Below are positions 1 through 59,172 of a stretch of 59,172 bases of DNA, in pieces. The DNA comes from Candidatus Omnitrophota bacterium (GTDB lineage Bacteria; Omnitrophota; Gorgyraeia; JABMRG01). Both the position numbers and the translations under genes were made by a program. The DNA is taken from contig JBHPDT010000003.1 in assembly GCA_042577545.1 (NCBI GenBank), positions 1-59,172 on the forward strand. Reading direction: 5' to 3'. The first letter of the stretch is position 1; the number at the start of each line of letters is the position of its first letter. Under the pieces are notes generated by a model. That model ran no database searches and was not told the origin of the DNA. It saw only the letters and a list, made by a program, of their open reading frames with translations.

Positions 1-271
1 TACTGAGTTCAAAGTTATCCAGTATTCCTACAAGCTCGATAATCAGACCTTCATTAGCGTATTTGATCAACTCCATTCTCTCTTTCATATTTCTCTTTTT
101 GAAGTTATCAAACTCAGCCTGGAGCCTTAAATACTTATCATACGTATCATCTTTAATTAAAAGTTCTTCGCGTAAGACCTTAAGCTCCGCTTCGATAGCG
201 GCGATATCAGGCTTGACCTTAGGTTTCTTATCCTCTTTCTTGCTATCCTTATCGTGTTTTCTCTTAATCAT
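1..271 (-). CDS. grpE: GrpE nucleotide-exchange factor, N-terminal part (gene runs off window start)
   Basis: Absent from the ORF track because no stop lies in the window. Minus-strand ATG at 271-269 reads [19 protein letters not shown]...[46 protein letters not shown], which carries the GrpE AEFDN(F/Y)RKR and LDNFE signatures. It lies directly downstream of hrcA. Track ORF 63-290(+) is its antisense shadow. Confidence 0.85.
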
Positions 272-329
272 CTATAATCCGCCTCTTTAAATTATTATGA
301 ACCCTCGGGGTATTTTTTCAGTTGAAGGG

Positions 330-397
330 CTCATCCTGAAGCCCGAAAGGCTGAAGGATCTAAAGAGATCCTTCGTCGCTACGCTCCTCAGGATGAG
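330..397. repeat. Nested palindrome in the hrcA-grpE intercistronic spacer
   Basis: CTCATCCTGA (330-339) pairs with TCAGGATGAG (388-397). Inside it lies GAAGGATC-TAAAGA-GATCCTTC (353-374). Possibly an mRNA processing/stability or REP-like element. Confidence 0.5.
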
Positions 398-434
398 GAG
401 TCGACTTAAGACAAACTCCCCGACCCCTCAATTA

Positions 435-1481
435 TTAGATTCTTGATCTCTCTGAACTTAATGTCCTGCTTAAGGATGATGCCACATATTCTACCATAGC
501 CACCATCTTGCCATACTCCATTCTTGTAGGACCGATTATCCCAAGAGTTCCACAGGATGTATCTCCTACACAATAGTTGCATGTTATAAGAGAGCAATCG
601 CTCAACTCATCATCCACCTCTGAGCCTATGTAAATATGAACGCCCTCTTCATCCATATCCTTCTTAAGCAATGAGAACAAAAAATCTTTATCCTCTAACC
701 TGTTAAAGAGGCCTTGCAGTTTATCCGCATCATGAAACTCCGGATGCGCCGCAATATGAGCCCTGCCATTGAGATAGACCTTATTCTCTTTTACTATATC
801 AAGCATAACATCGATAATCGCCTTAGCGCGCTCAAGCACATAGAAGAATGAGTCTCTCTCAACTATAAGCCTCTGCATCAGTTCTCGTCTAATGGCTAAT
901 AGTGAGCCCTTATTTATATGGCTATTTATAAAATTCGCTATGCGAAGTAACTCAGCCTGATCTATATCGCCATCAGTATCAATGAGTATATCGTTAGTAA
1001 ATCCTGATTCTGATAAGAGCACCATCAATATTCTATACTCATCTACTTTAATAAGCTGGACCTTCTTAAAGTAGCTTTTCTGAAGAAGCGGAAATAAGAC
1101 TATACCTGTCTGATGAGTAAGTGAAGACAGGAGGTCTGATGTCTTATCAAGTACATTATCGAGTTCATTGATCCTGTTCTTATATTCCTTATTTATTCGC
1201 CTCTTCTCTTCTTCATTCAATAGCTCTGCCTGCATAAGCTTATTGATATAATAACGATAGCCCTTCTGGGTAGGAATACGTCCCGCGGAAGTATGCGGAT
1301 GCATGATCATGCCCATCTCTTCAAGATCAGACATGATATTTCTGATGGTAGCAGAAGATAAATTTAAACGCAGTTTTCTGCTGATAGTGCGCGATGCGAT
1401 AGGCACAGCAGTGCTTATGTAGGAGTTGATGATCAGCCCCAGTATCTTATCTCTTCTTACTGCAAAGTCTCTCGTTACCAT
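435..1481 (-). CDS. hrcA: Heat-inducible transcription repressor HrcA
   Basis: 348 aa. N-terminal winged helix ISRKLRLNLSSATIRNIMSDLEEMGMI..HTSAGRIPTQKGYRYYI is typical of HrcA. A perfect CIRCE lies upstream and grpE downstream. Confidence 0.93.
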   Translation of the reverse strand: MVTRDFAVRRDKILGLIINSYISTAVPIASRTISRKLRLNLSSATIRNIMSDLEEMGMIMHPHTSAGRIPTQKGYRYYINKLMQAELLNEEEKRRINKEYKNRINELDNVLDKTSDLLSSLTHQTGIVLFPLLQKSYFKKVQLIKVDEYRILMVLLSESGFTNDILIDTDGDIDQAELLRIANFINSHINKGSLLAIRRELMQRLIVERDSFFYVLERAKAIIDVMLDIVKENKVYLNGRAHIAAHPEFHDADKLQGLFNRLEDKDFLFSLLKKDMDEEGVHIYIGSEVDDELSDCSLITCNYCVGDTSCGTLGIIGPTRMEYGKMVAMVEYVASSLSRTLSSERSRI

Positions 1482-1513
1482 TAGATCACCTTCGTTAAAA
1501 AACTAGAATTGGA

Positions 1514-1540
1514 TTAGCACTCTATGATTAAGAGTGCTAA
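1514..1540. promoter_or_regulatory. CIRCE operator (HrcA binding site)
   Basis: TTAGCACTC-tatgattaa-GAGTGCTAA is an exact match to the CIRCE consensus TTAGCACTC-N9-GAGTGCTAA. It sits 33 nt upstream of the hrcA start. Confidence 0.92.
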
Positions 1541-1551
1541 TTGAGATGTAG

Positions 1552-1579
1552 ATTCTACCATATTGGGGAATTTTGTCAA
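1552..1579 (-). promoter_or_regulatory. Sigma-70-type promoter of hrcA operon
   Basis: Minus strand reads TTGACA (1579-1574), a 16-nt spacer, then TAGAAT (1557-1552), immediately upstream of CIRCE. Confidence 0.6.
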
Positions 1580-1623
1580 GGAATTTTTTTCAGAAAAAAC
1601 TGACGTGTAAAAAAAACCGTTTG

Positions 1624-1667
1624 GGGACGTTGTTCAAGCACAGGTTGTCGTGCTCAAACAACGTCCC
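1624..1667. repeat. REP-like palindrome E1 (also a likely terminator of the giant ORF)
   Basis: GGGACGTTGTTCAAGCAC-aggttgtc-GTGCTCAAACAACGTCCC pairs at 16 of 18 stem positions. On the minus strand it is followed 6 nt later by T8 (A8 at 1609-1616 on plus). It is the same element as E3 (56487-56530) in inverted orientation. Confidence 0.7.
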
Positions 1668-1722
1668 TGAAGCACTTATGTATGTCATCCCCGAATGCAT
1701 TAATCGGGGATCCACAAACTAA

Positions 1723-4700
1723 CTACGCGGCGCTGTCTATGGCAGCTAGTTTGGCTCTGGATGGCTGATCACTAGGTCTACAAGACATCGCAAATACCCT
1801 TATCATAGCCAAATCAAAAGGCTCTCCATTATACGTACCTAGTCTACCAGCAGAAGAAGCTTTGTGTTTTAAATAAAATTTCTCATGCCTTGTGGCTTGA
1901 ATAGGTAATGAAAAGGTTGTTACAGCAAAGTTTCTACCTCTTCCACCAATCAGCTCTCTCAGTGCTTTATCAGAAGCAAGTTCTTCAATAGCATCGGCAA
2001 ATCCACTCTCATCATTTAACCTAACTAGATAACCCGTATAGCCACCTATCATAGCTTGTGAGACACCATCTACATCGTATACTACAACCGGCTTGCCCAT
2101 AGACTGCGCCTCTATAATTACTCTGGGTAAACCTTCACCTGTAGTAGGTAATGCGATTAAGTCAGCCTCCTGATATAACCTCTTTAATTCCTCTGATGAA
2201 ACCTCACCCTTAAATTCAACTAAATCCCTAAGCCCAAGCTCATTAATCAGCTCGTGAAGTTCTTTATCATATCCTGGCAGTATATGATCCTTACCAGCAA
2301 ATATATACTTTGCTTTTACGCTACGCTTTCTTAAGTCATCTATAATGCGCACCATCCCGATCTGATTTTTTCTTTCGCATATAGAAGCTGGTACTAGAAC
2401 TGTGGGCAACTCATTAGCTCCTTTTTCTTCTATATCAAGATCGGGTTGAAAGAACTCAGTATCAACACCATTAAACAATACATCAAATCGCTTACGTAAA
2501 ATTCCGGGGATATCTACTCCGGTAACACCGCCTATGCCATCAGCTAGTCCAATAAGTTCAGGATAATGCTCCTCTCTTAGCATGTCATTACCTTCATGAT
2601 GCTGCATTAAGACCTTCAGGCCCTTGCGCTTCGCAGCCCTTGCTAATGGCTCACAATGCGGATGAAATAATGAGTGTATCATAACAAGGTCTATATGATG
2701 CTGCGCGAACAATTCATTAGCTTTATCTAAAACACGTACTCGCTCATCATCAACACCAGATGGGTCATCACCATAAATATTGGTAGTATGTATAGGGACC
2801 CTCACCAACTTTCCTTTCCCGATATCTTCATAGCTTATCAAGGCCTGCTCATCTGTAGTCATATACATCTGAATTATAGTCATATTATTTCGCTCAAGCA
2901 ATGTTCTGTTCAAAAATTGCAAGTGACGCTGAATGCCACCGCCTCCATCATATCCATGTGAAAATCTGAGTATTGTCATGCCATTGAGTCTGTCTGTAGC
3001 TTCCAGCTCTTCCTGTGTAACCTGCATAGGTGGTTTAGCTGTACCTGCGGATGAGGCCTTACCCTGACCACCTGCATCTACTGACTCATCCAACTCAACC
3101 ATAAACAACCAACCCCTGCCGTACGGGTCTTCATTCACATCCGTTGCGTCGGCTGTTACAAATTTATTGACACTAACAACCTTTCCAGCAACAGGAGAAA
3201 AAACTTCAAAAGTAGCCTTATCAGTTTGTAAACTACCGCATACTTCTTCACTAGATACAACAGCGCCAATCGCGGGTAATACAACCTTTGATACACCACT
3301 GAGCAGTTTAATTGTCTCAGCTGTCAAACCTACAACAGCAAATTTTCCATCTTGGACAATTCTAGACCACTCACCTGATTCTATGGCTTCAGATTCATCA
3401 GGATCAGCGCTCCAGCCTTTAAAAGGATCTTCATAATCATACAGAGTCTCTATAACAGCGGTCTCTCTTTCCTGGCTAAGTTCTGCCTCTCCAATATCTA
3501 AAATAGCCGCGATATCTGATGCCTTTAGCGCAACATCTGTCTGTTGCGCTGCATGAACATCAACTCTTGCAACCGGAGTGATATGGGGGGCGCTCTTAAC
3601 AAGATCCGTATTCCCATATGCTTCTTTCTTTATCGCTATCATAGCACCAGCTATCCTATCAAGATCTGCAAGACTCATAGACTGTGTTGGTTCAAACATA
3701 AGGGCCTCGTGTACTATCTGCGGAAAATATGTAGTAGGTGGATGTATGCCATAATCCTGAAGCCTCTTTGCAAAGTCATTCGCAGTTACACTTGTATCTT
3801 TCGTTATATTTTCAACTGATATTACAAACTCATGCATCCTCAACTCACCTTCGGCATAAGGTATATCAAAATGATCTTTTAACCTTGCCATAAGGTAATT
3901 TGCATTTAAGACCGCATCGCCGCTTGCCTGCCTTAAGCCTTTCACACCAAGCGTTCTTATATACGCATAGGCTCTTACTGAAACAGGTATATTTCCAAGA
4001 AATGTACCTATCTTAATCGCATCCTTTACATCATAATCAAGGCGATACCCCTGGGCTTTCTTCACTATCCTAGGCCTAGGTAAAAACTTGGCAAGCTTAG
4101 ATTTTACACATATAGGCCCAGAACCAGGCCCTCCTCCACCATGCGGGGCACTGAATGTCTTATGAAGATTTATATGTAGAACATCAACCCCAAGATCACC
4201 TGGCCTTATCCTACCTATTATAGAATTAAGATTCGCTCCATCCATGTAAACAAGTCCGCCTGCTTCCTGGACTAACCGCGCTGCTTCTTTGAGGTCATCA
4301 AAGAGACCAACTGTGTTTGGAGCTGTTAGCATTATAGCGGCAACCTTTCCCCTATTCTCTTCTTTTGCTAAAACTTCCTTAAGAGAATCTAAATTAAGTC
4401 GGCCTGTCTCCTCATCTGTCTTAACCTCTTCAACCTTACCATCAGTCATAGCAGAAGTCGCGGGATTTGTTCCATGCGCAGCGTCCGTAGTTATAATTAC
4501 TTTCCGATCATGATCACCATTATTCTCATGATATCTCATAATAGTAGTTAAGCCGGTGAACTCACCATGGGCTCCTGCGGATGGGTGTAAAGATGTATCA
4601 TCCATGCCTGTCAAATCTTTTAAATATATGCCTAGCTCATAAAGCATTTGGAGTGTGCCTTGTGACAAGTCCTCAGGGCCATAGGGATGTGATTTCGCGA

Positions 4701-7700
4701 AACCATCAAACCCAACTATCCTCTCGTGAACAATGGGGTTCCACATCATGGTACATGAACCAAGAGGATAAGGATTATCTACCGGGTTATAATTCTGATC
4801 TGCCAACCTGCGTAATACCTTTCTTAAGACCGGATCAGATATAACAGGAATATCAAATTCAGTATCCCTCTTCAACTCATCGGGGATTACAAAAGAATTC
4901 TTCTCTTTGGTCTGATCGGATATTTCTGTATTCCCTTCAGCAATCTCAGTAAGAGCCTCCAAGAGCGCCCTTAACTCCTTTGTTGTGTTTGTTCGCGTAA
5001 ATGAGAATTGAATAAGATTCTCTCCCAAATGAGAAAAATATTTGGATACATCAAACCCAGCATTTATACCTTTTTTTTGTAAGCGTCTCTGAAGTTCATC
5101 AATAGGAATAGGGGATTTAACCACAACCTCTCTTACAATCGGGCCTGAGCTAAATACACTAAAACCTTTGAGTTTATCAACAAACTCCGCGAATGTGCTA
5201 GCAAATTGATGAGACCATATCGAGATCATATCTATTTCACTTTTGCCCTGACCCGCTATATTAACTGCCGCAGCCATGGCATTCAATGCAGCATTCGTAC
5301 ATATATTACAAGGAGCATCTTCTCGAGCAACATGCTGCTCCCTATGAGTTAATGCCAAGACAAGAGCAGTCTCACCCTTATCATCCGTAGTCTGGCCAAC
5401 TAGTCTGCCAGGCATAAAATTTATAAGTTTTCTTTTGCACGCCATAATACCTAAGTTATTTCCGCCATAATATGGCTTTCCAACAAATGCCTGGCCTTCC
5501 GCAGTAACAATATCAGCGCCGTAACTTCCAGGGGATTTTATCTGTGAAAATACAACCGGATCATTTGAGTGGATATGTAAAAGCGCCTTATTTGCTTTGA
5601 CAATTTCAGCTATTCCTGGAATCTCAGTCTCAAGCTCACCTAGAAAGTTCGGTTGCTGCATTACAATAGAGGCTACGCTCTCATCCATCTCTTTCCTCAG
5701 CGCCTTTACATCTATCCTGCCTGTCTCTTTATCCGCATTAATATATATAACCTCTATTCCACTATTCTTAACATGCGTATCAAGTGTCATCCTATGAAAT
5801 GGATTTATTGCTCCAGCAACTATGACCTTCTTCCTTCCCATAGCGCTACATGCCATTCTAACACCTTCAACAAAGGCATTAGCCCCATCATAGAGCGAGG
5901 CATTGACCACCTCCATATCAAGGAGCTTTGCCATTATAGACTGGTAAAGGTATATCAACCTTAAATTACCCTGACTCACCTCAGGCTGATATGGCGTATA
6001 AGAGGTAAAAAACTCTGGCATTCCTATTAAATAAGCGACGAGATCTGAGATAGGCTCATCATAAGTTCCTGCCCCAAGAAAAGAAGCCATATCTGTATCA
6101 TTCTCAAGACTTAATCCCGACATCAACCTAAAGATCTCTCTTCTGGCAGTTTCAGGATCAAGCTCTTCTGGCAAATCCCAATCTCCAGCATAAAAGTCTT
6201 CCTGTAGATCACCGTAAAGACCATCAACTGTATCAACGCCATATGCTTTTTTGATTACAGCGAGTTTCTTTGCTCTATCCTCATCTCCTCCTGGTATATA
6301 AAAAGGTGCTCTCTCTCTATAATCTATGCCCCTATCAGAGACTATATTATTTATAAATGGAGTTTTGACTACCTTAGCCGGTGTTTTGCTACCAGCTATC
6401 TCTATCCTTATCTCTGTACCTATATCTGCAACAGCCTTATCAACATAAACAAGGCCAATGCCAGCTTTTAAATTAGGTGAGAAGACCCCGCTCGTTACAT
6501 AACCTATTTCTTTACCTTGAAGATCAAATACCTTATCTCCATTATAAGGTTGGCTCCTATCATCTAAGATGCGCACACCAACCAATTTTTTATTAGAACG
6601 CCTCTTCTTTGCAATAGCCCTTCTCTTGCCTATGTAATTTCCTCGCACCCGATGACTAGTGTTTAAGGCCCACCCATACTTATATTCATAAGGCATAGGC
6701 GCCTCATCAGCCTGATCCCACTCATGCCCATATAAAGGCAAACCTGCCTCAAGCCTTAAAGAATCACGAGCCTGAAGCCCAGCAGGCTTTGCGCCAAGTG
6801 CTATGACAGCCCTCCAAAAATCTATGGCATCATCTGGGTGAAGATGTATCTCGAATCCATCCTCACCAGTGTAGCCGGTTCTCTGTATTAAGAAATACTT
6901 TGTGAATGGTATCTTACCGCCCATTTTTTTCATTGTAATATCAATATGATCTACTTTAAAATATCCCAGGCTTCTTATATCTTCTTTATCTTTATCAGCG
7001 CTAGCCATAGATTCTAATATGCGTTGCGCCATCGGGCCTTGTAAAGCTAATATAATACGACTAAAATTGGGGTTCGCGGCGTTTCGAAGATCCCTCATCA
7101 CAACATTAAATTCAGTCGGTCTACCTCTAACCTCTTTTATCTTGCTGGTAATCCACTCCCGCGCCTTATCTGTATTCCCAGCATTGACTATTAATCGAAA
7201 GTGGTCAGACTCTAGTTTAATAACTTGTATGTCATCTATGATATTACCTTTATCGTCCAGCAAAAATCTGTACTGAACATCTTTATCTTTAAACTTCCTT
7301 ATTCTTCCATCTCTATTCACATTTGGTGAGGAGATCCAGTCAATAAACATTGCGGTGTCATCTCCTACAAGATCGATCAACCCCATATGGCTCTCATCAA
7401 ATATAGATACGCCCCGTCTTGTATTGAGATTCTCCTGAGCGGCGTCTCCATAATGGAGCGGCATATTCCAACCGCCAAACCCAGCCATTGTAGCGCCATG
7501 AACGCCTATATGCTCATCGTAAAGCACTGTCTTCTTAAGATCATCGTCCGGCTCAGATACAATATCATCAACATGATGTGTGATCAATGCAACAATAGAA
7601 TCATGAACACCCGCATCATTCGGATACTTTGCCAATATCTGGTTGGTAATCTCCATGCCTAAATCAGAATCTAACTGCAATATAGCATATGCGATAGCCA

Positions 7701-8802
7701 CTAAATCCTCTAAAGACGGAGAATCTAATGTCAATAGTTCTCTCGCTTTCTCCGCTAGAGGTTGAGCTGCTTTAGGATTCCCTATCTCGCCTAGAATTTT
7801 TGCAGTACTTTTTATTGCTGCTACATATTTAGGGTCATTAAACGCAGCGATCATAGCATCAACAGATTCCCCGCCAACCGGCATTTCAGCAGACTTACCC
7901 GAAAACCATTCATGCATCAGAGTCTCTGCCTCATCAGCCATTGTAGCAAGAGTCCTTGCGCCAAGACGGTTGAGTTGTTCTGCAATCCGTGCTCTGGTAA
8001 CGTCGGTTAAGCTGCCAGCAGATGAAGCTTTGCCTGCTATCATATTAGATGCTGCTTCCTTAAACGCCTGAACCTGCCTAGGATTAATAAATATATCAAA
8101 CCCTCTCATATCACCCCTGTGCGTTCGATGTACTAAGCAGCCAACGGTCTCATGACCAATCTTAAAACTCACATAATCAACTCGACCTGGCTTGAGATTC
8201 TTTATTCTTGCCTTATCCTGTTCAATAGATAATCGTTGAAGCAAATCTGCTGCCTCAGAATATCCATCTATAGCTAAGACCATAAGTTGCTTGCTCGGAT
8301 TAAGCGTACTACTTAAATTAGCTAGTGAAAATGTAAACTTTCTGATAATTTGTTGATCAACAACTTCCTTAAACTTGCCTCTCAAATATTCAATTACACC
8401 ATCCGCGTCCCCATTATCTACCACTAATCGAAAACTCTCTGGCCCAATTTTTACAATTTGTAAGTCCGTAGATATTCCATCGCCATATTCTAAAGTCCTA
8501 TAATCGACGTCCCCACTCTTTAATCTGTAAAAAAAACCATCCCTAGGATCACCTATAAATATGTAATCAAAAAGTGGCATAAGATATCTGCCTTGCACGT
8601 CAACTATGCCAACTTGAGTTCTATTAGCAAGGGTTAAACTCTTCCCACCTACCCGGAAAAGTTCCAACTCGCCTGCTCGCGCCGCAGCCATGGGCCTTAA
8701 TGAATCATCTTCTCTTGAAATTTTATCTGGAATAGAAAAAGATACTGTGGATTGAATAAGGAATGTAATTGTAATAATACTAGTTAGTACTCGTTTAAAC
8801 AT
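1723..8802 (-). CDS. Giant fusion protein: signal/anchor, GcvT-like module, HEAT-like repeats, GcvT, GcvPA, GcvPB, GcvH, GT-B glycosyltransferase
   Basis: Uninterrupted 2,359-codon ORF. Motifs seen:
- GcvT: VSIFDESHMG, GYTGEDGFEI, ARDSLRLEAGLPLYGHE
- GcvPA: SFLGAGTYDEP, YTPYQPEVSQG
- GcvPB: PLGSCTMMWNP, INLHKTFSAPHGGGGPGSGP (PLP lysine)
- GcvH: TDKATFEVFSPVAGKVVSVN, EDPYGRGWL (lipoyl lysine)
- GT1/GT4: TGEGLPRVIIEAQSMGKPVV
- Hydrophobic N-terminus: MFKRVLTSIITITFLIQSTVSFS. Confidence 0.85.
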   Translation of the reverse strand: MFKRVLTSIITITFLIQSTVSFSIPDKISREDDSLRPMAAARAGELELFRVGGKSLTLANRTQVGIVDVQGRYLMPLFDYIFIGDPRDGFFYRLKSGDVDYRTLEYGDGISTDLQIVKIGPESFRLVVDNGDADGVIEYLRGKFKEVVDQQIIRKFTFSLANLSSTLNPSKQLMVLAIDGYSEAADLLQRLSIEQDKARIKNLKPGRVDYVSFKIGHETVGCLVHRTHRGDMRGFDIFINPRQVQAFKEAASNMIAGKASSAGSLTDVTRARIAEQLNRLGARTLATMADEAETLMHEWFSGKSAEMPVGGESVDAMIAAFNDPKYVAAIKSTAKILGEIGNPKAAQPLAEKARELLTLDSPSLEDLVAIAYAILQLDSDLGMEITNQILAKYPNDAGVHDSIVALITHHVDDIVSEPDDDLKKTVLYDEHIGVHGATMAGFGGWNMPLHYGDAAQENLNTRRGVSIFDESHMGLIDLVGDDTAMFIDWISSPNVNRDGRIRKFKDKDVQYRFLLDDKGNIIDDIQVIKLESDHFRLIVNAGNTDKAREWITSKIKEVRGRPTEFNVVMRDLRNAANPNFSRIILALQGPMAQRILESMASADKDKEDIRSLGYFKVDHIDITMKKMGGKIPFTKYFLIQRTGYTGEDGFEIHLHPDDAIDFWRAVIALGAKPAGLQARDSLRLEAGLPLYGHEWDQADEAPMPYEYKYGWALNTSHRVRGNYIGKRRAIAKKRRSNKKLVGVRILDDRSQPYNGDKVFDLQGKEIGYVTSGVFSPNLKAGIGLVYVDKAVADIGTEIRIEIAGSKTPAKVVKTPFINNIVSDRGIDYRERAPFYIPGGDEDRAKKLAVIKKAYGVDTVDGLYGDLQEDFYAGDWDLPEELDPETARREIFRLMSGLSLENDTDMASFLGAGTYDEPISDLVAYLIGMPEFFTSYTPYQPEVSQGNLRLIYLYQSIMAKLLDMEVVNASLYDGANAFVEGVRMACSAMGRKKVIVAGAINPFHRMTLDTHVKNSGIEVIYINADKETGRIDVKALRKEMDESVASIVMQQPNFLGELETEIPGIAEIVKANKALLHIHSNDPVVFSQIKSPGSYGADIVTAEGQAFVGKPYYGGNNLGIMACKRKLINFMPGRLVGQTTDDKGETALVLALTHREQHVAREDAPCNICTNAALNAMAAAVNIAGQGKSEIDMISIWSHQFASTFAEFVDKLKGFSVFSSGPIVREVVVKSPIPIDELQRRLQKKGINAGFDVSKYFSHLGENLIQFSFTRTNTTKELRALLEALTEIAEGNTEISDQTKEKNSFVIPDELKRDTEFDIPVISDPVLRKVLRRLADQNYNPVDNPYPLGSCTMMWNPIVHERIVGFDGFAKSHPYGPEDLSQGTLQMLYELGIYLKDLTGMDDTSLHPSAGAHGEFTGLTTIMRYHENNGDHDRKVIITTDAAHGTNPATSAMTDGKVEEVKTDEETGRLNLDSLKEVLAKEENRGKVAAIMLTAPNTVGLFDDLKEAARLVQEAGGLVYMDGANLNSIIGRIRPGDLGVDVLHINLHKTFSAPHGGGGPGSGPICVKSKLAKFLPRPRIVKKAQGYRLDYDVKDAIKIGTFLGNIPVSVRAYAYIRTLGVKGLRQASGDAVLNANYLMARLKDHFDIPYAEGELRMHEFVISVENITKDTSVTANDFAKRLQDYGIHPPTTYFPQIVHEALMFEPTQSMSLADLDRIAGAMIAIKKEAYGNTDLVKSAPHITPVARVDVHAAQQTDVALKASDIAAILDIGEAELSQERETAVIETLYDYEDPFKGWSADPDESEAIESGEWSRIVQDGKFAVVGLTAETIKLLSGVSKVVLPAIGAVVSSEEVCGSLQTDKATFEVFSPVAGKVVSVNKFVTADATDVNEDPYGRGWLFMVELDESVDAGGQGKASSAGTAKPPMQVTQEELEATDRLNGMTILRFSHGYDGGGGIQRHLQFLNRTLLERNNMTIIQMYMTTDEQALISYEDIGKGKLVRVPIHTTNIYGDDPSGVDDERVRVLDKANELFAQHHIDLVMIHSLFHPHCEPLARAAKRKGLKVLMQHHEGNDMLREEHYPELIGLADGIGGVTGVDIPGILRKRFDVLFNGVDTEFFQPDLDIEEKGANELPTVLVPASICERKNQIGMVRIIDDLRKRSVKAKYIFAGKDHILPGYDKELHELINELGLRDLVEFKGEVSSEELKRLYQEADLIALPTTGEGLPRVIIEAQSMGKPVVVYDVDGVSQAMIGGYTGYLVRLNDESGFADAIEELASDKALRELIGGRGRNFAVTTFSLPIQATRHEKFYLKHKASSAGRLGTYNGEPFDLAMIRVFAMSCRPSDQPSRAKLAAIDSAA
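1873..2985 (-). other. GT-B fold glycosyltransferase (family 1/4-like) module (aa ~1940-2310)
   Basis: ILRFSHGYDGGGGIQRH, FAGKD...LVEFKGEVSSEELKRLYQEADLIALPTTGEGLPRVIIEAQSMGKPVVVYDVDG. Confidence 0.75.
3088..3450 (-). other. GcvH lipoyl-carrier module (aa ~1785-1905)
   Basis: VGLTAETIKLLSGV, SLQTDKATFEVFSPVAGKVVSVN, VNEDPYGRGWLFMVEL. The lysine sits at the canonical lipoylation position. Confidence 0.8.
3568..4845 (-). other. Glycine dehydrogenase subunit 2 (GcvPB) module (aa ~1320-1745)
   Basis: YPLGSCTMMWNP, HPSAGAHGEFTGL, HINLHKTFSAPHGGGGPGSGPICVK. Confidence 0.85.
4933..6300 (-). other. Glycine dehydrogenase subunit 1 (GcvPA) module (aa ~835-1290)
   Basis: SFLGAGTYDEPISDLV, FFTSYTPYQPEVSQGNLRLIYLYQSIMAKLLDMEVVNASLYDGANA. 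Confidence 0.85.
6328..7530 (-). other. GcvT aminomethyltransferase module (aa ~425-825)
   Basis: LYDEHIGVHGATMAGFGGWNMPLHYG, FDESHMG, GYTGEDGFEIHL, RLEAGLPLYGHE. Confidence 0.85.
8053..8625 (-). other. Degenerate GcvT-like module (aa ~60-250 of giant ORF)
   Basis: DLQIVKIGPESFRLVVDNGDADGVIEYLRGKFKEV (aa 113-146) parallels DIQVIKLESDHFRLIVNAGNTDKAREWITSKIKEV (aa 524-558) of the bona fide GcvT module, indicating internal duplication. Confidence 0.55.
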
Positions 8803-8885
8803 AAAAATACCCCTTCATATGAACCAATGATTTTGTTGAATTTTTAAAGCGGTAAAAATTATATATTCTTTAAAAATGTTTATCA

Positions 8886-8914
8886 ATTATACTATAAAAC
8901 TTTTAACCTGTCAA
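8886..8914 (-). promoter_or_regulatory. Consensus sigma-70 promoter of the giant ORF
   Basis: Minus strand reads TTGACA (8914-8909), a 17-nt spacer, then TATAAT (8891-8886). Both hexamers match consensus perfectly, about 85 nt upstream of the start at 8802. Confidence 0.65.
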
Positions 8915-8918
8915 TCCC

Positions 8919-8942
8919 TATTTCGGGGACTATTTCGGGGAC
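8919..8942. repeat. Tandem 12-bp direct repeat just upstream of the -35
   Basis: TATTTCGGGGAC occurs twice (8919-8930 and 8931-8942), abutting the -35 hexamer. Possible activator/UP site. Confidence 0.5.
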
Positions 8943-9001
8943 GGTCCTAAAGGTAGCAGGTCTGAGCACAAAAAACTCCGTTATTTCAAGAAAACCCTTT
9001 A

Positions 9002-9083
9002 GGGACGTTGCTCAATCGGGGGTACTTGTGCCTGCCTCGCCGCAGGCGGGCTCAAGCGAAGTCCCCGAAGGGGACAACGTCCC
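9002..9083. repeat. REP-like palindrome E2 (composite) downstream of hflX
   Basis: Outer arms GGGACGTTG (9002-9010) and CAACGTCCC (9075-9083) match the E1/E3 arms. The interior carries the extra hairpins GCCTGC-ctcgcc-GCAGGC and GTCCCC-gaa-GGGGAC. On the minus strand it is followed by CCCTAAAGGGTTTTC. Confidence 0.6.
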
Positions 9084-9103
9084 TGAAGTATTTTTTTACA
9101 GAG

Positions 9104-10366
9104 TTAGATATTGAGGGTCATTTTGGTGGGGATAATTGCCTTTATGCGGACACCTTCGGGGGAGTCGTTTCTCTCAATGACTTTGCCTTCTTGATATATC
9201 TTATTCAATAGGCCTAATTTGTTATAAGGCACTACTAAATCAACAGTTCTAACAAGTGATTTGAGTTTTTTGCTGATAATATCAGATAAACCCCCAAACC
9301 CTGTCTCTTTCAGGGCTGAGATCGCCACGCAGTCTCCTATATTTCTTCGAAAGCGCTCGATCGTATACTTATTATCCAGGAGATCCACCTTGTTTAATGC
9401 CGTAATAATAGGCTTATCATAAGCATCTAACTCTTTAAGCACAGAATATACCGCCTTAAGATGTTCATCTGCCTTAGCGCTGCTTATATCAATTACATGA
9501 AGCAGAAGATCAGCCTCCTTAACCTCCTCAAGTGTTGCCTTAAAGGCCTCGATCAACCCATGAGGAATATCATGGATAAAACCTACGGTATCGATAAACA
9601 GCAGTTTTTGGTTATTGGGAAGTGAATATCTACGTGAGACCGCGTCAAGAGTACAGAAGAGCTTATTATCCGCATCAACTGAAGAACCTGTAAGCTGATT
9701 TAAGAGTGTGGACTTACCAGCATTCGTATATCCTACAATAGCGACTGTGGCAAGAGAATGCTCTGAGCGATTACGCCTTAGCTGGCTGCGCCTCTTCTCA
9801 AGGCTGGTAAGATCGGTCTTGATATATTTTATCTTTCTCATTATACCTCTGCGATCTGTCTCAAGCATCTGCTCACCTGGGCCGCGAGTACCGATACCAC
9901 CTCCAAGGCGTGAGAGCTTAATGCCAAGGCCTGAAAGTCTCGGAAGCGCGTATTCCAGCTGCGCTAACTCAACCTGCAGTTTACCTTCATTAGTATGGGC
10001 GCGCTGAGCAAATACATCCAATATAAGCTGGGTTCTATCTACTACCTTGATCTTTAAAACCTCTTTAAGGTTGCGTCCTTGAGTTGGAGAGAGATTTCTA
10101 CTAAATAGTACCGCGTCTATCTCACCATCATAAGCATCTATGAGCGCGCGGACCTCCTCAAGCTTGCCTTTTCCAACAAGATAGTTTGGGGTAAGCTTAT
10201 CCCTCTTGCATCTGATCTCATCTACTACATTAGCGCCGCTTGAGGTAGCGAGCTTCCTAAGCTCTTTGGCAGAATCATCCGCCCCCCAGCCTCTCTTCTC
10301 ATCTTCGGGAAGGGCTACTGTAACTAGAACAACCTTCTCTTTTAAGCGCTCTTTGATCTCATACAT
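9104..10366 (-). CDS. hflX: GTPase HflX
   Basis: 420 aa. HflX N-domain (ELRKLATSSGA, LILDVFAQRAHTNEGKLQVELAQL) and G-domain (VGYTNAGKSTLLNQLTG, DTVGF, NKVD). Confidence 0.92.
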   Translation of the reverse strand: MYEIKERLKEKVVLVTVALPEDEKRGWGADDSAKELRKLATSSGANVVDEIRCKRDKLTPNYLVGKGKLEEVRALIDAYDGEIDAVLFSRNLSPTQGRNLKEVLKIKVVDRTQLILDVFAQRAHTNEGKLQVELAQLEYALPRLSGLGIKLSRLGGGIGTRGPGEQMLETDRRGIMRKIKYIKTDLTSLEKRRSQLRRNRSEHSLATVAIVGYTNAGKSTLLNQLTGSSVDADNKLFCTLDAVSRRYSLPNNQKLLFIDTVGFIHDIPHGLIEAFKATLEEVKEADLLLHVIDISSAKADEHLKAVYSVLKELDAYDKPIITALNKVDLLDNKYTIERFRRNIGDCVAISALKETGFGGLSDIISKKLKSLVRTVDLVVPYNKLGLLNKIYQEGKVIERNDSPEGVRIKAIIPTKMTLNI

Positions 10367-11295
10367 AGTGATCCTATTTTCTTTGCTATAACATCTGGCC
10401 TTTTGTAATCAACATCTACCCATATTATCCTATCATCATTGCGAAACCACGATAACTGTCTTTTTGCAAAATGGCGTGTATTTCTCTTGATCAATTTCTT
10501 TGCTTGGGTAAGCGACATCTTTGAATCCAGGTAATCAAATACCTCAACATACCCTAGAGCCTTCTTTGCGGTCACAGACAATCTCTTATCCTTTAAACTG
10601 CGGCACTCATCAACAAGTCCTTCCTTAAACATCTCATTTACGCGCTCATCAATCCTCTTGTATAACCTGGAGCGCTGGCGTCCTAAGCAGAAAACTTTTA
10701 TATCATTATCATCAGCCAGGCCCTTTGTCTTCTTCTTAAGAATGGACATGGGCACGTCTGTATTTATATAGATCTCCAATGCCCTTATTATGCGCCTGGT
10801 ATCGTTTGGGTGTAAAAGCTGAGCTGTCTCCTTATCGACCTCTGTGAGTTTCTTGTGCAAAAAACCTGCTCCATGGATCTCTTCTTCCTTTGCTAATATT
10901 GCCCGTAATGTCGTATCAGCAGGAGGCGATGGAAAGAGCCCATCTATTAAGGCCTTCATATATAAGGCTGTGCCGCCTACAATTAATGGCACCTTATCTT
11001 TCTTATGAATCTTCTTTATTAAGGTGATGGTCTTAGCGCAAAACCTAGCTACGCTAAAAGTTTCTGATGGGCTAACAATATCGATCATATGATGGGAGAC
11101 CTGCTCCAGCTGGGAAGATGTGGGTTTCTGAGTCCCTATATCCATGCCCTTATAGATCTGCATAGAGTCACATGAGATTATTTCAGCATCGATTATCTTT
11201 GCTAAGTGGAGTGATGTCTCTGTCTTGCCGACAGCGGTGGGACCTACTAAAAAAACTATATCTTTCATATTCTCAGGTGTTGATTCTTGTAGCAA
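10342..11295 (-). CDS. miaA: tRNA dimethylallyltransferase MiaA
   Basis: VGPTAVGKTETSLHLAKIIDAEIISCDSMQIYKGMDIGTQKP and GGTALYMKALIDG. The true start may be the MKDIVF methionine 9 codons downstream. Confidence 0.92.
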   Translation of the reverse strand: MLQESTPENMKDIVFLVGPTAVGKTETSLHLAKIIDAEIISCDSMQIYKGMDIGTQKPTSSQLEQVSHHMIDIVSPSETFSVARFCAKTITLIKKIHKKDKVPLIVGGTALYMKALIDGLFPSPPADTTLRAILAKEEEIHGAGFLHKKLTEVDKETAQLLHPNDTRRIIRALEIYINTDVPMSILKKKTKGLADDNDIKVFCLGRQRSRLYKRIDERVNEMFKEGLVDECRSLKDKRLSVTAKKALGYVEVFDYLDSKMSLTQAKKLIKRNTRHFAKRQLSWFRNDDRIIWVDVDYKRPDVIAKKIGSLCMRSKSA

Positions 11296-12031
11296 AACCT
11301 TGCCTCTTCAATTTACTTGCCATCCTGTTAGCTTCTTCTTTGGTATTAAACTGACCGATTTTGACTCTATATAGGAGTTTATCTTTCCTATAACCTTTTT
11401 CTACATATGCGCTGTGGCCTTTTTTACTTAAAGTCCTCACACACTTATCTGCGTTAGTGCGCTTAGAAAACGCCCCTACCTGAATAGTAAAATAGGATAT
11501 ATCCCTCTTTAGGTATTTCTTCGCATCATCTACTTCTAAGCTCAACGGATAATCACGCAAAATCTTTGAAAAAGATTCCTCAGACTCCTGCCATTTGCCT
11601 TGCTTTAATTGACTCTCGCCCAATCTTAAATAGGCTATACTCGCGTATCCTGTTGATGAGTTCTCTCTTAATAATTTCCTATAGTATTCCTCTGATTTTT
11701 GAAAATTACCTTCAATAAAATATGAGTCAGCAATACCTAGAATAGCCTCTGATCTCATAGATGCGCGTTTATAATTATCTATAATAAAGGTAAAGTTTTT
11801 ACGAGCTTCATCAGGCCTATCTAGCTTAAGAAAAGATAGACCCATAATATATCGTCCTTCTTCACCAAGGGTCTTATCATCCGCGATCTCTCTGCATCTA
11901 CTTAACGCCTTAAGATAATCACCCTTCAGATATTCACCCCACGCCTGTTGAAGCATAGCCTGGCTAGCGAACGCGCTGTGAGAAATAACAGATGCTACGA
12001 TAATGAGGATCACCACTCTTAATAGTTTCAC
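11273..12031 (-). CDS. Secreted TPR-repeat protein with C-terminal SPOR domain
   Basis: Signal peptide MKLLRVVILIIVASVISHSAFA, TPR-like repeats, and a C-terminal FTIQVGAFSKRTNADK...YRVKIGQFNTKEEANRMASKLKRQGF that is typical of SPOR peptidoglycan-binding domains. Confidence 0.75.
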   Translation of the reverse strand: MKLLRVVILIIVASVISHSAFASQAMLQQAWGEYLKGDYLKALSRCREIADDKTLGEEGRYIMGLSFLKLDRPDEARKNFTFIIDNYKRASMRSEAILGIADSYFIEGNFQKSEEYYRKLLRENSSTGYASIAYLRLGESQLKQGKWQESEESFSKILRDYPLSLEVDDAKKYLKRDISYFTIQVGAFSKRTNADKCVRTLSKKGHSAYVEKGYRKDKLLYRVKIGQFNTKEEANRMASKLKRQGFATRINT

Positions 12032-12098
12032 TCTACTCCTCCCCTAGGAAATAATACCAGTATCTCTGATTTTTTAGAACACGCTATCAAATAAGCTT

Positions 12099-14435
12099 CT
12101 AGTAATATACGTGTTCCAGGCTTATTCTGGCGCTCTTTCTCTTAAAAATGTGCCACTTACCGGTTTTTATCTGAACAAACTTATTAAAGACAGCTATCTT
12201 AAGAGGCGCCTTTCGCTGCGCGGCTACCTTTATCTTAATTGTGTTATTAGTAACCTTAAAATGCACAGAAACACCCTCGAAGATCAGTGAAAAGATTACC
12301 TCCCTCCAGGAATAAGGAAGAATCGGATTAATAGTAAGTTTCTCCTTTCTTATCCTGACACCGCAAAATCCGAATATTACCGCCTGCCATACACCTCCTA
12401 GGGATGCGGCGTGCATACCCTCTTTTGTATTGCGAAATAGATTGCTTATATCCATTCGCAGCGCCACATTAAAGAAGCTATAGGCCCTCTGCATATCTCC
12501 TACGTCGCAAGCGCAGATAGAATGCATAGAGGGACTCAAGGAAGAGCTGTGGAGTGTTCTGTCCACATAAAATCTGTAATTATTTATTTTAGTCTTTGAC
12601 GTAAAAACATCATCTAGCAGATAAATAAGCATCAGAACATCCGCTTGCTTAACCAATTGAGTCTTCTCAATATCCCTAGATCCCAATTTGCCCGATATGA
12701 TGGGCATACCATTCTCATCCTTACTAGTAGGTATGACTTTCTTTAACTTCAGGTATCCATCAAACTGTTCTATTATATTATCCTTTGTGATATTAAATAC
12801 GATAGATGATGATATGCGTTTCCATTCAGCCGCTTCCTTATCGCTTAATGAAAGCTTGTTCTTTATCTTATTATAAAAACTTTTATCCTTTTTTATCTTG
12901 TAAAAAAGTTTATATGCTATAATGAGATTCCACTTAGCCATCATGTTGGTAAAAGCGTTATTATTCACATTAACATGAAACTCATCCGGACCAATAACAT
13001 TAAGTATGCTGTATTTTGATGTCCTCTTATTATATTTTACCCTCGATGCCCAAAATCGAGCTGTCTCAAACATCACCTCATACCCGTAGTCTCGGAAAAA
13101 CTTCTCGTCCTTGGTAACCACATAATATTTATAAAAAGCGTAAGCCACATCCGCTGTTATATGATGCTCAAATTCATGTGTATGAACCCGTGTTATTTTT
13201 CCGTTAATATCCCTAGCCCACGCCGGCGTATTATCCTCTCCTGTTGAGGCTGATTCCCAGGCAAACTTAGCTCCTTTATAAGCCTCTTCTTTTGCGAGCT
13301 GACGCGAAGCATCCAGTCTTCTATATCTATAGAGAAGCATATTCTTTGCAACTTCTGGTAATGTAAAAAGGTAGAAAGGCATGAGGAATATCTCACCATC
13401 CCAGAATATGTGACCTCGATAGCCTTCACCGCTAAGAGTCCGGGCGCCTATGCTGGAAAAACCGTTATCGCGCGCCGCGACAGTAAGCATATGATAGATA
13501 TTAAAGCGCAGATTCTGTTGCAAATTTGATGTACCGCTTATAATGATATCAGCCCTGCTCCAGAGTTTGTGCCAAGAATCTATATGCTCTTTGAGTATCC
13601 GTTTAAAATCGCCCTTAAAATAGAGCATGAACTGCTTATGAGTCCTTAATTTAACATTAGCCCGCTTACCTTCTTGGCAAGGAAATCTCTTTATATGAAA
13701 GACCTTTGTAAATATGGTAGGCTTGTTCTTCTTAAGGCTCAATTTAAACACATTATCCTTGGCAAAAACCCTTTTCCTGTTCTGCTCATAATAAAAACCG
13801 CTCCAATAAGCGATAGAATGCTTCTTCTCAAGGGTTTCTATAACAAGGTAACCTGCTTTGTCCTGCTGCCCTAGTTCTCTAATTCGAAAATGCTTCTTCT
13901 TAGTCCCCTCACTGATAACAGGCGCATTGTAGACAGCTGTATCTATTCCTGTATTTATATCGACTGTGCAATCATCGTCAAGAGGCGTAACTATTATCTG
14001 CATTACACCTATATTCTTATTCTTCATAGATAGAAACATGAGAGATTGATAATCATAGCGTCTTTTTTTTCTGTCCCTATAAATGTCCTGGCGAATGAGC
14101 AGTCCTTTTCTCATATTAAGTACTCTCTTATGCGAAAGAAGATCCATCGCCACTACATCGAGCTTATGTCCTTCTATTGTAAATTTAAAATTCATGGGAG
14201 AGGGTAGATTTACTAACTCATCTACCTGCGATCCCATATTATCATACAATCCAGCTATATACAGACCGGGCCAGCACCCCTGCGGAGACTCTTCAAGAGA
14301 GGCCCTGGCGCCGAGATATCCATTGCTAAGTGAGAACTGGCTCTCCCTTATATTCTGAAGTTTCTTAACCCATTCGGTCTCTTTAATAAGCCAAAGTTCT
14401 TCATTTGTGTAACTGGAATAAAAATCTTTTACCAT
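12099..14435 (-). CDS. Glycoside hydrolase family 65 (disaccharide phosphorylase-like)
   Basis: 778 aa. GEGYRGHIFWDGEIFLMPFYLFTLPEVAKNMLLYRYRRLDASRQLAKEEAYKGAKFAWESASTGEDNTP is characteristic of GH65 maltose/trehalose/kojibiose phosphorylases. Confidence 0.85.
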   Translation of the reverse strand: MVKDFYSSYTNEELWLIKETEWVKKLQNIRESQFSLSNGYLGARASLEESPQGCWPGLYIAGLYDNMGSQVDELVNLPSPMNFKFTIEGHKLDVVAMDLLSHKRVLNMRKGLLIRQDIYRDRKKRRYDYQSLMFLSMKNKNIGVMQIIVTPLDDDCTVDINTGIDTAVYNAPVISEGTKKKHFRIRELGQQDKAGYLVIETLEKKHSIAYWSGFYYEQNRKRVFAKDNVFKLSLKKNKPTIFTKVFHIKRFPCQEGKRANVKLRTHKQFMLYFKGDFKRILKEHIDSWHKLWSRADIIISGTSNLQQNLRFNIYHMLTVAARDNGFSSIGARTLSGEGYRGHIFWDGEIFLMPFYLFTLPEVAKNMLLYRYRRLDASRQLAKEEAYKGAKFAWESASTGEDNTPAWARDINGKITRVHTHEFEHHITADVAYAFYKYYVVTKDEKFFRDYGYEVMFETARFWASRVKYNKRTSKYSILNVIGPDEFHVNVNNNAFTNMMAKWNLIIAYKLFYKIKKDKSFYNKIKNKLSLSDKEAAEWKRISSSIVFNITKDNIIEQFDGYLKLKKVIPTSKDENGMPIISGKLGSRDIEKTQLVKQADVLMLIYLLDDVFTSKTKINNYRFYVDRTLHSSSLSPSMHSICACDVGDMQRAYSFFNVALRMDISNLFRNTKEGMHAASLGGVWQAVIFGFCGVRIRKEKLTINPILPYSWREVIFSLIFEGVSVHFKVTNNTIKIKVAAQRKAPLKIAVFNKFVQIKTGKWHIFKRKSARISLEHVYY

Positions 14436-14446
14436 CTAGATCCTCT

Positions 14447-15502
14447 CTATTTAGAAAGTGTATCTTCATAAACCTTAAGGTAACCGCGCACCATCTGCTC
14501 TCTGGAAAAATTCCTCTCAACGTGTCTGCGGCAGTCCGCTGGTTTTATCTCATTTATCCTTTTGGTGACCTCTATCATCTCTTCCTCTGACTCCACAATA
14601 AATCCTGTCTTACCGTCAATTATCACCTCTGGCGCGGCGCCTCGCCTTAAAGCCATAACAGGCGTGCCGCATGCCATAGATTCTATCATAACAAGACCAA
14701 AAGGCTCTTCCCATTGACTGGTAAAAAGAGTGCATTTGGCCCGTTTCATAAGATCCAGTATCATATGTCTGGGAATCTCCTTATGAAATTGGAAAAAGAG
14801 ATGCTGCGGGTACCTGTCTATCCACGGCAGTATCTCTTTACGAAAGAACTCCTTTTCAAAATCCTCTGTCATCTTAACAGCCATAACAAGGTTCACCCCT
14901 GCTTTACTGGCTACCCGTATAGCTAAATCGAGTCCCTTTTCCCAATTAACACGCCCAACAAATAGGAAAAAATCCTCCTTCTTCTTCTGCCACTCGATAA
15001 TCTTTGGATTAATACAGTTATAAACATTTCCTGAGAAACGTATATCCTTATTGAGCATCAGATGTAATTCCTGCTGTCGCTTTGATATAGACACAAAGCT
15101 GTTCTTTGGATTCTTTGATAATTCAACGCATGTCTCAACAGTAGATTCATTTGCCGGACCATGCAGTGTATAGACGCAAGGTATATCAACCGTTGCCTCA
15201 TTATGTGTATGACAATGTATAATATCCACACCTTCGCAACCTGCCGCTGAAAAGGCGTATTTTGAAGCTATCTCCCCAGCCAAAAGCTTTACATCCATAG
15301 GAGAATCTAAACCAAGATACGCTTCTCCTTCAATATAAGGCAATATCCTACAAGATGCCTTAGATTCTTTGGGCGCGATAAGAACAACTTCATGTCCTAA
15401 TTTCGCGAGCCCCTCAACCAGGTTATATATCACAAATTCAATACCACCATACTTTGGGGGTGGTATGGGAATCCATGGAGGGGCTATCACAGCTATCTTC
15501 AT
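14447..15502 (-). CDS. Glycosyltransferase family 4 (GT-B), tandem paralogue 2
   Basis: MKIAVIAPPWIPIPPPKYGGIEFVIYNLVEGL and EEPFGLVMIESMACGTPVMALRRGAAPEVIIDGKTGF. By eye about half its residues are shared with the upstream paralogue. Confidence 0.85.
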   Translation of the reverse strand: MKIAVIAPPWIPIPPPKYGGIEFVIYNLVEGLAKLGHEVVLIAPKESKASCRILPYIEGEAYLGLDSPMDVKLLAGEIASKYAFSAAGCEGVDIIHCHTHNEATVDIPCVYTLHGPANESTVETCVELSKNPKNSFVSISKRQQELHLMLNKDIRFSGNVYNCINPKIIEWQKKKEDFFLFVGRVNWEKGLDLAIRVASKAGVNLVMAVKMTEDFEKEFFRKEILPWIDRYPQHLFFQFHKEIPRHMILDLMKRAKCTLFTSQWEEPFGLVMIESMACGTPVMALRRGAAPEVIIDGKTGFIVESEEEMIEVTKRINEIKPADCRRHVERNFSREQMVRGYLKVYEDTLSK

Positions 15503-16584
15503 TTTCCGCGCCTTCTTTTTACCGGGCTGCGCATAGACAGCACTTTCTCATAATTAGAAATATATTTTTTTGCCATACCTAGTCTTGAGTAATTCTTTAG
15601 AACGTGGTCTCTGCAATCTTGCGGGTCTATCTGATCTATTTTTTTAATCGCCTCCACCATCTCATCTTCTGTATTTACAACAAAACCTGTCTTTCCATCA
15701 ATTATAATCTCAGATGCCGCGCCTCTCCTGTATGCGATAACCGGAGTACCGCATGCCATAGATTCAATCATAACAATTCCAAATGGCTGTTCCCATTGAG
15801 CGGTAAATAAGGTGCATTTAGCTCGTTTATACAAATCCAAAATATTGGGCCGCAGTATCTCCCCATAAAGCTGAAGCTGAAGATCTCTTGGATATTGATC
15901 TATAAGCGGCTGTATCTCTTTGCTGAAAAAATCCTTCTCCTCATTATCTACCATCTTAATAGCCATAACAAGGTTGACCCTCGCCCTTGACGCGACCCTT
16001 AAGACCGTATCCAGGCCTTTTTGCCAGCTTGCTCTTCCAACGCAAAGAAAAAAGTTATCCTTATCCTTTCCCCACTCTATGCCATCTACATTAATAGCGT
16101 GCGGTACAACATCCATAAATTCAATATTGGGATCCATGGTCTGATAGAGATCTTTCTGCTTATTTGAGGCGGCAATGAGGTGATTATTAGGATTCTTGCA
16201 TAATTTGGAGGCCTGGGATACAGCGCCTTCTGTAGCCGCGCTGTATATGGTCCTTAGGATCGGCACATCTGAATTATAATTGAAAAGAGTATGATCATGA
16301 ATTATATCCACTTTTTCATAACGCGCGTGGGCAAAGGCATATTTAAGTGAGAGCTCCCTTACTATTAACTTAAACTCCTCACTAGAATCCATCCCGAAAT
16401 ACGTATGAGACTTAAAATACGGGAACAACTTACAGCTTACATTAGATTCTGGCCGGGCAAAGAGAATGACATCGTGCTTGAGCTCTGTTAAACCTTCCAC
16501 AAGATTCCACACCACAGTCTCAATGCCACCGTATTTTTCCGGTGGTACCGCTATCCATGGAGGGGCTATAATAGCTATCTTCAT
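15499..16584 (-). CDS. Glycosyltransferase family 4 (GT-B), tandem paralogue 1
   Basis: MKIAIIAPPWIAVPPEKYGGIETVVWNLVEGL and EQPFGIVMIESMACGTPVIAYRRGAASEIIIDGKTGF. It has 4-nt overlaps with both neighbours. Confidence 0.85.
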   Translation of the reverse strand: MKIAIIAPPWIAVPPEKYGGIETVVWNLVEGLTELKHDVILFARPESNVSCKLFPYFKSHTYFGMDSSEEFKLIVRELSLKYAFAHARYEKVDIIHDHTLFNYNSDVPILRTIYSAATEGAVSQASKLCKNPNNHLIAASNKQKDLYQTMDPNIEFMDVVPHAINVDGIEWGKDKDNFFLCVGRASWQKGLDTVLRVASRARVNLVMAIKMVDNEEKDFFSKEIQPLIDQYPRDLQLQLYGEILRPNILDLYKRAKCTLFTAQWEQPFGIVMIESMACGTPVIAYRRGAASEIIIDGKTGFVVNTEDEMVEAIKKIDQIDPQDCRDHVLKNYSRLGMAKKYISNYEKVLSMRSPVKRRRGK

Positions 16585-18020
16585 ATTGCGCCTTTTAATT
16601 CACCTATTAGCGTCTTCTCTTCAATGTCCTTTATTTTAACATCAGAGAGGGCTCCTATCAAGCTCTTATCTCCTTTATATACAACTTGCTGGTTACCGCG
16701 GGTTCTTCCCTTTATAAAAAAACCTGAGAGATCATTTGACGCTGATGGCTTTCTCTTAGCAGGCCTAAGACCCAGAGCCTCTTCCACTGAACCGATACGC
16801 TGTTCATTCTTATATCTTGTCATATCATTCTGAAGAATAAGGAGAGATTGATTACGCTCCTCCTTTATTTTTCTGGGAACATCATCATCAAGATCCGCTG
16901 CCTTTGTAAAAGGCCTGGGTGAATATTTAAAAATAAAGGAGCTATCAAATTTGATCTCTTTCATAAGCATGTATGTATCCATAAAGTCTTTATCGCTCTC
17001 CCCCGGAAATCCCACTATAATATCTGTTGTGATAGTAACATCTGGTATTATCTTCCGTAGTGAATCAACAAGCCCCAAGTAATGAGAGACCGTGTATTTT
17101 CTGTTCATAAGCTTTAGTATTCTATCAGCACCAGACTGCAGAGGAATATGAAGATGCTCACATACCTTTTTTAGATCCCTCATAGCGCTAAAAAGATATA
17201 CTGATACGTCCTTAGGATGAGATGTCATAAAACGGATCCGTTCTAATCCATCTATCTTGTTTATCTCCTCTAATAATCCAACAAAATCTGGTAACTGGTT
17301 ACTGGTTTCCCCTCGACGTCGCTCGGGACTTCCTTTGGTCGCTGGTTTCTCTCCGTAGGAGTTCACATTTTGCCCCAATAGAGTCACCTCTTTAGTGCCG
17401 GCATCAACAAGCCTCTTGATCTCATCTATTATATCTTTAGCTGGCCTTGAGGCCTCTCTGCCCCTTACATGAGGCACGATACAGTATGAGCAGAAATTAT
17501 CACAACCCTCACCAATATTAACAAACGCCCTGATCTTCTCATCACGATAAGCAGCTGAACCTTTCTTCATAGGCCTTTTTTCTCGTCCTATAGATACTAT
17601 ATGCTTTTTACCAGCTCTTATCTTATCTATGATCTCTGGTATATCATATATATTAGCTGGGCCGCAAACAAAATCGACATGAGGTAGTCTCCTAAAGACC
17701 TCTTTGCCATAGGCCTTTCCCATGCAACCGACTAAGCCCAAAATTCTTTTGGGCTTAGTCGCCCCCCTGCTTAGTTTTGCGCTAGCAAAACTAGGGGGGC
17801 CTATTACTTTCACCAAACTACCTAGATTCCCCCACACCCGATCCTCAGCGTGTTTGCGCACAGAGCATGTATTATATATAATAAGATCCGCCTCATCAGC
17901 AGACTGCACAGGGGCATACCCCTCCTGCATCATCATCCCGCAGATGATCTCACTATCCCGCTCGTTCATCTGACAGCCGTAGGTTTTGATAAATACTGTT
18001 TTATTAAGGCGTTGACTCAT
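16581..18020 (-). CDS. miaB: tRNA-2-methylthio-N6-dimethylallyladenosine synthase MiaB (methylthiotransferase)
   Basis: N-terminal FIKTYGCQMNERDSE..IYNTCSVR..VGCMG cluster ligands, radical SAM CDNFCSYCIVP, and a C-terminal TRAM-like region. It contains extra in-frame segments (see 17730-17800). Confidence 0.9.
   Translation of the reverse strand: MSQRLNKTVFIKTYGCQMNERDSEIICGMMMQEGYAPVQSADEADLIIYNTCSVRKHAEDRVWGNLGSLVKVIGPPSFASAKLSRGATKPKRILGLVGCMGKAYGKEVFRRLPHVDFVCGPANIYDIPEIIDKIRAGKKHIVSIGREKRPMKKGSAAYRDEKIRAFVNIGEGCDNFCSYCIVPHVRGREASRPAKDIIDEIKRLVDAGTKEVTLLGQNVNSYGEKPATKGSPERRRGETSNQLPDFVGLLEEINKIDGLERIRFMTSHPKDVSVYLFSAMRDLKKVCEHLHIPLQSGADRILKLMNRKYTVSHYLGLVDSLRKIIPDVTITTDIIVGFPGESDKDFMDTYMLMKEIKFDSSFIFKYSPRPFTKAADLDDDVPRKIKEERNQSLLILQNDMTRYKNEQRIGSVEEALGLRPAKRKPSASNDLSGFFIKGRTRGNQQVVYKGDKSLIGALSDVKIKDIEEKTLIGELKGAI
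17730..17800. repeat. Two adjacent strong hairpins embedded in-frame in miaB
   Basis: Hairpin A (17730-17760) is GACTAAGCCCAAAA-ttc-TTTTGGGCTTAGTC, a perfect 14-bp stem. Hairpin B (17761-17800) pairs CCCCCCT/AGGGGGG and GCAAAACT/AGTTTTGC with a small bulge. Together they encode GPPSFASAKLSRGATKPKRILGLV, inserted just before the conserved VGCMG. Confidence 0.7.
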
Positions 18021-18167
18021 AATGTGTTATATTCTTTTTCAAAATCGTATATACTAAAACTGATAGTACCGTTAGTAGCAGTATATATGACCATCGCATG
18101 ATGCTGATCAGACCAATGTTACACAAGGGTTGCAATTTTATTAACTGCCTGTTGTTTTTTATCTCCT

Positions 18168-18545
18168 TTATTGCCCTATTACCTTTCTGGCAATAACAAA
18201 TAATACCAAGAAAATTAAATCAAGAAAAGCGAAAACAACCCAAATAGTCGGTATACTAACGGACATCCAATGAAATAGTACCACCCCGGAATAGGATATC
18301 TTCAGTAAGATTCCGTACAGGATCAAGCTGCGATTTGCTAGTGGGTTTCTGGCAATATTAAAAAACATGATCGCAAAAATGATCAACAACAGTGCCGGAA
18401 ACTGAACATAACCAACATGATTGGGCGGAGGCACATTGGCCGCTTTAAAAAGCTGATAAGGAATCAACACAAACAACAATCCTAAGATTCCGTCATACAA
18501 ACCCGCTATCACAAAAAACGGTTTGATCCATTTAGGCATTCCCAT
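18168..18545 (-). CDS. Small integral membrane protein (about 4 TM), unknown function
   Basis: 125 aa, strongly hydrophobic segments. It is the last gene of the lipid-like cluster. Confidence 0.55.
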   Translation of the reverse strand: MGMPKWIKPFFVIAGLYDGILGLLFVLIPYQLFKAANVPPPNHVGYVQFPALLLIIFAIMFFNIARNPLANRSLILYGILLKISYSGVVLFHWMSVSIPTIWVVFAFLDLIFLVLFVIARKVIGQ

Positions 18546-18570
18546 CTCAACCTCCTTTGTGGTTGGTTTT

Positions 18571-19866
18571 CTATTTTAACTTCTTCTCAATTACCTCGTA
18601 AATCTCAGTGTGCTTGCCGCGATCCCAATTTAAATAAATGGATTTAGATAATTCTTCATTTAACGGCAGCGCCTTCAGATTGTTTTCCTGAAAGATCTTC
18701 AATATCGTGGGCGAATACTTTTCACATAACCAACATTCGCCCGGAAATTCGAAACGACTTCTCATCCTCTTGTAAATATCAATAAAATCCTCTTGCCCGA
18801 TATTGCCGAAGGAAATATTCAGGAACTCGCACGGCTGAACGTCTCCTTTTGCGTTAATATAAAATCTGTCTGTGCCGCCGGCAGTACATCCAAAAACATT
18901 GGGATCCTCTTCAAGAATTTGCGCTGAAATCGAAGGATAATCTTTATAGCGGGCATCGTTGTTATACATGTGAACCAATTCTTTAATATTATCCAGATCA
19001 GCTTTGCTGAAATTCTCTATGCCTGACTCAAGCCATCCTCCCGAAGGCTTGGGTTTTATCAGCTGAATCAAACACGCGTTAAATTCTTTTGTCTTATCCA
19101 TTAATTTCTGAAAATCTCCGTTATAAAAGCTTTCCCGCTTAAGACAAGAGTTAAAGGTTACTGCAACATCTGCTTTATGGCATAAACGAATGCCTTCAAC
19201 CATAGTGTTCCAGGCTTTATCTGACTTCATAAAGGCATTAACTTTTTCCGGTTCTGTGCTATGCAGTGAAAACATAATTGCTGTAAGGCCTAAGCTTTTC
19301 AATTCCTTTAAACGTTCAATGCTCATTTCGTCACCAGTTGAATTAACCCAAATCTCTGCCCCCTTACCAATCGCTGCACATAATTTTTTAAGACGCTCAT
19401 AAACCAAAAAGGGCTCTCCACCTTCGATATTGAAAAAGGCAATGCCTAAATCCTGCAATTTCTTAACCGCAGCGATAGTTAGATCAATATTGATATCCTT
19501 GCCTAAATCCTTTTTCTGATAGCAATGTTCGCAATTAAATCGGCAAGCTGAAGTGACCGAAACAAGCACTGTCGTGCAAGGGAGCTTTTCATCAAACACC
19601 ATGAACTTGCGACAGGCGGTAAAAAATGCCTTGGAAGGAAAACGGGGAATATATAACCCGAGGCGAACGCTATTTCCTATTTTAACAAACTTGTTATGAT
19701 AAATTTTCGATAGAAAATAGAGCAACCGTCTTAGAAATAATATGTATCTTCGCGGAGAAACCTTGCCTTTAAATAGGTCTGGAAGATAATAAAATAAAAT
19801 CCACAACTTAACCTTGGTGGCAAATAGACACTTCCTGAATCCAGTAATATTTTTTCCTTTTATCAT
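18571..19866 (-). CDS. Radical SAM protein with C-terminal SPASM/twitch-like Cys region
   Basis: VSVTSACRFNCEHCYQ (CX3CX2C), GGEPF, and C-terminal FGCTAGGTDRFYINAKGDVQPCEF plus CWLC. Confidence 0.8.
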   Translation of the reverse strand: MIKGKNITGFRKCLFATKVKLWILFYYLPDLFKGKVSPRRYILFLRRLLYFLSKIYHNKFVKIGNSVRLGLYIPRFPSKAFFTACRKFMVFDEKLPCTTVLVSVTSACRFNCEHCYQKKDLGKDINIDLTIAAVKKLQDLGIAFFNIEGGEPFLVYERLKKLCAAIGKGAEIWVNSTGDEMSIERLKELKSLGLTAIMFSLHSTEPEKVNAFMKSDKAWNTMVEGIRLCHKADVAVTFNSCLKRESFYNGDFQKLMDKTKEFNACLIQLIKPKPSGGWLESGIENFSKADLDNIKELVHMYNNDARYKDYPSISAQILEEDPNVFGCTAGGTDRFYINAKGDVQPCEFLNISFGNIGQEDFIDIYKRMRSRFEFPGECWLCEKYSPTILKIFQENNLKALPLNEELSKSIYLNWDRGKHTEIYEVIEKKLK

Positions 19867-19868
19867 AT

Positions 19869-20906
19869 TTAACCAGCCTGCTCTTTATACCACTTAACGG
19901 TATTTTTTATTCCTTCGTCTAAATCATAACTGCTTTTATATCCTAATACTTGCTCGGCACGATCCGTTGAATATTCGATATTGTCATAAAACATATTTAC
20001 CCTGCCTCTTGTCAACAAAGGTGGATTTTTAACATTAAACATAGTGTATATCAACTCCAAGAAGAATCCTAGGGGATAAACCATCCATTTAGGCAGCAAT
20101 ATTGGTTTTTTGACTTTAGCGTGTTCACAAAACAAAGAAAATATATTGTCCAGATGTTCATGTTTATGATCACCAATAATAATTCGATGTATCCCTTTCA
20201 ACTGTTTAGTAAACGCTAAATAATAAGCCCTAGCCACATCGGCAGCATAAACCACATGGAATTTATTTTTTCTAGATCCCGGAGAAACCGGAATCCCCTG
20301 TTCAACAGACTTAATATATTCAAGAAATACAGTGTCTTTGCCGTTTTCTCCATATACCCAGACAGGCTCTAATATAGTCAAATTCATACCTTTGATCGTG
20401 GCAAAATCTATAGCTTTTTCAGAAGCAATTCTTTTTGTATCCCGATAGTGATTCAGCTTACAAGGAAACATGCTGTCTAAAAAATATGGATAATGAGAGT
20501 TGTAAGGTGAATTTTCGCTTTTTATTTCAGAAGAATCTTCTTCCCCATAAACTGAGTTTGTACTTGTAACGATTGCATCCTTTATTCCATTTACAACACA
20601 AGCATTAAGAACATTGACGGTGCCCTCGACATTAGTTTGATAAAATGTGTCATAGCCTCCCCAATCTTTGGCGTAAGCGGCATTATGAATAACAAAATCA
20701 TATCCTTTAAAGGCATTTATTAAACTCTGCTGATCACGAATATCGCCGTATTTCAATTCAACATCATATTGTTTTATATAATCTAAATTGCTTGCCTTTC
20801 GGACAAGACAAGAGACCTTAACGCCATTATTTGAAAACGCCTTCACAATATGACTGCCGATAAATCCATTGCCGCCTGTAATTATTATTTTATTTTTTAT
20901 TGTCAT
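19869..20906 (-). CDS. NAD(P)-dependent epimerase/dehydratase-family SDR (3-beta-HSD-like)
   Basis: ITGGNGFIGSHIV Rossmann motif and YRDTK (YxxxK). Confidence 0.8.
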   Translation of the reverse strand: MTIKNKIIITGGNGFIGSHIVKAFSNNGVKVSCLVRKASNLDYIKQYDVELKYGDIRDQQSLINAFKGYDFVIHNAAYAKDWGGYDTFYQTNVEGTVNVLNACVVNGIKDAIVTSTNSVYGEEDSSEIKSENSPYNSHYPYFLDSMFPCKLNHYRDTKRIASEKAIDFATIKGMNLTILEPVWVYGENGKDTVFLEYIKSVEQGIPVSPGSRKNKFHVVYAADVARAYYLAFTKQLKGIHRIIIGDHKHEHLDNIFSLFCEHAKVKKPILLPKWMVYPLGFFLELIYTMFNVKNPPLLTRGRVNMFYDNIEYSTDRAEQVLGYKSSYDLDEGIKNTVKWYKEQAG

Positions 20907-22170
20907 ATTTCTTTAACACAATCCCCGCGTTATGCCCACCAAAACCATAAGATGTTGATATCGCCATATTCACTTCAGACTCAATGGACTTATCTACTAA
21001 ATTTAAGTTTTCTCGTGGTTCAGGAACACTGTTTCCATGGATCTTTGATTCTTTAATCGTAAGTGCTGTTACTGCCGTCTCTAAAGCCGCGCTTGCTCCA
21101 AGGGTATGCCCGAGTATGCCTTTTGTAGAATTAACAAGTGGTTGATCACTTTTAGGACCGAAAACCTCAGCTATCGCTTCGGATTCAATAGCATCATTAG
21201 CAAGAGTGCCGCTTCCATGGGCATTTAGATAATCAATGCGGCGATCCTGCTTAAGTCTGTCCAACAATTTCTTAATCTGACAACCTGACGGCTCCATTTG
21301 AACGATGTTAAAGGCATCGCTGTTGCTTTGGAAATCTACTATTTCAGCATAAATAGGAGTTCCTCTCTTTAAGGCATGCTGCTCCTCTTCTAGCACAAGA
21401 ATACAAGCAGCCCCTTGAGAAAATAAAAAGCCCGTACTTGTCTTTGAAAAAGGATACGGGATACCGTCTGGTGATTGTGTAAGAACACCTAACATATCAA
21501 ATCCTCTCATTATCCCGCCGAAATTATCAGATAGACACTCTACTCCTCCAGTTAAAATAATATCTTCGGGCCCATTTTTGATCTTCTCATAAGCATTGCC
21601 AACAGCAAACATCCCTGAGGCGCAAGCAGCGTTAATTGTATAGCTCGTTCCTTTTAATCCATAGGTGATTGAAATCCAACTGGAAATCGAGTTCGGCATA
21701 AGCATAGGCACAACCATGCGGTTATAACGAATTTTAATATTATCCAAAGCCTTAGGAATTTCGCTCTTATCCTTGATTATGTGGGCTAAATAAGAATGGA
21801 ATCCTGTTTCAAGGCTGCTGATACCTATACCGACTATGACGCCACATCCATTAATCCCATTTATAGAAAAGTTATTCTCATTTTTAACTACTTTTAATCC
21901 TGCATCCTTCAAGGCCAGACTAGCGGCAATTAAAGATAGTTTATCTTCGCCCTGCGTAACCTTGCTGTAATACTGCGGGAACCCGTATCCTTCGAGCTCT
22001 ACGGCTGGATGAGGATTGTAATAACGGGATTTAAAAGTATAACCTATCTCAAAATCCTCTGGTATTTCCTTAATGCACATGCGATTATTAAGAATGCTAT
22101 CAAAGAAGTCATCCTTACCTATTCCGATGGAACTCACAGGCCCAATACCAGTTATTACGACTCGCCGCAT
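20890..22170 (-). CDS. Beta-ketoacyl-ACP synthase (KAS I/II, FabF/FabB-like)
   Basis: VVITGIGPVSSIG, active-site INAACASG, NAHGSGT, GHTLGASAALE and SYGFGGHNA. Confidence 0.88.
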   Translation of the reverse strand: MRRVVITGIGPVSSIGIGKDDFFDSILNNRMCIKEIPEDFEIGYTFKSRYYNPHPAVELEGYGFPQYYSKVTQGEDKLSLIAASLALKDAGLKVVKNENNFSINGINGCGVIVGIGISSLETGFHSYLAHIIKDKSEIPKALDNIKIRYNRMVVPMLMPNSISSWISITYGLKGTSYTINAACASGMFAVGNAYEKIKNGPEDIILTGGVECLSDNFGGIMRGFDMLGVLTQSPDGIPYPFSKTSTGFLFSQGAACILVLEEEQHALKRGTPIYAEIVDFQSNSDAFNIVQMEPSGCQIKKLLDRLKQDRRIDYLNAHGSGTLANDAIESEAIAEVFGPKSDQPLVNSTKGILGHTLGASAALETAVTALTIKESKIHGNSVPEPRENLNLVDKSIESEVNMAISTSYGFGGHNAGIVLKKYDNKK

Positions 22171-23186
22171 TACTTCTGCTCCTTTAAATAATTGATTAAA
22201 TATTCTAAGTATTTTTTCCGGTCATCAAAATCTCTGGCGCGAACATTCAAATTACTTAAATCTAATGATCTTTTGCCGTCAAAAAAGATTCTTGAGGAAT
22301 CGTTCACCTGACCAATTTTATAAAAAGTTAGCCCCTCTTGCTTTGCCCTCTGTAAAAATTCCTGTTCGTTCTTAGGATTTATTGTAAAAAGAAGTTCGTA
22401 TTCTCCACCTTCGCCTAAAAGTAATAATTCTTTCGGTAACGATACTATAGAAGCGCCCAAAGATCCCATATCAATATAGGGCAAATTACTGATTTCATAA
22501 CCGACATTATTTAGTTCAGCGATAGTATTCAGAGCATTAAAAACACCATCGCTGGTATCAATGCAACAAGCGGCGTAATTGCCTATCAATTCTGATTCTT
22601 TAACACGCAATTGAAACCTGTTTTTGAGCATAGTAGATATCATTTTAAAGCGTTTATCATTAGAATAAAATTTAAGAGCGGCTTCTAAATTTCCTGAGCC
22701 AATCTTTCCTGAAATATAGATTGAGTCATCAATAGCCGCTCCTTTTCGATTAAGAAGCTTACTCCTTGGCTGGCCGATAACAGCCGCTGTATATCGCCAA
22801 TCTTTAGCCTTACCCAAGTCACCGCCGATAAAGACCGCGCCGGATTCTTTCAAAACATCAGAAATCCCTCGGGAGAACTTCTTTATGAAACCTTCATCCC
22901 ATTCAGTACTCACTACCATAGCATGCCCATAGAATAATGGCATCCCCGCGCAGGCTGAAATATCGCTAATCCCTCCGGCTGCGACATTCCATCCTAAAGA
23001 ATAAGGATCATTATCGCGGAACATGTCCTCAGATGAAAACTCATCAATCGTAAATAGGAATTGTTTGTTATTAAGAGAAATAACTTCTGAATCAGATTCG
23101 AAGCATTTATTGAGGCGTTTGTCGCTTTTCGGAAACATGCTTTCGATCAATTCAATCACTTTTTTCTCATCATTAGTTCGCTTCAT
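22170..23186 (-). CDS. AIR-synthase-related (PurM/ThiL superfamily) ATP-dependent enzyme
   Basis: TIDEFSSEDMF...LGWNVAAGGISDISACAGMPLFYGHAMVV and GGDLGKAKDWRYTAAVIG resemble ThiL/PurM-like folds. The substrate is unknown. Confidence 0.65.
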   Translation of the reverse strand: MKRTNDEKKVIELIESMFPKSDKRLNKCFESDSEVISLNNKQFLFTIDEFSSEDMFRDNDPYSLGWNVAAGGISDISACAGMPLFYGHAMVVSTEWDEGFIKKFSRGISDVLKESGAVFIGGDLGKAKDWRYTAAVIGQPRSKLLNRKGAAIDDSIYISGKIGSGNLEAALKFYSNDKRFKMISTMLKNRFQLRVKESELIGNYAACCIDTSDGVFNALNTIAELNNVGYEISNLPYIDMGSLGASIVSLPKELLLLGEGGEYELLFTINPKNEQEFLQRAKQEGLTFYKIGQVNDSSRIFFDGKRSLDLSNLNVRARDFDDRKKYLEYLINYLKEQK

Positions 23187-24111
23187 TTATCAACTCCAAT
23201 TTATCTTTTGCCATTTCTATTCGGCAAGGTAGAAATCCCTGCGGATCACCGTCAAATTCGATTTCAATAGGATTGCCATTTGAAGATATTTCGATATTTT
23301 TAGCATACGTAAGATTAATTGTTCCTTTATTTGAAATTTCCTTACCGCTGTAAATAGTTTTCACACAATAAGGCACTTTCCTCCAAGAAACATCCCGCAC
23401 GGTTAGAATATAAAACATATTGTCGCCTTCATTAAGATTATTATGGACTTTTATTCCCGAAGCGATATGAAACGTTTTCCCTACTGAAAGATTGTATAAT
23501 TTGGATAAAAGCTCTCTTCTGTCGTCAAGAGACACTGATACTTCTAACGGCCTGTAATTCATAAATGCTTTAAGCAAAGACGAAAAAGTTCCCAGGTAGT
23601 CCCCTGCTATTTTTCTAATTCCTGAATTTGCGTAACGAGCCACAGATGCGCCTAAACCAACATTGACACAGCACGAGAAATAACGGGTTATTAACTCTGA
23701 TTGTGTTTCTTTAGTTAATATTATCTTTCCAACCTGTATTTCAGTCGTATTCCCTTTCAAAAGGACATTAATTGCCCCTTCGATTTGCTTATACGGCACG
23801 CAATAGCTTTTACAGAAATCCGGGCTTGTGCCGGTATAAATAACACCCATTTTCGTTTTAGAGATTTTGAGACCATCATCATAGAATCCATTTAAAACCT
23901 TATTTATCGTGCCGTCTCCGCCAACGGCAACTATTACATCATAAGCCGACTTATTAGCCTTTTTTGATAATAAATAGGCATCTTGCAACGATTCTGTAAT
24001 GCCATATTCATAATTAACTTCCCTCTCGCTCAGTAAATTGCGTATACGAGAAATTGAATCTTTGCTTTTCCCATTACGTGAACCCGGATTAAAGATAAAA
24101 AAGTACTTCAT
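23173..24111 (-). CDS. Lipid kinase, diacylglycerol-kinase catalytic-domain family (YegS/sphingosine-ceramide kinase-like)
   Basis: FIFNPGSRNGK and DVIVAVGGDGTINKVLNG (the DAGK_cat signature). Confidence 0.8.
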   Translation of the reverse strand: MKYFFIFNPGSRNGKSKDSISRIRNLLSEREVNYEYGITESLQDAYLLSKKANKSAYDVIVAVGGDGTINKVLNGFYDDGLKISKTKMGVIYTGTSPDFCKSYCVPYKQIEGAINVLLKGNTTEIQVGKIILTKETQSELITRYFSCCVNVGLGASVARYANSGIRKIAGDYLGTFSSLLKAFMNYRPLEVSVSLDDRRELLSKLYNLSVGKTFHIASGIKVHNNLNEGDNMFYILTVRDVSWRKVPYCVKTIYSGKEISNKGTINLTYAKNIEISSNGNPIEIEFDGDPQGFLPCRIEMAKDKLELINEAN

Positions 24112-25295
24112 TTTTGATTGAATTCCTTGGCAATCTTTTTAAATTTCTCTAATGCTTTTACGATGGTGTCTTGGGATAAATTGGCCCCGGCAATCAACCG
24201 TATTTTATTTTCATTAGGAGGCACTGAAGGCGGTATAAACGGTGTTGCCAAAATACAATTTCCATGAATCATCTTTGCCAAACGAGCGCAGTCTTCCAAC
24301 TCCCTTATCAAGATTGAGTTAATCGGCGCTTTCCCTCCTGTTAAGGTGAAATCATTATCAATCAGGCACTCACTTATCATATGTTTGTATTTCCACATCT
24401 TTTCGCTAAGAGATGGGAATTCTTTATCAATAATATCTAGGACGGCTTCAATTCCAGCTAAAACGGGCGGAGGCAAAGCTGTTGAATAAATAAGCCCTGG
24501 GCATGAGTATTTTAAATATTCTATCAGTTCCTTTTTACCACTAATAAACCCGCCTGCATTTGCTAATGCCTTACCCAAAGAAGCGGTGTATATACCATTA
24601 AAATCTTCAATATTTTCTTCTTCTAAAATTCCTCGTCCTGATCGACCGATAACCCCGATACCATGAGAATCGTCAATAACTGGTAAGGCATCGTATTCTA
24701 AACATAATTTAACAATTTCATCAAAAGGAGCTATGCTGCCTTCAGTTGAAAACACGGATTCAGTGACTACCAAGACCCGTTTATATTCAGATGTTTTCTC
24801 CAAGAGTTTCTTCAGGTGGTTCATATTATTATGAAGAAACGGCTTTACTTTACATCCGGCTAAACGTACCCCTTGAATAAGTGACGCGTGAGCATAGTGA
24901 TCTATGATAATTAAGTCATCGGGTTGCGCCAAAGACATAAACAAAGCGCAATTAGCTTGATAGCCAGAAGGGAAAATAATTGATTCTTCGAGCCCAACAT
25001 AATCGGATAATCTTTGTTCAAGCCTCTTTAAGATAACCATTGAACCCGTAGCTATCGGCGTACCGCACATTGAAGCCCCATATTTTTGTGTAGCTAAAGT
25101 TATTGCCTCAATAACCCTTTTGTCTGCGGCAAGGCCAAGATAATTATTCGAGGCCAGATTAATAAATTCCTTTCCATCAATGATAATAGGATCATTTAAA
25201 CCCGACTCTATACTGCAATAGTACGGATTAAATTCATACTTATCGACAAGGCTCTTATCTACTTTAAGATTCGCGTAAAAATCATTTCTTCCCAT
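24108..25295 (-). CDS. PLP-dependent alpha-oxoamine synthase (serine palmitoyltransferase / BioF / Kbl family)
   Basis: NNYLGLAAD, DDSHGIGVIGRSGRG and SLGKALANAGGF (PLP lysine). The start overlaps the stop of the ACP gene. Confidence 0.85.
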   Translation of the reverse strand: MGRNDFYANLKVDKSLVDKYEFNPYYCSIESGLNDPIIIDGKEFINLASNNYLGLAADKRVIEAITLATQKYGASMCGTPIATGSMVILKRLEQRLSDYVGLEESIIFPSGYQANCALFMSLAQPDDLIIIDHYAHASLIQGVRLAGCKVKPFLHNNMNHLKKLLEKTSEYKRVLVVTESVFSTEGSIAPFDEIVKLCLEYDALPVIDDSHGIGVIGRSGRGILEEENIEDFNGIYTASLGKALANAGGFISGKKELIEYLKYSCPGLIYSTALPPPVLAGIEAVLDIIDKEFPSLSEKMWKYKHMISECLIDNDFTLTGGKAPINSILIRELEDCARLAKMIHGNCILATPFIPPSVPPNENKIRLIAGANLSQDTIVKALEKFKKIAKEFNQK

Positions 25296-25540
25296 TACGA
25301 CCCCCTTAAATCAGGACAGTATTCCTTTAAAGCTTTAACAATATCCTTTACGTTTTTGATGCCTCGATAATGTTGATCTTCGATGTTTATACCAAATTCG
25401 TCCTCTAAGGCATTTACAATTATGACCATGGCAAAAGAATCAAGCCCAAGCTCATTGCGCAAATCAATATCTGCCGTAACTTTGGCTTTCTCCTCAAGGT
25501 TTTCTTCAATTATTTTTATAACTCTCTCTTCTAAGGTCAC
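25295..25540 (-). CDS. Acyl carrier protein
   Basis: 81 aa with LGLDSFAMVIIVNALEDEFG (phosphopantetheine Ser in DSF). Confidence 0.85.
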   Translation of the reverse strand: MTLEERVIKIIEENLEEKAKVTADIDLRNELGLDSFAMVIIVNALEDEFGINIEDQHYRGIKNVKDIVKALKEYCPDLRGS

Positions 25541-25549
25541 TTTCTCCTC

Positions 25550-26776
25550 CTAAGGTTGAATAGCCTTACCAAAATAACACTTTGTAGAATTAGGGCTATC
25601 GCACATGACTGCGCACATATTACAATCCAAACATTTCGCTTTGTAAGAATCATTAGCTATTAATTTATTAACCAAATCCGGTTCGCAAATAAAAGGTCTG
25701 CACAAACTAATAAAATCGGTTTCTCCTCTTCCTACAGCATCGATCATCTCTTGTTTGGCCCTAAACCCGCCAATACATATAACTGGTATTTGTGTATGCT
25801 GTTTCGCAATTTTGGCGTAGGGCAAATTATACGTTAGTGTGAACATTTTCATTTGAAGCTTCTTAAAAGGATACAAAATCCTTCTTCTCATTGTTCGAAT
25901 AAACGTGTTATTCGACTTATATCTTGGATTATATTGTAATATTGCATCAATAGGCACACGCTTGCCTCTGAATATGCTTAAAGCATGATCCATGGTTCCA
26001 TAACTAATTTCAATGGCATCAACTTTTTTATGATCCAGGAAACGTATTAACTGAACAAAATTATCCTTGCTAAAGCCATTAAAATAATCATCCCCGCAGC
26101 TTACTTTAACCAATAAGGGGAAATCCGTGCCGCATTTATCTCTTATACTATCAATTACAACCCCTAAGAAATGAGTTCCTATGCCGCTCTTTTTATCAAC
26201 ACCAAAAATATCTCTTCGGTTATTAATAGACGGTAAGAGAAACTGATGTATAAGATATCCGTGAGCGACGTGTATTTGCACACCATCGAAACCACTTTTT
26301 TTACACCTCAAAGCCGCTTCAGCAAAACATTGGGCCATAGAAAATGCCTCTTCTGTGTTTAATGGTTTTGGGATGCTACGAAAATAAGGAGACCTTTTTG
26401 CTGACACCCCTTTGACATTACCATTTACAGCTTCTGGTATGGTTTGCCGGCCGCTGTGAATCAATTGCATAAAAATCTTTCCATTGTGCGAATGCACTTG
26501 ATCTGTAACCTGCCTATACCTCTCAATTTTTGCATCATCATCAATTCCAGCCTGTTTCGGCTGCATGACTCTTCCGGATTTCGTTATATAAGTACAACCC
26601 GTGATTATCGCGCCGATATTATTTTGGGCAAGCTTACTATACAGATTGAGGTATTCATCAGTTGGCATACCCTGGCTGTCACACATTCCTTCATACGTAG
26701 CAGAACGAATTATCCTGTTTTTTAAAGTAATGCTGCCAATTTTCACCGGCTGAAAAAGCATATTTTGTTCACTCAT
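25550..26776 (-). CDS. Old-yellow-enzyme family FMN oxidoreductase with C-terminal Fe-S Cys motif (2,4-dienoyl-CoA reductase N-domain-like)
   Basis: LKNRIIRSATYEGM, FMQLIHSGRQ, GVQIHVAHGYLIHQFL and C-terminal CLDCNMCAVMC. Confidence 0.8.
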   Translation of the reverse strand: MSEQNMLFQPVKIGSITLKNRIIRSATYEGMCDSQGMPTDEYLNLYSKLAQNNIGAIITGCTYITKSGRVMQPKQAGIDDDAKIERYRQVTDQVHSHNGKIFMQLIHSGRQTIPEAVNGNVKGVSAKRSPYFRSIPKPLNTEEAFSMAQCFAEAALRCKKSGFDGVQIHVAHGYLIHQFLLPSINNRRDIFGVDKKSGIGTHFLGVVIDSIRDKCGTDFPLLVKVSCGDDYFNGFSKDNFVQLIRFLDHKKVDAIEISYGTMDHALSIFRGKRVPIDAILQYNPRYKSNNTFIRTMRRRILYPFKKLQMKMFTLTYNLPYAKIAKQHTQIPVICIGGFRAKQEMIDAVGRGETDFISLCRPFICEPDLVNKLIANDSYKAKCLDCNMCAVMCDSPNSTKCYFGKAIQP

Positions 26777-27756
26777 GATTTTGCATTCGGGTGTAATTCA
26801 AATAAAAATTCTACAAACATATAAGACATCATAAATAACCACATAGCAAGATCAGGGTTGAAGAACGCAATTATCGTTGCTTCGCCACAAACACAAGCAC
26901 GGAAGTTTGTCTTTAATGCCGCATACGTTTGAGGGCCTGTGGGATTTCGATAATAAAGCACGCCCGTCCATGCCTGTATGAATATGGTTAAACATCCCAG
27001 CATGATAAAAGTGCTGTTAATTTTTACCAGCCACATATCCAGAGCTTTAAAAATAAAAAAAGCCAGTGTAGGTAGAAATGTGGCAAAAAGAGCCATTAAC
27101 CGAGCATTATTCAGCCCATATTTTACGACGAGCGTATTCTTACCCGCCGCCTTATCCCCCTCATAATCCTTAAAATAGGTATAAAAAGTCATCAAACCAT
27201 TTAAAATCCAAATAAGCGTTAACGCAGCGAAGCGATGGGGTGCTAAAAAAGACGCCTGAGTGGGCCCGCAAGCATAGAAACCAAAAAAAGTAGCCATAGT
27301 AATCATTAAACCAAACACAATGTTACCCCAAATGCCATGCCCTTTTGAAAATTCATATATGACATTAAGGGCTGCTCCGACTAGGATGAAAGCTGCTGCA
27401 ATCGGCTCAAGATAAAACCAAGTGATTCCGCAAGCCAGAAAAAGAATCGAAATGGAAAGAAATAAGGCTTTCTTAGCGTTGAGTTCACCAGTTACCATAG
27501 GACGATCAGGAGCATTAATCCTGTCTTCTTTCAACCCAAGATAATCATTGATTATCTGATTAACACCCCAGCCTAAAAACAACAAAATTAAAATAACAAT
27601 TTTCTTCTCTTGAGTGGGAATAATTTCAATGGTTCTTTCCGGATGATTATTGGCTAACAATTCATAGTAAGCGACACCGATCCATCCCGCCATACCCGTC
27701 ACAAACGAATAATAAAGCCTCATTGATTTAACATATGCTTTAATAAACTTGATCAT
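26773..27756 (-). CDS. UbiA-family aromatic/polyprenyl transferase (integral membrane)
   Basis: NQIINDYLGLKEDRINAPDRPMVTG (first Asp-rich motif), DYEGDKAAGKNTLVV (second motif), and about 8-9 TM segments. Confidence 0.8.
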   Translation of the reverse strand: MIKFIKAYVKSMRLYYSFVTGMAGWIGVAYYELLANNHPERTIEIIPTQEKKIVILILLFLGWGVNQIINDYLGLKEDRINAPDRPMVTGELNAKKALFLSISILFLACGITWFYLEPIAAAFILVGAALNVIYEFSKGHGIWGNIVFGLMITMATFFGFYACGPTQASFLAPHRFAALTLIWILNGLMTFYTYFKDYEGDKAAGKNTLVVKYGLNNARLMALFATFLPTLAFFIFKALDMWLVKINSTFIMLGCLTIFIQAWTGVLYYRNPTGPQTYAALKTNFRACVCGEATIIAFFNPDLAMWLFMMSYMFVEFLFELHPNAKS

Positions 27757-27771
27757 ACTGCACTCTCCCTT

Positions 27772-28518
27772 TCAACAAAGTGTTTTATTAAACCATTGAC
27801 TGCACTCATTTATAAATTCGTTTGGTTTATCATTAAATATTTTCTCAGCATGCCCTACGCCGTCAATAATTAAAAGCTTCTTCGGCTCTTTAGCTTTTTC
27901 AAAAAGTCTTTGGCTGTGCTCTGGTTTAATGATCCAATCATTAGCGCCGTGAATAAAATAAATTGGCACAGGAGAGATACCTTCTACAACATCAAGGGGC
28001 TTAATCTTCTTTGTTAGCGGATTACCAGGACGGATAAATTTGCCTTTACCTTTCATACCCAGATTTAGCTTTAAATCATTAAGCATTTCCGGTTCCCAAA
28101 AATTAAAATTTATCTGCCATAAATCATAAGGCGCACTAACGGCTATGATGCTATCGATTAATCTGTTTCGGCTACCCTCAATAATCACTACAGCAGCTCC
28201 TAAAGAAAAACCGATGACGCCGATCTTTCTATAATCCTGTTCTTTAGCATACTTTAAAATAGCGGCTAAATCGTTTGGCTCTTCAGATGTCCAGCTAAAT
28301 AATCCCGAACTCTTGCCGTGCCCGCGGAAATCGAAAGACAGCACGTCATAATATTGGGCAAATTGTTGCGCCATATTCTTGAATAGATAAGCGTCTTTGT
28401 TGTTATAAAAACCATGCGCTAAAATGATGGCTTGTTGATTTTTCCCTTGATAGCAGTCAAACGCTATTGTTTGTCCATCTTTTGTGTGTGTTGACTTACT
28501 TTCCAGAATCATTTCCAT
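27772..28518 (-). CDS. Alpha/beta-fold hydrolase
   Basis: ILAHGF...FDFRGHGKS, nucleophile elbow GFSLGA, then HGANDW and GHAE. Confidence 0.8.
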   Translation of the reverse strand: MEMILESKSTHTKDGQTIAFDCYQGKNQQAIILAHGFYNNKDAYLFKNMAQQFAQYYDVLSFDFRGHGKSSGLFSWTSEEPNDLAAILKYAKEQDYRKIGVIGFSLGAAVVIIEGSRNRLIDSIIAVSAPYDLWQINFNFWEPEMLNDLKLNLGMKGKGKFIRPGNPLTKKIKPLDVVEGISPVPIYFIHGANDWIIKPEHSQRLFEKAKEPKKLLIIDGVGHAEKIFNDKPNEFINECSQWFNKTLC

Positions 28519-28984
28519 TTAGCTCTTTTTCTTTAAGACTTTTTCTCATTTTTACAAGTAGCGAACTAAGCTGCTTACTCTCTTCAAGAGAAAAGCATCC
28601 CATTATTTTCTCGACCGTTTTAACATAGACCGGTTCAACCTCTGCTAATTTCTTTATACCCTTATCAGTTAACTCAACTTGAAAAACTCGCCGGTCCCCT
28701 TCCACAGGCAACCGGCGGACATAATTCTTTTTCTGGAGCTTATCTATAAGAGAAGTGATATTAGAGCGGCTTGAAACCATCCTCTCCCCTATTTCAACTT
28801 GGGTTAATTTGCGATTTTCAAGTTTAATAATTATCATGATATTGTATTGTGATTCAGTAATCCCGAACTTATCGAAAAAGAGCCTTGAGGTTTTACTGAG
28901 ATAATTATTGGTATGCACTATGTCCAATAAAGCTTCATGGCGGGTAGAATTAATTTTTTGTTTTATTTCCTTCCCTAATGACAT
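28496..28984 (-). CDS. MarR-family transcriptional regulator
   Basis: 162 aa. ITESQYNIMIIIKLENRKLTQVEIGERMVSSRSNITSLIDKLQKKNYVRR is a winged helix. It is the first gene of the cluster. Confidence 0.85.
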   Translation of the reverse strand: MSLGKEIKQKINSTRHEALLDIVHTNNYLSKTSRLFFDKFGITESQYNIMIIIKLENRKLTQVEIGERMVSSRSNITSLIDKLQKKNYVRRLPVEGDRRVFQVELTDKGIKKLAEVEPVYVKTVEKIMGCFSLEESKQLSSLLVKMRKSLKEKELNGNDSGK

Positions 28985-29011
28985 GCCATTAACTCCTTTA
29001 TGTTCTCATAC

Positions 29012-29035
29012 AAACTGTTATTATACTAACAGTTT
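29012..29035. promoter_or_regulatory. Perfect palindrome overlapping a TATAAT: candidate MarR operator
   Basis: AAACTGTTA-ttatac-TAACAGTTT sits 28 nt upstream of the marR ATG. On the minus strand the loop and arm read GTTAGTATAATAAC, which contains TATAAT. An AAGGAG RBS follows. Confidence 0.6.
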
Positions 29036-29269
29036 AACATCGAACGATATCATTGTCAAGGCTCAAAAATTAAAAAAGCTCTTATCGACCGATCTGATCA
29101 AAAAGAGCAATTTGCAATAATGCCATAATGAGATATTTGCTTTATTTTTCAATAAATTTTTATATCCTCTTTTCAACGTATAGTCTTTTATAGCATTATT
29201 TTGATTAGCATATTTTCATAACTTCATATTCAATAGATAGTTATACATTATATGATGTTGCTCAAATAG

Positions 29270-29433
29270 CTAACAATGCTCGTATAATACTGCACCCATC
29301 GGCCATCCAAATGTCCGCAGGTACATTTTCTTTGTATCTTTATTCATATCAGTAACTTACAAAATTATCTTAAAGTGTCTAAAACTGTCTGAGCCGATGA
29401 AATATATACGACTTGAGCACATTTTTGATACTT
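29270..29433 (-). repeat. Cassette-boundary repeat, copy a: 27-bp core plus decayed miaB-like 5' mini-ORF
   Basis: Core GTGTCTAAAACTGTCTGAGCCGATGAA lies at 29375-29401. The minus-strand mini-ORF 29347-29270 reads MNKDTKKMYLRTFGWPMGAVLYEHC*. Compare MiaB ..VFIKTYGCQMNERDSE. Confidence 0.75.
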
Positions 29434-29435
29434 TT

Positions 29436-29795
29436 TTACTCTGATTTTATCGTATTTCTCCATTTTATCAGGCTCTCAATGTCTAAGACTGTAAAAACAG
29501 GATAATTTCTATAATCACGTCTCGGTTTACACCAGCCTTTCTTGATCCAGTAATAAATTGTCTGACGATGAACCTTTAAAATTCTAGCTACCTGTGTCAG
29601 GTTGCACCATCTAGCCAGCCTTTTTCTATATATTCGAAACACCTTGTCATCGACTTCTTCAGTTTTACTGTCTACTTCATATTCGTTTTCATTGCGTCTC
29701 TCTAATATTCCATATGAGCACTTTACATCTGCTTCTAGCAATATTTGAAGAACCTTTTGAAGCCTCTGTCGCTCTTCGTTGCTATAAAAAACCAA
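29436..29795 (-). CDS. Excisionase/MerR-type HTH DNA-binding protein (paralogue of 36458-36880)
   Basis: NLTQVARILKVHRQTIYYWIKKGWCKPRRDYRNYPVFTVLDIESLIKW. The only in-frame start is TTG and the protein has no internal Met. A conserved 11-codon ATG uORF overlaps the start. Confidence 0.7.
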   Translation of the reverse strand: MVFYSNEERQRLQKVLQILLEADVKCSYGILERRNENEYEVDSKTEEVDDKVFRIYRKRLARWCNLTQVARILKVHRQTIYYWIKKGWCKPRRDYRNYPVFTVLDIESLIKWRNTIKSE

Positions 29796-29813
29796 ATCTT
29801 TTTTTAAAACCGC

Positions 29814-30326
29814 TCATACTACCTCCCTTTCCCTTTGCGCAAGAGCTTTATCAAATCTCTTCATACAAACTACAAGCAATGCAACAATAATCATGGGCAC
29901 CATATTGCGAAATAAGACCGAAACAAACGGAGAAAGGTATTCATGAATCTGCGGGAGAGAAACTTCGGATTTTATTCCCGCATCTGAAACAATCTCACGC
30001 ACCCTATACTTTGATTCAACATAACCGGCTCCACCTTCAATAACAGTGCCATCTGAAAATAACACTTTAAGTTTATAACTCCATTCTCCGGCAACTTGAA
30101 TTTGCACATCTTTCGTCTCACCTCTGTCGACACCGTTAAAATCACGCGTTGTCTTGTCAACACCTATGAGTTGGAATGACTCGATATCTTTGTTTGATAC
30201 ATTTTTTACTTCGATTTCAACAGGAGAAGGAGGAAATACTATATGATTGATTACACCCATAGAACCATTGACAATTGTCCCTATGAAAACAATCAATATC
30301 GCATATCTGAATCTCATATAAATCAT
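29814..30326 (-). CDS. Membrane-anchored hypothetical protein
   Basis: 170 aa with N- and C-terminal hydrophobic helices. No recognisable motif. Confidence 0.5.
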   Translation of the reverse strand: MIYMRFRYAILIVFIGTIVNGSMGVINHIVFPPSPVEIEVKNVSNKDIESFQLIGVDKTTRDFNGVDRGETKDVQIQVAGEWSYKLKVLFSDGTVIEGGAGYVESKYRVREIVSDAGIKSEVSLPQIHEYLSPFVSVLFRNMVPMIIVALLVVCMKRFDKALAQREREVV

Positions 30327-30333
30327 CCCCTCT

Positions 30334-31251
30334 CTATTTTTCTTTTGGCCGAATATGAAAAACCGTGATTTCCGGCCGCGCCCAAAATCTTATTCTGGGA
30401 ACACATCCGCCCTCCATTCCGATTCCTCTATTTACATATACAACCTTCCCGTCAACATCATATCGCCCGGATTCGTATTTTTTCCCGTATTTTGAAAGCG
30501 TAACTAATGCGCCATAAAACGGAATGGCAACTTGGCCACCATGGGTGTGACCGGATAAAAACAAATCAACGGGAACATCTTTTACTTCTTCATTTATACC
30601 CGGGTAATGGTATAAGAGAATGTTATAAACAGCTGGCCTTAATCGATCCAAAAATGATAAATTGGCACTATAGCCAACGTCTAATCCAGATATTGAGAAA
30701 GTCTCACCGTCTTTTGATAAAGTCATTGATTGCCCATCTAGCTCACTAAATCCTGTATGCTCAAATAAATCCAGCGCATTCCAATACCAGACATCAAAAT
30801 TGCCTTTTACCGCATACTTCCCAATCCTAGCCTTCAAAGATGATAATGTTTCCCTGAATGCTTGTAAGGAACGCGGCGTATTTAGCGCATCACCGGTAAA
30901 TACAATAATGTCTGGGGTTAGCGCGTTTATAATAAGAGGAAGTTTTGTTTCATTACGTATCTTTTCATCACAATGCAAATCTGAAATTTGAACGATTGTT
31001 AGTTCAGATTCCTTTAGTTTATCCGTTCTAATTTCAATATGCTTCGTTTCAATCCAATACGGCTCGATAAAATAACTGTATGCAAAGCACAGAATACCCG
31101 TGACTGCAATGATATGAACCACATTCGCAAACCAGCTGTGAGCGATAACTTTTCTCTTAATGAAATAAAAAACATACCCGATCTCAATTGCGTAGATAAC
31201 CACCCAAAAAAAAATAAATATTAGTGCTGATATCAGCTCGTCTGCTCTCAT
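30334..31251 (-). CDS. Membrane-anchored metallophosphoesterase (calcineurin-like, YkuE/YaeI type)
   Basis: Two N-terminal TM segments, then SDLHCDE, TGDALN, GNFD and GHTHGGQ. Confidence 0.8.
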   Translation of the reverse strand: MRADELISALIFIFFWVVIYAIEIGYVFYFIKRKVIAHSWFANVVHIIAVTGILCFAYSYFIEPYWIETKHIEIRTDKLKESELTIVQISDLHCDEKIRNETKLPLIINALTPDIIVFTGDALNTPRSLQAFRETLSSLKARIGKYAVKGNFDVWYWNALDLFEHTGFSELDGQSMTLSKDGETFSISGLDVGYSANLSFLDRLRPAVYNILLYHYPGINEEVKDVPVDLFLSGHTHGGQVAIPFYGALVTLSKYGKKYESGRYDVDGKVVYVNRGIGMEGGCVPRIRFWARPEITVFHIRPKEK

Positions 31252-31610
31252 TTCTGACCTTGATTGCTGTTGAGAGGAAATGTTTTCAGACTAACCAAAT
31301 GTTTTCTCCACCGAAAACCCCTTGATTGCTCCTCCCAAACAATGCGTTTTTCCACCACCAAGTCATCGTCAAAATCCTCAAAATAGCTATCGACATACCT
31401 TCGGCCATTCCTGTCCCAATCTGTTATATATACATGTCCTCGGACTCCGTAAGGTATGCCTTGCCAGGTCTGCGTAACAATTAGCTTAAAGGAATTATCA
31501 GGTGCCTTAATTTCGTACAGTTCCTTTTCATCAATCGACGTTCCGCATCCGCATAAAACAAGACAAATAGAGATGAATGAAAAAATAATCAAGTGTTTCT
31601 TCAAGTTCAC
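31248..31610 (-). CDS. Probable lipoprotein, unknown function
   Basis: 120 aa. Signal peptide with Cys-containing lipobox-like ICLVLCGCG. It has a 4-nt overlap with the downstream gene. Confidence 0.5.
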   Translation of the reverse strand: MNLKKHLIIFSFISICLVLCGCGTSIDEKELYEIKAPDNSFKLIVTQTWQGIPYGVRGHVYITDWDRNGRRYVDSYFEDFDDDLVVEKRIVWEEQSRGFRWRKHLVSLKTFPLNSNQGQK

Positions 31611-31618
31611 AACCCCAT

Positions 31619-32719
31619 CTACTCCTTACCCTTGTCTCCGAATGCTTCAAGTAATCGTCGTTCTTTTCTCATTTCTTTGATCAATTCCGCCTCTGTAGGC
31701 AGATACAATTTATAACGGGAAGCAAAAATCTGCCTATTGTCCTTCGAGAGTGTATATCGGACAACCGCATCTTTCTTGCCTTCACACAGTAATAAACCAA
31801 CGGTTGGATTATCATCCTGTTGTATCAACTCTCGGTCGTAATAATTCACATACATCTGTATTTGTCCAATATCTTGATGGGCAAGCTTGCCGATCTTAAG
31901 ATCGATAAGAATATAGCATTTTAAGATCGTGTTATAGAAAACCAGATCGATGTAAAAATGGTCTCCTTCTAAAGATATTCGCTTCTGGCGGGCAACGAAG
32001 GTAAACCCTTTGCCTAACTCAAGCAGAAATTTTGACAAATTATCTATAAGGGCTTGTTCCAGTTTGCTTTCATAGAGTTTTGTCTGTGGTGATAGGCCGG
32101 TAAATTCCAAAACATACGGATCCTTGATCATGTCCTCATAATTCGCAAGTTCCTGCCCTTTTTGAGCCAACTTCATCAGGCCCTTTTTATCCTTACTTAA
32201 CGCAAGACGCTCAAAAAGCAGGGATCCCTTCTGCCGTTCAAGTTCCCGGGCCGACCAGTTATTCTTTATGCACTCAATCTCATAAAATGACCGTGCTTCG
32301 GTTTTCTCTATGCGCATCAGAATTCGATAGTGGGTCCAGCTCAATTCGTGACGCAGTGCGTCACATTTTGGATAAGTCATATAAAAGAACCTTATATTTC
32401 TCAAGTTTGACTCGTCAAAACCCCTCCCAAAATCACCCGTCAAACGCTCAGCAAGACCTTTAAGGAGTTGCTGCCCGTAATTAGCGCGCGCTTTCCCTTG
32501 CTGTTCTTCTTCTACAATTTCGCGTCCAATTTGCCAATAGGCGGTCACCATTTCGGTATTTACGGCATGTGCTATATTGCTTCTGGCATTTTCAATAATG
32601 GCCCGTATTCGTTGGTAGAATTTCATTTGTACCTTGCCACCTCTTACAACACCTTTTCTGCCAGATCTTTTGATTGCGGGCACATCGTTTCTTCTTGTTT
32701 TTCGGACACTTTTTTTCAT
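31619..32719 (-). CDS. YhcG-like PDDEXK nuclease (DUF1016 family)
   Basis: AVNTEMVTAYWQIGREIVEEEQ, LSWTHYRILM, and the C-terminal nuclease core GDHFYIDLVFYNTILKCYILIDLKIGKLAHQDIGQIQMYVNYY. The true start may be the internal MKFYQRI. Confidence 0.8.
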   Translation of the reverse strand: MKKSVRKTRRNDVPAIKRSGRKGVVRGGKVQMKFYQRIRAIIENARSNIAHAVNTEMVTAYWQIGREIVEEEQQGKARANYGQQLLKGLAERLTGDFGRGFDESNLRNIRFFYMTYPKCDALRHELSWTHYRILMRIEKTEARSFYEIECIKNNWSARELERQKGSLLFERLALSKDKKGLMKLAQKGQELANYEDMIKDPYVLEFTGLSPQTKLYESKLEQALIDNLSKFLLELGKGFTFVARQKRISLEGDHFYIDLVFYNTILKCYILIDLKIGKLAHQDIGQIQMYVNYYDRELIQQDDNPTVGLLLCEGKKDAVVRYTLSKDNRQIFASRYKLYLPTEAELIKEMRKERRLLEAFGDKGKE

Positions 32720-32725
32720 TATTTC

Positions 32726-32938
32726 TTACAACTCCTTTCCATTATGTGTGTTGCAACTCAATGAATGCCACTCAAATATGGAATAATAGTCGTATAATAC
32801 TGCGTCCATCTGACAACCAAAAGTCTTCAGGTAAATTTTCTTCCTATCTTCTTTCATATCAATGCCTTATAATTTCAGTGTCACGTGTCTAAAACTGTCT
32901 AAACCGATGAACGAGCAGGACGCTAATTTTTGTTAACT
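32726..32938 (-). repeat. Cassette-boundary repeat, copy b
   Basis: Core GTGTCTAAAACTGTCTAAACCGATGAA lies at 32885-32911. Mini-ORF 32857-32726 reads MKEDRKKIYLKTFGCQMDAVLYDYYSIFEWHSLSCNTHNGKEL*. Its end supplies the RBS of yhcG. Confidence 0.75.
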
Positions 32939-33011
32939 CCTCACAATTCAATGTGTTAAGTGTATTTTTGCTGTTTTCCAAAATCATCGCCCCTCAATGT
33001 GTTTTTCCAAA

Positions 33012-33815
33012 TCAATCCAATGTCCGCACAACATCATGTGAACATACAGAGCATTTTCCTTTCAATACTTCCATGCCTTCACGTGTTGTTTTAGAGAAAT
33101 CAATCATAGTTACCACATCTCTGCATTGTCCACAATAAACATTATCTAAGATCATTTTTTGTGTTTCAGGCGGCAAGTTGCTCCATTTGCGTTCAGGGAC
33201 AAACGTCGGGGCATCATTTTCTGAAAAATCATCCTCAAGCATATCTGATAAATCTACAGGATCGCGCATTCCTTCTGTGGCTTTTTCTTTGTTGAAGTGT
33301 TCCGCTTCAAAATCTCCCGCCCATGTTTTCATGCTTTCGTATTCATCATGTTTTGGATCAAATAATATCTTAAGCAAGCGATAATACCCGGGAGAGGAAC
33401 CACAATCATCCGGAGGGCAGGCCCGGGCACCGTCAACACATCTTGGATACGTTACCCCTTTCTTCTTGTTCTCTATCGCTTCCAGCATGATTGTATGTTC
33501 CCAGTTATCGCCAAAGTCATACGTATAGTCTACCTTCGTATTATTCTCTAAAAAGTAATCACTTAACTTCTTATCTTTTTCTTCCCATTCCGGCGGATCT
33601 CCAAATTCACAAGCTTCTTCACCTGTATTACCTATCCTGAAATTACCAGCACTGAATTCATGCAGATGTGAATTTGTCCAGCCCATTGCTTCTTGAATTA
33701 TAAGATGAAACTCATAAAACGTAATATTGCTCTCGACTTCGATTAGTCTCCATATTTGAGGCAGAATATCGTCAAGTATAATTTTTAATCTAAATACTTT
33801 CTTTGCCATAAACAT
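33012..33815 (-). CDS. pRiA4b ORF-3-like family protein with C-terminal zinc-ribbon
   Basis: FRLKIILDDILPQIWRLIEVESNITFYEFHLIIQEAMGWTNSHLHEF is typical of the PRiA4_ORF3 family. The C-terminus has CGQC...CSVC. Confidence 0.7.
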   Translation of the reverse strand: MFMAKKVFRLKIILDDILPQIWRLIEVESNITFYEFHLIIQEAMGWTNSHLHEFSAGNFRIGNTGEEACEFGDPPEWEEKDKKLSDYFLENNTKVDYTYDFGDNWEHTIMLEAIENKKKGVTYPRCVDGARACPPDDCGSSPGYYRLLKILFDPKHDEYESMKTWAGDFEAEHFNKEKATEGMRDPVDLSDMLEDDFSENDAPTFVPERKWSNLPPETQKMILDNVYCGQCRDVVTMIDFSKTTREGMEVLKGKCSVCSHDVVRTLD

Positions 33816-33828
33816 TTCTCCCTTTAAA

Positions 33829-34527
33829 TCAAACCATTAACAACTTATCAGGCGTTCCGCCATATATGTCCGGTGTCAAATCTGATTGCCAGTATTCTTT
33901 TGAATCAACATTCATAATTGTGAGTTTGCCTGACCAGCCCGCGCCGGTATCAAGATTCCAGACATTACACACATGAATCGGCTGTAATGTGTTATAAAGC
34001 TCGGTTGTTGTGTGACCGACAAATATGTCCTTGTACTTGCCTAATTGGTACTTATGACCATCAATCTGCTTCTTCCACGCCATATCAAGGAGTGTTCTAT
34101 CCCAGACTAAAGTCTGCGCACTATGACTTTTGAGCGATGCATCGGGATTGAATCCGCCATGTACAAATATCTGATTGTCGCATTCAATCCAAAGCTCTCC
34201 GCTTTTCAAAAAATCAATATGAGCCTTTGGCATAGGCTCGCCGTCATATGAAGCCATGGTTCTGTTGCCACCCTGGCTTGTCCATATTTCCGGCATATCT
34301 CCTTTTAACGCCCAATCAAGTGCCCACATATCATGATTGCCAATGACCAGATCGCAATGTTTAATCTTTAAAAGCTCATCAATACACTGCTTGACTTCTG
34401 GATAACCGTCGCAAACATCACCCATCACAATAAGCCGGTCTTTCTCATAATCAAACTCCGACCGCTCAAAGCACTGAATCATTGCCTTATAGGCGCCGTG
34501 AATGTCGCCGATAGCGAGGGTTCTCAT
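33829..34527 (-). CDS. PPP-family Ser/Thr (lambda/ApaH-like) metallophosphatase
   Basis: GDIHG, GDVCDGYP, GNHD, VHGG and GHT. Start trimmed to MRTLAIGDIHG, whose ATG (34527-34525) overlaps the abiEii TGA (ATGA coupling). Confidence 0.8.
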   Translation of the reverse strand: MRTLAIGDIHGAYKAMIQCFERSEFDYEKDRLIVMGDVCDGYPEVKQCIDELLKIKHCDLVIGNHDMWALDWALKGDMPEIWTSQGGNRTMASYDGEPMPKAHIDFLKSGELWIECDNQIFVHGGFNPDASLKSHSAQTLVWDRTLLDMAWKKQIDGHKYQLGKYKDIFVGHTTTELYNTLQPIHVCNVWNLDTGAGWSGKLTIMNVDSKEYWQSDLTPDIYGGTPDKLLMV

Positions 34528-35438
34528 TCCCACCCCTTCGGGGACTTCCATGTTTTATCGAATTTAACATTTTCGTTAAGTGCCATAATAGGCTCATAAA
34601 GAAAATTCTCTATTCCTTTAGCTGTAACTGACAATGTGTCCGGAGCATGCTGGATATCTCCTTTTTTCAGAAACGCGCTCCAGAGCGCTTGTCTATCCGA
34701 TTTCTCGTCATAAATTTCATCAGCAAACAAAGGTTTATTTTGAGGAACATCTGTTTTTCGATGTTTAAATGTTTTCTTTATTGCCTCAACAATATTTGCT
34801 CCCTTAAATTCAAACTGTCTCATCATAAGCCATATATCATAAAAATCTTTCATCCTGCTATTCAAAAGCCCAAGTTTAATCATGGCTTCAAATTTTTCAC
34901 TTATCACGCTCTCTTGTGGATACCCATTCAAATGAGGTTTAGGGAAATCAAGGATAACCGGATAATCAACAACCCTAATCTTTGGATGAACAATATCTCC
35001 AAAGCCAACATCGATCTGCATCGGAATGCGCGCGCGTTCTAAGAACCCGGTAAATTTCACTCGCACACCTTCATAGTCAGCATCTTCTTTAATCTTTTGG
35101 CCTTGAACAACTGACGAATCAAACATAAGCCCATCAGGAGCTACAGTAATATTGCACACATCTTTTATCACTGTTTCGATAGCTGCTACTTGATTGTCGA
35201 AACGACCCAAGAAATCAATATCAAGCGTGGTTCGTCTTTCGGGTATTTTCCACACCGCGAATAAAAGCGCGCCTTTTAACACAAATTTATCAGCATATTT
35301 TGATTTGCTGAAACGGTACAGAAATCTTTCCATACCGTAATACCGCAATATTTCCGCAAAAGGACGATTTGTTTCTTTCGCTTTATTTTGAAGCTGAGCC
35401 TTAACCGAAGCTTCTATATTTTTTACTTCTTTTTTCAT
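34524..35438 (-). CDS. abiEii: AbiEii/AbiGii-family nucleotidyltransferase toxin
   Basis: ASVKAQLQNKAKETNRPFAEILRYYGMERFLYRFSKSKYADKFVLKGALLF...TTLDIDFLG is a typical DUF1814/AbiEii N-terminus. Confidence 0.85.
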   Translation of the reverse strand: MKKEVKNIEASVKAQLQNKAKETNRPFAEILRYYGMERFLYRFSKSKYADKFVLKGALLFAVWKIPERRTTLDIDFLGRFDNQVAAIETVIKDVCNITVAPDGLMFDSSVVQGQKIKEDADYEGVRVKFTGFLERARIPMQIDVGFGDIVHPKIRVVDYPVILDFPKPHLNGYPQESVISEKFEAMIKLGLLNSRMKDFYDIWLMMRQFEFKGANIVEAIKKTFKHRKTDVPQNKPLFADEIYDEKSDRQALWSAFLKKGDIQHAPDTLSVTAKGIENFLYEPIMALNENVKFDKTWKSPKGWE

Positions 35439-36037
35439 ATCATAGTTTCCAGTATTGGTTTAATGATTTTATCCACACGGCAAACCTTCGCATACTCCAT
35501 AATATCTTTGGGCTTAACGCGCTTTTCAGTAACAGCAATTTTAAGCGCTTCTCTGGCCACATTAATCCCGATCCGACTACGAAACTTGAAACAATCAGCT
35601 ACTGTTTTTGCCAGGCAGTAAATTTTAATTTTATGCCCCTCTATCTGGTGTGTTTCTACACCCGCTTTCCATGCCTCGAAAGCAAACCGGTAAAATCTTA
35701 CGGGAGGATATTTAACCCGAATTTCGTGCGAACCGCGTGGTATCGCGACATCAACATATTTTGGTATCTCATTTGTTGCCTCATGAAAGGTAAGCGCAGA
35801 AATAAGGCATACTATTCCTTTTGGAATTTTAATTGAAATAGCTATAAGGTCGGGGTTAGAAAAAGACATACCTTCCGAAAGGCTATAAAGCCCTCTATCC
35901 AGTCTTGTAATATTTTCATTCTTGAGGCTAACTTTAATAAGGGCCTTATTGAATCCCGCCTTATCGAGTTCAGAGAAACTAGCCATTCCTCCTTTTTGCT
36001 TAAGAAATTGAATAAGTTCTGCTTCTTTTGATCCCAT
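35435..36037 (-). CDS. abiEi: AbiEi-family antitoxin/transcriptional regulator
   Basis: 200 aa with N-terminal wHTH and LDRGLYSL. It overlaps abiEii by 4 nt. Confidence 0.8.
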   Translation of the reverse strand: MGSKEAELIQFLKQKGGMASFSELDKAGFNKALIKVSLKNENITRLDRGLYSLSEGMSFSNPDLIAISIKIPKGIVCLISALTFHEATNEIPKYVDVAIPRGSHEIRVKYPPVRFYRFAFEAWKAGVETHQIEGHKIKIYCLAKTVADCFKFRSRIGINVAREALKIAVTEKRVKPKDIMEYAKVCRVDKIIKPILETMI

Positions 36038-36058
36038 TTTTTATACTCCTTATTTATT

Positions 36059-36101
36059 TACACTTGTGAATAAGTGTAGAGCATTAGGAATACATTGTCA
36101 A
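36059..36101 (-). promoter_or_regulatory. abiE promoter with overlapping inverted-repeat operator
   Basis: Minus strand reads TTGACA (36101-36096), a 17-nt spacer, then TACACT (36078-36073). The inverted repeat TACACTT-gtgaat-AAGTGTA (36059-36078) overlaps the -10. AbiEi proteins are known autorepressors that bind promoter inverted repeats. Confidence 0.6.
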
Positions 36102-36314
36102 GTGCTATTTTACGCAAGAATCAGTTCCAAAGGGTTATTCCATCTTAATCAACGCCTCTTTTATCTTCCGTCTATAGTACAGCCATCTCTCAACAGAGGC
36201 AGTCAAGAATTATAACTATTTGCTATCTGCTATTTATTTTTGTATCCCCTTCACTCCCAAATATTTATCATCTTTAAAACCTTCAATATCATCGTGCGGA
36301 ACTTACACATACGG

Positions 36315-36440
36315 TCACCCAAATGTCTTGAGGTAAATTTTTCTCGCATCTTCTTTCATTTCAATCCCTTACAGAATCATGCCCAAGTGTCTAAAACTGT
36401 CTAAGCCGATGAATGAGCATGACGCTTATTTTTGTTAACT
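36315..36440 (-). repeat. Cassette-boundary repeat, copy c
   Basis: Core GTGTCTAAAACTGTCTAAGCCGATGAA lies at 36387-36413. Mini-ORF 36359-36315 reads MKEDARKIYLKTFG followed by TGA. The flank GACGCTTATTTTTGTTAACT is shared with copy b. Confidence 0.75.
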
Positions 36441-36457
36441 TTATGTCCATAAATGAG

Positions 36458-36880
36458 TTATGTGCGTTTTTCCCTTTTTTGAACATCATCGGCTCGTAAT
36501 AAGTTTTTCCATTCGATTAATCGCTCTATGTCTAAAACTGTAAAAACAGGATATCCTTTAAAATCTCGTCTGGGTTTAATCTGTTTTTTCTTAATCCAAT
36601 AGTAAAGTGTCTGACGATGAACCCGTAATATTCTTGCTGTTTGCGTTAAATTATATTTTTTAACTGACCTGCATTGAATTTTCTGGAATTTCTTTTCATG
36701 GCTCTCTTCTATTTGCTTATCAATGCGCTGTTCTTTTTCTCTCTTTTTTGCAAATAACTGATCTAATCGCTTTTTATCCGCCTCAAACAATATTTCTAAA
36801 ACTCTTTCATATCTTTGCTGCTCCTCACTCCCGCAAGGAAAAACCTTTACAACCTTCTCCTTCTTTTTACGTATAACCAA
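36458..36880 (-). CDS. Excisionase/MerR-type HTH DNA-binding protein (paralogue of 29436-29795)
   Basis: NLTQTARILRVHRQTLYYWIKKKQIKPRRDFKGYPVFTVLDIERLIEW. It has a TTG start overlapped by the conserved uORF. Confidence 0.7.
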   Translation of the reverse strand: MVIRKKKEKVVKVFPCGSEEQQRYERVLEILFEADKKRLDQLFAKKREKEQRIDKQIEESHEKKFQKIQCRSVKKYNLTQTARILRVHRQTLYYWIKKKQIKPRRDFKGYPVFTVLDIERLIEWKNLLRADDVQKREKRT

Positions 36881-36970
36881 ATCCTTTTAAAAAACCGTTC
36901 ATTCGCACTTCCTCCTTTATATCTTCCCCATACAGTCATCCTGACATATTACTGATTCCCATATATATCG

Positions 36971-37300
36971 TTAAAAAAAAGAATGCATAAGTTTCTCAGT
37001 CTTCTGAAAAATTGCATCCTTCATCTCCTTTCTTTCGAGAATGCCTTGAGCCAATGCTCTGGCTACGGCAACATGAGCCTCCCACATATTGTAAAACTTC
37101 CATAGATCTCTTGATATCCCATTATGAAAATTGTGGATCTCATCGGTAAGATCAAACGGTGTCATTCCCCCTAACTTCCAGTTTTTAAATTTTTCATTTA
37201 AATCATCCAAAGCGCTTTTAAGCTCACGCTCATACGCTAATCCTGTCAATTTCTTCAGTTCCTTTTTTTCAGCCTTAGTAAAATCGACCATTATTCTCAC
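36971..37300 (-). CDS. Hypothetical protein
   Basis: 109 aa with a 4-nt overlap with the upstream SWIM gene. No recognisable motif. Confidence 0.5.
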   Translation of the reverse strand: MRIMVDFTKAEKKELKKLTGLAYERELKSALDDLNEKFKNWKLGGMTPFDLTDEIHNFHNGISRDLWKFYNMWEAHVAVARALAQGILERKEMKDAIFQKTEKLMHSFF

Positions 37301-38034
37301 TCCCTTTCATCATAAATCTGAACAAGCGAGTCTTCCCAGTTAAAACAACATTCTTTTTCACAAAGCGGCTCAAACGCGTCAATACATGACGGATCAATCT
37401 TTGCGAACTCCTCCAGTAATGCCACCAATTCCCAAGCTAATCCACCCACAATACCGTTCGAGTCGTCTACCCCTCCTCTACTTAATTTCCTTTCTAATCG
37501 TAAAAGCAATTTGACCAAAACATCAGCTACCTGTCTACTGACCGGAAGTCCAGAAATAATAGCTGATAGTCTGTTGCAACCTTCCTGCAAGGAGTCTTGG
37601 TTAGCGAACCATGTCCGTGAAGATCCACTGTAGGGTTTAATGTATCGCATAGATTCGGTAATAGCCTTCTTGCCACCCCATAATTCCTCATCACTTAAGG
37701 TACCGTATCGCATGCTACAATCTATATGATGAGAAAGCTCCTTATCTTTATCACATAATGGTTCACCATTCATAACCACGCAAATCGCCAGAGCCACAAC
37801 ATGTTTACATAGAGTCCCTCTTTCGCCCAAGTAACATGTACAATACCCCTGTTTATAATTTCGCCCGGAAATGGAGGCCCTATAAGGTTTAGTTCCAAGA
37901 ACAACGGCAGTAAAATCGCCCAATGACTCTTCAACTGTCGTCACTTTACCTCCTTCATAGAGGCTTATTGCGCGCTTAAAAGTCGCCTCATCGGTACCGA
38001 ATTTAATTTTGTTAAAATCGTAGTTTAAATTCAT
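37297..38034 (-). CDS. SWIM zinc-finger domain protein
   Basis: CTCYLGERGTLCKHVVAL fits the SWIM CxC..CxH pattern. Confidence 0.65.
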   Translation of the reverse strand: MNLNYDFNKIKFGTDEATFKRAISLYEGGKVTTVEESLGDFTAVVLGTKPYRASISGRNYKQGYCTCYLGERGTLCKHVVALAICVVMNGEPLCDKDKELSHHIDCSMRYGTLSDEELWGGKKAITESMRYIKPYSGSSRTWFANQDSLQEGCNRLSAIISGLPVSRQVADVLVKLLLRLERKLSRGGVDDSNGIVGGLAWELVALLEEFAKIDPSCIDAFEPLCEKECCFNWEDSLVQIYDERE

Positions 38035-38573
38035 GATTTATCTTCCGGCGATCTCATCGGATAACCAAGATCAGTGCCCCATGAAGTAGGTCCGGCATAT
38101 TCGAACACAACCTGCTCCCTCTTCCTTATTCCCTCGACCCGAGTATCTTTATCATTAACGTACATATCAACAATAACTTTCCCCTCCTTCTCATTTAAAA
38201 ATATAATACCCGGTCTATATCCCAAATCATATGAACTCTTATGAACAAGCTCGGTTCCATCATTTATCAAGAAGGCAAGATTTGTAGAATACCCGCTGCC
38301 ACCTCCGCTATCGCGAATAATTACAGCGGCATCCAGCAACTCGTCTTTATTAAAATCTCCGTAAATAAATTCTCCTTCATAATAAACACACAGCAGCGGA
38401 TGTTCATCCGGATATCTGTATTTACCTTCTAGCAATGTAACTTTCTGGGAATGATTCTCATCTCCAATCATATAAGTCATGTTTGCCAATTCAGCATCAG
38501 GCGCATGAGCATGAACTTGAAAAACAATCAAACAAAATAAAATTAGGCATATATTAAAATAGAGATGTCTCAT
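38031..38573 (-). CDS. Secreted hypothetical protein
   Basis: Signal peptide MRHLYFNICLILFCLIVFQVHAHA. It overlaps the SWIM gene by 4 nt. Confidence 0.5.
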   Translation of the reverse strand: MRHLYFNICLILFCLIVFQVHAHAPDAELANMTYMIGDENHSQKVTLLEGKYRYPDEHPLLCVYYEGEFIYGDFNKDELLDAAVIIRDSGGGSGYSTNLAFLINDGTELVHKSSYDLGYRPGIIFLNEKEGKVIVDMYVNDKDTRVEGIRKREQVVFEYAGPTSWGTDLGYPMRSPEDKS

Positions 38574-38608
38574 TCCATGCCTCCTAATCGCAAAGCATTA
38601 CAGGTCTG

Positions 38609-39214
38609 TCATGCCGAATAATATTCGTCTTCCTCCCAATTTGCGGGGTTGTTTATTATGTATTCACGAATACGGTTGAGATCGGACTCGCCTCGAATGA
38701 CGTGTTCGTAAAAATTACGTTGCCAGAGGCGGATGTCAAATGGCAACCAATTGTTGGTTTTTACACCATCGCAATATTGTTTTGTTGTCATGGTTTTAAA
38801 TCGATGTACAACATCTGATAACGATAACGTAGGGGCAACCCCCTGTGGTTGCCCTATACCATGATTATATGATTTTTTATTATTTTCAGGGCAGGCACAG
38901 GGGCCTGCCCCTACGATCATGATTATGCCATGAACGTGATTGGGCATAATTTGGAAATGATCAATATCGATCCCATTATAAAATTTCGGAATTTCATTCC
39001 AAACACGTTGAACCATTTCACCCGCGTAATTCAATACCATTTTACCATCATGAATATCCCCGAACACACATTTACGGTCATTGACACATACCGTTACATA
39101 ATACGCGCCTTCTTTCGTATAGTCATAATCCTTTAATCGAATTGATCTGCGATTTCCTGGCATAGTCTCCTCAACACGTATGTTCTGTTTCATCTTTAAG
39201 CCAAATATCAACAT
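38609..39214 (-). mobile_element. REP-associated tyrosine transposase-like (RAYT, IS200/IS605 Y1 HUH family) gene
   Basis: YYVTVCV, HUH motif MPNHVHGIIMI, and C-terminal RNFYEHVIRGESDLNRIREYIINNPANWEED. GC-rich palindromes lie inside the gene (GGGCAACC/GGTTGCCC and GGGCAGGC/GCCTGCCC). No terminal repeats were seen around it. Confidence 0.75.
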
Positions 39215-39269
39215 TGGACTTTTCTTTCTTTGCCACTAAACACCTCCCACTATTTGAATCATTTTTCTT

Positions 39270-40775
39270 TTATCTAAGTGATCTCTTTAAATAATCCCTT
39301 CCTTTTTTTGTCAAACGATACTTTTGTAACCGGCTCTTAGGTTTATCAGGAATTGTTAATTCAATATGTCCATCATTTAACAGATTACGAACAACCTTAT
39401 TAAGTTGCCCTGATATTTCCTTTTGACCAAGACGTTCAGACAACTCAGACTTGCTTAATGCCCCTTCCTTTAATAACATATGAATACGATCCGCCAGTGA
39501 CTCTGGCTGTAACTCTGGCTGCGACTCTGGCTGAAACTCTGGCCGCAACTTAGGCTGTTCTTTAGCTTGTTTTCGCCAAATCGTTAAAACAAAAAAGCCT
39601 CCGTCAATCTTAAATTCAGGTTCACGAATACCTACCTTTTTACACCTTTCAACCATGTCAACGGTACCACTACCTGCTTTTTCAATATATTTAGTCAGAA
39701 ATAATGGCTCGGCTATAAGCGGATTATTTGGCTGACTGGCATGGGGTAAAAGTAATTTTTCCAGTGTTAATGGTGGATGGATAGTCCCGGGATTCCAAAT
39801 TTCCAAACGGTCTGGAAAAACCTGCACTTCTACGCTCGCATTACTGGTGTAATCACGATGAGCTATCGCATTCACGATTCCTTCAGCAACGACTTCTTCG
39901 GGTATATCATAATCAACAGGTGCTTGAGGCCCCTTTTCCCGGGTTCCCACTGAACGGTTTAACTTTGACATGACAAAATCAACAGCCTGATCAACTAAGT
40001 CAAAGAGTGTCCCTTTGTAAATCTGATAAGAAGGTATCGGCTTGCGTTTCTCCAGGGTGTGAAAATGCATGCATTTGACTTCGGAAGAAATCATAAATTT
40101 TTGAGGATTATTCCCAAACAACAAGACAGCTGCATGGCTTGGTTTGTCATTATCCAAAAGATTTAAATGATTTAGCGCATCTATCACCGGCGTTGTCTCA
40201 GACAATTTATAATTTCTTGAAGTGCGGGCTTTTGATAAAAACCAACTGATTTTTTCCGGAGAAATATCATCTACGGTCGCATTCCGGCAGGCAGACGCGT
40301 CAAAAGGTCCGGTAACAATCTTGCCATTAGAAATAAGATGGTTTATTAAACTCGCATATACAGACGCAAATAATTCTGGCTGTGTATTAAAGCGTCGTCG
40401 AATTAATTGTTCTCCTGCCAATTGAATCAATTTAGCCATCTTGGGATGTCGTTTAGAATCATCCTGCCCTTTAACGTAAATAAGTCTATGTTTCCCAAGC
40501 TCAGTTGCTAAAAGAAATTCTCTGTGCGTCGGTGACTGCCCATTGCAATCCTCATATCCATATCGATTCCCGAATATTCCAAGATAGACATCACAGTTCT
40601 TAACCTCATTCAAATATAATTCTTCTGCTTGTCGGTCGTTCGCTGGCTGCACCTCAAATAGAAACACCTCAAAAAATTGCCCAAGAAGAGGATCGCCATG
40701 AATACAATCTTTTAAAGTATAGCGCTCATTCTAAAGTTCCTTCTGCACCGCGCTAATAAATATCTTATATTTCAT
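39270..40775 (-). pseudogene. DUF4062 / AlbA_2 (Schlafen-like) / HATPase_c_4 / wHTH protein interrupted by one in-frame TAG at codon 15
   Basis: ATG at 40775-40773 overlaps the XRE stop (TAATG) and reads MKYKIFISAVQKEL-TAG(40733-40731)-NERYTLKDCIHGDPLLGQFFEVFLFEVQPA.... This is in frame with track ORF 39270-40667. Downstream motifs: AAVLLFGNNPQKF and NAIAHRDYTSNASVEVQVFPDRLEIWNPG. Confidence 0.6.
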
Positions 40776-40987
40776 TATGATTTACCCTTCTTTATCGGCT
40801 TATCGATCTCTGCTTCTCGTTTGCTTAAATACTTTTCCACATGATACTGCTGAATCTTGCTTGGGGTTGTCTTTCCGTTAAACCACCTGCTAACTGTCGA
40901 AAAAGCAACGCCCAACTCTTTTGCCAAATACTGCTGTGTAATTTTATTTTCCAAACGATAGAGCTCTAATTTTTTGATAAAATCCAT
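40775..40987 (-). CDS. XRE-family HTH transcriptional regulator
   Basis: 70 aa with ITQQYLAKELGVAFSTVSRWFNGKTTPS. Confidence 0.85.
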   Translation of the reverse strand: MDFIKKLELYRLENKITQQYLAKELGVAFSTVSRWFNGKTTPSKIQQYHVEKYLSKREAEIDKPIKKGKS

Positions 40988-41218
40988 GTGACATTTTCCT
41001 CATAATTTTATGGGATTGATATTTGCATATATTGCATTTTATAGCGCATATTCGTTCGAAAGTCAATATAAAACAACTTTAAATCGGGATATCTCATAAA
41101 ATCTATTTTTGTTCTTATCTCTTTTATTCAGAGTCTGTTGCTTAAGTGACAGACTCATTCATAAGCGGTTATCTTCCTCAACAGCTCCATTACCATCTCG
41201 AGCAGACGTAACTTACGG

Positions 41219-41251
41219 TCATCCGAAAGTGCGGATGTAGATTTTTTTCAT
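41219..41251 (-). repeat. miaB-like 5' mini-ORF, copy d
   Basis: MKKIYIRTFG followed by TGA. It starts 1 nt after the rsgA stop. The following GGATGACCGTAAGTTAC resembles copy c GGGTGACCGTATGTGTAAGTTCC. Confidence 0.65.
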
Positions 41252-41252
41252 T

Positions 41253-42323
41253 TTAGAGTTCGTGTTTTTTTAGTTGTTTTTTTGCCGTCTTGATAAATTT
41301 TCCAAATTTGCGATCTTTTTCTCTCTTCTCAAGTTTACTCATGGAATTATACTCGTTTTCTTTGTACAGCCTTATGTAATTTTTATATTTGTCTTTATCC
41401 AAATCCTGGTTTTTTACAGCGTTTCTGACAGCGCAACCAGATTCATGCTGATGAGTACAGTCTAAAAACTTGCAGTTCTTTGACAAATCATAAATCTCTG
41501 AAAAGATATCTTTAATTCCCGCATCCGAATCCAATATTCCTATTTCACGCATTCCGGGGTTGTCTATTAAAAGTCCGCCGTCTTCCAGCATAAAAAGCTC
41601 TCTATGCGAAGTAATGTGCTTACCCCTATTTGTATGGGAACTTATATTGCTGGTTTTAATTATACTTTTGCCTATAAGTGTATTTACAATAGAAGATTTG
41701 CCCACGCCCGAGGAACCGATGAAACAATATGTAAGCCCCTTTTTAATATCTTTCTTTAAATCAGCAATACCAGTGCCTGCGATGGCGCTAATTGCATAAA
41801 TATTTGTATTCTTGAATCTATCTTTTATTTCTGATAATTTTATTTCCAAATCTGCTTTGGATATTAAATCTGTCTTATTTAAAATTATCGCCGGGTGTAT
41901 CTTTCCGTTTTTTGCTAACGAGAGATATCTTTCGAATCTATTTAAACTGTAATCTCTGTCGGGCGACTGGACAACGAAAGCTGTGTCAATATTTGAAGCT
42001 ATTATTTGGACTTCTGAGCTGCCTGCTGATTTTCTTTTTAGTATTGTCTTTCTCGGTAAAATACTATCGATAATGGCCTGTTTTTTATTAAGTACTCTTA
42101 TTAAAACCCAATCACCTACTGCCGGATATTCTTCCCTGGATGAAGCTGAAAACATCATCTTCCCTGTTATCTTTGCTGAGAGCTCAGACGTCCCGTTTCT
42201 TACAAGATATAACTCCTTATGTTCCGCTATAATCCGGGCAGGAGTAAGATTGATATCCGTAACGGTCTCATGGCTATCTTTAAAGAAACGGCTATAACCT
42301 AAATCTTCTAATCTATTTTGCAC
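41253..42323 (-). CDS. rsgA: Ribosome small-subunit biogenesis GTPase RsgA (YjeQ)
   Basis: OB-fold N-terminus, circularly permuted G-domain (NKTDL ... GSSGVGKSSIVNTL ... DNPG), and zinc motif CKFLDCTHQHESGCAV. GTG start. Confidence 0.9.
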   Translation of the reverse strand: MQNRLEDLGYSRFFKDSHETVTDINLTPARIIAEHKELYLVRNGTSELSAKITGKMMFSASSREEYPAVGDWVLIRVLNKKQAIIDSILPRKTILKRKSAGSSEVQIIASNIDTAFVVQSPDRDYSLNRFERYLSLAKNGKIHPAIILNKTDLISKADLEIKLSEIKDRFKNTNIYAISAIAGTGIADLKKDIKKGLTYCFIGSSGVGKSSIVNTLIGKSIIKTSNISSHTNRGKHITSHRELFMLEDGGLLIDNPGMREIGILDSDAGIKDIFSEIYDLSKNCKFLDCTHQHESGCAVRNAVKNQDLDKDKYKNYIRLYKENEYNSMSKLEKREKDRKFGKFIKTAKKQLKKHEL

Positions 42324-42388
42324 TTACGTTCGGTTCCCTTCTAGACTATTTTATTATAACAACTTGTATTGCTGGCGGTTAGGCCTTG

Positions 42389-42478
42389 TCATATAGCCTT
42401 CTCAAAAATTACACAATCAGTTTGCGTGAACGCCTCCAGTGGCCATCTAAAAGTTTTGATGAAGATCTTGTTTTTCAT
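42389..42478 (-). repeat. miaB-like 5' mini-ORF, copy e
   Basis: MKNKIFIKTFRWPLEAFTQTDCVIFEKAI*. Its ATG overlaps the TGA of the upstream radical SAM gene (ATGA). It shares AACGCCTCCAGYGGCCAYC and CTTACGTTCGGTTC (42323-42336) with copy f. Confidence 0.7.
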
Positions 42479-43932
42479 CGTATACTAAATTTAGAAAATA
42501 CGAATCGCATCAGCTTGGTATCTAAATCAAGTAATCTTATGCCATGTTCTAACCCGATCAATCTTAATCTGCAGTATAAATATGCCAAGTACGTCTTAAG
42601 ATTTTTCTTAACGTTATAATGAATACCTCCTCTGCAAATAGTTTGCACCTCACTCAAATAATTTTTAAAATCATTGCTAAACCACGGTAGTTTTGACATT
42701 TCGCTAAAATCATAGTCTATCCAATCCTCTAAACGACTTGGGGGCACAAACCCAAGTTCACAACATCTATCATATAAAGGCGTTCCGGGATAAGGAACAT
42801 ACATAGACGGCCCGTAAACATTGACGTTTTTATCCCGTGTTAAAATCCTTGCTATTTTAATAGTTTCCAGTGCATCTTGTTTTGTTTCTTCTGGAAAACC
42901 TATCATGAAATGGTAGTTTATTTTAAACCCGAAAGAAATAGCCTTCCTATGAGCTTCAAAAACATTATCTATGGTTATGTCTTTATCTATCAGTTTTAAA
43001 ATCCTATCGGATCCACTTTCTACTCCAAAAGTCAAAGCTTGACAACCACTTTTTTTGATCAACTCAATTAAATTGTTCTCAAAATGTAAGAAAGTGTCTA
43101 TCCTCATGTCAGCATGCCAAGCAATATCAATTTTTCTTTCAATTATTCCTTTGCAAAATTTGTAAACTCTTTTTTTATCAACAAAAAAATTATCTGAGAC
43201 TAAATTAATGGCTTTCAGATTATGTTCTTTTTTTAAGCTCTCTATCATAGCAATTACTTTTTCCGCTTCAATAGCTCTCCATCGCCTACTATTAAATCTG
43301 AGGTTATAGCAAAAAGCACAACGATAAGGACACCCTCTATCTACATTTAAATCAAGAACCCCTCCTTCTTCGCTTAAAAAACTGGAGCCGGGATTTTTAT
43401 AATACTCAACATCTATCAGACTGAAATCCGGCATGGGTAAATCGTTTAAATCGAGAAATTCTGTCTCTGGCTCAGTTTGGCAAATCTTTCCTTTTTCCTT
43501 AAAAGCGATACCTTTTATTTCATTTAGATCTTTTTTATTTCTAATTTGGTCTACTATCGCTGAAAATTTTCTTTCACCCTCCCCTATTACAACTATATCC
43601 ACAGAGTCACTCCTTAAGGTTTCTAAAGGTAAAATGCTGGGGTGTATTCCTCCCCATATTATAGGAATCTGCCTTACTTTCTTTAACGCTTTCGAAAACT
43701 CCAATGCTGATTTAATTGATTTACCAGTCATAACACTTACACCTGCGCAAATAGTAGATGGGGTCATATTGTTTCTTAATTCAATAGGCCAGTATTGACA
43801 AGTTTCCTCATCGATTAATTTGACTTTTAGACCTTTCTTGACTAAGGGCGTAGCTATGTAAACCAATCCTAATGGGCAACGACCCGTTGGGTTCTTAGCT
43901 GCATTTGGCCTAAATAACATAATATCTGACAT
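42475..43932 (-). CDS. B12-binding-domain radical SAM protein (class B-like)
   Basis: N-terminal PLGLVYIATPL and IWGGIHPS (B12-binding fold), then radical SAM DRGCPYRCAFCYN. Start trimmed to MSDIML, which is preceded by AGGAGG. Confidence 0.8.
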   Translation of the reverse strand: MSDIMLFRPNAAKNPTGRCPLGLVYIATPLVKKGLKVKLIDEETCQYWPIELRNNMTPSTICAGVSVMTGKSIKSALEFSKALKKVRQIPIIWGGIHPSILPLETLRSDSVDIVVIGEGERKFSAIVDQIRNKKDLNEIKGIAFKEKGKICQTEPETEFLDLNDLPMPDFSLIDVEYYKNPGSSFLSEEGGVLDLNVDRGCPYRCAFCYNLRFNSRRWRAIEAEKVIAMIESLKKEHNLKAINLVSDNFFVDKKRVYKFCKGIIERKIDIAWHADMRIDTFLHFENNLIELIKKSGCQALTFGVESGSDRILKLIDKDITIDNVFEAHRKAISFGFKINYHFMIGFPEETKQDALETIKIARILTRDKNVNVYGPSMYVPYPGTPLYDRCCELGFVPPSRLEDWIDYDFSEMSKLPWFSNDFKNYLSEVQTICRGGIHYNVKKNLKTYLAYLYCRLRLIGLEHGIRLLDLDTKLMRFVFSKFSIR

Positions 43933-44078
43933 TCTTATCCTCCTATCATTTTTAACAAGGCATATCAACCAATAACGCTATAATTAACCACTGAAAACAA
44001 AGTTTGTAATTTCTCGCTTACGTTCGGTTCGTGTAAAAGGTACTTTTTATAACTCTATATATGGCTACTGAGCTATAG

Positions 44079-44222
44079 CTATAAATCTCTTCCAAGAAAT
44101 GTAAAATCGGTATGCCTGCCCCTATGTTTTGATTTACGAGCATAGCGCGAGTAAATGTGCGGGGGTAACGCCTCCAGCGGCCACCCATAGGTACGCAAGC
44201 AGAAACGCTTTGATTTATTCAT
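44079..44222 (-). repeat. miaB-like 5' mini-ORF, copy f
   Basis: MNKSKRFCLRTYGWPLEALPPHIYSRYARKSKHRGRHTDFTFLGRDL*. The 14-nt block CTTACGTTCGGTTC recurs at 44017-44030. Confidence 0.7.
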
Positions 44223-44284
44223 AGCTCCCTTACCCCTCATAAACCAGGAAGAGTAACCCCTTCATGTAGGGATTGCCAGATGTT

Positions 44285-46279
44285 CTACTTCTGCCAAGAT
44301 TTTGCAAAACCCAAAGCCCAATTTTTTAAAAAAACCTCGTGTAAAAAATCTGTACACTTCTTGCAAACATATTCTTTCTCATGTTCGCTTTTAAATTCCG
44401 CATAAACGGTCGAAACTATATTTTCTATCGATAACATACCATCGGATAAGATAAATATCTTTTCCTCAAGCCTGTTTAAAATTCTTCCTTTTTCAGGGCG
44501 CAATTGATTAATAAAATCGGTCTCCTTAATGTTTATGGGGTAAAATATGGTTCTGCTATCTTTTGTTTTAATTTCTCCTAATATAATCGGAAAAATATTA
44601 TTTAGCTCTCCCTTTTTAATGCGTTTTAGTAAAAACATATTAGAGTAGAGTTGATAACTAGAATTTAGAAAACGCAGCATGCGACGCTTATGACCGTGTA
44701 AAGCATATATTAATTTATTAGAAGCAATCTTTATGCTGTTTGCTTCACATTCAGCCTTAAACCTGGTAAGAAAGGTTCTGCTTTCATTACAACTCATGCC
44801 GCTTTTAGCTGAAAAACTATTCTCATTTTTAATGTTTATACCCCATTTTTCTGGATTTTTTCCTATAGGGGAATTTAGATTGAGGTAAAAAATGTTATAC
44901 AATATATCTTCAATAGAATCAGCGTTTTCTTTCAAAAATTTTACTGTTTGCTGCGCTTCTTTTTTTGTCTCTCCGGGAAAGCCAAAAAATATAAAACAAA
45001 GATTGGCAATCTTATTCTCTGAACTTTTTTTCAAGACTTGCTTAACGATAGATATCCTGATTCCTTTATTCATCAGATCTAAAACTCTTTGACACCCAGA
45101 TTCGACTCCCCAATGGATTAAGCTAAACCCCGCTTTCCGCATTAGGCGCAACAGACTATTATTGTTATAACCCTCCGTTGGCCTAGCATAAGTAGTTATG
45201 TAAATATTGTTTAGGTTATTGTCCAACATAGCTTCGCTAATTCGTTTCGCCTGGCTTGCAGTTAGTTCCTCATTATGGAAAGTAAAATGCGAACAGTTAT
45301 AATTGTTTTGTAAATGTCTAATGATATCGATAATCTTTCCGATACTGAAGGTCTTGAAATTCCCAAAATCAATGGCATGGTGCGAACAAAAAGCGCATTT
45401 TCTCCAGCTACATCCTCTAACAGTTTGCAGAGGTAAAATCCTTTTTGGAGTTAGGTAGAGATCTAAATCAAATTGGGAATAATCTGGATAAGGGAGGCTG
45501 TCCAGATCATCAATAACCCCTAAATCGTTTCCCTTAACTTCACCGTCTTTCTTGTAGAAAACATTGACGATTCCCTTGGGTTCTTTATTATTTTCTAATG
45601 TTTCTATTAAGGAGGGGAGGGCATGCTCGCCCGCTCCAATAACTAAGTAGTTAAAATATTCTTTCTCAAAAATTTTATCCAAGTTTTTTACGTTTATAAA
45701 TGGCGTTAAAGCGCCTCCAACGATAATAGGCGCTTTGGATACTTCTCTTACGCGCTTTCGGATAGTTCGTGTAAAAGTGCCAAAACTGCCCTGCAGTGAA
45801 AAGCCTATGTACCTGGGGTCGCTTTTTATGATCTCAGAGACATAACGATCAATTATTTTTAACTTAGTGTAATTCAATTCCTTAAGATAATAGAAATATA
45901 TTGCTATGAAAATATTATGGATATTATTAAATTTAACTATCATCTGACTATTAAAATAATGACGTGGATTTTTATCAATGATAACATATTGATATATACT
46001 CTTTAACTCATCTTGAAACTGCCTAAGACCTTTTTCCTCTATGGTTTTTTTATATGCTGTGATCCCTATCTTTTTTATATCATTCTCTTTCAAATCTTGT
46101 ATCAGATGCCATAGCTCTTCGCTGTCATTCACAAGCATATCTCTTAAACAACGAGTCTGGCCTTTAACCAAAGTCGTTTTTATTCCCTTCTCTTGGCAAG
46201 CAGATATTAGCATAGCGCAGCCCAGATGTGGTCGATCAGTAAGACTGTCTATTATATAGGGTTCAACTAACGTTAGCAT
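44285..46279 (-). CDS. Large B12-binding-like radical SAM protein with atypical CX4CX2C motif
   Basis: 664 aa. RGCSWRKCAFCSHH has four residues between the first two Cys. A Rossmann-like N-terminal region precedes it. Confidence 0.7.
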   Translation of the reverse strand: MLTLVEPYIIDSLTDRPHLGCAMLISACQEKGIKTTLVKGQTRCLRDMLVNDSEELWHLIQDLKENDIKKIGITAYKKTIEEKGLRQFQDELKSIYQYVIIDKNPRHYFNSQMIVKFNNIHNIFIAIYFYYLKELNYTKLKIIDRYVSEIIKSDPRYIGFSLQGSFGTFTRTIRKRVREVSKAPIIVGGALTPFINVKNLDKIFEKEYFNYLVIGAGEHALPSLIETLENNKEPKGIVNVFYKKDGEVKGNDLGVIDDLDSLPYPDYSQFDLDLYLTPKRILPLQTVRGCSWRKCAFCSHHAIDFGNFKTFSIGKIIDIIRHLQNNYNCSHFTFHNEELTASQAKRISEAMLDNNLNNIYITTYARPTEGYNNNSLLRLMRKAGFSLIHWGVESGCQRVLDLMNKGIRISIVKQVLKKSSENKIANLCFIFFGFPGETKKEAQQTVKFLKENADSIEDILYNIFYLNLNSPIGKNPEKWGINIKNENSFSAKSGMSCNESRTFLTRFKAECEANSIKIASNKLIYALHGHKRRMLRFLNSSYQLYSNMFLLKRIKKGELNNIFPIILGEIKTKDSRTIFYPINIKETDFINQLRPEKGRILNRLEEKIFILSDGMLSIENIVSTVYAEFKSEHEKEYVCKKCTDFLHEVFLKNWALGFAKSWQK

Positions 46280-46282
46280 AAG

Positions 46283-46369
46283 TTAATACTCCTGAATTAT
46301 CATCCCGCAGATGATCTCGCTATCTCGCTTGCTCATCTGACACCAGTAGGTTTTCAAAAATACCTTCAT
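46283..46369 (-). repeat. miaB 5' fragment, copy g (closest to the real miaB)
   Basis: MKVFLKTYWCQMSKRDSEIICGMIIQEY*. By hand alignment it shows about 10 mismatches in 78 nt plus a one-codon gap against miaB 17925-17995. Its last codons CAGGAG provide the RBS of the 664-aa radical SAM gene. Confidence 0.8.
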
Positions 46370-46455
46370 GCCTTGCCTCCTTGCATTTTTTGAAAATTCA
46401 AGCATGGGTGTAGATTTTTCATAACTTTCTCGATTCTAACTTGACAATTCTTTCG

Positions 46456-46477
46456 TCGAAGGCGAATCCGCCTTCGA
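46456..46477 (-). terminator. Hairpin downstream of the porin-like gene
   Basis: TCGAAGGCG-aatc-CGCCTTCGA is a perfect 9-bp stem, 29 nt after the stop at 46506. The trailing U-tract is weak. Confidence 0.45.
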
Positions 46478-46505
46478 TGGTAACCAGGTTAGAATATGAT
46501 TTCGT

Positions 46506-47858
46506 TTAAAACTTATACTGCGCGCCTGCCGTAGCTGCAAAACCTTTTTGGCCCTGTCTGGCTAACGCTTCCAGTTCGCTGTCTTTAATATCGTTTTCAA
46601 CCATTACAGCGCTAAAAAGACGAAATCCGGGTAAAAAATCCGAATCATAGGCAATATTTAAGAGGCCACGCTTTCTAATAAGATCGTTATGGGAAATACC
46701 TACCTTGTCAGGATGGTACTCTCCATAATTGAAATCAATAAGCCAACCTCCATCACGATATCCAAGATTTAAGTAAGCTCCAATACCATCAAGAGGTTCA
46801 TTCCTACTATAATATATATCTCTGTAGTAAAGACTGCGAGGCCAATCTATATTATTTATATTAAAATCATTGCGAAAACCATATTCATCATAAATAACCT
46901 CGCCAGAGAGAATAAGAGCAGGGTGCAGTCGGATCATTATATCCGCGCCAGCATGGTTATTGTATTCTTTCTGACCCCCTGAACCAATACCATCTTGCAA
47001 TTTTCCTGATATACCGATCGCCCAATTTTTTCCCTCAAAACCCAGTCTGCCCATATTTGCTTTGTCAGAATTCGTATCCTTCTGGGCTTCACCATTGACA
47101 TGCCCTAAGTCCAAAACCAGATAATTATACTTGTATGTGAGAAAGACGCCGCTTTCTCGCCAGTTTATAGACTCTGTACGGATAAATGGGCCAATAGAAC
47201 GGGCGTTTGTAAAGAGAGGGAAATAGTATCTTCCAAATGGGGTTGCAACCTTTCCTGCTCTAAGCGTAAAACCCCATTTCTCAAGCTCTATGCTTAACCT
47301 ATCTATCTCAAAGGTATCTACCTGAAAATTCTCACTGTATGTATCCAGTATATTGTTATGCCTAAGAAGATTTCTCCCAAAGCGTTGATTTAAGAAGAAA
47401 TCTCCTCCCACCTTCATTCTACCCCAATCACCCTCTGATTCTACCCATGGACTAAAAACTCCCTCAACTGCAAAAGTCGCTTCCTGACCACTCCAGTTGA
47501 TTCTCTGATCATTTATATAATAAGAGCGCAGCAATGTTCCGACTTTAAGTCTTGTAGAATCATTCAGTCTAAATTCTACCGGTCTCAGCTCTCCTTCTGC
47601 TGCTTCGATTTTGACTGTCTTCTGCTTCTCTAGTGACTCTATTTCTCTGCTCATCACCTCCATCGCTTCTGTCTGCGCCTGGATCTTATTTTGCATCTCC
47701 TCCATCTGCTCTGTCTGCGCCTGGACCTCATTGCGGATAGCCTCAAACTGTGTCTTCAATTCTGAAAGTTCATCCGCAAAACAACTTTCTGAAAAACCAA
47801 AAGTTATCAATATCAGCGCTATCAAAATTGTGATTTTTTTTCTCAAAGAATCTCCCAT
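46506..47858 (-). CDS. Outer-membrane beta-barrel (porin-like) protein with N-terminal coiled coil
   Basis: Signal peptide KITILIALILITFGFSESCFA, the QAQTE-repeat coiled coil, alternating-hydrophobicity strands, and a C-terminal ...GAQYKF aromatic terminus. Confidence 0.65.
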   Translation of the reverse strand: MGDSLRKKITILIALILITFGFSESCFADELSELKTQFEAIRNEVQAQTEQMEEMQNKIQAQTEAMEVMSREIESLEKQKTVKIEAAEGELRPVEFRLNDSTRLKVGTLLRSYYINDQRINWSGQEATFAVEGVFSPWVESEGDWGRMKVGGDFFLNQRFGRNLLRHNNILDTYSENFQVDTFEIDRLSIELEKWGFTLRAGKVATPFGRYYFPLFTNARSIGPFIRTESINWRESGVFLTYKYNYLVLDLGHVNGEAQKDTNSDKANMGRLGFEGKNWAIGISGKLQDGIGSGGQKEYNNHAGADIMIRLHPALILSGEVIYDEYGFRNDFNINNIDWPRSLYYRDIYYSRNEPLDGIGAYLNLGYRDGGWLIDFNYGEYHPDKVGISHNDLIRKRGLLNIAYDSDFLPGFRLFSAVMVENDIKDSELEALARQGQKGFAATAGAQYKF

Positions 47859-47909
47859 TGTAATAATCTTTAGATTAAATTTGGATGATTTGTTCGGATA
47901 TGTAATACA

Positions 47910-48287
47910 TTATAGGGTTGAAAATTTCAATTTATTTTTTATCCATTCCATGACCAACATAACAATATATTCTACCTCATCCGGGGCTAAGCTTCGACCT
48001 TCTAAAATCTTATGCCACTTGCTAAGACAATCTCTGCAACACGAGGCGGTAGCGTGCTGCGCTTTAAATACAGGGTGTCCTTTAAATGGGGTCTGTCTGC
48101 CGTCATTCTTCGGATTTTCTGGGGCGAGCCGCTTTAATACAAAATCCCGAGCGTGGGATTCTATTTTTTCAAATCCGATTCTTTTAATATAATTAACATC
48201 CTGGCTGTTTAGTTTAAAACTAGACCTAAATTTTGACTTCGCCAATCTATCTAAAGTGTCTCTTGTCCTCTTATTCTCTGTAAGCAT
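47910..48287 (-). CDS. DUF4186-like small protein
   Basis: 125 aa. FKLNSQDVNYI, DGRQTPFKGHPVFKAQHATASCCRDCLSKWH. Family assignment is from memory. Confidence 0.5.
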   Translation of the reverse strand: MLTENKRTRDTLDRLAKSKFRSSFKLNSQDVNYIKRIGFEKIESHARDFVLKRLAPENPKNDGRQTPFKGHPVFKAQHATASCCRDCLSKWHKILEGRSLAPDEVEYIVMLVMEWIKNKLKFSTL

Positions 48288-48317
48288 AATTTGAGATAGC
48301 CATGCTCAATCTTGTTA

Positions 48318-51173
48318 TTAGATCAGATCCCTTATTTTTCTTAAAAATCTATCAACCGATGGAGGCCTTAAGATAAAGGCCTTAGCTCCCATCTTCATAA
48401 AGGGCTCCCGCTTGCTAGGCTTTCTGCCCTGCACAATAATTGGTATAGTAGCAAACTGAGAATTATCTTTTATCTCCTTAAAAAGTCTTAAGCCCCGCAT
48501 ATCACCTTTTAAATTATTGGACATAATTATCATATCTACCCAGCCGGATCTTAATGTGGTAAGGGCCTTTTCACCATCATAGACGCAATCAGCAAGATAC
48601 CCCATCGCCTCCAATCTCGTCTTAAGCATAAACGCATACCTTATATCAGCGTCAATGATCAATATTCTCTCCTGCGCCATCTTGCGTCTGCCATGGTGTA
48701 TGCTTACAATAGCTTCTCTTTCAAGAGATATCTTATGAGTCGTACCAAGCGCTAGGGTATATTCTTTTCCATGTATTTCAATAGGAACGGGAAAAAGTTT
48801 CGATCTTGGCCCCTGCGCAAATATTGTTAACTTGCGCTTAGTAATTGAGACCAACATCCAGCGGCCTTTACAAAAAATTCGTAATTTAAGTGAACGCCAC
48901 TTTTTGGGGAGCCTTGGATTTATTATTATCTGGTCTTCCTTAATATCTATTCCAGCAAAACATTTTATAGTAAGATCTATAGAGCCGCTCATAACACCTG
49001 TATGAATACCTTCGGGAGCTGTGCCGCCTTGGGTATCATAAATATCTGACTTAAGTATCTCTAAAAACATCTGCCATACTTCTGATTCCTTACCAATAAG
49101 ATGGGCTAAATAGCAATGGACAATACTGCTTAAGGTAGAACCATCCGATGTCCTACGTCTGTAATATGCGTAGTTCTTCTTAAGCATTTGGGGATCAAAA
49201 CGATAGCCAAGCTGACTAAATATATCCTTTATCTCGGATAAGGGAAGTAGATAAAAGATCATCAAGGCATCCGCCTGTTTTGCTACCTTATACGCATTAG
49301 GAGATTTTCCTTCTGCTTTGAGTATCCTATCCATCCTGTGTATGTTTTGATACTTATCTTTATAGGCTCTCCAATTCAATTCCTTTAGCCCAAAATAGCC
49401 GTCGAATTGACTTATAATACCATTTTTATTTATAACAATGTTCATCTTCCTGGTGATATCTATCCAGCGTTCTAGATCAGTCTGATTAATATCTAATCTT
49501 TTAAGCATCGCGGCAGCTTCTTTAGAAGGCAAAATATTCAAAACCTTAAGCGCGTTACGTAGCGTAGCTACAATTAGTAGATTAGTATAGGCATTGTCTC
49601 TAAAGCCAGCCTTCGATGCCAAAGGAGACTTTTCATGAAACTCATCAGGACCCATCAACCCTTCCGTATGATATCTTTTATCTTTGCGGTCAAATTTTAC
49701 AAGGCTTGAACCAAATTTGGCTATAGATAGTATCATCTCAGCGCCATATCTGCTAATAAAATCAATATCCTTGGTAGACTTCCAATACTGCCAAGCATTA
49801 TGAGCAACCGCGAAAGATACATGCCTTTGAAGTCTACTATTATCCGGCCCCCATTCATTAGATATCGGATTTAAATGAATTGTTTGGGTCTGCTCATCCC
49901 CTAGGGCGCCGCTCTGCCATGGAAACATAGCCCCATCGTACCCATTTTCTTTCGCGCTCTTTCTAGCTTGATCTATTCGCCTATACCTATAAAGTAGAAG
50001 CGCCTTGGATATCTCAGGAGCATGTAAATTATAAAAGGGCATTGCAAAAAGCTCATCCCAGAATATATGTCCACGATAGGCTTCACCATGTAAACCCCTG
50101 GCGGGAAATCCAGCATCAATATCAACATTATGAAAAGAGGCGGTCTGAAGCAGATGGAATGTATGAAATCTTAATACCTTACTAAATATAGCGTCACCTT
50201 GGATATCTATATCGAATTTTTTCCATATAGCCTTCCATGCGCGCTTATGTGTTTTAAGCAGAAATTCAAATCTAGGCGCAGGCTTTAGAGATTCAATAGC
50301 AGCCTTATCAGGATCCTGGACGTCATCTTTTCTTGATGTATAAATAGATACTATCTTCTCTATCTCGTATTTCTGTTTTTTTCGAACATATATCTTTAGA
50401 TCGTTGTAGACAGCCTTTTTTTGCTGAGTAACTAAGTCAGCTTCAGGGATTATCTCTTTATTTGATAAGAATATACGCGTCTTACTCGCTTGTGAAATAA
50501 TAATTCGAGATTGGCTGGTCTTAAGAGATAGATATATAAGATTATCATCGGTCTTTCCTATGGAATGCGGCCTAAGATGATTCGATTCTAATTGGCTATA
50601 CCTGGCAACGCCTCTGTTTTCAACCATACCATTTAATCCCGATCTTATAGTGATCGGTCCTTCGTAATCTTTAGATGTAATAATATATTTGATTGAGGCA
50701 AGATGCTTATCTCCCATATGAACTAAACTTCGAGTTTCAATCTTAAACTCTCTTCCCTTATCATCTATGATACGCATATTTCTACTTAAGAGACCTATGC
50801 GCATATCCAGCTCCTGATAATAGAACAGGATTTTACATTCAGAAGGAACGATCCATGGTTCTTCACCTGCTCTGAATGTTAAAAAAAGCCAATTAGGGCA
50901 ATTTACAAAATCTTCATTAGTTATATTTCTGCCTGCTATGTGAGTCTCCAACTTATTATAGACTCCGGCAATATATGTACCAGGATAATGTATTCTTGAT
51001 GCTACAGACTCAGGTAAAGCTCCCCTTGTACCAAAATAACCATTACCAAGCGTACATAAAGCTTCACGTAGTTTTTCCTTAGCTGGATAAAATCCTATGT
51101 AACTGAGTTTCCACGAAGCCTCGGTCTCTCCTTTTTGTGCCCGACTAGGATTATAATTTGATAATCTCTTCAT
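48318..51173 (-). CDS. GH65-family glycoside hydrolase/phosphorylase fused to a C-terminal degenerate receiver (REC) domain
   Basis: GEAYRGHIFWDELFAMPFYNLHAPEISKALLLYRYRRIDQARKSAKENGYDGAMFPWQSG. The last ~117 aa (48321-48671) fold like CheY (ERILIIDAD...), but the acceptor position reads MIIMSNN (Ser in place of Asp) and FILRPP (Arg in place of Lys). Confidence 0.8.
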   Translation of the reverse strand: MKRLSNYNPSRAQKGETEASWKLSYIGFYPAKEKLREALCTLGNGYFGTRGALPESVASRIHYPGTYIAGVYNKLETHIAGRNITNEDFVNCPNWLFLTFRAGEEPWIVPSECKILFYYQELDMRIGLLSRNMRIIDDKGREFKIETRSLVHMGDKHLASIKYIITSKDYEGPITIRSGLNGMVENRGVARYSQLESNHLRPHSIGKTDDNLIYLSLKTSQSRIIISQASKTRIFLSNKEIIPEADLVTQQKKAVYNDLKIYVRKKQKYEIEKIVSIYTSRKDDVQDPDKAAIESLKPAPRFEFLLKTHKRAWKAIWKKFDIDIQGDAIFSKVLRFHTFHLLQTASFHNVDIDAGFPARGLHGEAYRGHIFWDELFAMPFYNLHAPEISKALLLYRYRRIDQARKSAKENGYDGAMFPWQSGALGDEQTQTIHLNPISNEWGPDNSRLQRHVSFAVAHNAWQYWKSTKDIDFISRYGAEMILSIAKFGSSLVKFDRKDKRYHTEGLMGPDEFHEKSPLASKAGFRDNAYTNLLIVATLRNALKVLNILPSKEAAAMLKRLDINQTDLERWIDITRKMNIVINKNGIISQFDGYFGLKELNWRAYKDKYQNIHRMDRILKAEGKSPNAYKVAKQADALMIFYLLPLSEIKDIFSQLGYRFDPQMLKKNYAYYRRRTSDGSTLSSIVHCYLAHLIGKESEVWQMFLEILKSDIYDTQGGTAPEGIHTGVMSGSIDLTIKCFAGIDIKEDQIIINPRLPKKWRSLKLRIFCKGRWMLVSITKRKLTIFAQGPRSKLFPVPIEIHGKEYTLALGTTHKISLEREAIVSIHHGRRKMAQERILIIDADIRYAFMLKTRLEAMGYLADCVYDGEKALTTLRSGWVDMIIMSNNLKGDMRGLRLFKEIKDNSQFATIPIIVQGRKPSKREPFMKMGAKAFILRPPSVDRFLRKIRDLI

Positions 51174-51224
51174 AATTCATCTTCCATTTCTTATATTAAA
51201 CAACTTTATAAGTGCTAACCAACC

Positions 51225-51971
51225 CTACCGCTTAATCTCTACTGAGGCATTTGTATCAAAGGGGTTTGTTCGTATTGCAAGAGAGAATAGATATGGATAA
51301 TCACTCTTTAGATGTTTCATATATTCTAGCCATTCAGCAATTAAGAGATGATATACCCTCTTTATATCCCCGGCAAGATGTTGATAATCCGTATCCTCTA
51401 AACCCTCGAGGCTTCTTCTGTGAGCCAGCTCTTCTGCTAGATGAAAGACCGCCCAAAGTAGATTTGTAAAAGACTCGTGCTCCAGCAAGTTAGGATTTTC
51501 AAGGAGATTAATCAAAAAATGCCTCTTCTCTCTTAGTAGTTGCTTAACATCCTCTAAATTTCCTCTCTTGCTATCTATATTGTAATTATGGCTCTTTACG
51601 GTTTTGCATATCTTCGCGAACTCCTTTTCCGACCAGTCATTCTTTATTATAAGCTTCTGCGTAATCTTGAATGCCTCATTATCAAAAACAGAGAAGGTCT
51701 TAAGCAGATCAGTCCCGACCTCACTAAAGAAGGCCCCTATTACCATATTCAGTTTATTTAGCATCGCCTTCTTCTCTCTAAAATGAAGAAGATGGTGCAA
51801 TACCAGAGTTACCAGCAAGACCTCAAAAAAAACAAACCCAATATCACCTATAAGATATATAAATATATGGTGGGCATCTCTGAAGATAAGATAATGGATA
51901 ATATAAACAAGGGCTGATAACGCTATCAATAGCACCCCTAAGAAAACCTGCCAGTTCAATTTTCGTTTCAT
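51225..51971 (-). CDS. Hypothetical membrane protein (2 N-terminal TM segments)
   Basis: 248 aa with no recognisable motif. Confidence 0.5.
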   Translation of the reverse strand: MKRKLNWQVFLGVLLIALSALVYIIHYLIFRDAHHIFIYLIGDIGFVFFEVLLVTLVLHHLLHFREKKAMLNKLNMVIGAFFSEVGTDLLKTFSVFDNEAFKITQKLIIKNDWSEKEFAKICKTVKSHNYNIDSKRGNLEDVKQLLREKRHFLINLLENPNLLEHESFTNLLWAVFHLAEELAHRRSLEGLEDTDYQHLAGDIKRVYHLLIAEWLEYMKHLKSDYPYLFSLAIRTNPFDTNASVEIKR

Positions 51972-52026
51972 CTTTAACCCCTTTTCAGATATTTTTTATG
52001 TTTACTCTGCTGTTAAAAACTAGCAA

Positions 52027-53694
52027 CTACCTAAGCAGCTTATCTTGAATCTTTTTAACATTAATCTTGGCTTCCTCTGTATCCGGATCTAAGGCCAATG
52101 CCCTATTAAACGCCATTAAGGCCTTATCTAGTTGTGATCTATCCATGTAGACTACGCCTAAATTATTATGCGCGGTCGCAGAGTCCGGCCTAATCTTAAG
52201 GGATTTCTCATACCATCTCTCTGCTTCTTCTAGATTTCGCATCATATAGTATGCTGATCCTATATTGTCACAAGCCGGGACAAAATTTTCATCCAGCTTA
52301 AGCGCTCTTTTGAAATTATTGATAGCTAAATTGTGTTTGCCTTCTTTTAAGTATATTACTCCCAAATTATTATAGCTATGGACATTAGGTTTAATTTCCA
52401 AGGCTCTATTAAACTCAGATATAGCCTGGCTCATCTTGCTCTCCTCCATATAAGCTACAGCAAGTTGGGCATGAAGCTTATAACTGCCTGGATTATGTGT
52501 AAGCCCATAATTGAAAAAAGTAATACCATCGCGCCAGACCTTATTATGACCTACTGTAACGCCTCCCAGTATCACAACACCCGCGCACAGAGATGTAATG
52601 ATTACTCTTTTAACATTTCCACTAATATTCCCAATAGACGCAGCTAAGCTTATCGCCAAGCCAGCTGCTGGAATATATAGCCAGTGTTCTGAGATAAAAG
52701 CATTGAGAGGCAATATATTAGAGACAGGTAAGAGCCCTATTATAAACCAGAATATACCAAATGATATCAATCCACCTGCTCTGCCTCTCAGTTTTACACC
52801 AAGCCAGACTGAAAATACTATCAATATCCCAGAAGATATGACTTTCCAATCAGCCAGATTATAAGATATGGGTATAACGCGCTCCATATGCAATCCAGTA
52901 GGCCAGGCCAGAAGCAAAAGATACCTAGAAAATGCCTTCATGGTAGTAAAAATTCTTGGCAAGAAAGCCAAGCTGCTAAACTCTGTAATGGTTGGATCAA
53001 AACGCATTATAGTAAGACGAAATACCAGATAAGCTACCATAATAAGAAGATACGGCATTATCTTTACTAAATTCAGGTTTCTTTTAACAACCTTATCGTG
53101 TATAAGAAATATCACCGGAAATACAACAGATGGCTCTTTACTAAGTATGGCTAATATGAAAAAAATGGCTCCTGCTACATTCTGAATCTTGCGCTCTCCT
53201 GCCATATAAAAAATAGCTGATAACAAAAGAAAAAATAGCGCAAGCAGATCTGCCCTGCCGGCAATATATGTCACAGCTTGAGTATGGACCGGATGCACAA
53301 CATATAGCATAGCTGCTATTAATGCGCCGGTACAATACTTAAGCTTCCTACCAACTAACTTTAAGATGAGTAAAAACAACAGTATGCTATTTACTACATG
53401 TATAATCGTATTAGTAATATGGTACCCTAAGGGCCTAAGACGCCAAAGATGATAATCTATAGAATAAGAAATATTCTGCATCGGTCGATAAAAACTTGAA
53501 ACGCGGCCACTTCCTTCAAAGAGTTGAGATCTAAATATCGCTCCAACAGATGAGAGATCTTTTATAAGATTGTTCTCAACTATCAGATACTTATCATCCC
53601 ATAAAAAATCGTTATTAAAACTATTTGCGTAAATTCCAAATCCCATAATAGCAATAAGTAATACCGAAAACGTTATCTTGATATTTTCGCTCAT
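52027..53694 (-). CDS. Polytopic membrane protein (PMT_2/TMTC-like glycosyltransferase fold) with C-terminal TPR repeats
   Basis: N-terminal FLWDDKYLIVEN, about 9-10 TM segments, and C-terminal TPR repeats (AISEFNRALEIKPN, NNLGVIYLKEGK, AERWYEKSLKIRPD). Confidence 0.65.
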   Translation of the reverse strand: MSENIKITFSVLLIAIMGFGIYANSFNNDFLWDDKYLIVENNLIKDLSSVGAIFRSQLFEGSGRVSSFYRPMQNISYSIDYHLWRLRPLGYHITNTIIHVVNSILLFLLILKLVGRKLKYCTGALIAAMLYVVHPVHTQAVTYIAGRADLLALFFLLLSAIFYMAGERKIQNVAGAIFFILAILSKEPSVVFPVIFLIHDKVVKRNLNLVKIMPYLLIMVAYLVFRLTIMRFDPTITEFSSLAFLPRIFTTMKAFSRYLLLLAWPTGLHMERVIPISYNLADWKVISSGILIVFSVWLGVKLRGRAGGLISFGIFWFIIGLLPVSNILPLNAFISEHWLYIPAAGLAISLAASIGNISGNVKRVIITSLCAGVVILGGVTVGHNKVWRDGITFFNYGLTHNPGSYKLHAQLAVAYMEESKMSQAISEFNRALEIKPNVHSYNNLGVIYLKEGKHNLAINNFKRALKLDENFVPACDNIGSAYYMMRNLEEAERWYEKSLKIRPDSATAHNNLGVVYMDRSQLDKALMAFNRALALDPDTEEAKINVKKIQDKLLR

Positions 53695-53715
53695 ATAGAT
53701 AAAGGGATGGGATAA

Positions 53716-54081
53716 TTATTCTTTAAGAAATTCGTCGACCTTAGAGACTAGAGTTTCTGACTCATATGGTTTTTTGATATAACCATCAGCGCCCGCGTTT
53801 CTAACCTGATCCTCTATATACTCAACCCCTGAAGCTGTAATCATAAGAATAGGAATATCTTTAGTTGCATGGTCATTTTTTAAACGTTTGCATATGTCAA
53901 AACCATTTACTCCTGGAAGAAATAGATCTAAAAGAATAAGATCTGGCTTCTCACCATGGGCCTTTCTGCAACCTTCCTCTCCTTCCGGAGCTGAGATAAC
54001 CTCATAGCCGTTCGCCTCAAGCCTCTGTTGAACCACCATAATCTGCTCTGGTTCATCCTCAATATAGAGAATCTTCTTCAT
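53716..54081 (-). CDS. Single-domain response regulator (CheY-like)
   Basis: MKKILYIEDEPE, PDLILLDLFLPGVNG, ILMITAS and GYIKKP, so the canonical D/T/K residues are present. Start trimmed from 54195 to the ATG at 54081, which is preceded by GGAGG. Confidence 0.85.
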   Translation of the reverse strand: MKKILYIEDEPEQIMVVQQRLEANGYEVISAPEGEEGCRKAHGEKPDLILLDLFLPGVNGFDICKRLKNDHATKDIPILMITASGVEYIEDQVRNAGADGYIKKPYESETLVSKVDEFLKE

Positions 54082-54227
54082 GCCGCCTCCTGTTTTCTTA
54101 TTTGAATCACGCCGGTATGCTAACACATGTATTGAAGTATAATAGTAAGTATTATTATATTTTAATATTATACACCTTAGGGGCAATATATGCAAATAGA
54201 TAAAAGGGGTTCAGAGAAAGTGGAAGT

Positions 54228-55538
54228 TTACTTATAGCTTCTCAAGCGGCGGGACATTCTCTGTTTGGAAGGATTAAAATAACCTGTCATTAGCTGCGGA
54301 AACTCTCTCTTTAACGAAAATACTAGTTTTTTTATACCAATCAGCTCTGAATCGTCTATTATTACTTTTAACACCTTAAAGTAAAATACAGGATCTATGT
54401 TAAGATTTCGCAATTGCGCCATATCTATTCTGTGCCTCCTAATAAGGCTAGAAAATGCGTAAAATTCATCTTTAGAATCTGAGAAACCAGGCATAATCAG
54501 ATAATTTAAAGAAACAAAGCCTTTGCAAATCTTGGCTATCTCAATTGATCTAAGAACATCTTTAAAGCTATACCCTTTCGGATTATAGTATCTTGCGTAA
54601 AAGACCTCCCGCGCGCTATTAATACTAACCCGGATACTATCAAGACCTGCCTCAAAAAGTCTTCTTACCTTTTGTGGTCTGCTGGCATTGGTATTGATAT
54701 TGATGATTCCTTTTGAGGTCTCTTTTCGTATAAGTCTTATCGCTCTCTCAATAACGTCGGAAACAAGCAAGGGCTCTCCTTCGCAACCCTGACCAAAGCT
54801 TACAACAGGATCTCTTGTCGCCCTCATATGATATAACGCAACCTCAGCAATCTCCTCCGGCGTTGGAATAAACTCAATCCTGGGCTGGGTTATAGAACAC
54901 GCATCTTTAGGTTGATGTGATATGCATCCTGCGCATTGAGCATTACATAATGGCGCTGTAGGCAAAGGAGCTTCATACCTCTCTAAAAAAAGGTTCTTAG
55001 CGGCAGGGCACCCATATACAAGCGCGCACCTTTCCAGGTGGCGAAATAACCTATTTTTAGGGTGTGATTTTCTTCTCGCCTTGACATTTTTCTTAACAGT
55101 CTCGATATCCATAAGACTTATATCCTGACGAAGCTCTCTATCTACTCTAAGAGCGGCAGCATAAAAATCCCCTTTATAAAAAGCAACAGCCGCATACGAA
55201 AAGAGCGGCAGCATCTTTGCGTCTTCTCTCTGATAAAACGCGGAATTAAAACGTACAGTATAGCCGGGAGATATAAAAGCGGAGACAGCGTAACATCTCT
55301 CTTTTCTCTTTGCAAAAGGATTCTGATCAAATCTAGAAAATAATTTTGATTTTGGATCATAACCTATAGGTGATCTGTCCGGCGTCATAAATAACTCACT
55401 TCCCGACGGAAGTTTAATCAGATCAGTGGAATTTAATCTAAAAAGACTATTCCCTTTCATGCCAGCTGCTTGAATATTCGGCACATTCAGTATTTTACCT
55501 TTTGCGTCAGCTATTAATAACTCAGGCAACTCTCTCAT
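54228..55538 (-). CDS. Radical SAM protein with ~190-aa N-terminal extension
   Basis: CNAQCAGCISH (CX3CX2C) and GQGCEGEPLL. Function unknown. Confidence 0.7.
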   Translation of the reverse strand: MRELPELLIADAKGKILNVPNIQAAGMKGNSLFRLNSTDLIKLPSGSELFMTPDRSPIGYDPKSKLFSRFDQNPFAKRKERCYAVSAFISPGYTVRFNSAFYQREDAKMLPLFSYAAVAFYKGDFYAAALRVDRELRQDISLMDIETVKKNVKARRKSHPKNRLFRHLERCALVYGCPAAKNLFLERYEAPLPTAPLCNAQCAGCISHQPKDACSITQPRIEFIPTPEEIAEVALYHMRATRDPVVSFGQGCEGEPLLVSDVIERAIRLIRKETSKGIININTNASRPQKVRRLFEAGLDSIRVSINSAREVFYARYYNPKGYSFKDVLRSIEIAKICKGFVSLNYLIMPGFSDSKDEFYAFSSLIRRHRIDMAQLRNLNIDPVFYFKVLKVIIDDSELIGIKKLVFSLKREFPQLMTGYFNPSKQRMSRRLRSYK

Positions 55539-55541
55539 ATG

Positions 55542-56474
55542 CTACTTTCTATTCAAATAATCACTGACAGATCTTCTAAGACCATCAGCTGATAATACGT
55601 TACCAACATATCCTAGTTTATTCTCCAGTCTCTTAGTGCTATAACTTCTTTCTTTTAGAAAGTATCTCGTATATTTACCAAAAAAAGGAATACGAGCTAA
55701 ACAGGCTGTAAAAGATTGCGGAATATTAAAAGGGGGTTTAACACCTATCGTATCTGATATTATATGCAATACCTCTCTTATGCTCAAGGTTTCTTTATCC
55801 GCGACAATATATGTCCCTATCAATGCATTCTCATTATAGAGAGAAAGAACCATTATATCAATGAGATTGTGCACATTCATAATATGCAAACTATTATTTC
55901 CCTCGCCAAAAACAGGCAACAGCCTCCACTTAATCAATTTAATTAGAATTGGCAGGAAATGAGGCTCGCCCTCGCCACAAACAAAAGGAGGTCTTAATAT
56001 CGCGATATTAAGACCTTTTTCCCGATAAGTTAAGGCTATCTTTTCAGCCTCTATCTTAGATCTTCCATACTTATTGGTCGCACTGTATGCCATATCATCT
56101 GTCAGAGGTCTTTGTGAATTACCGCTCAACACGGCTACAGAGCTAAGATATATAACCTTCTTAACCTTAGCCTGCAGAGACGCTGACAAGACATTCTCTG
56201 TTCCGTGAGCATTAGCACGTCGGAGTTTATCATAATTGCTACTTTTAATGTTAGCTGCGCAGTGAAAAACTACCTCAGGCTTCTGAGTTCTGATCAGATT
56301 TTTCACTGACTCCGATTCTTCAATATTTAATCTGATCAATCTCACCTTGTGAGAAAGATGCGCAAGCTTAGATAGGCGACGACCAGTCGCGACAACATCA
56401 AACCCATCTTTAACAAGACGTTCTGTCAGATGTCTTCCTATAAAACCCGTGGCTCCGGTAACTAGTACTTTCAT
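55542..56474 (-). CDS. NAD-dependent epimerase/dehydratase-family SDR
   Basis: VTGATGFIGRHL and YGRSK (YxxxK). Confidence 0.8.
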   Translation of the reverse strand: MKVLVTGATGFIGRHLTERLVKDGFDVVATGRRLSKLAHLSHKVRLIRLNIEESESVKNLIRTQKPEVVFHCAANIKSSNYDKLRRANAHGTENVLSASLQAKVKKVIYLSSVAVLSGNSQRPLTDDMAYSATNKYGRSKIEAEKIALTYREKGLNIAILRPPFVCGEGEPHFLPILIKLIKWRLLPVFGEGNNSLHIMNVHNLIDIMVLSLYNENALIGTYIVADKETLSIREVLHIISDTIGVKPPFNIPQSFTACLARIPFFGKYTRYFLKERSYSTKRLENKLGYVGNVLSADGLRRSVSDYLNRK

Positions 56475-56486
56475 AAAAAGCGCTCA

Positions 56487-56530
56487 GGGACGTTGTTTGA
56501 GCATAACAACCTGTGCTCAAACAACGTCCC
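56487..56530. repeat. REP-like palindrome E3
   Basis: GGGACGTTGTTTGAGCA-taacaacctg-TGCTCAAACAACGTCCC is a perfect 17-bp stem. Its loop is the reverse complement of the E1 loop. It lies between the Ni-transporter and epimerase genes. Confidence 0.75.
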
Positions 56531-56545
56531 CAGTTAATATTTCTG

Positions 56546-57262
56546 TTAGAGACCGAGAAATTGGATAGCGATACCACAGAATAATATAGCAGCTCCGGCC
56601 AAGGCGTGAGAATAACGCTCTAAATGTCTTATCTTTACAAAGCTTATACCATATGAAGCTACTAAGACAACGCCCAGCATAGTAGATACAGTAACAAACC
56701 CAAATATTGTGGCAGTCATCACTACACCGAGTGCGCTGCTCTTTGAGGCAGGATACATCAGGATAGGAATCAAGGGCTCACACGGTCCCAACACAAATAT
56801 AGTAAACATAACCCATGGTGTTATATTCCGCTTTTCCTTTTTTCCATGGAGATGGATATGGCCGTAATCGTGGCTATGATCATGATGATGTCTTATGCCT
56901 TCATCGTGGTGCGCGTGAATATGAGAATGTGGCTTATTCTGGATAGCCTTACGTATGCCCCATAAAAGATAAGAAAACCCAAAACCTATTAGCGCCCAGG
57001 CTGCGAGATTACCTCTGAATGATTCAAGAAACTCAAGCCTCATAATATGTATGCCAAGGAATATGCCTACAGCGCCAAGAAGAATTGAACTTAATATATG
57101 ACCTATGCCACAAGCAAGTGTAATAATCAATGTCCGATTTATTGACCATCCCCTTGCCTTCTTCATCACTATGAAAGGCAGATAATGATCAGGCCCAAAT
57201 ATTGTGTGAAAAAAACCTATTGATGCAGCAGTAATATATAAAGCTATAAGCTCACTACTCAT
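56546..57262 (-). CDS. His-rich-loop metal (Ni/Co) transporter, NicO/RcnA/UreH-like
   Basis: About 6 TM segments with a central loop HSHIHAHHDEGIRHHHDHSHDYGHIHLH. It is adjacent to hypE and hypD. Confidence 0.6.
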   Translation of the reverse strand: MSSELIALYITAASIGFFHTIFGPDHYLPFIVMKKARGWSINRTLIITLACGIGHILSSILLGAVGIFLGIHIMRLEFLESFRGNLAAWALIGFGFSYLLWGIRKAIQNKPHSHIHAHHDEGIRHHHDHSHDYGHIHLHGKKEKRNITPWVMFTIFVLGPCEPLIPILMYPASKSSALGVVMTATIFGFVTVSTMLGVVLVASYGISFVKIRHLERYSHALAGAAILFCGIAIQFLGL

Positions 57263-57274
57263 ATTTCCTCTCCT

Positions 57275-58264
57275 TTAACATATTCTTGGTAATTGATCGG
57301 TTTCAAGCATAGGCAATATCCGGCTCGAACCGATCTCCATGTTAAGCACTACTTGTCTTTTATGTTTGCGATTAACACATCCGATAATTGCGCTACTCTT
57401 GCCAAGAGCCTTTTTAACCCTGGCAGAATCTTTCTCTTTGACAAAGCAAATAAACTTGCCCTCATTTGCTACATACAACGGGTCAAACCCCAGAATATCA
57501 CACAACTTTCTGGTATTACGTCTAACCGGTATATTCTTCTCATATATTTCAATACCCAAATCTGAGGTTTCCGCGATCTCATTTAAGGAGGTCGCCAGCC
57601 CTCCTCTTGTAGGATCACGCATAACGCTTACACTATTTGATACTGAAAGCACCTTCTGGATATCAAAATTTAAATTCCTGCAATCACTTTTAATGGTAGA
57701 GACGAATCCTAATTTCTCTCTGGCATTCAATATAGCCATTCCATGTTCTGCTATGGGGCCATTTATAATGATCAGATCACCCGCTCTTGCTTTTGAACCT
57801 ATCCTTACAGATGCTTTGTCTATTATGCCAATTCCGGATGTATTAATATATATCTTATCAGCGGCGCCCTTTTCAACAACCTTAGTATCGCCTGTTACCA
57901 CTTTTACCTTTGATTTTTCCGCAGCTTCTCGTATAGAGCTGAGTATCTTATGAAGCACTGAGAGCTTTAGCCCCTCTTCGATAATAAACGATAGTGATAT
58001 AAAAAGCGGCTTAGCGCCCTTCATCGATATATCATTTACTGTTCCATATACAGCGAGTTTTCCGATATCTCCGCCTGGAAAGAATATCGGTTTAATAACA
58101 AATGAGTCCGTACTAAAAGCAACTCTCTGCCTACCAAATGATAACTCTGCGGCATCAGTCTGCTCATTGAGTATCTTGTTTGAGAAATACTCCCCGAACT
58201 TATCAATAAGCTCATGCATCAAACGTCCACCATTACCATGGGCAAGAGTTATTTTTTTCTCCAT
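57275..58264 (-). CDS. hypE: Hydrogenase maturation protein HypE
   Basis: PurM-like fold, HGNGG, and the canonical C-terminal PRIC. Confidence 0.92.
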   Translation of the reverse strand: MEKKITLAHGNGGRLMHELIDKFGEYFSNKILNEQTDAAELSFGRQRVAFSTDSFVIKPIFFPGGDIGKLAVYGTVNDISMKGAKPLFISLSFIIEEGLKLSVLHKILSSIREAAEKSKVKVVTGDTKVVEKGAADKIYINTSGIGIIDKASVRIGSKARAGDLIIINGPIAEHGMAILNAREKLGFVSTIKSDCRNLNFDIQKVLSVSNSVSVMRDPTRGGLATSLNEIAETSDLGIEIYEKNIPVRRNTRKLCDILGFDPLYVANEGKFICFVKEKDSARVKKALGKSSAIIGCVNRKHKRQVVLNMEIGSSRILPMLETDQLPRIC

Positions 58265-58268
58265 TGAA

Positions 58269-59172
58269 TTATACCTTATATTTGTAGAATGCGGCGCAGG
58301 TTCCCTCAGATGATACCATACAAGGACCTATAGGCTTCAAGGGCGTGCAAGCCTTACCAAAAAGTTTACAATCCCTGGGGGAGCTTATACCCTGTAATAC
58401 ATTACCGCATAGACAGCCTTTTGGTGGTTTTGATTTAGGTATCTTTATACTAAATTCTCTTTGTGAGTCGAAATCCCTAAATTCTTTTCTTAACCTGAGC
58501 CCGCTTCTTGGAATCTCGCCGACACCTCTCCATTCAGAATCACACGCGCTAAAAACCTCAGAGAGAACCCTTCTTGCCTTTGCATTGCCAGCCTTGGTTA
58601 CTACTCTCTTATATTCGATCTCTACATTATAGCTCTTATCTCTTGCCTTCTCAATCAAACGCCTTATTCCCCTAAGTATATCCTCTGCGTCAAACCCCAT
58701 AATCACACAAGGCTTCTTATGTTTTTTTGCTATGGGCTCATAAGGTCCGATTCCTGTTATAACGCTTACATGACCTGGACATATGAAACCATCTATATTT
58801 ACTTTATCCGAGTTTAGCAATACACTCAAGGCGGGAAATACCAACTTAAAATTAGAAAGAAAGAAGATATTCTTCAGCCCCATCTTTTTTGCCTCAAGTA
58901 CTGTTGCCGCTATAGTCGGGGCTGTTGTCTCAAATCCAACCCCCATAAATACTACCCTCTTGTTTGGGTTATCTTCCGCTATCGATAGCGTATCCAGAGG
59001 CGAATACACTACACGAATATCTGCCCCATTCTCTTTAGCCTTATTAAAGCTCCCACAGGTTCCAGGCACACGCATCATGTCACCAAAGGTCGTCATTATC
59101 ACTCCCTCTAACGAGGCTATTGCGATCGCCCTATCTATATCTGTCTGCGTAACCTCACAGACAGATATAGAT
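58269..59172 (-). CDS. hypD: Hydrogenase maturation protein HypD (5' end outside window)
   Basis: TFGDMMRVPG, FETTAPT, PGHVS and CTPLKPIGPCMVSSEGTCAAFYKY. The frame stays open upstream of the track start to the window edge (..SVCEVTQTDIDRAIAIASLEGVIMTTFGD). Confidence 0.9.
   Translation of the reverse strand, partial: SISVCEVTQTDIDRAIAIASLEGVIMTTFGDMMRVPGTCGSFNKAKENGADIRVVYSPLDTLSIAEDNPNKRVVFMGVGFETTAPTIAATVLEAKKMGLKNIFFLSNFKLVFPALSVLLNSDKVNIDGFICPGHVSVITGIGPYEPIAKKHKKPCVIMGFDAEDILRGIRRLIEKARDKSYNVEIEYKRVVTKAGNAKARRVLSEVFSACDSEWRGVGEIPRSGLRLRKEFRDFDSQREFSIKIPKSKPPKGCLCGNVLQGISSPRDCKLFGKACTPLKPIGPCMVSSEGTCAAFYKYKV

Follow-up and report, generated by a model that had tools for sequence, protein, structure and literature searches.

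Structure of the fusion gene and its surroundings

The window analysed here is a 59,172-nucleotide stretch of a metagenome-assembled (MAG) Omnitrophota contig. One ORF near its left end has no stop for 2,359 codons. A preliminary description of this DNA had placed the ORF at 1723-8802, where it does exist with an ATG start, but had left its strand unsaid: it lies on the minus strand. A plus-strand reading of the same interval was rejected, as it yields stops only. The gene and its expression signals are as follows, in the direction of transcription.

8886..8914, minus strand: sigma-70-type promoter-like site TTGACA-17-TATAAT, 12/12 by sequence match
8858..8886, minus strand: second promoter-like site, 11/12 by sequence match
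8810..8816, minus strand: Shine-Dalgarno-like GAAGGGG, read directly, 7 nt 5' of the ATG at 8802
1723..8802, minus strand: whole ORF, 2,359 codons plus stop, defined by the ATG start and its translation

The perfect consensus promoter of the preliminary description was thus found again at 8914..8886. The downstream gene, hrcA, has a promoter to itself as well as a perfect CIRCE operator. With its own promoter and Shine-Dalgarno-like site, and with hrcA separately equipped, the fusion gene is predicted to be a transcription unit of its own.

The neighbouring genes encode GT4 glycosyltransferases, a GH65 protein and a SPOR protein rather than enzymes of C1 metabolism. No Rfam family, neither a glycine riboswitch nor another leader RNA, reached its gathering score anywhere in the window, and the Rfam matches in the upstream interval 8600-9300 are at chance level. 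The scan of window ORFs, in which all those of 400 aa or longer were included, gave neither an L-protein (Pyr_redox) nor a lipoylation gene, in agreement with the earlier statement that no L-protein gene is nearby. A lipoate ligase or synthase gene and a folate gene are likewise missing from the 59-kb window, and the called genes of the relatives' loci L001 and L008 include neither an L-protein nor lipoylation enzymes. Hence, with no L-protein, lipoate or folate gene and no riboswitch, nothing beyond the protein itself links the fusion gene to glycine catabolism. Five window proteins present in a 15-billion-protein collection are all singleton clusters there, and a sixth is absent from it. A viral origin was rejected, as no relative was found in IMG/VR.

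Modules of the fusion protein

Curated models place five modules along the chain in the order GcvT, GcvPA, GcvPB, GcvH and GT4 glycosyltransferase. These assignments, proposed earlier from the letters alone, were all recovered by the domain scan, and every motif quoted for them was located in the translation. Two further regions precede GcvT.

8035..8643, minus strand: degenerate copy of the T-protein folate-binding domain, residues 54-256 (BLASTP, GCV_T)
7561..8004, minus strand: region of helices only, HEAT-like in one or two repeats (ILGEIGNPKAAQPLAEKA), residues 267-414 (predicted helices, matches to HEAT proteins)
6346..7542, minus strand: GcvT aminomethyltransferase (GCV_T plus GCV_T_C), residues 421-819 (TIGR00528, alignment to 1yx2 and 1vlo)
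4939..6300, minus strand: GcvPA, glycine dehydrogenase subunit 1, residues 835-1288 (NF001696)
3538..4920, minus strand: GcvPB, subunit 2, residues 1295-1755 (NF003346)
3073..3402, minus strand: GcvH lipoyl carrier, residues 1801-1910 (Pfam GCV_H, alignment to solved GcvH)
1867..2970, minus strand: GT4-type GT-B glycosyltransferase with EX7E, residues 1945-2312 (Glycos_transf_1)

The GcvT module scores 271.7 bits with TIGR00528 (cut-off 235.85) and 310 bits with NF001567 (cut-off 300); its Pfam scores are 226 bits for GCV_T and 77 bits for GCV_T_C. It carries FDESHMG at residues 468-474 and RLEAGLPLYGHE at residues 683-694, and aligns end to end with the solved stand-alone GcvT structures 1yx2 and 1vlo (B. 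subtilis, E. coli). Kept in this alignment are FDxSHMG, the catalytic Asp in IDD, RTGYTGEDGFEI, RTGYTGEDG and ARDxLRLEAG, and the catalytic and folate-site motifs are invariant across the four family members. A junction of about 15 residues leads to GcvPA, which scores 484 bits with NF001696 (cut-off 364). GcvPB scores 631 bits with NF003346 (cut-off 441). Its PLP lysine, K1548 (codon at 4159-4161), is located in NLHKTFSAPHGGGGPG and is conserved in the relatives P0002 and P0036. The surrounding NLHKTF..HGGGGPG motif occupies residues 1545-1560, and HKT..PHGGGGPG is unchanged in all three full-length family members with a PB module. The single-chain GcvP model TIGR00461 matches residues 896-1728 with 532 bits, below its cut-off of 859.

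GcvH follows PB after a linker of about 50 residues, and its alignment to solved stand-alone GcvH runs end to end. The lipoyl lysine K1862 (codon at 3217-3219) lies in TDKATFEVFSPVAG, residues 1860-1873, and falls, in the alignment, on the lipoyl-lysine position of the VKA motif in the solved GcvH structures 2ka7 and 3a8i. The Pfam GCV_H score (59.8 bits) exceeds its cut-off of 22.2, whereas the NCBIfam equivalog scores stay below theirs (TIGR00527, 65 bits, cut-off 115.85; NF002270, 68.7 bits, cut-off 117). By these scores, the H module appears to be a divergent domain of the GCV_H family. The set had been called complete; this applies to T, PA, PB and H, which do lie in one chain, but not to the L-protein.

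The preliminary description had also proposed an internal duplication between residues 113-146 and 524-558. It is real and longer than claimed, since residues 54 to about 260 match the protein's own T domain (BLASTP, E=2e-18). Pfam GCV_T matches residues 60-252 of this copy with 25.2 bits (E=1.1e-5), just under its cut-off of 25.6, and FDxSHMG has decayed to ANRTQVG. The neighbouring helical region had been likened to a PBS-lyase HEAT repeat. The Pfam HEAT models stay below their cut-offs (HEAT_2, 14.2 bits, E=0.055, cut-off 27.7; HEAT_PBS, 10.8 bits, E=0.86, cut-off 20.9), but residues from about 300 to 355 match HEAT-repeat proteins in a search of 1.84 billion proteins (best E=3.8e-10) and the prediction is all-helical. 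An AlphaFold2 model of residues 1-430, computed without an alignment, has a mean pLDDT of 47.9 and is usable for the helical region only; there, helices over about residues 340-400 reach a pLDDT of 80-89.

The glycosyltransferase scores 94.7-97.6 bits with Glycos_transf_1 (cut-off 26.4), and its EX7E motif, EGLPRVIIE, lies in TGEGLPRVIIEAQSMG. Its N-terminal half is weakly matched by Glyco_transf_4 (16.9 bits, cut-off 28.5). Two other origins of this module were rejected. An internal translation start at Met1944 (MTILRF...), where it begins, has no Shine-Dalgarno sequence, and a recent copy of the neighbouring GT4 genes does not agree with their identity of 24-31% over 90 residues.

Relatives and the shared cassette

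Two full-length relatives and one contig fragment show the same fusion and junction sequences. P0002, from an Omnitrophota MAG, has 1,665 aa and is 51-53% identical to the window protein. P0036 has 2,136 aa and is 43% identical, with an AlaDH/PNT module at its end in place of the glycosyltransferase. The fragment, L003, is 56% identical over T-PA. T, PA, PB and H occur together in every member, while the other modules vary. Among the further candidates, L007 from the metagenome scan was rejected as a false positive with many stops and an unrelated protein, and L004-L006 match ordinary T-protein ends only. The family looks very small, and the counts are lower bounds: word-index searches, whether started from the whole protein or from the family alignment, gave P0002 only and missed P0036, and one with the H region returned stand-alone GcvH only, without the query's own protein. 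No description of a natural T-P-H fusion was found in the literature, which accords with the earlier remark that the architecture was not a known one.

A chimeric assembly, or sequencing errors that erased stops, could in principle have merged separate gcvT, gcvPA, gcvPB, gcvH and glycosyltransferase genes. The window is a MAG contig whose checked proteins are singletons in the large collection, and this artefact has no positive support otherwise. Against it, T-PA-PB-H with homologous junction peptides recurs in independent assemblies of other samples (P0002, P0036 and L003), as the search for orthologous fusions suggested at the outset had called for. Start codons and Shine-Dalgarno sequences are lacking at the junctions; the sole junction Met, at the glycosyltransferase, has no Shine-Dalgarno sequence. 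GC and GC3 are even from module to module, and a conserved tail follows the glycosyltransferase. We therefore regard a merger of separate genes as highly improbable. Because the tail after the glycosyltransferase is homologous to the tails of relatives lacking this module, the glycosyltransferase is an insertion inside the conserved C-terminal frame of the family, not a neighbouring gene joined by error.

Six elements outside the catalytic modules were then compared with the relatives.

8734..8802, minus strand: signal-peptide-like N-terminus (MFKR, hydrophobic core, SFS), residues 1-23, MFKRVLTSIITITFLIQSTVSFS, judged by eye
8674..8700, minus strand: LRPMAAARA, residues 35-43; each of the four cassette proteins has this (S/T/A)LRP motif after its signal-peptide-like start
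8014..8031, minus strand: KASSAG copy 1, residues 258-263; the model puts it in a loop of low confidence, with a predicted helix on either side
3043..3060, minus strand: KASSAG copy 2, residues 1915-1920, in the Gly/Ala/Ser/Pro-rich linker from H to the glycosyltransferase
1846..1863, minus strand: KASSAG copy 3, residues 2314-2319, immediately after the glycosyltransferase
1726..1845, minus strand: C-terminal tail ending in KLAAIDSAA, residues 2320-2359, compared with relatives

By eye, the signal-peptide-like start is conserved in P0002, P0036 and P0069, and an n-h-c pattern with small residues at -3 and -1 is visible in these three and the window protein, the four cassette proteins. P0069 is a 1,057-aa protein encoded beside P0002; it is unrelated, yet carries the cassette. 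In P0036 and P0069, a hydrophobic core of about 12 residues is followed by small residues. Other proteins of the window have clear signal peptides, which the N-terminus of the fusion protein resembles. Over the 18 residues that come after the signal, the net charge is positive in two of the four cassette proteins (+3 in P0036, +2 in P0069). At the position of KASSAG copy 2, P0036 has KASSAG and P0002 has KASMPG; the equivalent of copy 3 in P0002 is KAASPG. The tails end in AILSGA (P0002), EIDTAA (P0036) and AILSAA (P0069), giving a shared form I-(D/L)-(S/T)-(A/G)-A.

We counted the pattern K-[AST]-[AS]-[SM]-x-G across three loci in all six frames, using stop-to-stop segments of 80 aa or more that add up to 49,330 aa. 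It occurs nine times, always in the four cassette proteins, as against 0.64 expected from composition. Among ORFs of at least 100 aa in the three loci, only these four proteins have [ST][AG]A or AA at the C-terminus, and each of them starts with the signal peptide and LRP. The three exact KASSAG copies of the window protein use different synonymous codons, which indicates selection for the peptide sequence; on the same ground, the idea that KASSAG is left over from a recent duplication of DNA was rejected. The signal-peptide-like N-terminus, the LRP motif, the KASSAG boundary motifs and the (S/T)-(A/G)-A C-terminus form a lineage-specific cassette, which most likely directs membrane association and/or processing. 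Besides the strand, the preliminary description had passed over three things: KASSAG, the tail conserved in the family, and the setting of the fusion among the long multi-enzyme proteins of Omnitrophota.

Database comparisons returned little for these elements. NCBIfam, searched up to E=10, gave zero families for P0069 and for the segments at either end of P0001, P0002 and P0036. Pfam gave nothing relevant for the cassette segments, and the known sorting-signal models were unmatched. Among the literature matches listed for KASSAG as a string, there were personal names only. P0069 matches a helix-turn-helix model only weakly (HTH_17, 22 bits against a cut-off of 27) and has no relative among solved structures. 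Term searches of the Nielsen & Lui and West-Roberts et al. texts gave neither a boundary motif nor a C-terminal tail of this kind. The shared cassette, as delineated from these sequences, is new here.

Interpretation of the fusion protein

Glycine cleavage is a textbook example of a loosely associated multi-enzyme system, in which the H-protein diffuses between its partners. We favor the reading, with a probability of roughly 0.6, that the ORF is a genuine, separately transcribed gene for a single-chain glycine-cleavage (or glycine-synthase) core with a predicted tethered H arm. In the P module, PA would run on into PB, as in single-chain GcvP, and the module presumably dimerises; it would decarboxylate glycine on PLP-Lys1548 and load the aminomethyl group onto lipoyl-Lys1862 of H, which hangs on the linker after PB. 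The tethered arm would then swing to T at the front of its own chain or of the dimer partner, and T with tetrahydrofolate (THF) would release NH3 and form 5,10-methylene-THF. The dihydrolipoyl arm would be re-oxidised by a separately encoded L-protein, outside the window. Covalent fusion would fix the stoichiometry at 1:1:1, with the swinging arm replacing H diffusion. Accessory modules are swapped around this core: the decayed T, the helical/HEAT-like region and GT4 here, AlaDH/PNT in P0036, and none in P0002.

Known systems resemble the fusion protein in part. The canonical glycine-cleavage system (GCS) with split P of B. subtilis and Thermus thermophilus has all four families and the same T Asp, PB PLP lysine and H lipoyl lysine. 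It consists of separate proteins, whereas here one polypeptide carries T-PA-PB-H behind a signal-peptide-like start together with extra modules, and the gene lacks a glycine riboswitch and a nearby L-protein gene. Single-chain GcvP (TIGR00461; E. coli, Synechocystis) likewise has PA followed by PB, but the halves of the fusion are of the split PA/PB type, were united secondarily and have T and H as further fusion partners. In the E2 component of 2-oxoacid dehydrogenases, a lipoyl-lysine domain swings like an arm on the flexible linker that ties it to the catalytic machinery. The likeness to the H arm, tethered about 50 residues after PB, would be one of working principle only: the carrier is of the GcvH family rather than an E2 lipoyl domain, and an acyltransferase core is lacking.

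Long proteins of Omnitrophota provide context. According to the preprint by Nielsen & Lui (bioRxiv 10.64898/2026.06.07.730766), signal peptides or TM segments, HEAT scaffolds and GT1 domains are typical of them. In the multi-enzyme cluster proteins of this source and of West-Roberts et al. (10.1101/2023.11.21.568195), many unrelated enzyme Pfams tile one chain, and these proteins share with the fusion protein the paradox of cytoplasm-type enzymes behind an export-like signal. The Nielsen & Lui catalogue covers proteins of at least 10,000 aa, so that the fusion protein with its 2,359 aa falls outside the definition while having many distinct Pfams and a signal-peptide-like start. It works like this class and is not a listed member. 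The word "glycine" is absent from the main text of the preprint.

The N-terminus bears directly on the mechanism, since a start like a cleavable Sec signal would carry out of the cytoplasm a system that depends on THF, NAD and lipoate, and the proposed cycle cannot run there. The protein may instead be an exported polyprotein or effector with a true Sec signal peptide, in which KASSAG would mark sites of proteolysis that set the modules free and the (S/T)-x-A C-terminus would be a recognition tag, e.g. for a PDZ-type C-terminal protease or a secretion step. One chain would then deliver a multi-component system in fixed stoichiometry, and because the cargo consists of cytoplasm-type enzymes, it would act in another cell (host or prey of episymbiotic Omnitrophota) or in an internal compartment. 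The n-h-c layout with short hydrophobic cores and small residues at -1 and -3 in all four cassette proteins agrees with export, as does the restriction of KASSAG to module boundaries, where it flanks variable modules (GT4 here, a 32-aa spacer in P0002). The presence of the cassette on the unrelated P0069 suggests that it tracks fate, not function, and (S/T)-x-A-COOH has the form of a class-I PDZ ligand. MARTX toxins combine variable enzyme modules in one chain with short conserved linker motifs between them, and the family would work like them under export only. It lacks their repeat regions, cysteine protease domain and T1SS signal and has an N-terminal Sec-like signal instead, and cleavage is putative. 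Positive charge just after a signal peptide, as in P0036 and P0069, disfavors Sec export. The cargo needs cytoplasmic substrates: THF, NAD, the L-protein and prior lipoylation for the GCS, NDP-sugars for GT4, and NAD(H) for AlaDH. No protease, PDZ protein or secretion gene is conserved beside the family members, and KASSAG matches no known cleavage specificity. Export would fit the published proposals that giant proteins of Omnitrophota are secreted and cleaved at points not yet known (10.1101/2023.11.21.568195; 10.64898/2026.06.07.730766). On balance, we consider an exported polyprotein rather unlikely. Similarly speculative, and slightly more doubtful, is the broader idea that the cassette marks an undescribed Omnitrophota pathway that exports, processes and perhaps delivers cytoplasm-type enzymes as polyproteins, with KASSAG as the long-sought cleavage point of the giant proteins. 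Its cargo may comprise the glycine-cleavage core, GT4, AlaDH/PNT and P0069, delivered into a host or prey cell or an internal compartment.

The modules might also have ceased to run the full cycle and serve as a membrane-tethered scaffold or catalyze a partial or different reaction, such as a lipoyl relay or the use of aminomethyl-lipoyl-H as donor for another pathway; in that case, an envelope-related function would include GT4, the pseudo-T and the HEAT-like region. The divergence of H below the equivalog cut-off is consistent with this, and the decayed T copy indicates that module decay is tolerated in the fusion gene. The GT4, GH65 and SPOR neighbours and the lack of an L-protein gene and a riboswitch in the window point the same way, and uses of aminomethyl-lipoyl-H other than the GCS are described in the abstract of PMC11736057. 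T, PA and PB, however, pass equivalog or subfamily cut-offs, and the four modules stay united in every member while the others vary. The hallmark catalytic residues are all kept among proteins only 43-53% identical overall, which argues for purifying selection on catalysis. A partial or scaffold function thus seems improbable to us.

If the single-chain core is real, a natural chain with tethered H would show that the cycle can run as a swinging-arm machine. Engineers of the reductive glycine pathway would also gain from it a ready design in which the stoichiometry is fixed. The 2.4-kaa fusion protein would also be a small, expressible example of the puzzling long multi-enzyme proteins of Omnitrophota. 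Earlier work had called the targeting and cleavage signals missing; the cassette provides concrete candidates for them, and its presence on the unrelated neighbouring P0069 suggests a general mechanism rather than a one-off fusion.

The fused reading frame and its modules

The ORF of P0001, the fused window protein, has the size and coordinates assigned to it in the preliminary description, which gave no strand. It is encoded on the minus strand; many stops interrupt the frame on the plus strand, and all the motifs quoted in that description are found in the minus-strand translation. The proposed GcvT (T), GcvPA (PA), GcvPB (PB), GcvH (H), and glycosyltransferase (GT) modules were each recovered by the Pfam/NCBIfam scan, with H scoring under its NCBIfam equivalog cut-off.

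Features of P0001. Module scores are from Pfam and NCBIfam models against curated cut-offs, in P0001 residue numbering.
1723..8802, minus strand: ORF of 2,359 codons, by ORF call and translation
Residues 421-819: GcvT; TIGR00528 271.7 (cut-off 235.85)
Residues 835-1288: GcvPA; NF001696 484 (cut-off 364)
Residues 1295-1755: GcvPB; NF003346 631 (cut-off 441)
Residues ~1801-1910: GcvH; Pfam 59.8 (cut-off 22.2); NCBIfam equivalog 65 (under the cut-off of 115.85)
Residues ~1945-2312: GT4-type glycosyltransferase; Glycos_transf_1 94.7 (cut-off 26.4)

Solved GcvT structures align with T along its full length, and their signature motifs are kept; the PLP lysine K1548 is located in NLHKTFSAPHGGGGPG, K1862 of H takes the lipoyl-lysine position in an alignment with solved GcvH proteins, and the GT module contains an EX7E motif. 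The linkers are all short, with about 15 residues between T and PA, 35 between PA and PB, 50 between PB and H, and 35 between H and GT. The internal duplication noted earlier is also present. The folate-binding domain of T has a decayed copy at residues 54-~260 (BLASTP against the protein's own T, E=2e-18); this copy also matches Pfam GCV_T (E=1.1e-5), and FDESHMG of T is replaced in it by ANRTQVG. Residues ~267-414 are helical in the predicted structure. As for the HEAT-like repeats proposed for P0001, a comparison with 1.84 billion proteins showed the core of this stretch, ~300-355, to resemble HEAT repeats (best E=3.8e-10), whereas the Pfam HEAT models stay under cut-off; a HEAT identity of residues ~267-414 is thus weakly suggested.

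The perfect promoter (TTGACA-17-TATAAT) claimed for the gene was located upstream of the ORF as a 12/12 sigma-70-like match at 8914..8886, and a GAAGGGG Shine-Dalgarno sequence precedes the ATG by 7 nt. Downstream of the ORF, hrcA (435-1481, minus) has a promoter-like site of its own and, just upstream, a perfect CIRCE operator (TTAGCACTC-N9-GAGTGCTAA, window 1514-1540, plus). Hence, the large ORF looks like its own transcription unit. An 11/12 promoter-like site at 1579..1552 adjoins the CIRCE operator. Upstream of the P0001 promoter, the intergenic region between hflX and the ORF contains GC-rich hairpin-forming segments (window 8950-9100; e.g. GTCCCCTTCGGGGAC and GCCCGCCTGCGGCGAGGCAGGC) that have no Rfam match. 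Similar-looking GC-rich segments occur among tRNA-like sequences at about 14040-14300 on L008, the locus of a related fusion (P0036), behind the fusion gene. The Rfam search of the window gave no family, and hence no glycine riboswitch.

Recurrence of the fusion in independent assemblies

Related fusions, which the preliminary description had suggested searching for, were found in independent assemblies. P0002 (1,665 aa, NQT89691.1, Candidatus Omnitrophota bin.126) is composed of a signal-peptide-like segment followed by T-PA-PB-H, at 51-53% identity. P0036 (2,136 aa, MFH1868967.1; L008:7329-13739, plus) has the same order and lacks the GT; its place is occupied by AlaDH_PNT_N/C, an NAD-binding module of the alanine-dehydrogenase/transhydrogenase type. 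A 2.3-kb contig fragment, L003, spans the T-PA junction at 50-56% identity; it is labelled Actinomycetota and has a GC content of 40%, and is therefore possibly mis-binned. The junction peptides are conserved, e.g. TPFI..I.SDRG.D.RE followed by the normal PA start (F)Y(I/L)P.

That the P0001 fusion is an artefact and not a real single gene is very unlikely. The composition is even along the modules (GC 0.41-0.46, GC3 0.28-0.36), and the recurrence in independent assemblies is more decisive still. No start codon or Shine-Dalgarno sequence was found at the module junctions; the sole Met, at the GT start, has no Shine-Dalgarno sequence. The 40-residue tail behind GT shares homology with the tails of those relatives that lack a GT, so GT is an insertion within a conserved frame, a pattern that an assembly chimera would not yield. 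Taken together, the finding is real and the interpretation in the preliminary description is supported.

A shared cassette of terminal and boundary motifs

The cassette made up of the signal-peptide-like/LRP start, the KASSAG motif, and the C-terminal tail went unseen in the preliminary description, and it is the most novel element of the finding. A signal-peptide-like segment opens all three full-length proteins (P0001, P0002, and P0036), with (S/T/A)LRP, or LRD in P0002, about 10-14 residues past it. Their C-termini all fit I-(D/L)-(S/T)-(A/G)-A (AIDSAA, AILSGA, and EIDTAA). P0001 has three copies of KASSAG, at residues 258, 1915, and 2314; there is no other copy in any frame of the window, against 0.0003 copies expected from composition. 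The three copies use differing synonymous codons and mark module boundaries, behind the decayed T, behind H, and behind GT, respectively. In the relatives, the post-H motif is KASSAG (P0036) or KASMPG (P0002), the pre-T motif is LKSSSQG (P0002) or LKTSSSG (P0036), and the pre-tail motif of P0002 is KAASPG.

The cassette also frames P0069 (1,057 aa; L001:15148-18321, plus), a protein unrelated to the fusion and encoded directly downstream of P0002. It starts with a signal-peptide-like segment and …TLRPLATAR, contains an internal KTASAG, and ends in AILSAA. It matches only HTH_17, weakly, with several helix-turn-helix-like segments seen by eye, and has no relative among solved structures. Of the ORFs of at least 100 aa at the three loci (the window, L001, and L008), these four alone end in [ST][AG]A or AA; each of them carries the N-terminal cassette. 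All nine matches to K-[AST]-[AS]-[SM]-x-G across the three loci fall inside the four proteins (0.64 expected), although the pattern was written after P0001 and P0002 had been seen, so that the independent matches are those in P0036 and P0069. No NCBIfam or Pfam model matched any part of the cassette.

Genomic setting and proposed function

Every one of the 49 gene-like ORFs in the window is encoded on the minus strand. With a plus-strand GC skew of about -0.17 along its full length, the contig shows a strand bias that is unusually strong and uniform. Genes for housekeeping and envelope functions surround P0001 (hrcA, hflX, miaA, a SPOR/TPR protein, GH65, two GT4, and miaB). As described previously, no gene for the L-protein (dihydrolipoyl dehydrogenase) was present among the scanned window ORFs, nor was one for lipoylation or C1 metabolism; none of these was found near the relatives' loci, and no neighbour gene is conserved across the window, L001, and L008. 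The window proteins checked are singletons in a 15-billion-protein collection. Further features of the window were observed as follows.

12099-14435: second GH65, without receiver domain
18571-27756, minus: gene run suggesting a lipid or secondary-metabolite pathway (radical SAM/SPASM, NAD epimerase, beta-ketoacyl synthase, AIR-synthase-related protein, DAG-kinase-like, class I/II aminotransferase, OYE-type FMN oxidoreductase, UbiA prenyltransferase)
31619-40667, minus: likely mobile or defence island (YhcG/DUF1016 PDDEXK nuclease, PRiA4_ORF3-like protein, AbiEii toxin, weak IS200-like Y1 transposase match, DUF4062/HATPase_c_4/Fic-like_C protein)
42475-46279 and 54228-55538, minus: several B12-binding radical SAM proteins and further radical SAM
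48318-51173, minus: GH65 glycoside phosphorylase/hydrolase fused C-terminally to a response-regulator receiver domain
57275-59102, contig end: HypD and a HypE-like AIRS protein, indicating NiFe-hydrogenase maturation genes

Long multi-enzyme proteins are already noted for Omnitrophota, the phylum to which P0001 is assigned through its closest homologue. Two preprints (10.64898/2026.06.07.730766; 10.1101/2023.11.21.568195) deal with Omnitrophota proteins that reach 10,000 aa or more, among them 'multi-enzyme metabolic clusters' with HEAT scaffolds and GT group 1, 94% of which have a signal peptide or TM segments; they discuss how the metabolic content conflicts with an export-type topology and propose post-translational cleavage at unknown points. 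Term searches and section reading in them revealed neither a motif at module boundaries nor a conserved tail at the C-terminus, and the word 'glycine' is absent from the main text of 10.64898/2026.06.07.730766. A natural T-P-H fusion was not described in any paper that our literature search returned.

The main rival reading, an exported polyprotein or effector processed at KASSAG, fits both these published ideas and the form of the cassette signals. The N-termini of the cassette proteins look like cleavable Sec signals, with hydrophobic cores down to 12 residues that are followed by small residues. However, the cargo modules all depend on cofactors of the cytoplasm, and just past the hydrophobic core a net positive charge is found in two of the four proteins; we consider export and processing unlikely, at odds of somewhat better than one in five. 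The best-supported reading takes P0001 for a genuine single-chain glycine-cleavage (or glycine-synthase) core. Proteins that are only 43-53% identical and vary in all else keep T, PA, PB, and H joined and their catalytic residues in place, which indicates selection on the enzymatic cycle. H would serve as a tethered swinging arm, with the L-protein supplied in trans. The modules that vary between the cassette elements are the decayed T, the HEAT-like segment, and GT4 in P0001, and AlaDH/PNT in P0036, where glycine cleavage, yielding NH3 and NADH, could conceivably be coupled to alanine formation. The P0001 fusion is a new architecture built from well-known enzymes.

Follow-up and report, generated by a model that had tools for sequence, protein, structure and literature searches.

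The closest analogue of the array described here is the staphylococcal SCC composite island at rlmH. The array lies in a stretch of 59,172 nucleotides from a Candidatus Omnitrophota bacterium (contig JBHPDT010000003.1), hereafter the window, in which 28 kb next to miaB very probably consist of small integrative elements arranged in tandem, stacked at the 5' end of this gene by site-specific recombination of a large serine recombinase (LSR).

Copies of the miaB start in the window

The original prediction described seven mini-ORFs (a-g) as decayed copies of the miaB 5' end, each heading a cassette oriented as miaB. Their coordinates and translations were reproduced (7/7), and every gene from 16.5 to 48 kb is located on the minus strand. 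Copies a-f and the atypical g separate seven co-oriented gene blocks, and the intact miaB closes the array; the description is correct for a-f, whereas g is a different case. In the following list the slash marks the break and J1 to J3 are types of cassette left end.

16581..18020, minus strand: intact miaB, 479 aa (Pfam UPF0004 and Radical_SAM)
17975, minus strand: T of the TG at the attR/attB-type junction of miaB, GGC/TGTCAGATGAAC
18021..18167, minus strand: leader between miaB and the last cassette gene
29248..29347, minus strand: junction a, attL type, TG at 29305, left end J1; copy MNKDTKKMYLRTFG, +1 frame DGRWVQYYTSIVSYLSNII and stop
32758..32857, minus strand: junction b, TG at 32815, left end J1 with miaB-like start, TGTCAGATGG; copy MKEDRKKIYLKTFG, +1 frame VVRWTQYYTTIIPYLSGIH and stop
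36251..36359, minus strand: junction c, TG at 36317, left end J2; copy MKEDARKIYLKTFG, +1 frame GDRMCKFRTMILKVLKMINIWE and stop
41155..41251, minus strand: junction d, TG at 41221, J2-type left end; copy MKKIYIRTFG, beginning 1 nt past the rsgA stop, +1 frame DDRKLRLLEMVMELLRKITAYE and stop
42409..42478, minus strand: junction e, TG at 42445, left end J3; copy MKNKIFIKTFR (Gly codon mutated), its ATG overlapping the upstream gene's stop codon, +1 frame DGHWRRSRKLIV and stop
44130..44222, minus strand: junction f, TG at 44183, left end J3; copy MNKSKRFCLRTYG, +1 frame GGRWRRYPRTF...
46283..46369, minus strand: copy g, 28-codon miaB stub, attB-type core with the Gly codon changed to TGG

The break of copies a-f falls on one identical nucleotide, with Gly15 (GGN) as the last codon before it and the TG of codon 16 (Cys) at the joint. 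When up to 1 mismatch was allowed, the attL-type core ACNTTYGGNTGRCCR was found five times in the window, each time as a minus-strand match and once at each of a, c, d, e and f, against 0.17 matches in shuffled sequence (0 of 100 shuffles reached five); the attB-type core AARACNTWYGGNTGYCARATG, searched with up to 3 mismatches, matches only miaB, b and g (0.30 in shuffles). A profile built from the junctions of other genomes also recovers a-f. The repeated miaB-start fragments are therefore real, and they are the scars of cassette insertions at one exact nucleotide of miaB.

At the intact miaB the +1 frame reaches a stop after three codons (AVR), as in 69 of the 74 attB-type sites collected from relatives, and codons 1-15 of the gene were probably supplied by the adjacent cassette. 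Copy g, which had been placed in the same class as the others, is a stub of miaB rather than a broken junction: it has retained the TGTCAGATG side intact, together with 13 more miaB codons (16-28), its +1 frame also stops after three codons (GVR), and by hand count its identity to miaB is ~76% before the TG and ~89% after it. This attB-type stub, with a gene directly next to it and no J-type end, does not fit the array model. An additional relic, proposed at 46422-46366, amounts to a 14-nt match with copy d that was reached in 2 of 500 shuffles, uncorrected for 6 comparisons, and is not established.

A conserved leader (TTCATCGGYTNAKACAGTTTTAGACAC) is present on copies a, b and c, and copies d and e have none. 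The leader of miaB itself (18021..18167) contains a degraded version of the conserved motif (ctatcagttttagtatatac) and has no HTH gene; homologues of the 125-aa ORF that precedes it (18168-18545) are found directly before an HTH gene in the related contigs L085 and L115.

Cassettes and their cargo

The borders of the cassettes are the junction positions, and the genes were assigned with Pfam and, for cassettes 2 to 4, also PADLOC.

17976..29305, minus strand: cassette 1, 11.3 kb, GC 0.377; MarR, alpha/beta hydrolase, UbiA, OYE, ACP, aminotransferase, DAGK, AIRS-like protein, KAS, epimerase, rSAM-SPASM, 125-aa ORF
29306..32815, minus strand: cassette 2, 3.5 kb; YhcG (PDDEXK nuclease; PADLOC PDC-S02, E 1e-146), 120-aa ORF, metallophosphatase, 170-aa ORF, HTH_17 gene, leader, miaB-start copy
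32816..36317, minus strand: cassette 3, 3.5 kb; AbiEi (PADLOC E 4e-65), AbiEii (E 8e-100), metallophosphatase, PRiA4_ORF3, HTH relic, leader, miaB-start copy
36318..41221, minus strand: cassette 4, 4.9 kb, weak PADLOC matches; XRE, DUF4062-HATPase_c_4-Fic_C, Y1_Tnp-like protein, 180-aa ORF, SWIM protein, 109-aa ORF, HTH_17 gene, leader, miaB-start copy
41222..42445, minus strand: cassette 5, 1.2 kb, GC 0.364; rsgA (RsgA_GTPase) as sole gene, miaB-start copy
42446..44183, minus strand: cassette 6, 1.7 kb, GC 0.352; B12-binding radical SAM protein (497 aa), miaB-start copy
44184..46342, minus strand: block 7, 2.2 kb, left border at stub g; B12-binding radical SAM protein (664 aa), miaB-start copy
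29436..29795, minus strand: HTH_17/MerR-type gene, 119 aa, right end of cassette 2 (Pfam HTH_17, MerR_1)
36458..36880, minus strand: HTH_17/MerR-type gene, 140 aa, right end of cassette 4 (Pfam)
32960..33017 (approximate), minus strand: relic of an HTH_17 gene 3' end upstream of copy b, identified by colinearity

AbiE, YhcG and a lipid-type cluster of 11 genes are among the cargo. The expected AT-richness of the array holds in direction, with a slight difference (GC 0.379 in the array, 0.413 in the left flank and 0.393 in the right flank), and the three distal cassettes have the lowest values (0.352-0.364).

The HTH genes at cassette ends had been rightly flagged; in the LSR modules of other genomes they have a homologue, a small HTH gene (E about 1e-21). 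The 119-aa protein belongs to the aligned HTH family, and the 140-aa protein, which has a long helix at its N-terminus and a winged HTH of MerR type, shares 47-53% identity with the HTH proteins (60-67 aa) of these modules. Its model (pLDDT 86.8) has RacA, GlnR, BldC and MerR as best folds; among its 155 homologues, the source names that carry a taxon are all Omnitrophota or Omnitrophica with two exceptions, 'Candidatus Saelkia tenebricola' and '[bacterium]'. Copies b and c are preceded by 160 nt in colinear order, in which the relic at b corresponds to the end of the complete HTH gene before c. The HTH proteins may act as regulators or as directionality factors.

No integrase or recombinase domain was detected in the scanned ORFs of the window, a set to which the 2359-aa ORF at 1723-8802 does not belong, in agreement with the original prediction, and LSR queries match only the junction tails. 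The tail of junction a matches residues 543-566 of the L102 recombinase (tblastn, 62% identity, E 6e-4), that of b residues 553-569 of the same protein (76%, E 0.002), and that of c residues 540-557 of the L154 recombinase (61%, E 0.014). The remnants in the window are the junctions, the tail relics at a, b and c, both HTH genes and the single HTH relic; the LSR genes are all gone.

Recombinase and complete element in related genomes

In related contigs, mostly labelled Omnitrophota although the taxon labels of metagenome bins are unreliable, 93 distinct junctions of the same type were found, which share with a-f the break ...ACN TTY GGN/TG RCC G..., and 74 intact sites read GGN/TGY CAR ATG AAY. 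A conserved LSR gene, with the domains Resolvase, Recombinase and Zn_ribbon_recom and with the TP901-1 integrase and SPbeta SprA as nearest solved relatives, reads into the miaB-start copy in these genomes. It is located directly upstream of miaB or of a copy of its start in L005, L008, L017, L102, L154 and L166-L172, and fragments of it are present in L094, L144, L153, L156 and L162. The family has 773 members at E <= 1e-40 and is common across Omnitrophota as well as in contigs assigned to neighbouring phyla.

L176 contains a complete element, both of its ends included, in which the old miaB start joined to the left-end segment J (attL) is at position 3196 and attR is at miaB ~18 kb on; the interior carries the cargo followed by an HTH-AAA_21-LSR module, and the J segments of attL and of the element's spare site are 98.6% identical. 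The spare site in relatives is inverted. In J2 copies the +1 frame remains open to the same stop in 27 of 29 cases, and the lengths of the J-encoded tails peak at 22 codons. Where the sequence upstream of an HTH-to-miaB locus reaches 2.5 kb or more, one or more direct J are present in every case but L097 (2.8 kb); a direct J upstream of miaB occurs in 0 of 44 loci from distant phyla.

The same MNT-HEPN and AbiEii cassettes (83-88% nucleotide identity) occur in different array contexts, with the similarity beginning at the junction, and 133 representative cargo proteins match 146 Pfam families. Five independent contigs terminate exactly at the TG, where the perfect inverted repeats of L167, L168 and L171 also end; the core itself is palindromic no further than the GG/CC that flank the TG. 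A search for circular forms found none, and in their left halves the partner sites mimic each other almost exactly, a point against the model, since attP and attL would be hard for the enzyme to distinguish. Downstream of miaB the order miaB-TPR/SPOR-miaA-hflX is kept among relatives; the upstream flank is not conserved, and for this reason the proposed synteny comparison of the porin gene with miaB is uninformative.

Assembly of the array

Of the two models initially put forward, serial insertion into the first codons of miaB with displacement of the previous 5' end is supported by the same break nucleotide in every copy and, in relatives, by the recombinase and the complete element with both ends. 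The site would span approximately codons 10-20 of miaB, and an enzyme of the LSR family would exchange strands at the TG in codon 16 (Cys). The right end of a cassette is M, a mimic of miaB codons 1-15, either with its own leader and HTH gene or coupled straight to the last cargo gene; the left end is J, a conserved segment of 50-90 nt, and the M-J joint would be the attachment site of the element. Recombination of M-J with the resident start and miaB (M0-miaB) would leave the old start behind as M0-J, upstream of the new cargo, and join the element's M to miaB, so that the gene remains intact; repeated rounds would stack cassettes, the newest adjoining miaB. The LSR gene runs through M in the +1 frame, with a stop after three codons next to miaB and a tail of ~22 residues (x-R-W...) next to J. 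Since J comprises a half-site and tail-coding sequence, the displaced copies share TGRCCG (G-W-P or G-stop-P). This motif had been read as a dead repeat whose propagation contradicted serial displacement, which is wrong, because it is the half-site of the element and, read in frame +1, the start of the LSR tail; the displaced junctions made by this recombinase family should all have it. The cassettes may have been mobilised in trans or have lost their LSR genes. As the tails are all that the window retains of the LSR, the recombinase may be inactive in this genome and the array a fossil.

The lack of an LSR in the window would also be expected if the junctions had been built by the LSR in other genomes and the array had been assembled or imported here by general recombination, no recombinase ever acting, either through Campbell-type crossovers between M/leader/HTH repeats of 45-600 nt or through a large fragment of a related strain anchored in miaB. 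Stub g (~87% identical to the resident miaB over 28 codons) is what would be left if a foreign fragment, composed of an array and miaB, had inserted on one side only, anchored by homology, neighbouring junctions have common left-end types (a and b; c and d; e and f), and the ~160 colinear nucleotides upstream of a, b and c are enough for homologous exchange. Even so, every M-J joint still requires the recombinase, GC and right-end type vary from cassette to cassette, pointing to several distinct events, and the contig breaks of relatives, exactly at the TG and not within repeats, suggest variability at the site; we regard this route as unlikely.

Far less probable is the second initial model, a promoter-leader-start segment of miaB copied as a portable expression signal ahead of operons. 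A co-oriented gene block follows each copy, a, b and c have the conserved leader, and the leaders of a and c contain weak sigma-70-like matches, but such matches are no more frequent than in shuffled sequence (62 against 59.2), and the junction anatomy contradicts the model: the copies share their end nucleotide and continue into a conserved recombinase-tail segment, the leader is part of the cassette upstream of the junction and not of the downstream operon, and d and e are leaderless, with starts that lie 1 nt past the preceding stop codon or overlap it. Equally improbable is insertion by a tyrosine recombinase encoded elsewhere (of IntI type, or the host XerCD as in IMEX), with the LSR as mere cargo. 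Compact, co-oriented, often single-gene cassettes with very diverse cargo and no recombinase in the window would suit such a system; against it, no tyrosine recombinase accompanies the arrays (one XerD-like match in 887 ORFs, far from junctions), attC-like hairpins are absent from the junction regions (z between -1.8 and +0.8), the site is physically overlapped by the LSR gene, whose tail J encodes, and the entry point of new cassettes appears to be the miaB end and not the side of the recombinase gene. From these analyses we conclude that the array grew by serial and site-specific accretion, and that its cassettes lack a recombinase and each bring a replacement N-terminus for MiaB.

Gene blocks and junctions ahead of miaB

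All the genes located between 16.5 and 48 kb of the window lie on the minus strand, and the seven mini-ORFs that mimic the 5' end of miaB (copies a to g) are present exactly as described in the original prediction; a possible further relic, h, was not established. The order of genes and copies is as follows.

Gene order along the minus strand of the window
Distal part: porin-like gene, copy g, B12-radical-SAM (664 aa), copy f, B12-radical-SAM (497 aa), copy e, rsgA, copy d
d to c: XRE, DUF4062-HATPase_c_4, Y1_Tnp-like, SWIM, HTH_17, then copy c
c to b: AbiEi, AbiEii, metallophosphatase, PRiA4_ORF3, then copy b
b to a: YhcG, metallophosphatase, HTH_17, then copy a
a to end: MarR and 11-gene lipid-type cluster, then miaB

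The tandem organization thus listed comprises six cassettes bounded by J, the element left-end segment that follows the break in copies a to f, and one atypical block, none of them with a recombinase. The expected absence of an integrase was borne out, since no recombinase domain was found in the scanned window ORFs, a set that excludes the 2359-aa ORF at 1723-8802. The array had also been judged AT-richer than its surroundings; the direction of this difference is right and its size is slight (GC 0.379 in the array vs 0.413 and 0.393 in the flanks). The YhcG protein matches PADLOC PDC-S02, and AbiEi and AbiEii were confirmed. Other features of the window are listed below.

Individual features of the window
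18168-28984 (-): cassette 1, nearest to the intact miaB, 11.3 kb, a MarR regulator and 11 genes (alpha/beta hydrolase, UbiA prenyltransferase, OYE flavoprotein, ACP, class I/II aminotransferase, DAG-kinase-like, AIR-synthase-like, ketoacyl synthase, epimerase, rSAM-SPASM and a 125-aa ORF)
38609-39214 (-): in cassette 4, a 201-aa protein with a weak IS200-like Y1 transposase match in its C-terminal part only
41253-42323 (-): full-length rsgA (ribosome small-subunit GTPase), the only gene of a 1.2-kb cassette; copy d begins 1 nt past its stop
12099-16584 (-): two GT4 glycosyltransferases and a GH65 phosphorylase (12099-14435, without receiver domain) that separate miaB from the TPR/SPOR gene
48318-51173 (-): 951 aa, GH65 glycoside phosphorylase fused to a C-terminal response-regulator receiver domain
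1723-8802 (-): 2359-aa ORF

From its gene content, cassette 1 is a predicted unusual lipid or secondary-metabolite pathway that moves as mobile cargo. The TPR/SPOR gene directly follows miaB in 24 related loci, and downstream of miaB the region 12099-16584 may represent another variable spot. Giant proteins are a reported feature of Omnitrophota (preprint 10.64898/2026.06.07.730766).

Alignment of the copies and their flanks revealed that copies a to f parallel miaB through the Gly15 codon and break at one shared nucleotide (...ACN TTY GGN | TG...), at the TG of the Cys16 codon. The core ACNTTYGGNTGRCCR, with at most one mismatch, has 5 matches in the window vs 0.17 expected, all on the minus strand, at copies a, c, d, e and f; the intact-type core is confined to miaB, b and g. 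Past the break, the sequence groups the copies two by two, with GCAGTATTATACGA in a and b, TGACCGTA... in c and d, and TGGCCRCTGGAGGCGTT in e and f, and the regions before the break also differ among themselves. Copies a, b and c have in common the leader TTCATCGGYTNAKACAGTTTTAGACAC, with an HTH_17 gene further upstream that is intact in the case of a and c and a relic in the case of b. The start of copies d and e lies 1 nt past the stop of the gene ahead or overlaps that stop. The symmetry of the junction core is confined to GG-N-TG-R-CC. Copy g keeps TGTCAGATG and 13 further miaB codons before the radical-SAM gene; it is a stub of the attB type (the intact arrangement) and not a joint made by a recombinase. 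Such a copy could have arisen through a deletion, or through the import of a foreign array-plus-miaB fragment anchored by homology on one side. Like copy g, a decayed miaB-start copy in the Omnitrophota contig L004 (9863-10021, MKKIFVKTFGCQGNAQ...) retains the intact-type side of the site; it precedes the real start by 129 nt, in the same frame, which would allow a possible 501-aa extended MiaB.

The window HTH_17 proteins match the Pfam families HTH_17 and MerR_1, and structure prediction followed by fold comparison assigned a MerR-type winged-HTH fold with a long helix. The fold matches are generic MerR-type HTH only and speak neither for nor against a role as directionality factor; by sequence, the comparison with solved structures gave nothing useful and no likeness to a characterised directionality factor. 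Our guess is that this protein is a regulator or a directionality factor. The 13-mer ACAGTTTTAGACA occurs in the leader (36376-36403, 29364-29391) and inside HTH_17 coding sequences (e.g. around 36530), where it encodes a conserved T-V-L-D. An origin of the leader as a duplicated end of the HTH gene was considered on account of this shared stretch and rejected, given that the wider alignment is not significant (local alignment score 27 vs 22 +/- 3.5 for shuffles); the shared 13-mer could be a binding site or chance. A promoter and terminator scan was uninformative, with 62 promoter-like sites vs 59 expected. An Rfam scan of the whole window gave 0 matches, so the leader and J segments are not known RNAs.

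Recurrence of the junction in related genomes

Among contigs representing one genome per species, the closest MiaB shares 59% identity and comes from bins labelled Omnitrophota or Planctomycetia. An exact look-up of the window MiaB found no identical record, and for this reason no strain variants of the contig were comparable. The HTH_17 protein has 155 homologues; those with a taxon in the source name are all labelled Omnitrophota/Omnitrophica, except one 'Candidatus Saelkia tenebricola' and one '[bacterium]', and in long contigs the gene is located just upstream of miaB. A metagenome scan with the HTH alignment added 80 loci. Over all loci, 93 distinct broken junctions (M|J, where M is the mimic of miaB codons 1-15) and 74 intact ones (M|miaB) were collected, with an identical break throughout and with GGN-TG shared between all junctions and the target, and J is conserved across species and unrelated cargo. 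Every locus running from an HTH gene to miaB with at least 2.5 kb of upstream sequence has at least one broken junction, except L097 (2.8 kb). Upstream of miaB in loci of distant phyla, no direct broken junction was found (0 of 44). Sites devoid of a nearby element belong to distant relatives, the closest being the Omnitrophota contig L002, where the sequence upstream covers <1 kb.

Arrays of 2-4 cassettes are present in L081, L085, L094 and L138; L085 has three HTH-ended cassettes ahead of miaB. The gene order in L081 is Cu-ATPase, M-J, AbiEi-AbiEii, M-J, MNT-HEPN-HTH, miaB, TPR/SPOR, miaA, hflX ... hrcA-grpE-dnaK, with the same synteny downstream of miaB as in the window. The cargo is highly diverse: 133 representative proteins match 146 Pfam families, none with more than 3 members. 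Individual cassettes recur next to different genes; the MNT-HEPN cassette (83-87% nucleotide identity) is found in L081, L094, L138 and L139 with differing neighbours, and the AbiEii cassette (88%) in L081 and L131 with differing right neighbours. In addition, five independent metagenome contigs begin or finish exactly at the junction TG: the first base of L001, L024 and L031, three of the one-genome-per-species contigs, is at TGYCAG (TGYCAGATG), that of L138 is the start of J, and the last base of L121 closes ...GGATG. Since de Bruijn assembly stops where co-existing variants diverge, these edges probably reflect population-level variation at the site, and suggest that co-existing strains differ precisely at this TG.

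A large serine recombinase that reads across the site

Resolvase and XerD probes were searched against 887 ORFs of the related loci. This search identified serine recombinases of 560 aa whose 3' ends run into M; they carry the Pfam domains Resolvase, Recombinase and Zn_ribbon_recom, and among solved structures the TP901-1 integrase and SPbeta SprA are nearest to them. Full genes or fragments of this large serine recombinase (LSR) immediately precede miaB or an M copy in L005, L008, L017, L102, L154, L094, L144, L153, L156 and L162; beyond tail relics, the window has no LSR gene or fragment. The family has 773 members at E <= 1e-40, of which the best 120 are 61-91% identical to the query. Four of the six members that were looked up (P0125, P0207, P0197 and P0159) lie directly upstream of miaB in long contigs, with the usual miaA-hflX genes downstream in three of these loci (L166, L167, L171); different genes follow miaB in L168/L169. 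The remaining two are in L170 and L172. In these and in L154 the LSR is away from miaB and its reading frame is correspondingly longer; another cassette follows the LSR in L154 and L170, and L172 has J-type sequence after the junction and ends about 180 nt past it.

A complete element with both ends was found in L176, where M0|J (M0 being the old miaB start) is at 3196 and M|miaB about 18 kb on; the interior includes the cargo (DUF1016-SNase, a MazE-like gene and a type I restriction system) followed by an HTH(60 aa)-AAA_21-LSR module. No direct left end was found within 10 kb in L167 and L171, and among these LSR elements one was found only for that of L168, in the extended locus. The LSR modules encode HTH proteins of 60-67 aa, which align with the C-terminal half of the window HTH proteins at 47-53% identity. 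An origin of the elements as prophages is not obvious; a search of IMG/VR with the recombinase returned only 3 weak matches. In L172, the region 981-4034 (-), just upstream of the recombinase module, holds an IS110 transposase together with a diversity-generating retroelement that comprises a reverse transcriptase, bAvd and an Lcl_C target protein.

The LSR gene continues across M in the +1 frame, which at 69 of the 74 intact sites closes after 3 codons, at the TGA within ATGAAY. At broken junctions it opens into x-[D/G/V]-R-W and continues for 19-26 codons (mode 22); 27 of the 29 distinct J2 copies, one of the three types of J, hold the frame open to one common stop, and the Arg-Trp pair is encoded by both TGTCAGATGG and TGRCCGATGG. 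The window junctions read in this frame as follows, each up to its stop codon.

Window junctions in the +1 frame
Junction a: DGRWVQYYTSIVSYLSNII
Junction b: VVRWTQYYTTIIPYLSGIH
Junction c: GDRMCKFRTMILKVLKMINIWE
Junction d: DDRKLRLLEMVMELLRKITAYE

For a, b and c, these readings have counterparts at the C-termini of real recombinases (E 6e-4, 0.002 and 0.014, respectively). Judged from these tails, J is a putative element-borne half-site that also encodes the LSR tail. The G-W-P and G-stop-P motifs, taken originally for a dead version of the MiaB motif, are this J sequence read in the miaB frame, and that claim is withdrawn on the grounds of the +1-frame tails and the C-terminus matches.

The overlap of the two genes also affects annotation. 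In L166 (2021), L167 (11647), L168 (11689) and L171 (11677), gene callers place the miaB start after the recombinase stop, and the called MiaB (365-429 aa) lacks the first Fe-S cysteine region; the real start is in a different frame within the recombinase gene. Owing to this overlap, miaB starts are often mis-called in these genomes.

In all recombinase modules for which the upstream sequence is long enough, the 3' end of the recombinase and M recur as an inverted copy that stops at TG. The repeats are listed below; the perfect ones, in L167, L168 and L171, end exactly after TG.

Inverted repeats of the recombinase modules
L167: 6932-7108 vs 11466-11642, 177 nt, 100%
L168: 6590-6797 vs 11477-11684, 208 nt, 100%
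L171: 6779-6954 vs 11497-11672, 176 nt, 100%
L102: 186 nt, 89%
L170: 168 nt, 90%
L172: 315 nt, 92%
L017 (relic): 65 nt, 97%

Between the repeats lie a small HTH gene, one or two ORFs and the recombinase, and outside the inverted copy there is another conserved tail-coding segment, D[LP][WM][LF]..Y... The inverted copy may be part of an invertible recombinase module or a spare attachment site.

Known systems and proposed mechanism

In staphylococcal SCC elements, Ccr large serine recombinases insert at one site in the end of rlmH and the gene stays intact; the elements build up in tandem with short gene-end repeats between them, and many lack a recombinase and are moved in trans. By analogy, the SCC/SCCmec composite islands at rlmH (orfX) are the closest known system, given that the miaB elements are also associated, in relatives, with a serine recombinase, occupy a single site in the end of an RNA-modification gene that is conserved and remains intact, and form tandems with target-gene-end repeats between elements, some without recombinase. 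Both have a defence-rich cargo, anti-phage defence genes being abundant in SCC according to one study (PMC11470126). In contrast with SCC, which is defined by the Ccr clade and the rlmH target, the target here is miaB and the nearest solved relatives of the LSR are TP901-1 Int and SPbeta SprA; it is the 5' end of miaB and not the 3' end of rlmH that is hit, and each element must therefore bring along a start codon and 15 codons, in many cases with a promoter. Furthermore, the recombinase gene occupies the outermost position in the element and extends through the attachment site, cassettes can be as small as 1.2 kb, and the hosts are Omnitrophota and neighbours instead of Bacillota.

Insertion into gene starts is known from SXT/R391, which integrates in the 5' end of prfC. 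The dusA-specific islands rely on tyrosine integrases, and their integration replaces the gene 5' end (PMC4482086). As in both of these, the first codons of a housekeeping gene are hit (dusA is a tRNA-modification gene), the 5' end is renewed by the element, and the far border is recognizable from the displaced 5' fragment; those systems, however, use tyrosine recombinases and are usually single large elements, whereas the miaB system has a serine recombinase as its candidate enzyme and is up to seven deep. Integrons consist of compact, co-oriented cassettes of diverse cargo, often toxin-antitoxin or defence genes, with recombination sites between them. The miaB arrays share the compact and co-oriented layout, the extreme diversity of cargo and the sites between cassettes, but these sites mimic coding sequence and insertion would take place at the miaB end and not beside the recombinase gene. 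No IntI-type tyrosine recombinase was found in the scanned window ORFs; the 887 ORFs of related loci gave one XerD-like match, unlinked to junctions, and attC-like hairpins were unsupported in six junction regions (single-strand DNA folds, z -1.8 to +0.84). Membership of the integrons was ruled out by this lack of IntI and of attC hairpins.

The attachment site is inside the integrase gene in Mx8 IntP/IntX (PMC6070905) and in the SSV-type archaeal integrases (PMC7253208), which are tyrosine enzymes. The miaB system resembles them in having the site within the recombinase ORF, so that integration alters or splits the enzyme C-terminus, and differs in that the enzyme is a serine recombinase whose tail of about 22 residues is lost beside miaB and kept beside another cassette. 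SPbeta in spsM and skin in sigK are serine-integrase elements that split a gene, which is restored only on excision. The enzyme class and the location of the target inside a protein-coding gene are the same, and SPbeta SprA is among the nearest solved relatives; in contrast, miaB is repaired on insertion. No description of a miaB-targeting serine recombinase or of a miaB hotspot in Omnitrophota was found in a literature of 8 million papers, and miaB goes unmentioned in a 2026 preprint that reports 176 complete genomes of Omnitrophota (10.64898/2026.06.07.730766).

In the mechanism that we propose, the excised element would carry M|J and the recombinase would exchange it at TG with M0|miaB, giving M0|J-cargo-M|miaB. 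miaB would retain a functional start, sometimes with an element-borne leader, and the old start would become a short upstream ORF ahead of the new cargo. Repeated insertion would stack cassettes with the newest closest to miaB, an order that fits the window, where the Gly codon is lost in e and g, both distal, and the HTH gene before b survives only as a relic. The recombinase genes of the window would have been lost, or its cassettes moved in trans. On a more speculative reading, integration beside miaB would cut the LSR tail, which a neighbouring cassette or the excised circle would restore, and the module could flip through the inverted site copy, regaining the full-length enzyme. Since the element half-site mimics the host half-site, displaced junctions would stay attP-like, and cassettes devoid of recombinase, such as those of the window, would stay mobilisable. 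That the LSR family runs a self-regulating, integron-like cassette system, with the attachment site in its own frame, an inverted spare site and attP-like displaced junctions, is a tentative idea that we hold to be rather unlikely; if true, it would be a new way to build and reshuffle defence-gene arrays.

The array is a real feature that is well explained in outline, and what is new is the target, the host group and the unusual site architecture. An odd repeat pattern becomes a defined recombination system with a precise target, codon 16 of miaB, and a candidate enzyme family of more than 770 members whose natural attachment sites are readable from sequence. Large serine recombinases with known site pairs are sought as genome-engineering tools, and a family whose own gene contains the site, with an inverted spare besides, may reveal a new type of direction control. 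For Omnitrophota, which we take to be the phylum labelled 'nanobacteria' in the literature, and for contigs labelled as neighbouring phyla, the start of miaB seems to be a major point of entry of foreign genes, among them defence systems, toxin-antitoxin pairs and, in the window, an 11-gene lipid-type cluster.

Follow-up and report, generated by a model that had tools for sequence, protein, structure and literature searches.

What might be made by a run of 12 tightly packed minus-strand genes that brings together an acyl carrier protein (ACP), an alpha-oxoamine synthase (AOS), a lipid kinase, a UbiA-superfamily transferase and a radical SAM enzyme, and which of these genes belong to the pathway? 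The run occupies positions 18168–28984 of the window, by which we mean the whole 59,172-nt stretch of Candidatus Omnitrophota DNA analyzed here. A first-pass annotation had described it as a compact 12-gene operon of sphingolipid-type chemistry, possibly acquired horizontally. The evidence below shows that the functional unit is nine genes, not 12, and these nine are best explained as an ancient biosynthetic cassette, complete in itself and carried by strictly anaerobic bacteria.

Operon organization and promoter region

All 12 open reading frames are present, and their coordinates place consecutive genes either in overlap by 1–23 nt or across gaps of 2–25 nt, in agreement with the compact single operon described at first pass; the enzyme families named there also match the Pfam domains. 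The first gene encodes a 162-aa MarR-family regulator (28496–28984; Pfam MarR, 46.5 bits) and the second a 248-aa alpha/beta-fold hydrolase with a GFSLG nucleophile elbow (27772–28518; Pfam Hydrolase_4 and Abhydrolase_1). The last encodes a small hydrophobic protein of 125 aa (18168–18545), which lacks any Pfam match and in which four transmembrane helices are apparent by eye. None of the cluster's proteins attains an NCBIfam equivalog cut-off.

The best minus-strand promoter match adjoining marR is a sigma-70-like site running from 29059 to 29031 (TTGACA-17 nt-TAAACT with a TG extension; 10/12 matches). Its −10 element and the transcription start region are overlapped by a candidate MarR operator at 29012–29035, AAACTGTTA-N6-TAACAGTTT. 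This element had been called a perfect palindrome; 11 of 12 pairs match across the 12-nt arms (92% complementary), and only the 9-nt arms, AAACTGTTA and TAACAGTTT, are perfect. Half-sites ACTGTTA-N6-TAACAGT precede marR in two other Omnitrophota MAGs, being the same, N6 spacing included, in L004 and differing by one or two changes in L009. The overlaps and short gaps, together with the single promoter-like site and the conserved operator in front, make the 12 genes one operon under MarR control.

A nine-gene cassette conserved across anaerobic phyla

The central nine genes keep the same order elsewhere, at 45–65% identity. The colinear series UbiA, Fe-S old yellow enzyme (OYE), ACP, AOS, DAGK-fold kinase, ThiL-like enzyme, beta-ketoacyl-ACP synthase (KAS), extended SDR and radical SAM enzyme is found in Desulfosporosinus, Spirochaetes and Omnitrophota, about 20 phyla in all, and Bacteroidales carry the same nine genes in circular permutation. 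In the 40 related loci whose flanks are complete, UbiA, AOS, the kinase, the ThiL-like enzyme and the radical SAM enzyme co-occur in every one, the SDR in 39, and the OYE and KAS in 37 each. The ThiL-like marker is present, with a patchy distribution, in at least 218 species genomes of about 185,000; all carriers are anaerobes, and they include cultured isolates of Desulfosporosinus, Petroclostridium and Herbivorax, so that the product can be tested in culture. The flanks contain no further recurrent enzyme, only regulators, and the regulator ahead of the cassette varies by lineage: MarR in Omnitrophota, an XRE-type HTH protein in Bacillota, and elsewhere sigma-54 activators, histidine kinases or MCPs.

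Among the cassette loci compared, only those of Omnitrophota include the regulator, the hydrolase or the small membrane protein. Close MarR orthologues (83–87% identity) are encoded upstream of the cassette in two further Omnitrophota MAGs, weaker family matches (30–33%) occur in three more Omnitrophota loci, and none was found ahead of the cassette outside this phylum among the loci compared; the hydrolase likewise is restricted to Omnitrophota loci, and orthologues of the 125-aa protein follow the radical SAM gene only in L004, L007, L008, L010 and L011. These three genes are lineage-specific add-ons; the 12-gene functional set proposed earlier thus stands for its nine central members and not for the other three.

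In a tree of six cassette proteins the window clusters with other Omnitrophota and the clades follow phyla; the suggested recent horizontal acquisition is therefore not supported. The cluster had also been counted as one cassette of a miaB-associated array. A single MiaB-like gene adjoins it, with no sign of cassette membership, and the closest relative, L004, has a different downstream neighbor.

Acyl supply and the oxoamine synthase

The PLP-dependent AOS (24108–25295, 395 aa; Pfam Aminotran_1_2) has intact catalytic residues, with H136, H211, K242 and R366 (both histidines, the PLP lysine and the arginine) invariant. It is ~30% identical to Spt and to Kbl alike, and its monophyletic clade falls outside both BioF and Kbl. 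Its top NCBIfam match is bioF, below the equivalog cut-off, and it scores far below all three Spt equivalog cut-offs (293 bits vs. a cut-off of 640); the best structure match is Sphingobacterium Spt, and CqsA structures are matched at 133 bits. On phylogenetic grounds, we assign the enzyme to a distinct clade that is neither BioF nor Kbl, and its membership in Spt is unproven. Both outcomes named at first pass as overturning its reading, an AOS inside the BioF/Kbl clades and neighbors without co-conservation elsewhere, are contradicted by this placement and by the strong co-conservation of the neighboring genes. Of the sphingolipid-type chemistry claimed at first, the AOS-type reaction is retained and the Spt identity is not.

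The dedicated ACP (25295–25540, 81 aa, GTG start; Pfam PP-binding) carries a DS phosphopantetheine site within a conserved LDS motif, and its gene lies directly upstream of that for the AOS across loci. The FabF-like KAS (20890–22170, 426 aa; Pfam ketoacyl-synt N and C) scores 259 bits against the fabF HMM, below the cut-off of 494, and retains a Cys-His-His triad, with an invariant C183 and conserved HGSGT and GHTLGAS motifs. No dehydratase is linked to it. The KAS is missing from the full or near-full loci L002, L031, L054, L077, L081 and L085, and in L002, of a spirochaete lineage, an acyl-ACP-synthetase-like AMP-ligase takes its place. Neither the operon, by Pfam, nor the conserved flanks contain a GNAT or other N-acyltransferase ceramide synthase, which bears out the absence noted at first pass.

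Kinases, prenyltransferase-like protein and redox enzymes

The soluble, YegS/DgkB-like DAGK-fold lipid kinase (23173–24111, 312 aa; Pfam DAGK_cat and YegS_C) finds its best PDB match in DgkB (2qv7). The PurM-superfamily ATP enzyme (22170–23186, 338 aa; Pfam AIRS and AIRS_C) scores 147 bits against the thiL HMM, below the cut-off of 184, and its best PDB matches are ThiL structures; ThiL residues D27, D43, D71, R142, D207, S209 and D210 align to invariant D32, D48, D75, R147, D210, S212 and D213. It is predicted to be a phosphate-to-diphosphate kinase. Public sources label the protein thiamine-monophosphate kinase.

The UbiA-superfamily membrane transferase (26773–27756, 327 aa; Pfam UbiA, 98 bits) is DGGGPS/ChlG-like, with best NCBIfam matches to PRK12884 and DGGGPS, both below cut-off, and a best PDB match to DGGGPS (6m31). 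Its first motif reads NDYLGLKED: Gly74 stands in place of the middle Asp in 65 of 65 orthologues; D197 and D201 are retained. Since the middle Asp of NDxxDxxxD is absent from all 65, the donor may be something other than an ordinary prenyl diphosphate. The cassette flanks contain no linked prenyl-diphosphate synthase or GGGPS.

The OYE-type FMN ene-reductase or dehydrogenase (25550–26776, 408 aa; Pfam Oxidored_FMN, 180 bits) matches YqjM, FadH and BaiCD-like proteins. It conserves H169, H172 and Y174 and a C-terminal Fe-S motif, CxxCxxCxxxC...C (C382, C385, C388, C392 and C400), and lacks a FAD/NADPH domain; it belongs to the Fe-S FadH/BaiCD class. The extended SDR (19869–20906, 345 aa; Pfam Epimerase/3beta-HSD) resembles HpnA, OleD and 3beta-HSD and is a predicted ketoreductase. 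The radical SAM enzyme (18571–19866, 431 aa), the most conserved cassette protein, has an N-terminal ~95-aa extension, invariant C108, C112 and C115, and a partial SPASM/twitch-like C-terminal domain; C229, C241, C327, C346 and C381 are also invariant. Its designation as a SPASM protein agrees with Pfam (Radical_SAM and SPASM), but the region has four C-terminal cysteines only (C327, C346, C378 and C381), not the 7-Cys motif. A Foldseek search with its AF2 model (pLDDT 87.6) returned only generic SkfB, BlsE, SuiB, viperin and MoaA matches at TM about 0.5.

A proposed route and its alternatives

Gene content, operon structure, intact catalytic motifs and co-conservation across phyla are shown by the data above. 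As the best reading, though possible rather than probable, we tentatively propose that the cassette makes a phosphorylated, prenyl-linked, sphingoid-like, two-tailed amino-phospholipid without oxygen, through an ACP-acyl plus amino acid route in which every substrate, the order of all steps from ketone reduction onward and the product itself are what we infer. A fatty acyl group would be placed on the dedicated ACP by the KAS in most lineages and by the ligase in the one spirochaete lineage, and the AOS would join it to an amino acid, most obviously serine or alanine, yielding an alpha-amino ketone with a long chain. The SDR would reduce this to a sphingoid-like amino alcohol, and the OYE could add or remove a C=C bond beside the carbonyl, like FadH and BaiCD-type enzymes. 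The DAGK-fold kinase would then phosphorylate the hydroxyl, the ThiL-like enzyme would turn the phosphate into a diphosphate, and the UbiA protein would put a second hydrophobic (prenyl) chain on the nucleophile adjoining the phosphorylated carbon; the radical SAM enzyme would carry out oxygen-independent tailoring (dehydrogenation, desaturation or C-C/C-H chemistry). All hosts are anaerobes, and where aerobic pathways would employ oxygen-dependent desaturases or hydroxylases, the cassette has an Fe-S flavoenzyme and a radical SAM protein. Against the amino-phospholipid, the ThiL-like step has no necessary role and those of the OYE and radical SAM enzyme are vague; the invariant Gly74, the lack of a linked prenyl-diphosphate source, the uninformative Foldseek matches of the radical SAM enzyme and an AOS equally distant from Spt and Kbl also count against it.

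The KAS, present without a dehydratase in 37 of 40 loci, could mean that the AOS substrate is 3-oxoacyl-ACP rather than saturated acyl-ACP, which would favor a different product, a heteroaromatic compound with an alkyl chain, serving as lipid, cofactor or signal. Here the AOS would combine 3-oxoacyl-ACP made by the KAS with serine, the 2-amino-3,5-dioxo product would close into a pyrroline or pyrrole ring, on the model of the RedL/RedK undecylpyrrole route, and the SDR and OYE would reduce it; the two kinases would convert a hydroxymethyl group to a heteroaryl-methyl (or allylic) diphosphate, which UbiA would ionize and couple to a membrane acceptor. Such a "kinase, kinase, coupling" order has precedents in HMP to HMP-PP to ThiE and in F1-P to F1-PP to MfnF. 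This scheme requires the KAS with its intact triad and the kinase, ThiL-like enzyme and UbiA in sequence, and it fits the fully conserved phosphate-phosphorylating machinery of ThiL, the invariant NDxxG variant of the diphosphate-binding motif (suited to a non-prenyl donor) and the want of a linked prenyl-diphosphate synthase. We nevertheless consider it unlikely: some loci lack the KAS, the L002 ligase would supply plain acyl-ACP and so lead to a linear product, kinases of the DAGK fold are known to act on lipid alcohols, UbiA is most like enzymes that use ordinary prenyl diphosphates, and the acceptor cannot be named. Distinctly improbable is a diffusible signal or specialized metabolite in place of a structural membrane lipid, such as an alpha-amino- or alpha-hydroxy-ketone-type autoinducer or amino-polyketide, phosphorylated, prenylated and made only in particular circumstances that the lineage-specific regulators would sense. 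CAI-1-type signals are products of AOS enzymes, consistent with the CqsA matches, and the patchy distribution and changing regulators would suit such a role; a conserved set of nine genes, with a membrane UbiA and a lipid-type kinase among them, is large for a signal, however, the regulator families are generic, and no conserved receptor or exporter was found in the flanks. Automated annotation would make the locus a chance neighborhood of housekeeping genes (bioF, thiL, fabF, acpP and dgk), through the names "thiamine-monophosphate kinase" and "8-amino-7-oxononanoate synthase" and the bioF match of the AOS. The sub-cut-off NCBIfam scores, strict synteny in about 20 phyla and AOS position outside BioF/Kbl refute this, bioA, bioD, bioB and thi genes were not found nearby, and its probability is practically nil.

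Comparison with known systems

No paper describing the nine-gene cassette was found, and no NCBIfam equivalog matches it, in agreement with the first-pass remark that no described pathway is known to add these enzymes. A known system that shares part of the gene content is the Caulobacter-type ceramide/sphingolipid cluster (AcpR, AasR, Spt, CerR, bCerS and CerK). That the locus is an ordinary cluster of this type with unrelated genes interspersed is largely refuted and has only a slim chance of being correct. ACP, AOS, epimerase-family SDR and DAGK-fold kinase are all present, an Spt is the top structural match to the AOS, and Cloacimonadota have Spt-like genes without bCerS or CerR nearby (Ding et al. 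2024; PMC11334938), which counts in its favor; but bCerS is absent from the operon and the conserved flanks, the AOS misses the Spt cut-offs, and UbiA, the ThiL-like enzyme and the radical SAM enzyme, co-conserved in 40 of 40 loci, are therefore not passengers. With its ligase, the L002 variant follows a logic like that of AasR-AcpR-Spt in Caulobacter (PMC11324152). In the proposed amino-phospholipid, chain attachment by UbiA would replace the N-acylation performed by ceramide synthase, with the geometry of the GGGP sn-2 OH; the cassette UbiA most resembles DGGGPS, an enzyme that O-alkylates a lipid alcohol bearing a phosphate.

Operon Organization and a Candidate Operator

Twelve consecutive ORFs on the minus strand of the window (18168–28984) make up one compact operon of overlapping or closely spaced genes, as the first-pass annotation had described, and each enzyme family that it named is backed by Pfam. 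Starting from the regulator, these ORFs encode MarR (28496–28984), an alpha/beta hydrolase (27772–28518), a UbiA protein (26773–27756), an old yellow enzyme-type flavoenzyme (OYE; Oxidored_FMN, 25550–26776), an ACP (PP-binding, 25295–25540), a class I/II aminotransferase-fold alpha-oxoamine synthase (AOS; 24108–25295), a DAGK_cat plus YegS_C kinase (23173–24111), a ThiL-like AIRS plus AIRS_C protein (22170–23186), a KAS (20890–22170), an epimerase-type SDR (19869–20906), a Radical_SAM plus SPASM enzyme (rSAM; 18571–19866), and a 125-aa hydrophobic protein without a Pfam family (18168–18545). According to the ORF coordinates, adjacent genes overlap by 1, 1, 4, 4, 14, 17, and 23 nt or are separated by gaps of 2, 9, 15, and 25 nt; no terminator-like site was found between the last gene and a MiaB-like gene 147 nt downstream.

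Among the minus-strand promoter-like sites upstream of marR, TTGACA-17-TAAACT (29059→29031) is the best, and its −10 element is overlapped by a palindrome at 29012–29035. Although previously called perfect, this palindrome matches at 11 of 12 pairs, and only its 9-nt arms are perfect. The position of the winged-helix marR gene at the head of the operon, with a palindromic site over its promoter, matches a MarR-type autoregulated layout. ACTGTTA-N6-TAACAGT half-sites recur at the same position before marR in two other Omnitrophota MAGs (loci L004 and L009), which makes the palindrome a plausible candidate for the MarR operator.

Conservation of a Nine-Gene Cassette in Anaerobes

Two peptides conserved in the ThiL-like family were used to scan one genome per GTDB species, and this marker was detected in at least 218 species from ~20 phyla of anaerobes. 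Of the named relatives, those closest to the ThiL-like protein come from Candidatus Omnitrophota MAGs (67–74% identity), whereas Desulfosporosinus, Peptococcaceae, Clostridia, Halanaerobiales, and Spirochaetes have homologues at ~50% identity; a search for exact matches to the window protein returned no identical sequence on record. The best 80 loci of the 218-species scan include Omnitrophota; many Bacillota (>15 Desulfosporosinus, Acetivibrio, Petroclostridium, Herbivorax, Clostridium, Anaerovorax); Bacteroidales, Prolixibacteraceae, Spirochaetota, Acidobacteriota, Latescibacterota, and Cloacimonadota; Calditrichaceae, Verrucomicrobiota, Desulfobacterota, Ignavibacteriales, Sumerlaeota, and Marinimicrobia; and Auribacterota, relatives of Fibrobacterota, and others. 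The hosts are exclusively anaerobes.

When the 12 window proteins were compared with these 80 loci by tblastn, the order of nine genes was found to be kept almost everywhere; the Desulfosporosinus nitroreducens locus, for example, reads UbiA-OYE-ACP-AOS-DAGK-AIRS-KAS-SDR-rSAM. Bacteroidales, Prolixibacteraceae, and Ignavibacteriales carry the order ThiL-like-KAS-SDR-rSAM-UbiA-OYE-ACP-AOS-DAGK, and this circular permutation (loci L065–L068, L071, L073, L075, L076, L078, L085, and L035) has its breakpoints at DAGK/ThiL-like and rSAM/UbiA. Co-occurrence was counted over 40 loci with full flanks: UbiA, AOS, DAGK, ThiL-like, and rSAM are each present in all 40, SDR in 39, and OYE and KAS in 37 each. 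For one OYE scored as absent, a fragmented gene is present, and the single absent SDR likewise has a fragment in place; the ACP was scored missing in five loci, four of which have a short divergent ACP-like ORF at the expected position. Median identity to the window proteins outside their own clade is 47–57%, with rSAM being the most conserved.

Among the loci compared, MarR, the hydrolase, and the 125-aa protein are confined to Omnitrophota, in which one MAG locus has 12 of 12 genes plus an M28 peptidase. An M28 peptidase gene absent from the window lies between the hydrolase and UbiA genes at 4335–5306 of L004, the closest Omnitrophota relative, and of L005. The Spirochaetes DG_61 locus (L002) and locus L003 contain a cassette without OYE and KAS in which a 642-aa AMP-binding (AasR-like) enzyme follows rSAM (13470–15398); these are the only two of the 80 loci with an AMP ligase.

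Clustering of the non-core ORFs within 5 kb, both flanking and inserted, revealed no further recurrent enzyme across the 80 loci. The flanks hold only regulators, transporters, and unrelated insertions, with XRE-type HTH proteins (Bacillota), sigma-54 activators, histidine kinases, MCPs, and ABC proteins recurring; genes inserted within the cassette (e.g., TPR, OMP) are likewise unrelated. Since the flanks lack a recurrent enzyme and the core is co-conserved, the functional unit is a cassette of nine genes that is complete in itself, with UbiA, ACP, AOS, DAGK, ThiL-like, SDR, and rSAM as its minimal set of seven. The regulators that precede it vary by lineage (MarR, XRE, sigma-54 systems), which suggests conditional rather than constitutive expression.

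The AOS, ACP, and KAS

None of the 10 cluster enzymes reaches an NCBIfam equivalog cut-off. For the AOS, the NCBIfam scores are 312.6 bits against bioF (cut-off 426), 292 against Kbl (460), and 293, 234, and 178 against the curated Spt families NF047600 (Spt-CFB), NF047599, and NF047603 (640, 500, and 670, respectively); its sequence matches in the PDB are Sphingobacterium Spt (231 bits), Kbl (195), BioF (157), CapB (151), and CqsA (133). In an alignment and NJ tree of 68 cassette sequences with only three references (Escherichia coli BioF, E. coli Kbl, and S. multivorum Spt), the cassette sequences are monophyletic and fall outside BioF and Kbl. Their median identity is 27% to BioF, 31% to Kbl, and 30% to Spt, as compared with 37% between Kbl and Spt. 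The PLP Lys, both His residues, and the carboxylate-binding Arg are invariant. Based on these residues and the tree, we assign the protein as a predicted active AOS of a separate clade, neither BioF nor Kbl. A biotin locus with BioF, or a Kbl with tdh, was rejected: no bio or tdh genes occur in the window, and the AOS is below both the bioF and Kbl cut-offs.

The placement of the AOS outside BioF and Kbl (with three references) and the co-conservation of its neighbors favor the first-pass annotation; its assignment of a sphingolipid-type AOS fares worse, as all three Spt equivalog cut-offs are missed and the protein is as far from Spt as from Kbl. It had also remarked on the lack of a GNAT-type ceramide synthase, and we agree: no N-acyltransferase (bCerS) or GNAT domain is found in the 12 products, and no such family recurs in the flanks of the 80 loci.

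The ACP is an 81-aa PP-binding protein whose gene overlaps the AOS start by 1 nt, an arrangement conserved across loci. Because the KAS carries a Cys-His-His triad, it is predicted to be a decarboxylating, elongating enzyme.

The Kinase, ThiL-like Protein, and UbiA

The DgkB/YegS-like kinase gene overlaps the ThiL-like gene by 14 nt and the AOS gene by 4 nt. The ThiL-like protein scores 147.3 bits against thiL TIGR01379 (cut-off 184.15), by far its best family (SelD, 44 bits; HypE, 26 bits), and ThiL is also its best structure match at ~20–25% identity. Aquifex aeolicus ThiL residues D27, D43, D71, R142, D207, S209, and D210, which we take to be the catalytic and metal-binding residues, correspond to D32, D48, D75, R147, D210, S212, and D213, and these aligned residues are invariant in 18 diverse orthologues. 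Public annotation calls homologues of this protein thiamine-monophosphate kinase; we rejected a thiamin locus because the protein is below the TIGR01379 cut-off and has no thiamin gene context. Assignment as HypE was also rejected, given a separate HypE-HypD pair at 57275–59102 and only 22% identity between the two AIRS proteins.

UbiA scores 98 bits in Pfam (cut-off 34) and is closest to DGGGP synthase, then chlorophyll synthase, with 83 bits against PRK12884 (cut-off 269) and 73 against PRK12882 (cut-off 296). The second motif DxxxD (D197, D201) is intact. The first motif, NDYLGLKED, retains its DxxINxPxRP tail and has Gly for the middle Asp of NDxxDxxxD in 65 of 65 orthologues. No GGGPS-like gene was seen among the annotated recurrent or intra-cassette genes or the Pfam calls of five fully listed loci.

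The SDR, OYE, and Radical SAM Enzyme

The SDR is an extended SDR nearest to the HpnA, OleD, and 3beta-HSD types. The OYE combines a His-x-x-His-x-Tyr triad of the YqjM type with a tail in which CxxCxxCxxxC...C is conserved, features of a putative member of the Fe-S class of FadH and BaiCD; its 408 aa include no FAD/NAD(P)H domain, and its matches cover residues 5–280 of 640–670-aa models. A full-length 684-aa FadH-type OYE-FAD enzyme lies beside the cassette in an acidobacteriotal locus (L061, 1968–4022).

The rSAM has its CxxxCxxC motif at C108, C112, and C115 after an N-terminal extension of ~95 aa, together with further invariant Cys residues at 229 and 241. Its SPASM domain is partial, consisting of only C327-x18-C346 and C378-xx-C381, with C378 conserved in 76%. 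A Foldseek search of its confident AF2 model (pLDDT 87.6) against the PDB yielded only generic twitch/SPASM matches (SkfB, BlsE, SuiB, viperin, MoaA) at a TM of ~0.5. In the loci examined, no precursor gene or other small ORF is conserved beside rSAM outside Omnitrophota. A RiPP maturase was rejected on this ground, together with the hydrophobic membrane nature of the 125-aa neighbor and the incomplete SPASM domain. We view the rSAM and the Fe-S OYE as probable anoxic replacements for tailoring steps that would otherwise depend on oxygen.

Evolutionary History and Genomic Neighborhood

In an NJ tree built from six concatenated proteins, Omnitrophota (including the window), Bacillota, and Bacteroidota each form a clade, with two spirochaetes and one proteobacterial MAG as oddities. 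Since this tree is phylum-coherent and the GC of the cluster (0.37–0.40) is only slightly below that of its flanks, the window copy appears not to be a recent cross-phylum import; thus, we set aside a recently transferred cassette, and the horizontal acquisition considered earlier loses ground. Relocation within the phylum is possible, given that the genomic neighbors differ between the window and its closest relative and that a mobile/defense patch (29436–40667, minus strand) lies directly upstream of the cluster promoter. This patch encodes an HTH_17/MerR-like protein, two metallophosphoesterases, a YhcG/DUF1016 PDDEXK nuclease, PRiA4_ORF3, an AbiEii toxin, an IS200-like Y1 transposase fragment, and a DUF4062/Fic-like_C protein.

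The immediate downstream neighbor is the MiaB-like methylthiotransferase (16581–18020, minus strand), which is not conserved in the closest relative; a miaB-associated array had been suggested, but only this one MiaB-like gene adjoins the cluster, and we found no evidence of an array involving the conserved cassette. MiaA, an IPP transferase (10342–11295, minus strand), lies 5 kb from the MiaB-like gene, with SPOR/TPR, GH65, and two GT4 genes between them.

Elsewhere in the window, a single 2359-aa ORF (1723–8802, minus strand) joins the T, P (both halves), and H proteins of glycine cleavage to a GT1 glycosyltransferase domain at the C terminus, an unusual whole-pathway fusion. Two GH65 glycoside phosphorylases are encoded on the minus strand (12099–14435 and 48318–51173), the second fused to a C-terminal response-regulator receiver domain. 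A tandem pair of B12-binding radical SAM enzymes (42475–43968 and 44285–46279, minus strand) and a third radical SAM (54228–55538, minus strand) beside an epimerase-type SDR (55542–56474) may be further lipid or cofactor tailoring modules. The HypE of the hydrogenase-maturation pair (57275–59102, minus strand) is the second AIRS-family protein. Apart from four shadow ORFs, every ORF of 110 aa or longer across the 59 kb lies on the minus strand, and the GC skew is negative throughout.

Proposed Pathway and Significance

We infer every substrate of the following scheme, which builds on the observed operon, its intact catalytic motifs, its co-conservation, and its anaerobic hosts. The early steps are modeled on the established AOS logic of Caulobacter, with a parallel in the spirochaete AMP ligase; we therefore propose that the AOS would condense an acyl-ACP with an amino acid to form a long-chain alpha-amino ketone. 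The SDR would reduce the ketone, and the Fe-S OYE would adjust a C=C bond next to the carbonyl. Going by family chemistry, the DAGK-fold kinase and then the ThiL-like protein would convert the alcohol to a phosphate and a diphosphate. UbiA would act as DGGGPS does, adding a prenyl chain to a nucleophile beside the phosphorylated carbon, and this chain would be the second tail that is normally supplied by ceramide synthase, absent here. Sphinganine-1-phosphate and GGGP have in common a 1-phosphate, 2-nucleophile, 3-tail geometry.

DGGGPS-style attachment of a prenyl chain to a pathway intermediate is the reading of UbiA that we prefer, by analogy and tentatively. Its main rival, which we regard as improbable, draws on thiamin (HMP-PP/ThiE) and methanofuran (F1-PP/MfnF) biosynthesis, in which an alcohol passes through a phosphate to a diphosphate that meets a coupling enzyme: the diphosphate made by the pathway would itself be the UbiA donor. 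This would work chemically if KAS supplied a 3-oxoacyl-ACP and the AOS product cyclized (pyrrole-type), for which RedL/RedK is a precedent, or if the alcohol were allylic. Such a donor would give every enzyme a necessary role and accords with the odd NDxxG motif of UbiA; however, several loci lack KAS, and L002, from Spirochaetes DG_61, has a ligase in its place.

With prenyl attachment as the preferred role of UbiA, the cassette could be an oxygen-independent route to a new lipid class, a long-chain base derived from an amino acid in place of glycerol, with a (pyro)phosphate head and an alkyl/prenyl second tail installed by the archaeal-type (DGGGPS-like) UbiA, although we consider this larger reading rather doubtful. 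If it is true, ~20 phyla of mostly uncultured anaerobes make a sphingoid-isoprenoid hybrid, which could account for orphan lipids of sphingolipid-like or hybrid character seen in anoxic waters and sediments, and the ThiL-like protein would be the first member of the PurM superfamily to be assigned as a lipid-phosphate kinase. A membrane-lipid product would represent a third way of attaching a second tail, beside N-acylation (ceramides) and ether prenylation of glycerol (archaeol), and would bear on lipid biomarkers from anoxic environments.

We conclude that the cassette is an AOS-based lipid or metabolite operon with an enzyme set undescribed in the literature searched. No published description of the gene combination or cassette was found there, including under sphingolipids in Desulfosporosinus or Omnitrophota; with no NCBIfam equivalog reached, the earlier view that this combination is absent from described pathways stands. 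Each enzyme family is familiar, and the combination is new to the papers and curated families found, yet it is kept gene for gene. Its conservation in at least 218 species and ~20 phyla suggests that selection maintains a defined product and that this is no one-off secondary-metabolite cluster. The observations of the first-pass annotation thus hold, and its interpretation does so in part: conservation is deeper and stricter than it had recognized, and the cases for a sphingolipid identity and for horizontal transfer are weaker. Recognition of the cassette would correct the widespread misannotations "thiamine-monophosphate kinase" and "bioF". The question of the product is directly testable, because Desulfosporosinus spp., Petroclostridium sp. 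X23, and Herbivorax sp. ANBcel31 are among several carriers in culture.

Comparison with Known Systems

The cassette protein shares the PurM-superfamily fold and every catalytic residue of ThiL but falls short of the ThiL cut-off (147 vs. 184 bits) and has no thiamin gene context. As in thiamin and methanofuran logic, its gene immediately follows that of a kinase and shares an operon with a transferase that uses a diphosphate; here, however, a UbiA membrane protein takes the place of ThiE or MfnF. In the undecylpyrrole module of prodiginine biosynthesis (RedL/RedK), a KS, an ACP, an AOS domain, and a reductase work together and RedL yields a cyclized aminoketone. The cassette likewise combines KAS, ACP, AOS, and reductase without a dehydratase, but its proteins are discrete rather than part of a PKS, no other prodiginine genes are present, and some variants lack KAS. 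The bile-acid bai pathway pairs the Fe-S flavoenzyme BaiCD with the SDR BaiA. The cassette OYE resembles FadH/BaiCD in its TIM barrel followed by a Cys-rich Fe-S motif, in its pairing with an SDR that would act on a neighboring carbonyl/alcohol, and in its anaerobic chemistry; it differs in its truncated length (408 aa), its missing FAD/NAD(P)H domain, and its presumably unrelated substrate.

DGGGP synthase (UbiA family; PDB 6m31) is the closest sequence relative of the cassette UbiA. Both have the DxxINxPxRP tail and the second DxxxD motif, and both would be membrane enzymes alkylating a nucleophile beside the phosphorylated carbon of a single-tailed lipid. Unlike that enzyme, the cassette UbiA (83 bits vs. 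an equivalog cut-off of 269) has an invariant Gly for the middle Asp of NDxxDxxxD, is not linked to GGGPS or G1P dehydrogenase, and has as its predicted acceptor an AOS-derived amino alcohol instead of glycerol phosphate. Bacterial GGGPS/DGGGPS pairs are known from Cloacimonadota and the FCB group (PMC7852524), where, in contrast to the cassette, the UbiA genes co-localize with GGGPS.

Bacterial ceramide synthesis in Caulobacter and other Rhodobacteria uses AcpR, AasR, Spt, CerR, and bCerS, with CpgB/CerK as ceramide kinase (PMC11324152, PMC11087976, PMC10331486); in Caulobacter, AasR acylates the specialized ACP AcpR, which then supplies Spt, and the keto group is handled by the dehydrogenase CerR (PMC11324152). 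The cassette is similar in its dedicated ACP feeding a PLP-dependent AOS, its NAD(P)-dependent epimerase/SDR-type reductase (a candidate counterpart of CerR) and DAGK-fold lipid kinase, and, in the L002 variant, its AasR-like AMP ligase. KAS replaces this ligase in most cassette lineages, and the hosts are strict anaerobes of other phyla. The cassette is therefore partly like the bacterial ceramide pathway but outside it, because it has no bCerS, its AOS falls outside the curated Spt families, and it adds four strictly co-conserved, obligatory enzymes (UbiA, ThiL-like, Fe-S OYE, and rSAM). Ding et al. (2024) reported many Spt-like genes in anaerobic phyla, among them Cloacimonadota genes without bCerS or CerR nearby, and suggested non-homologous replacement (PMC11334938); the cassette, which is found in Cloacimonadota, may be part of that picture.
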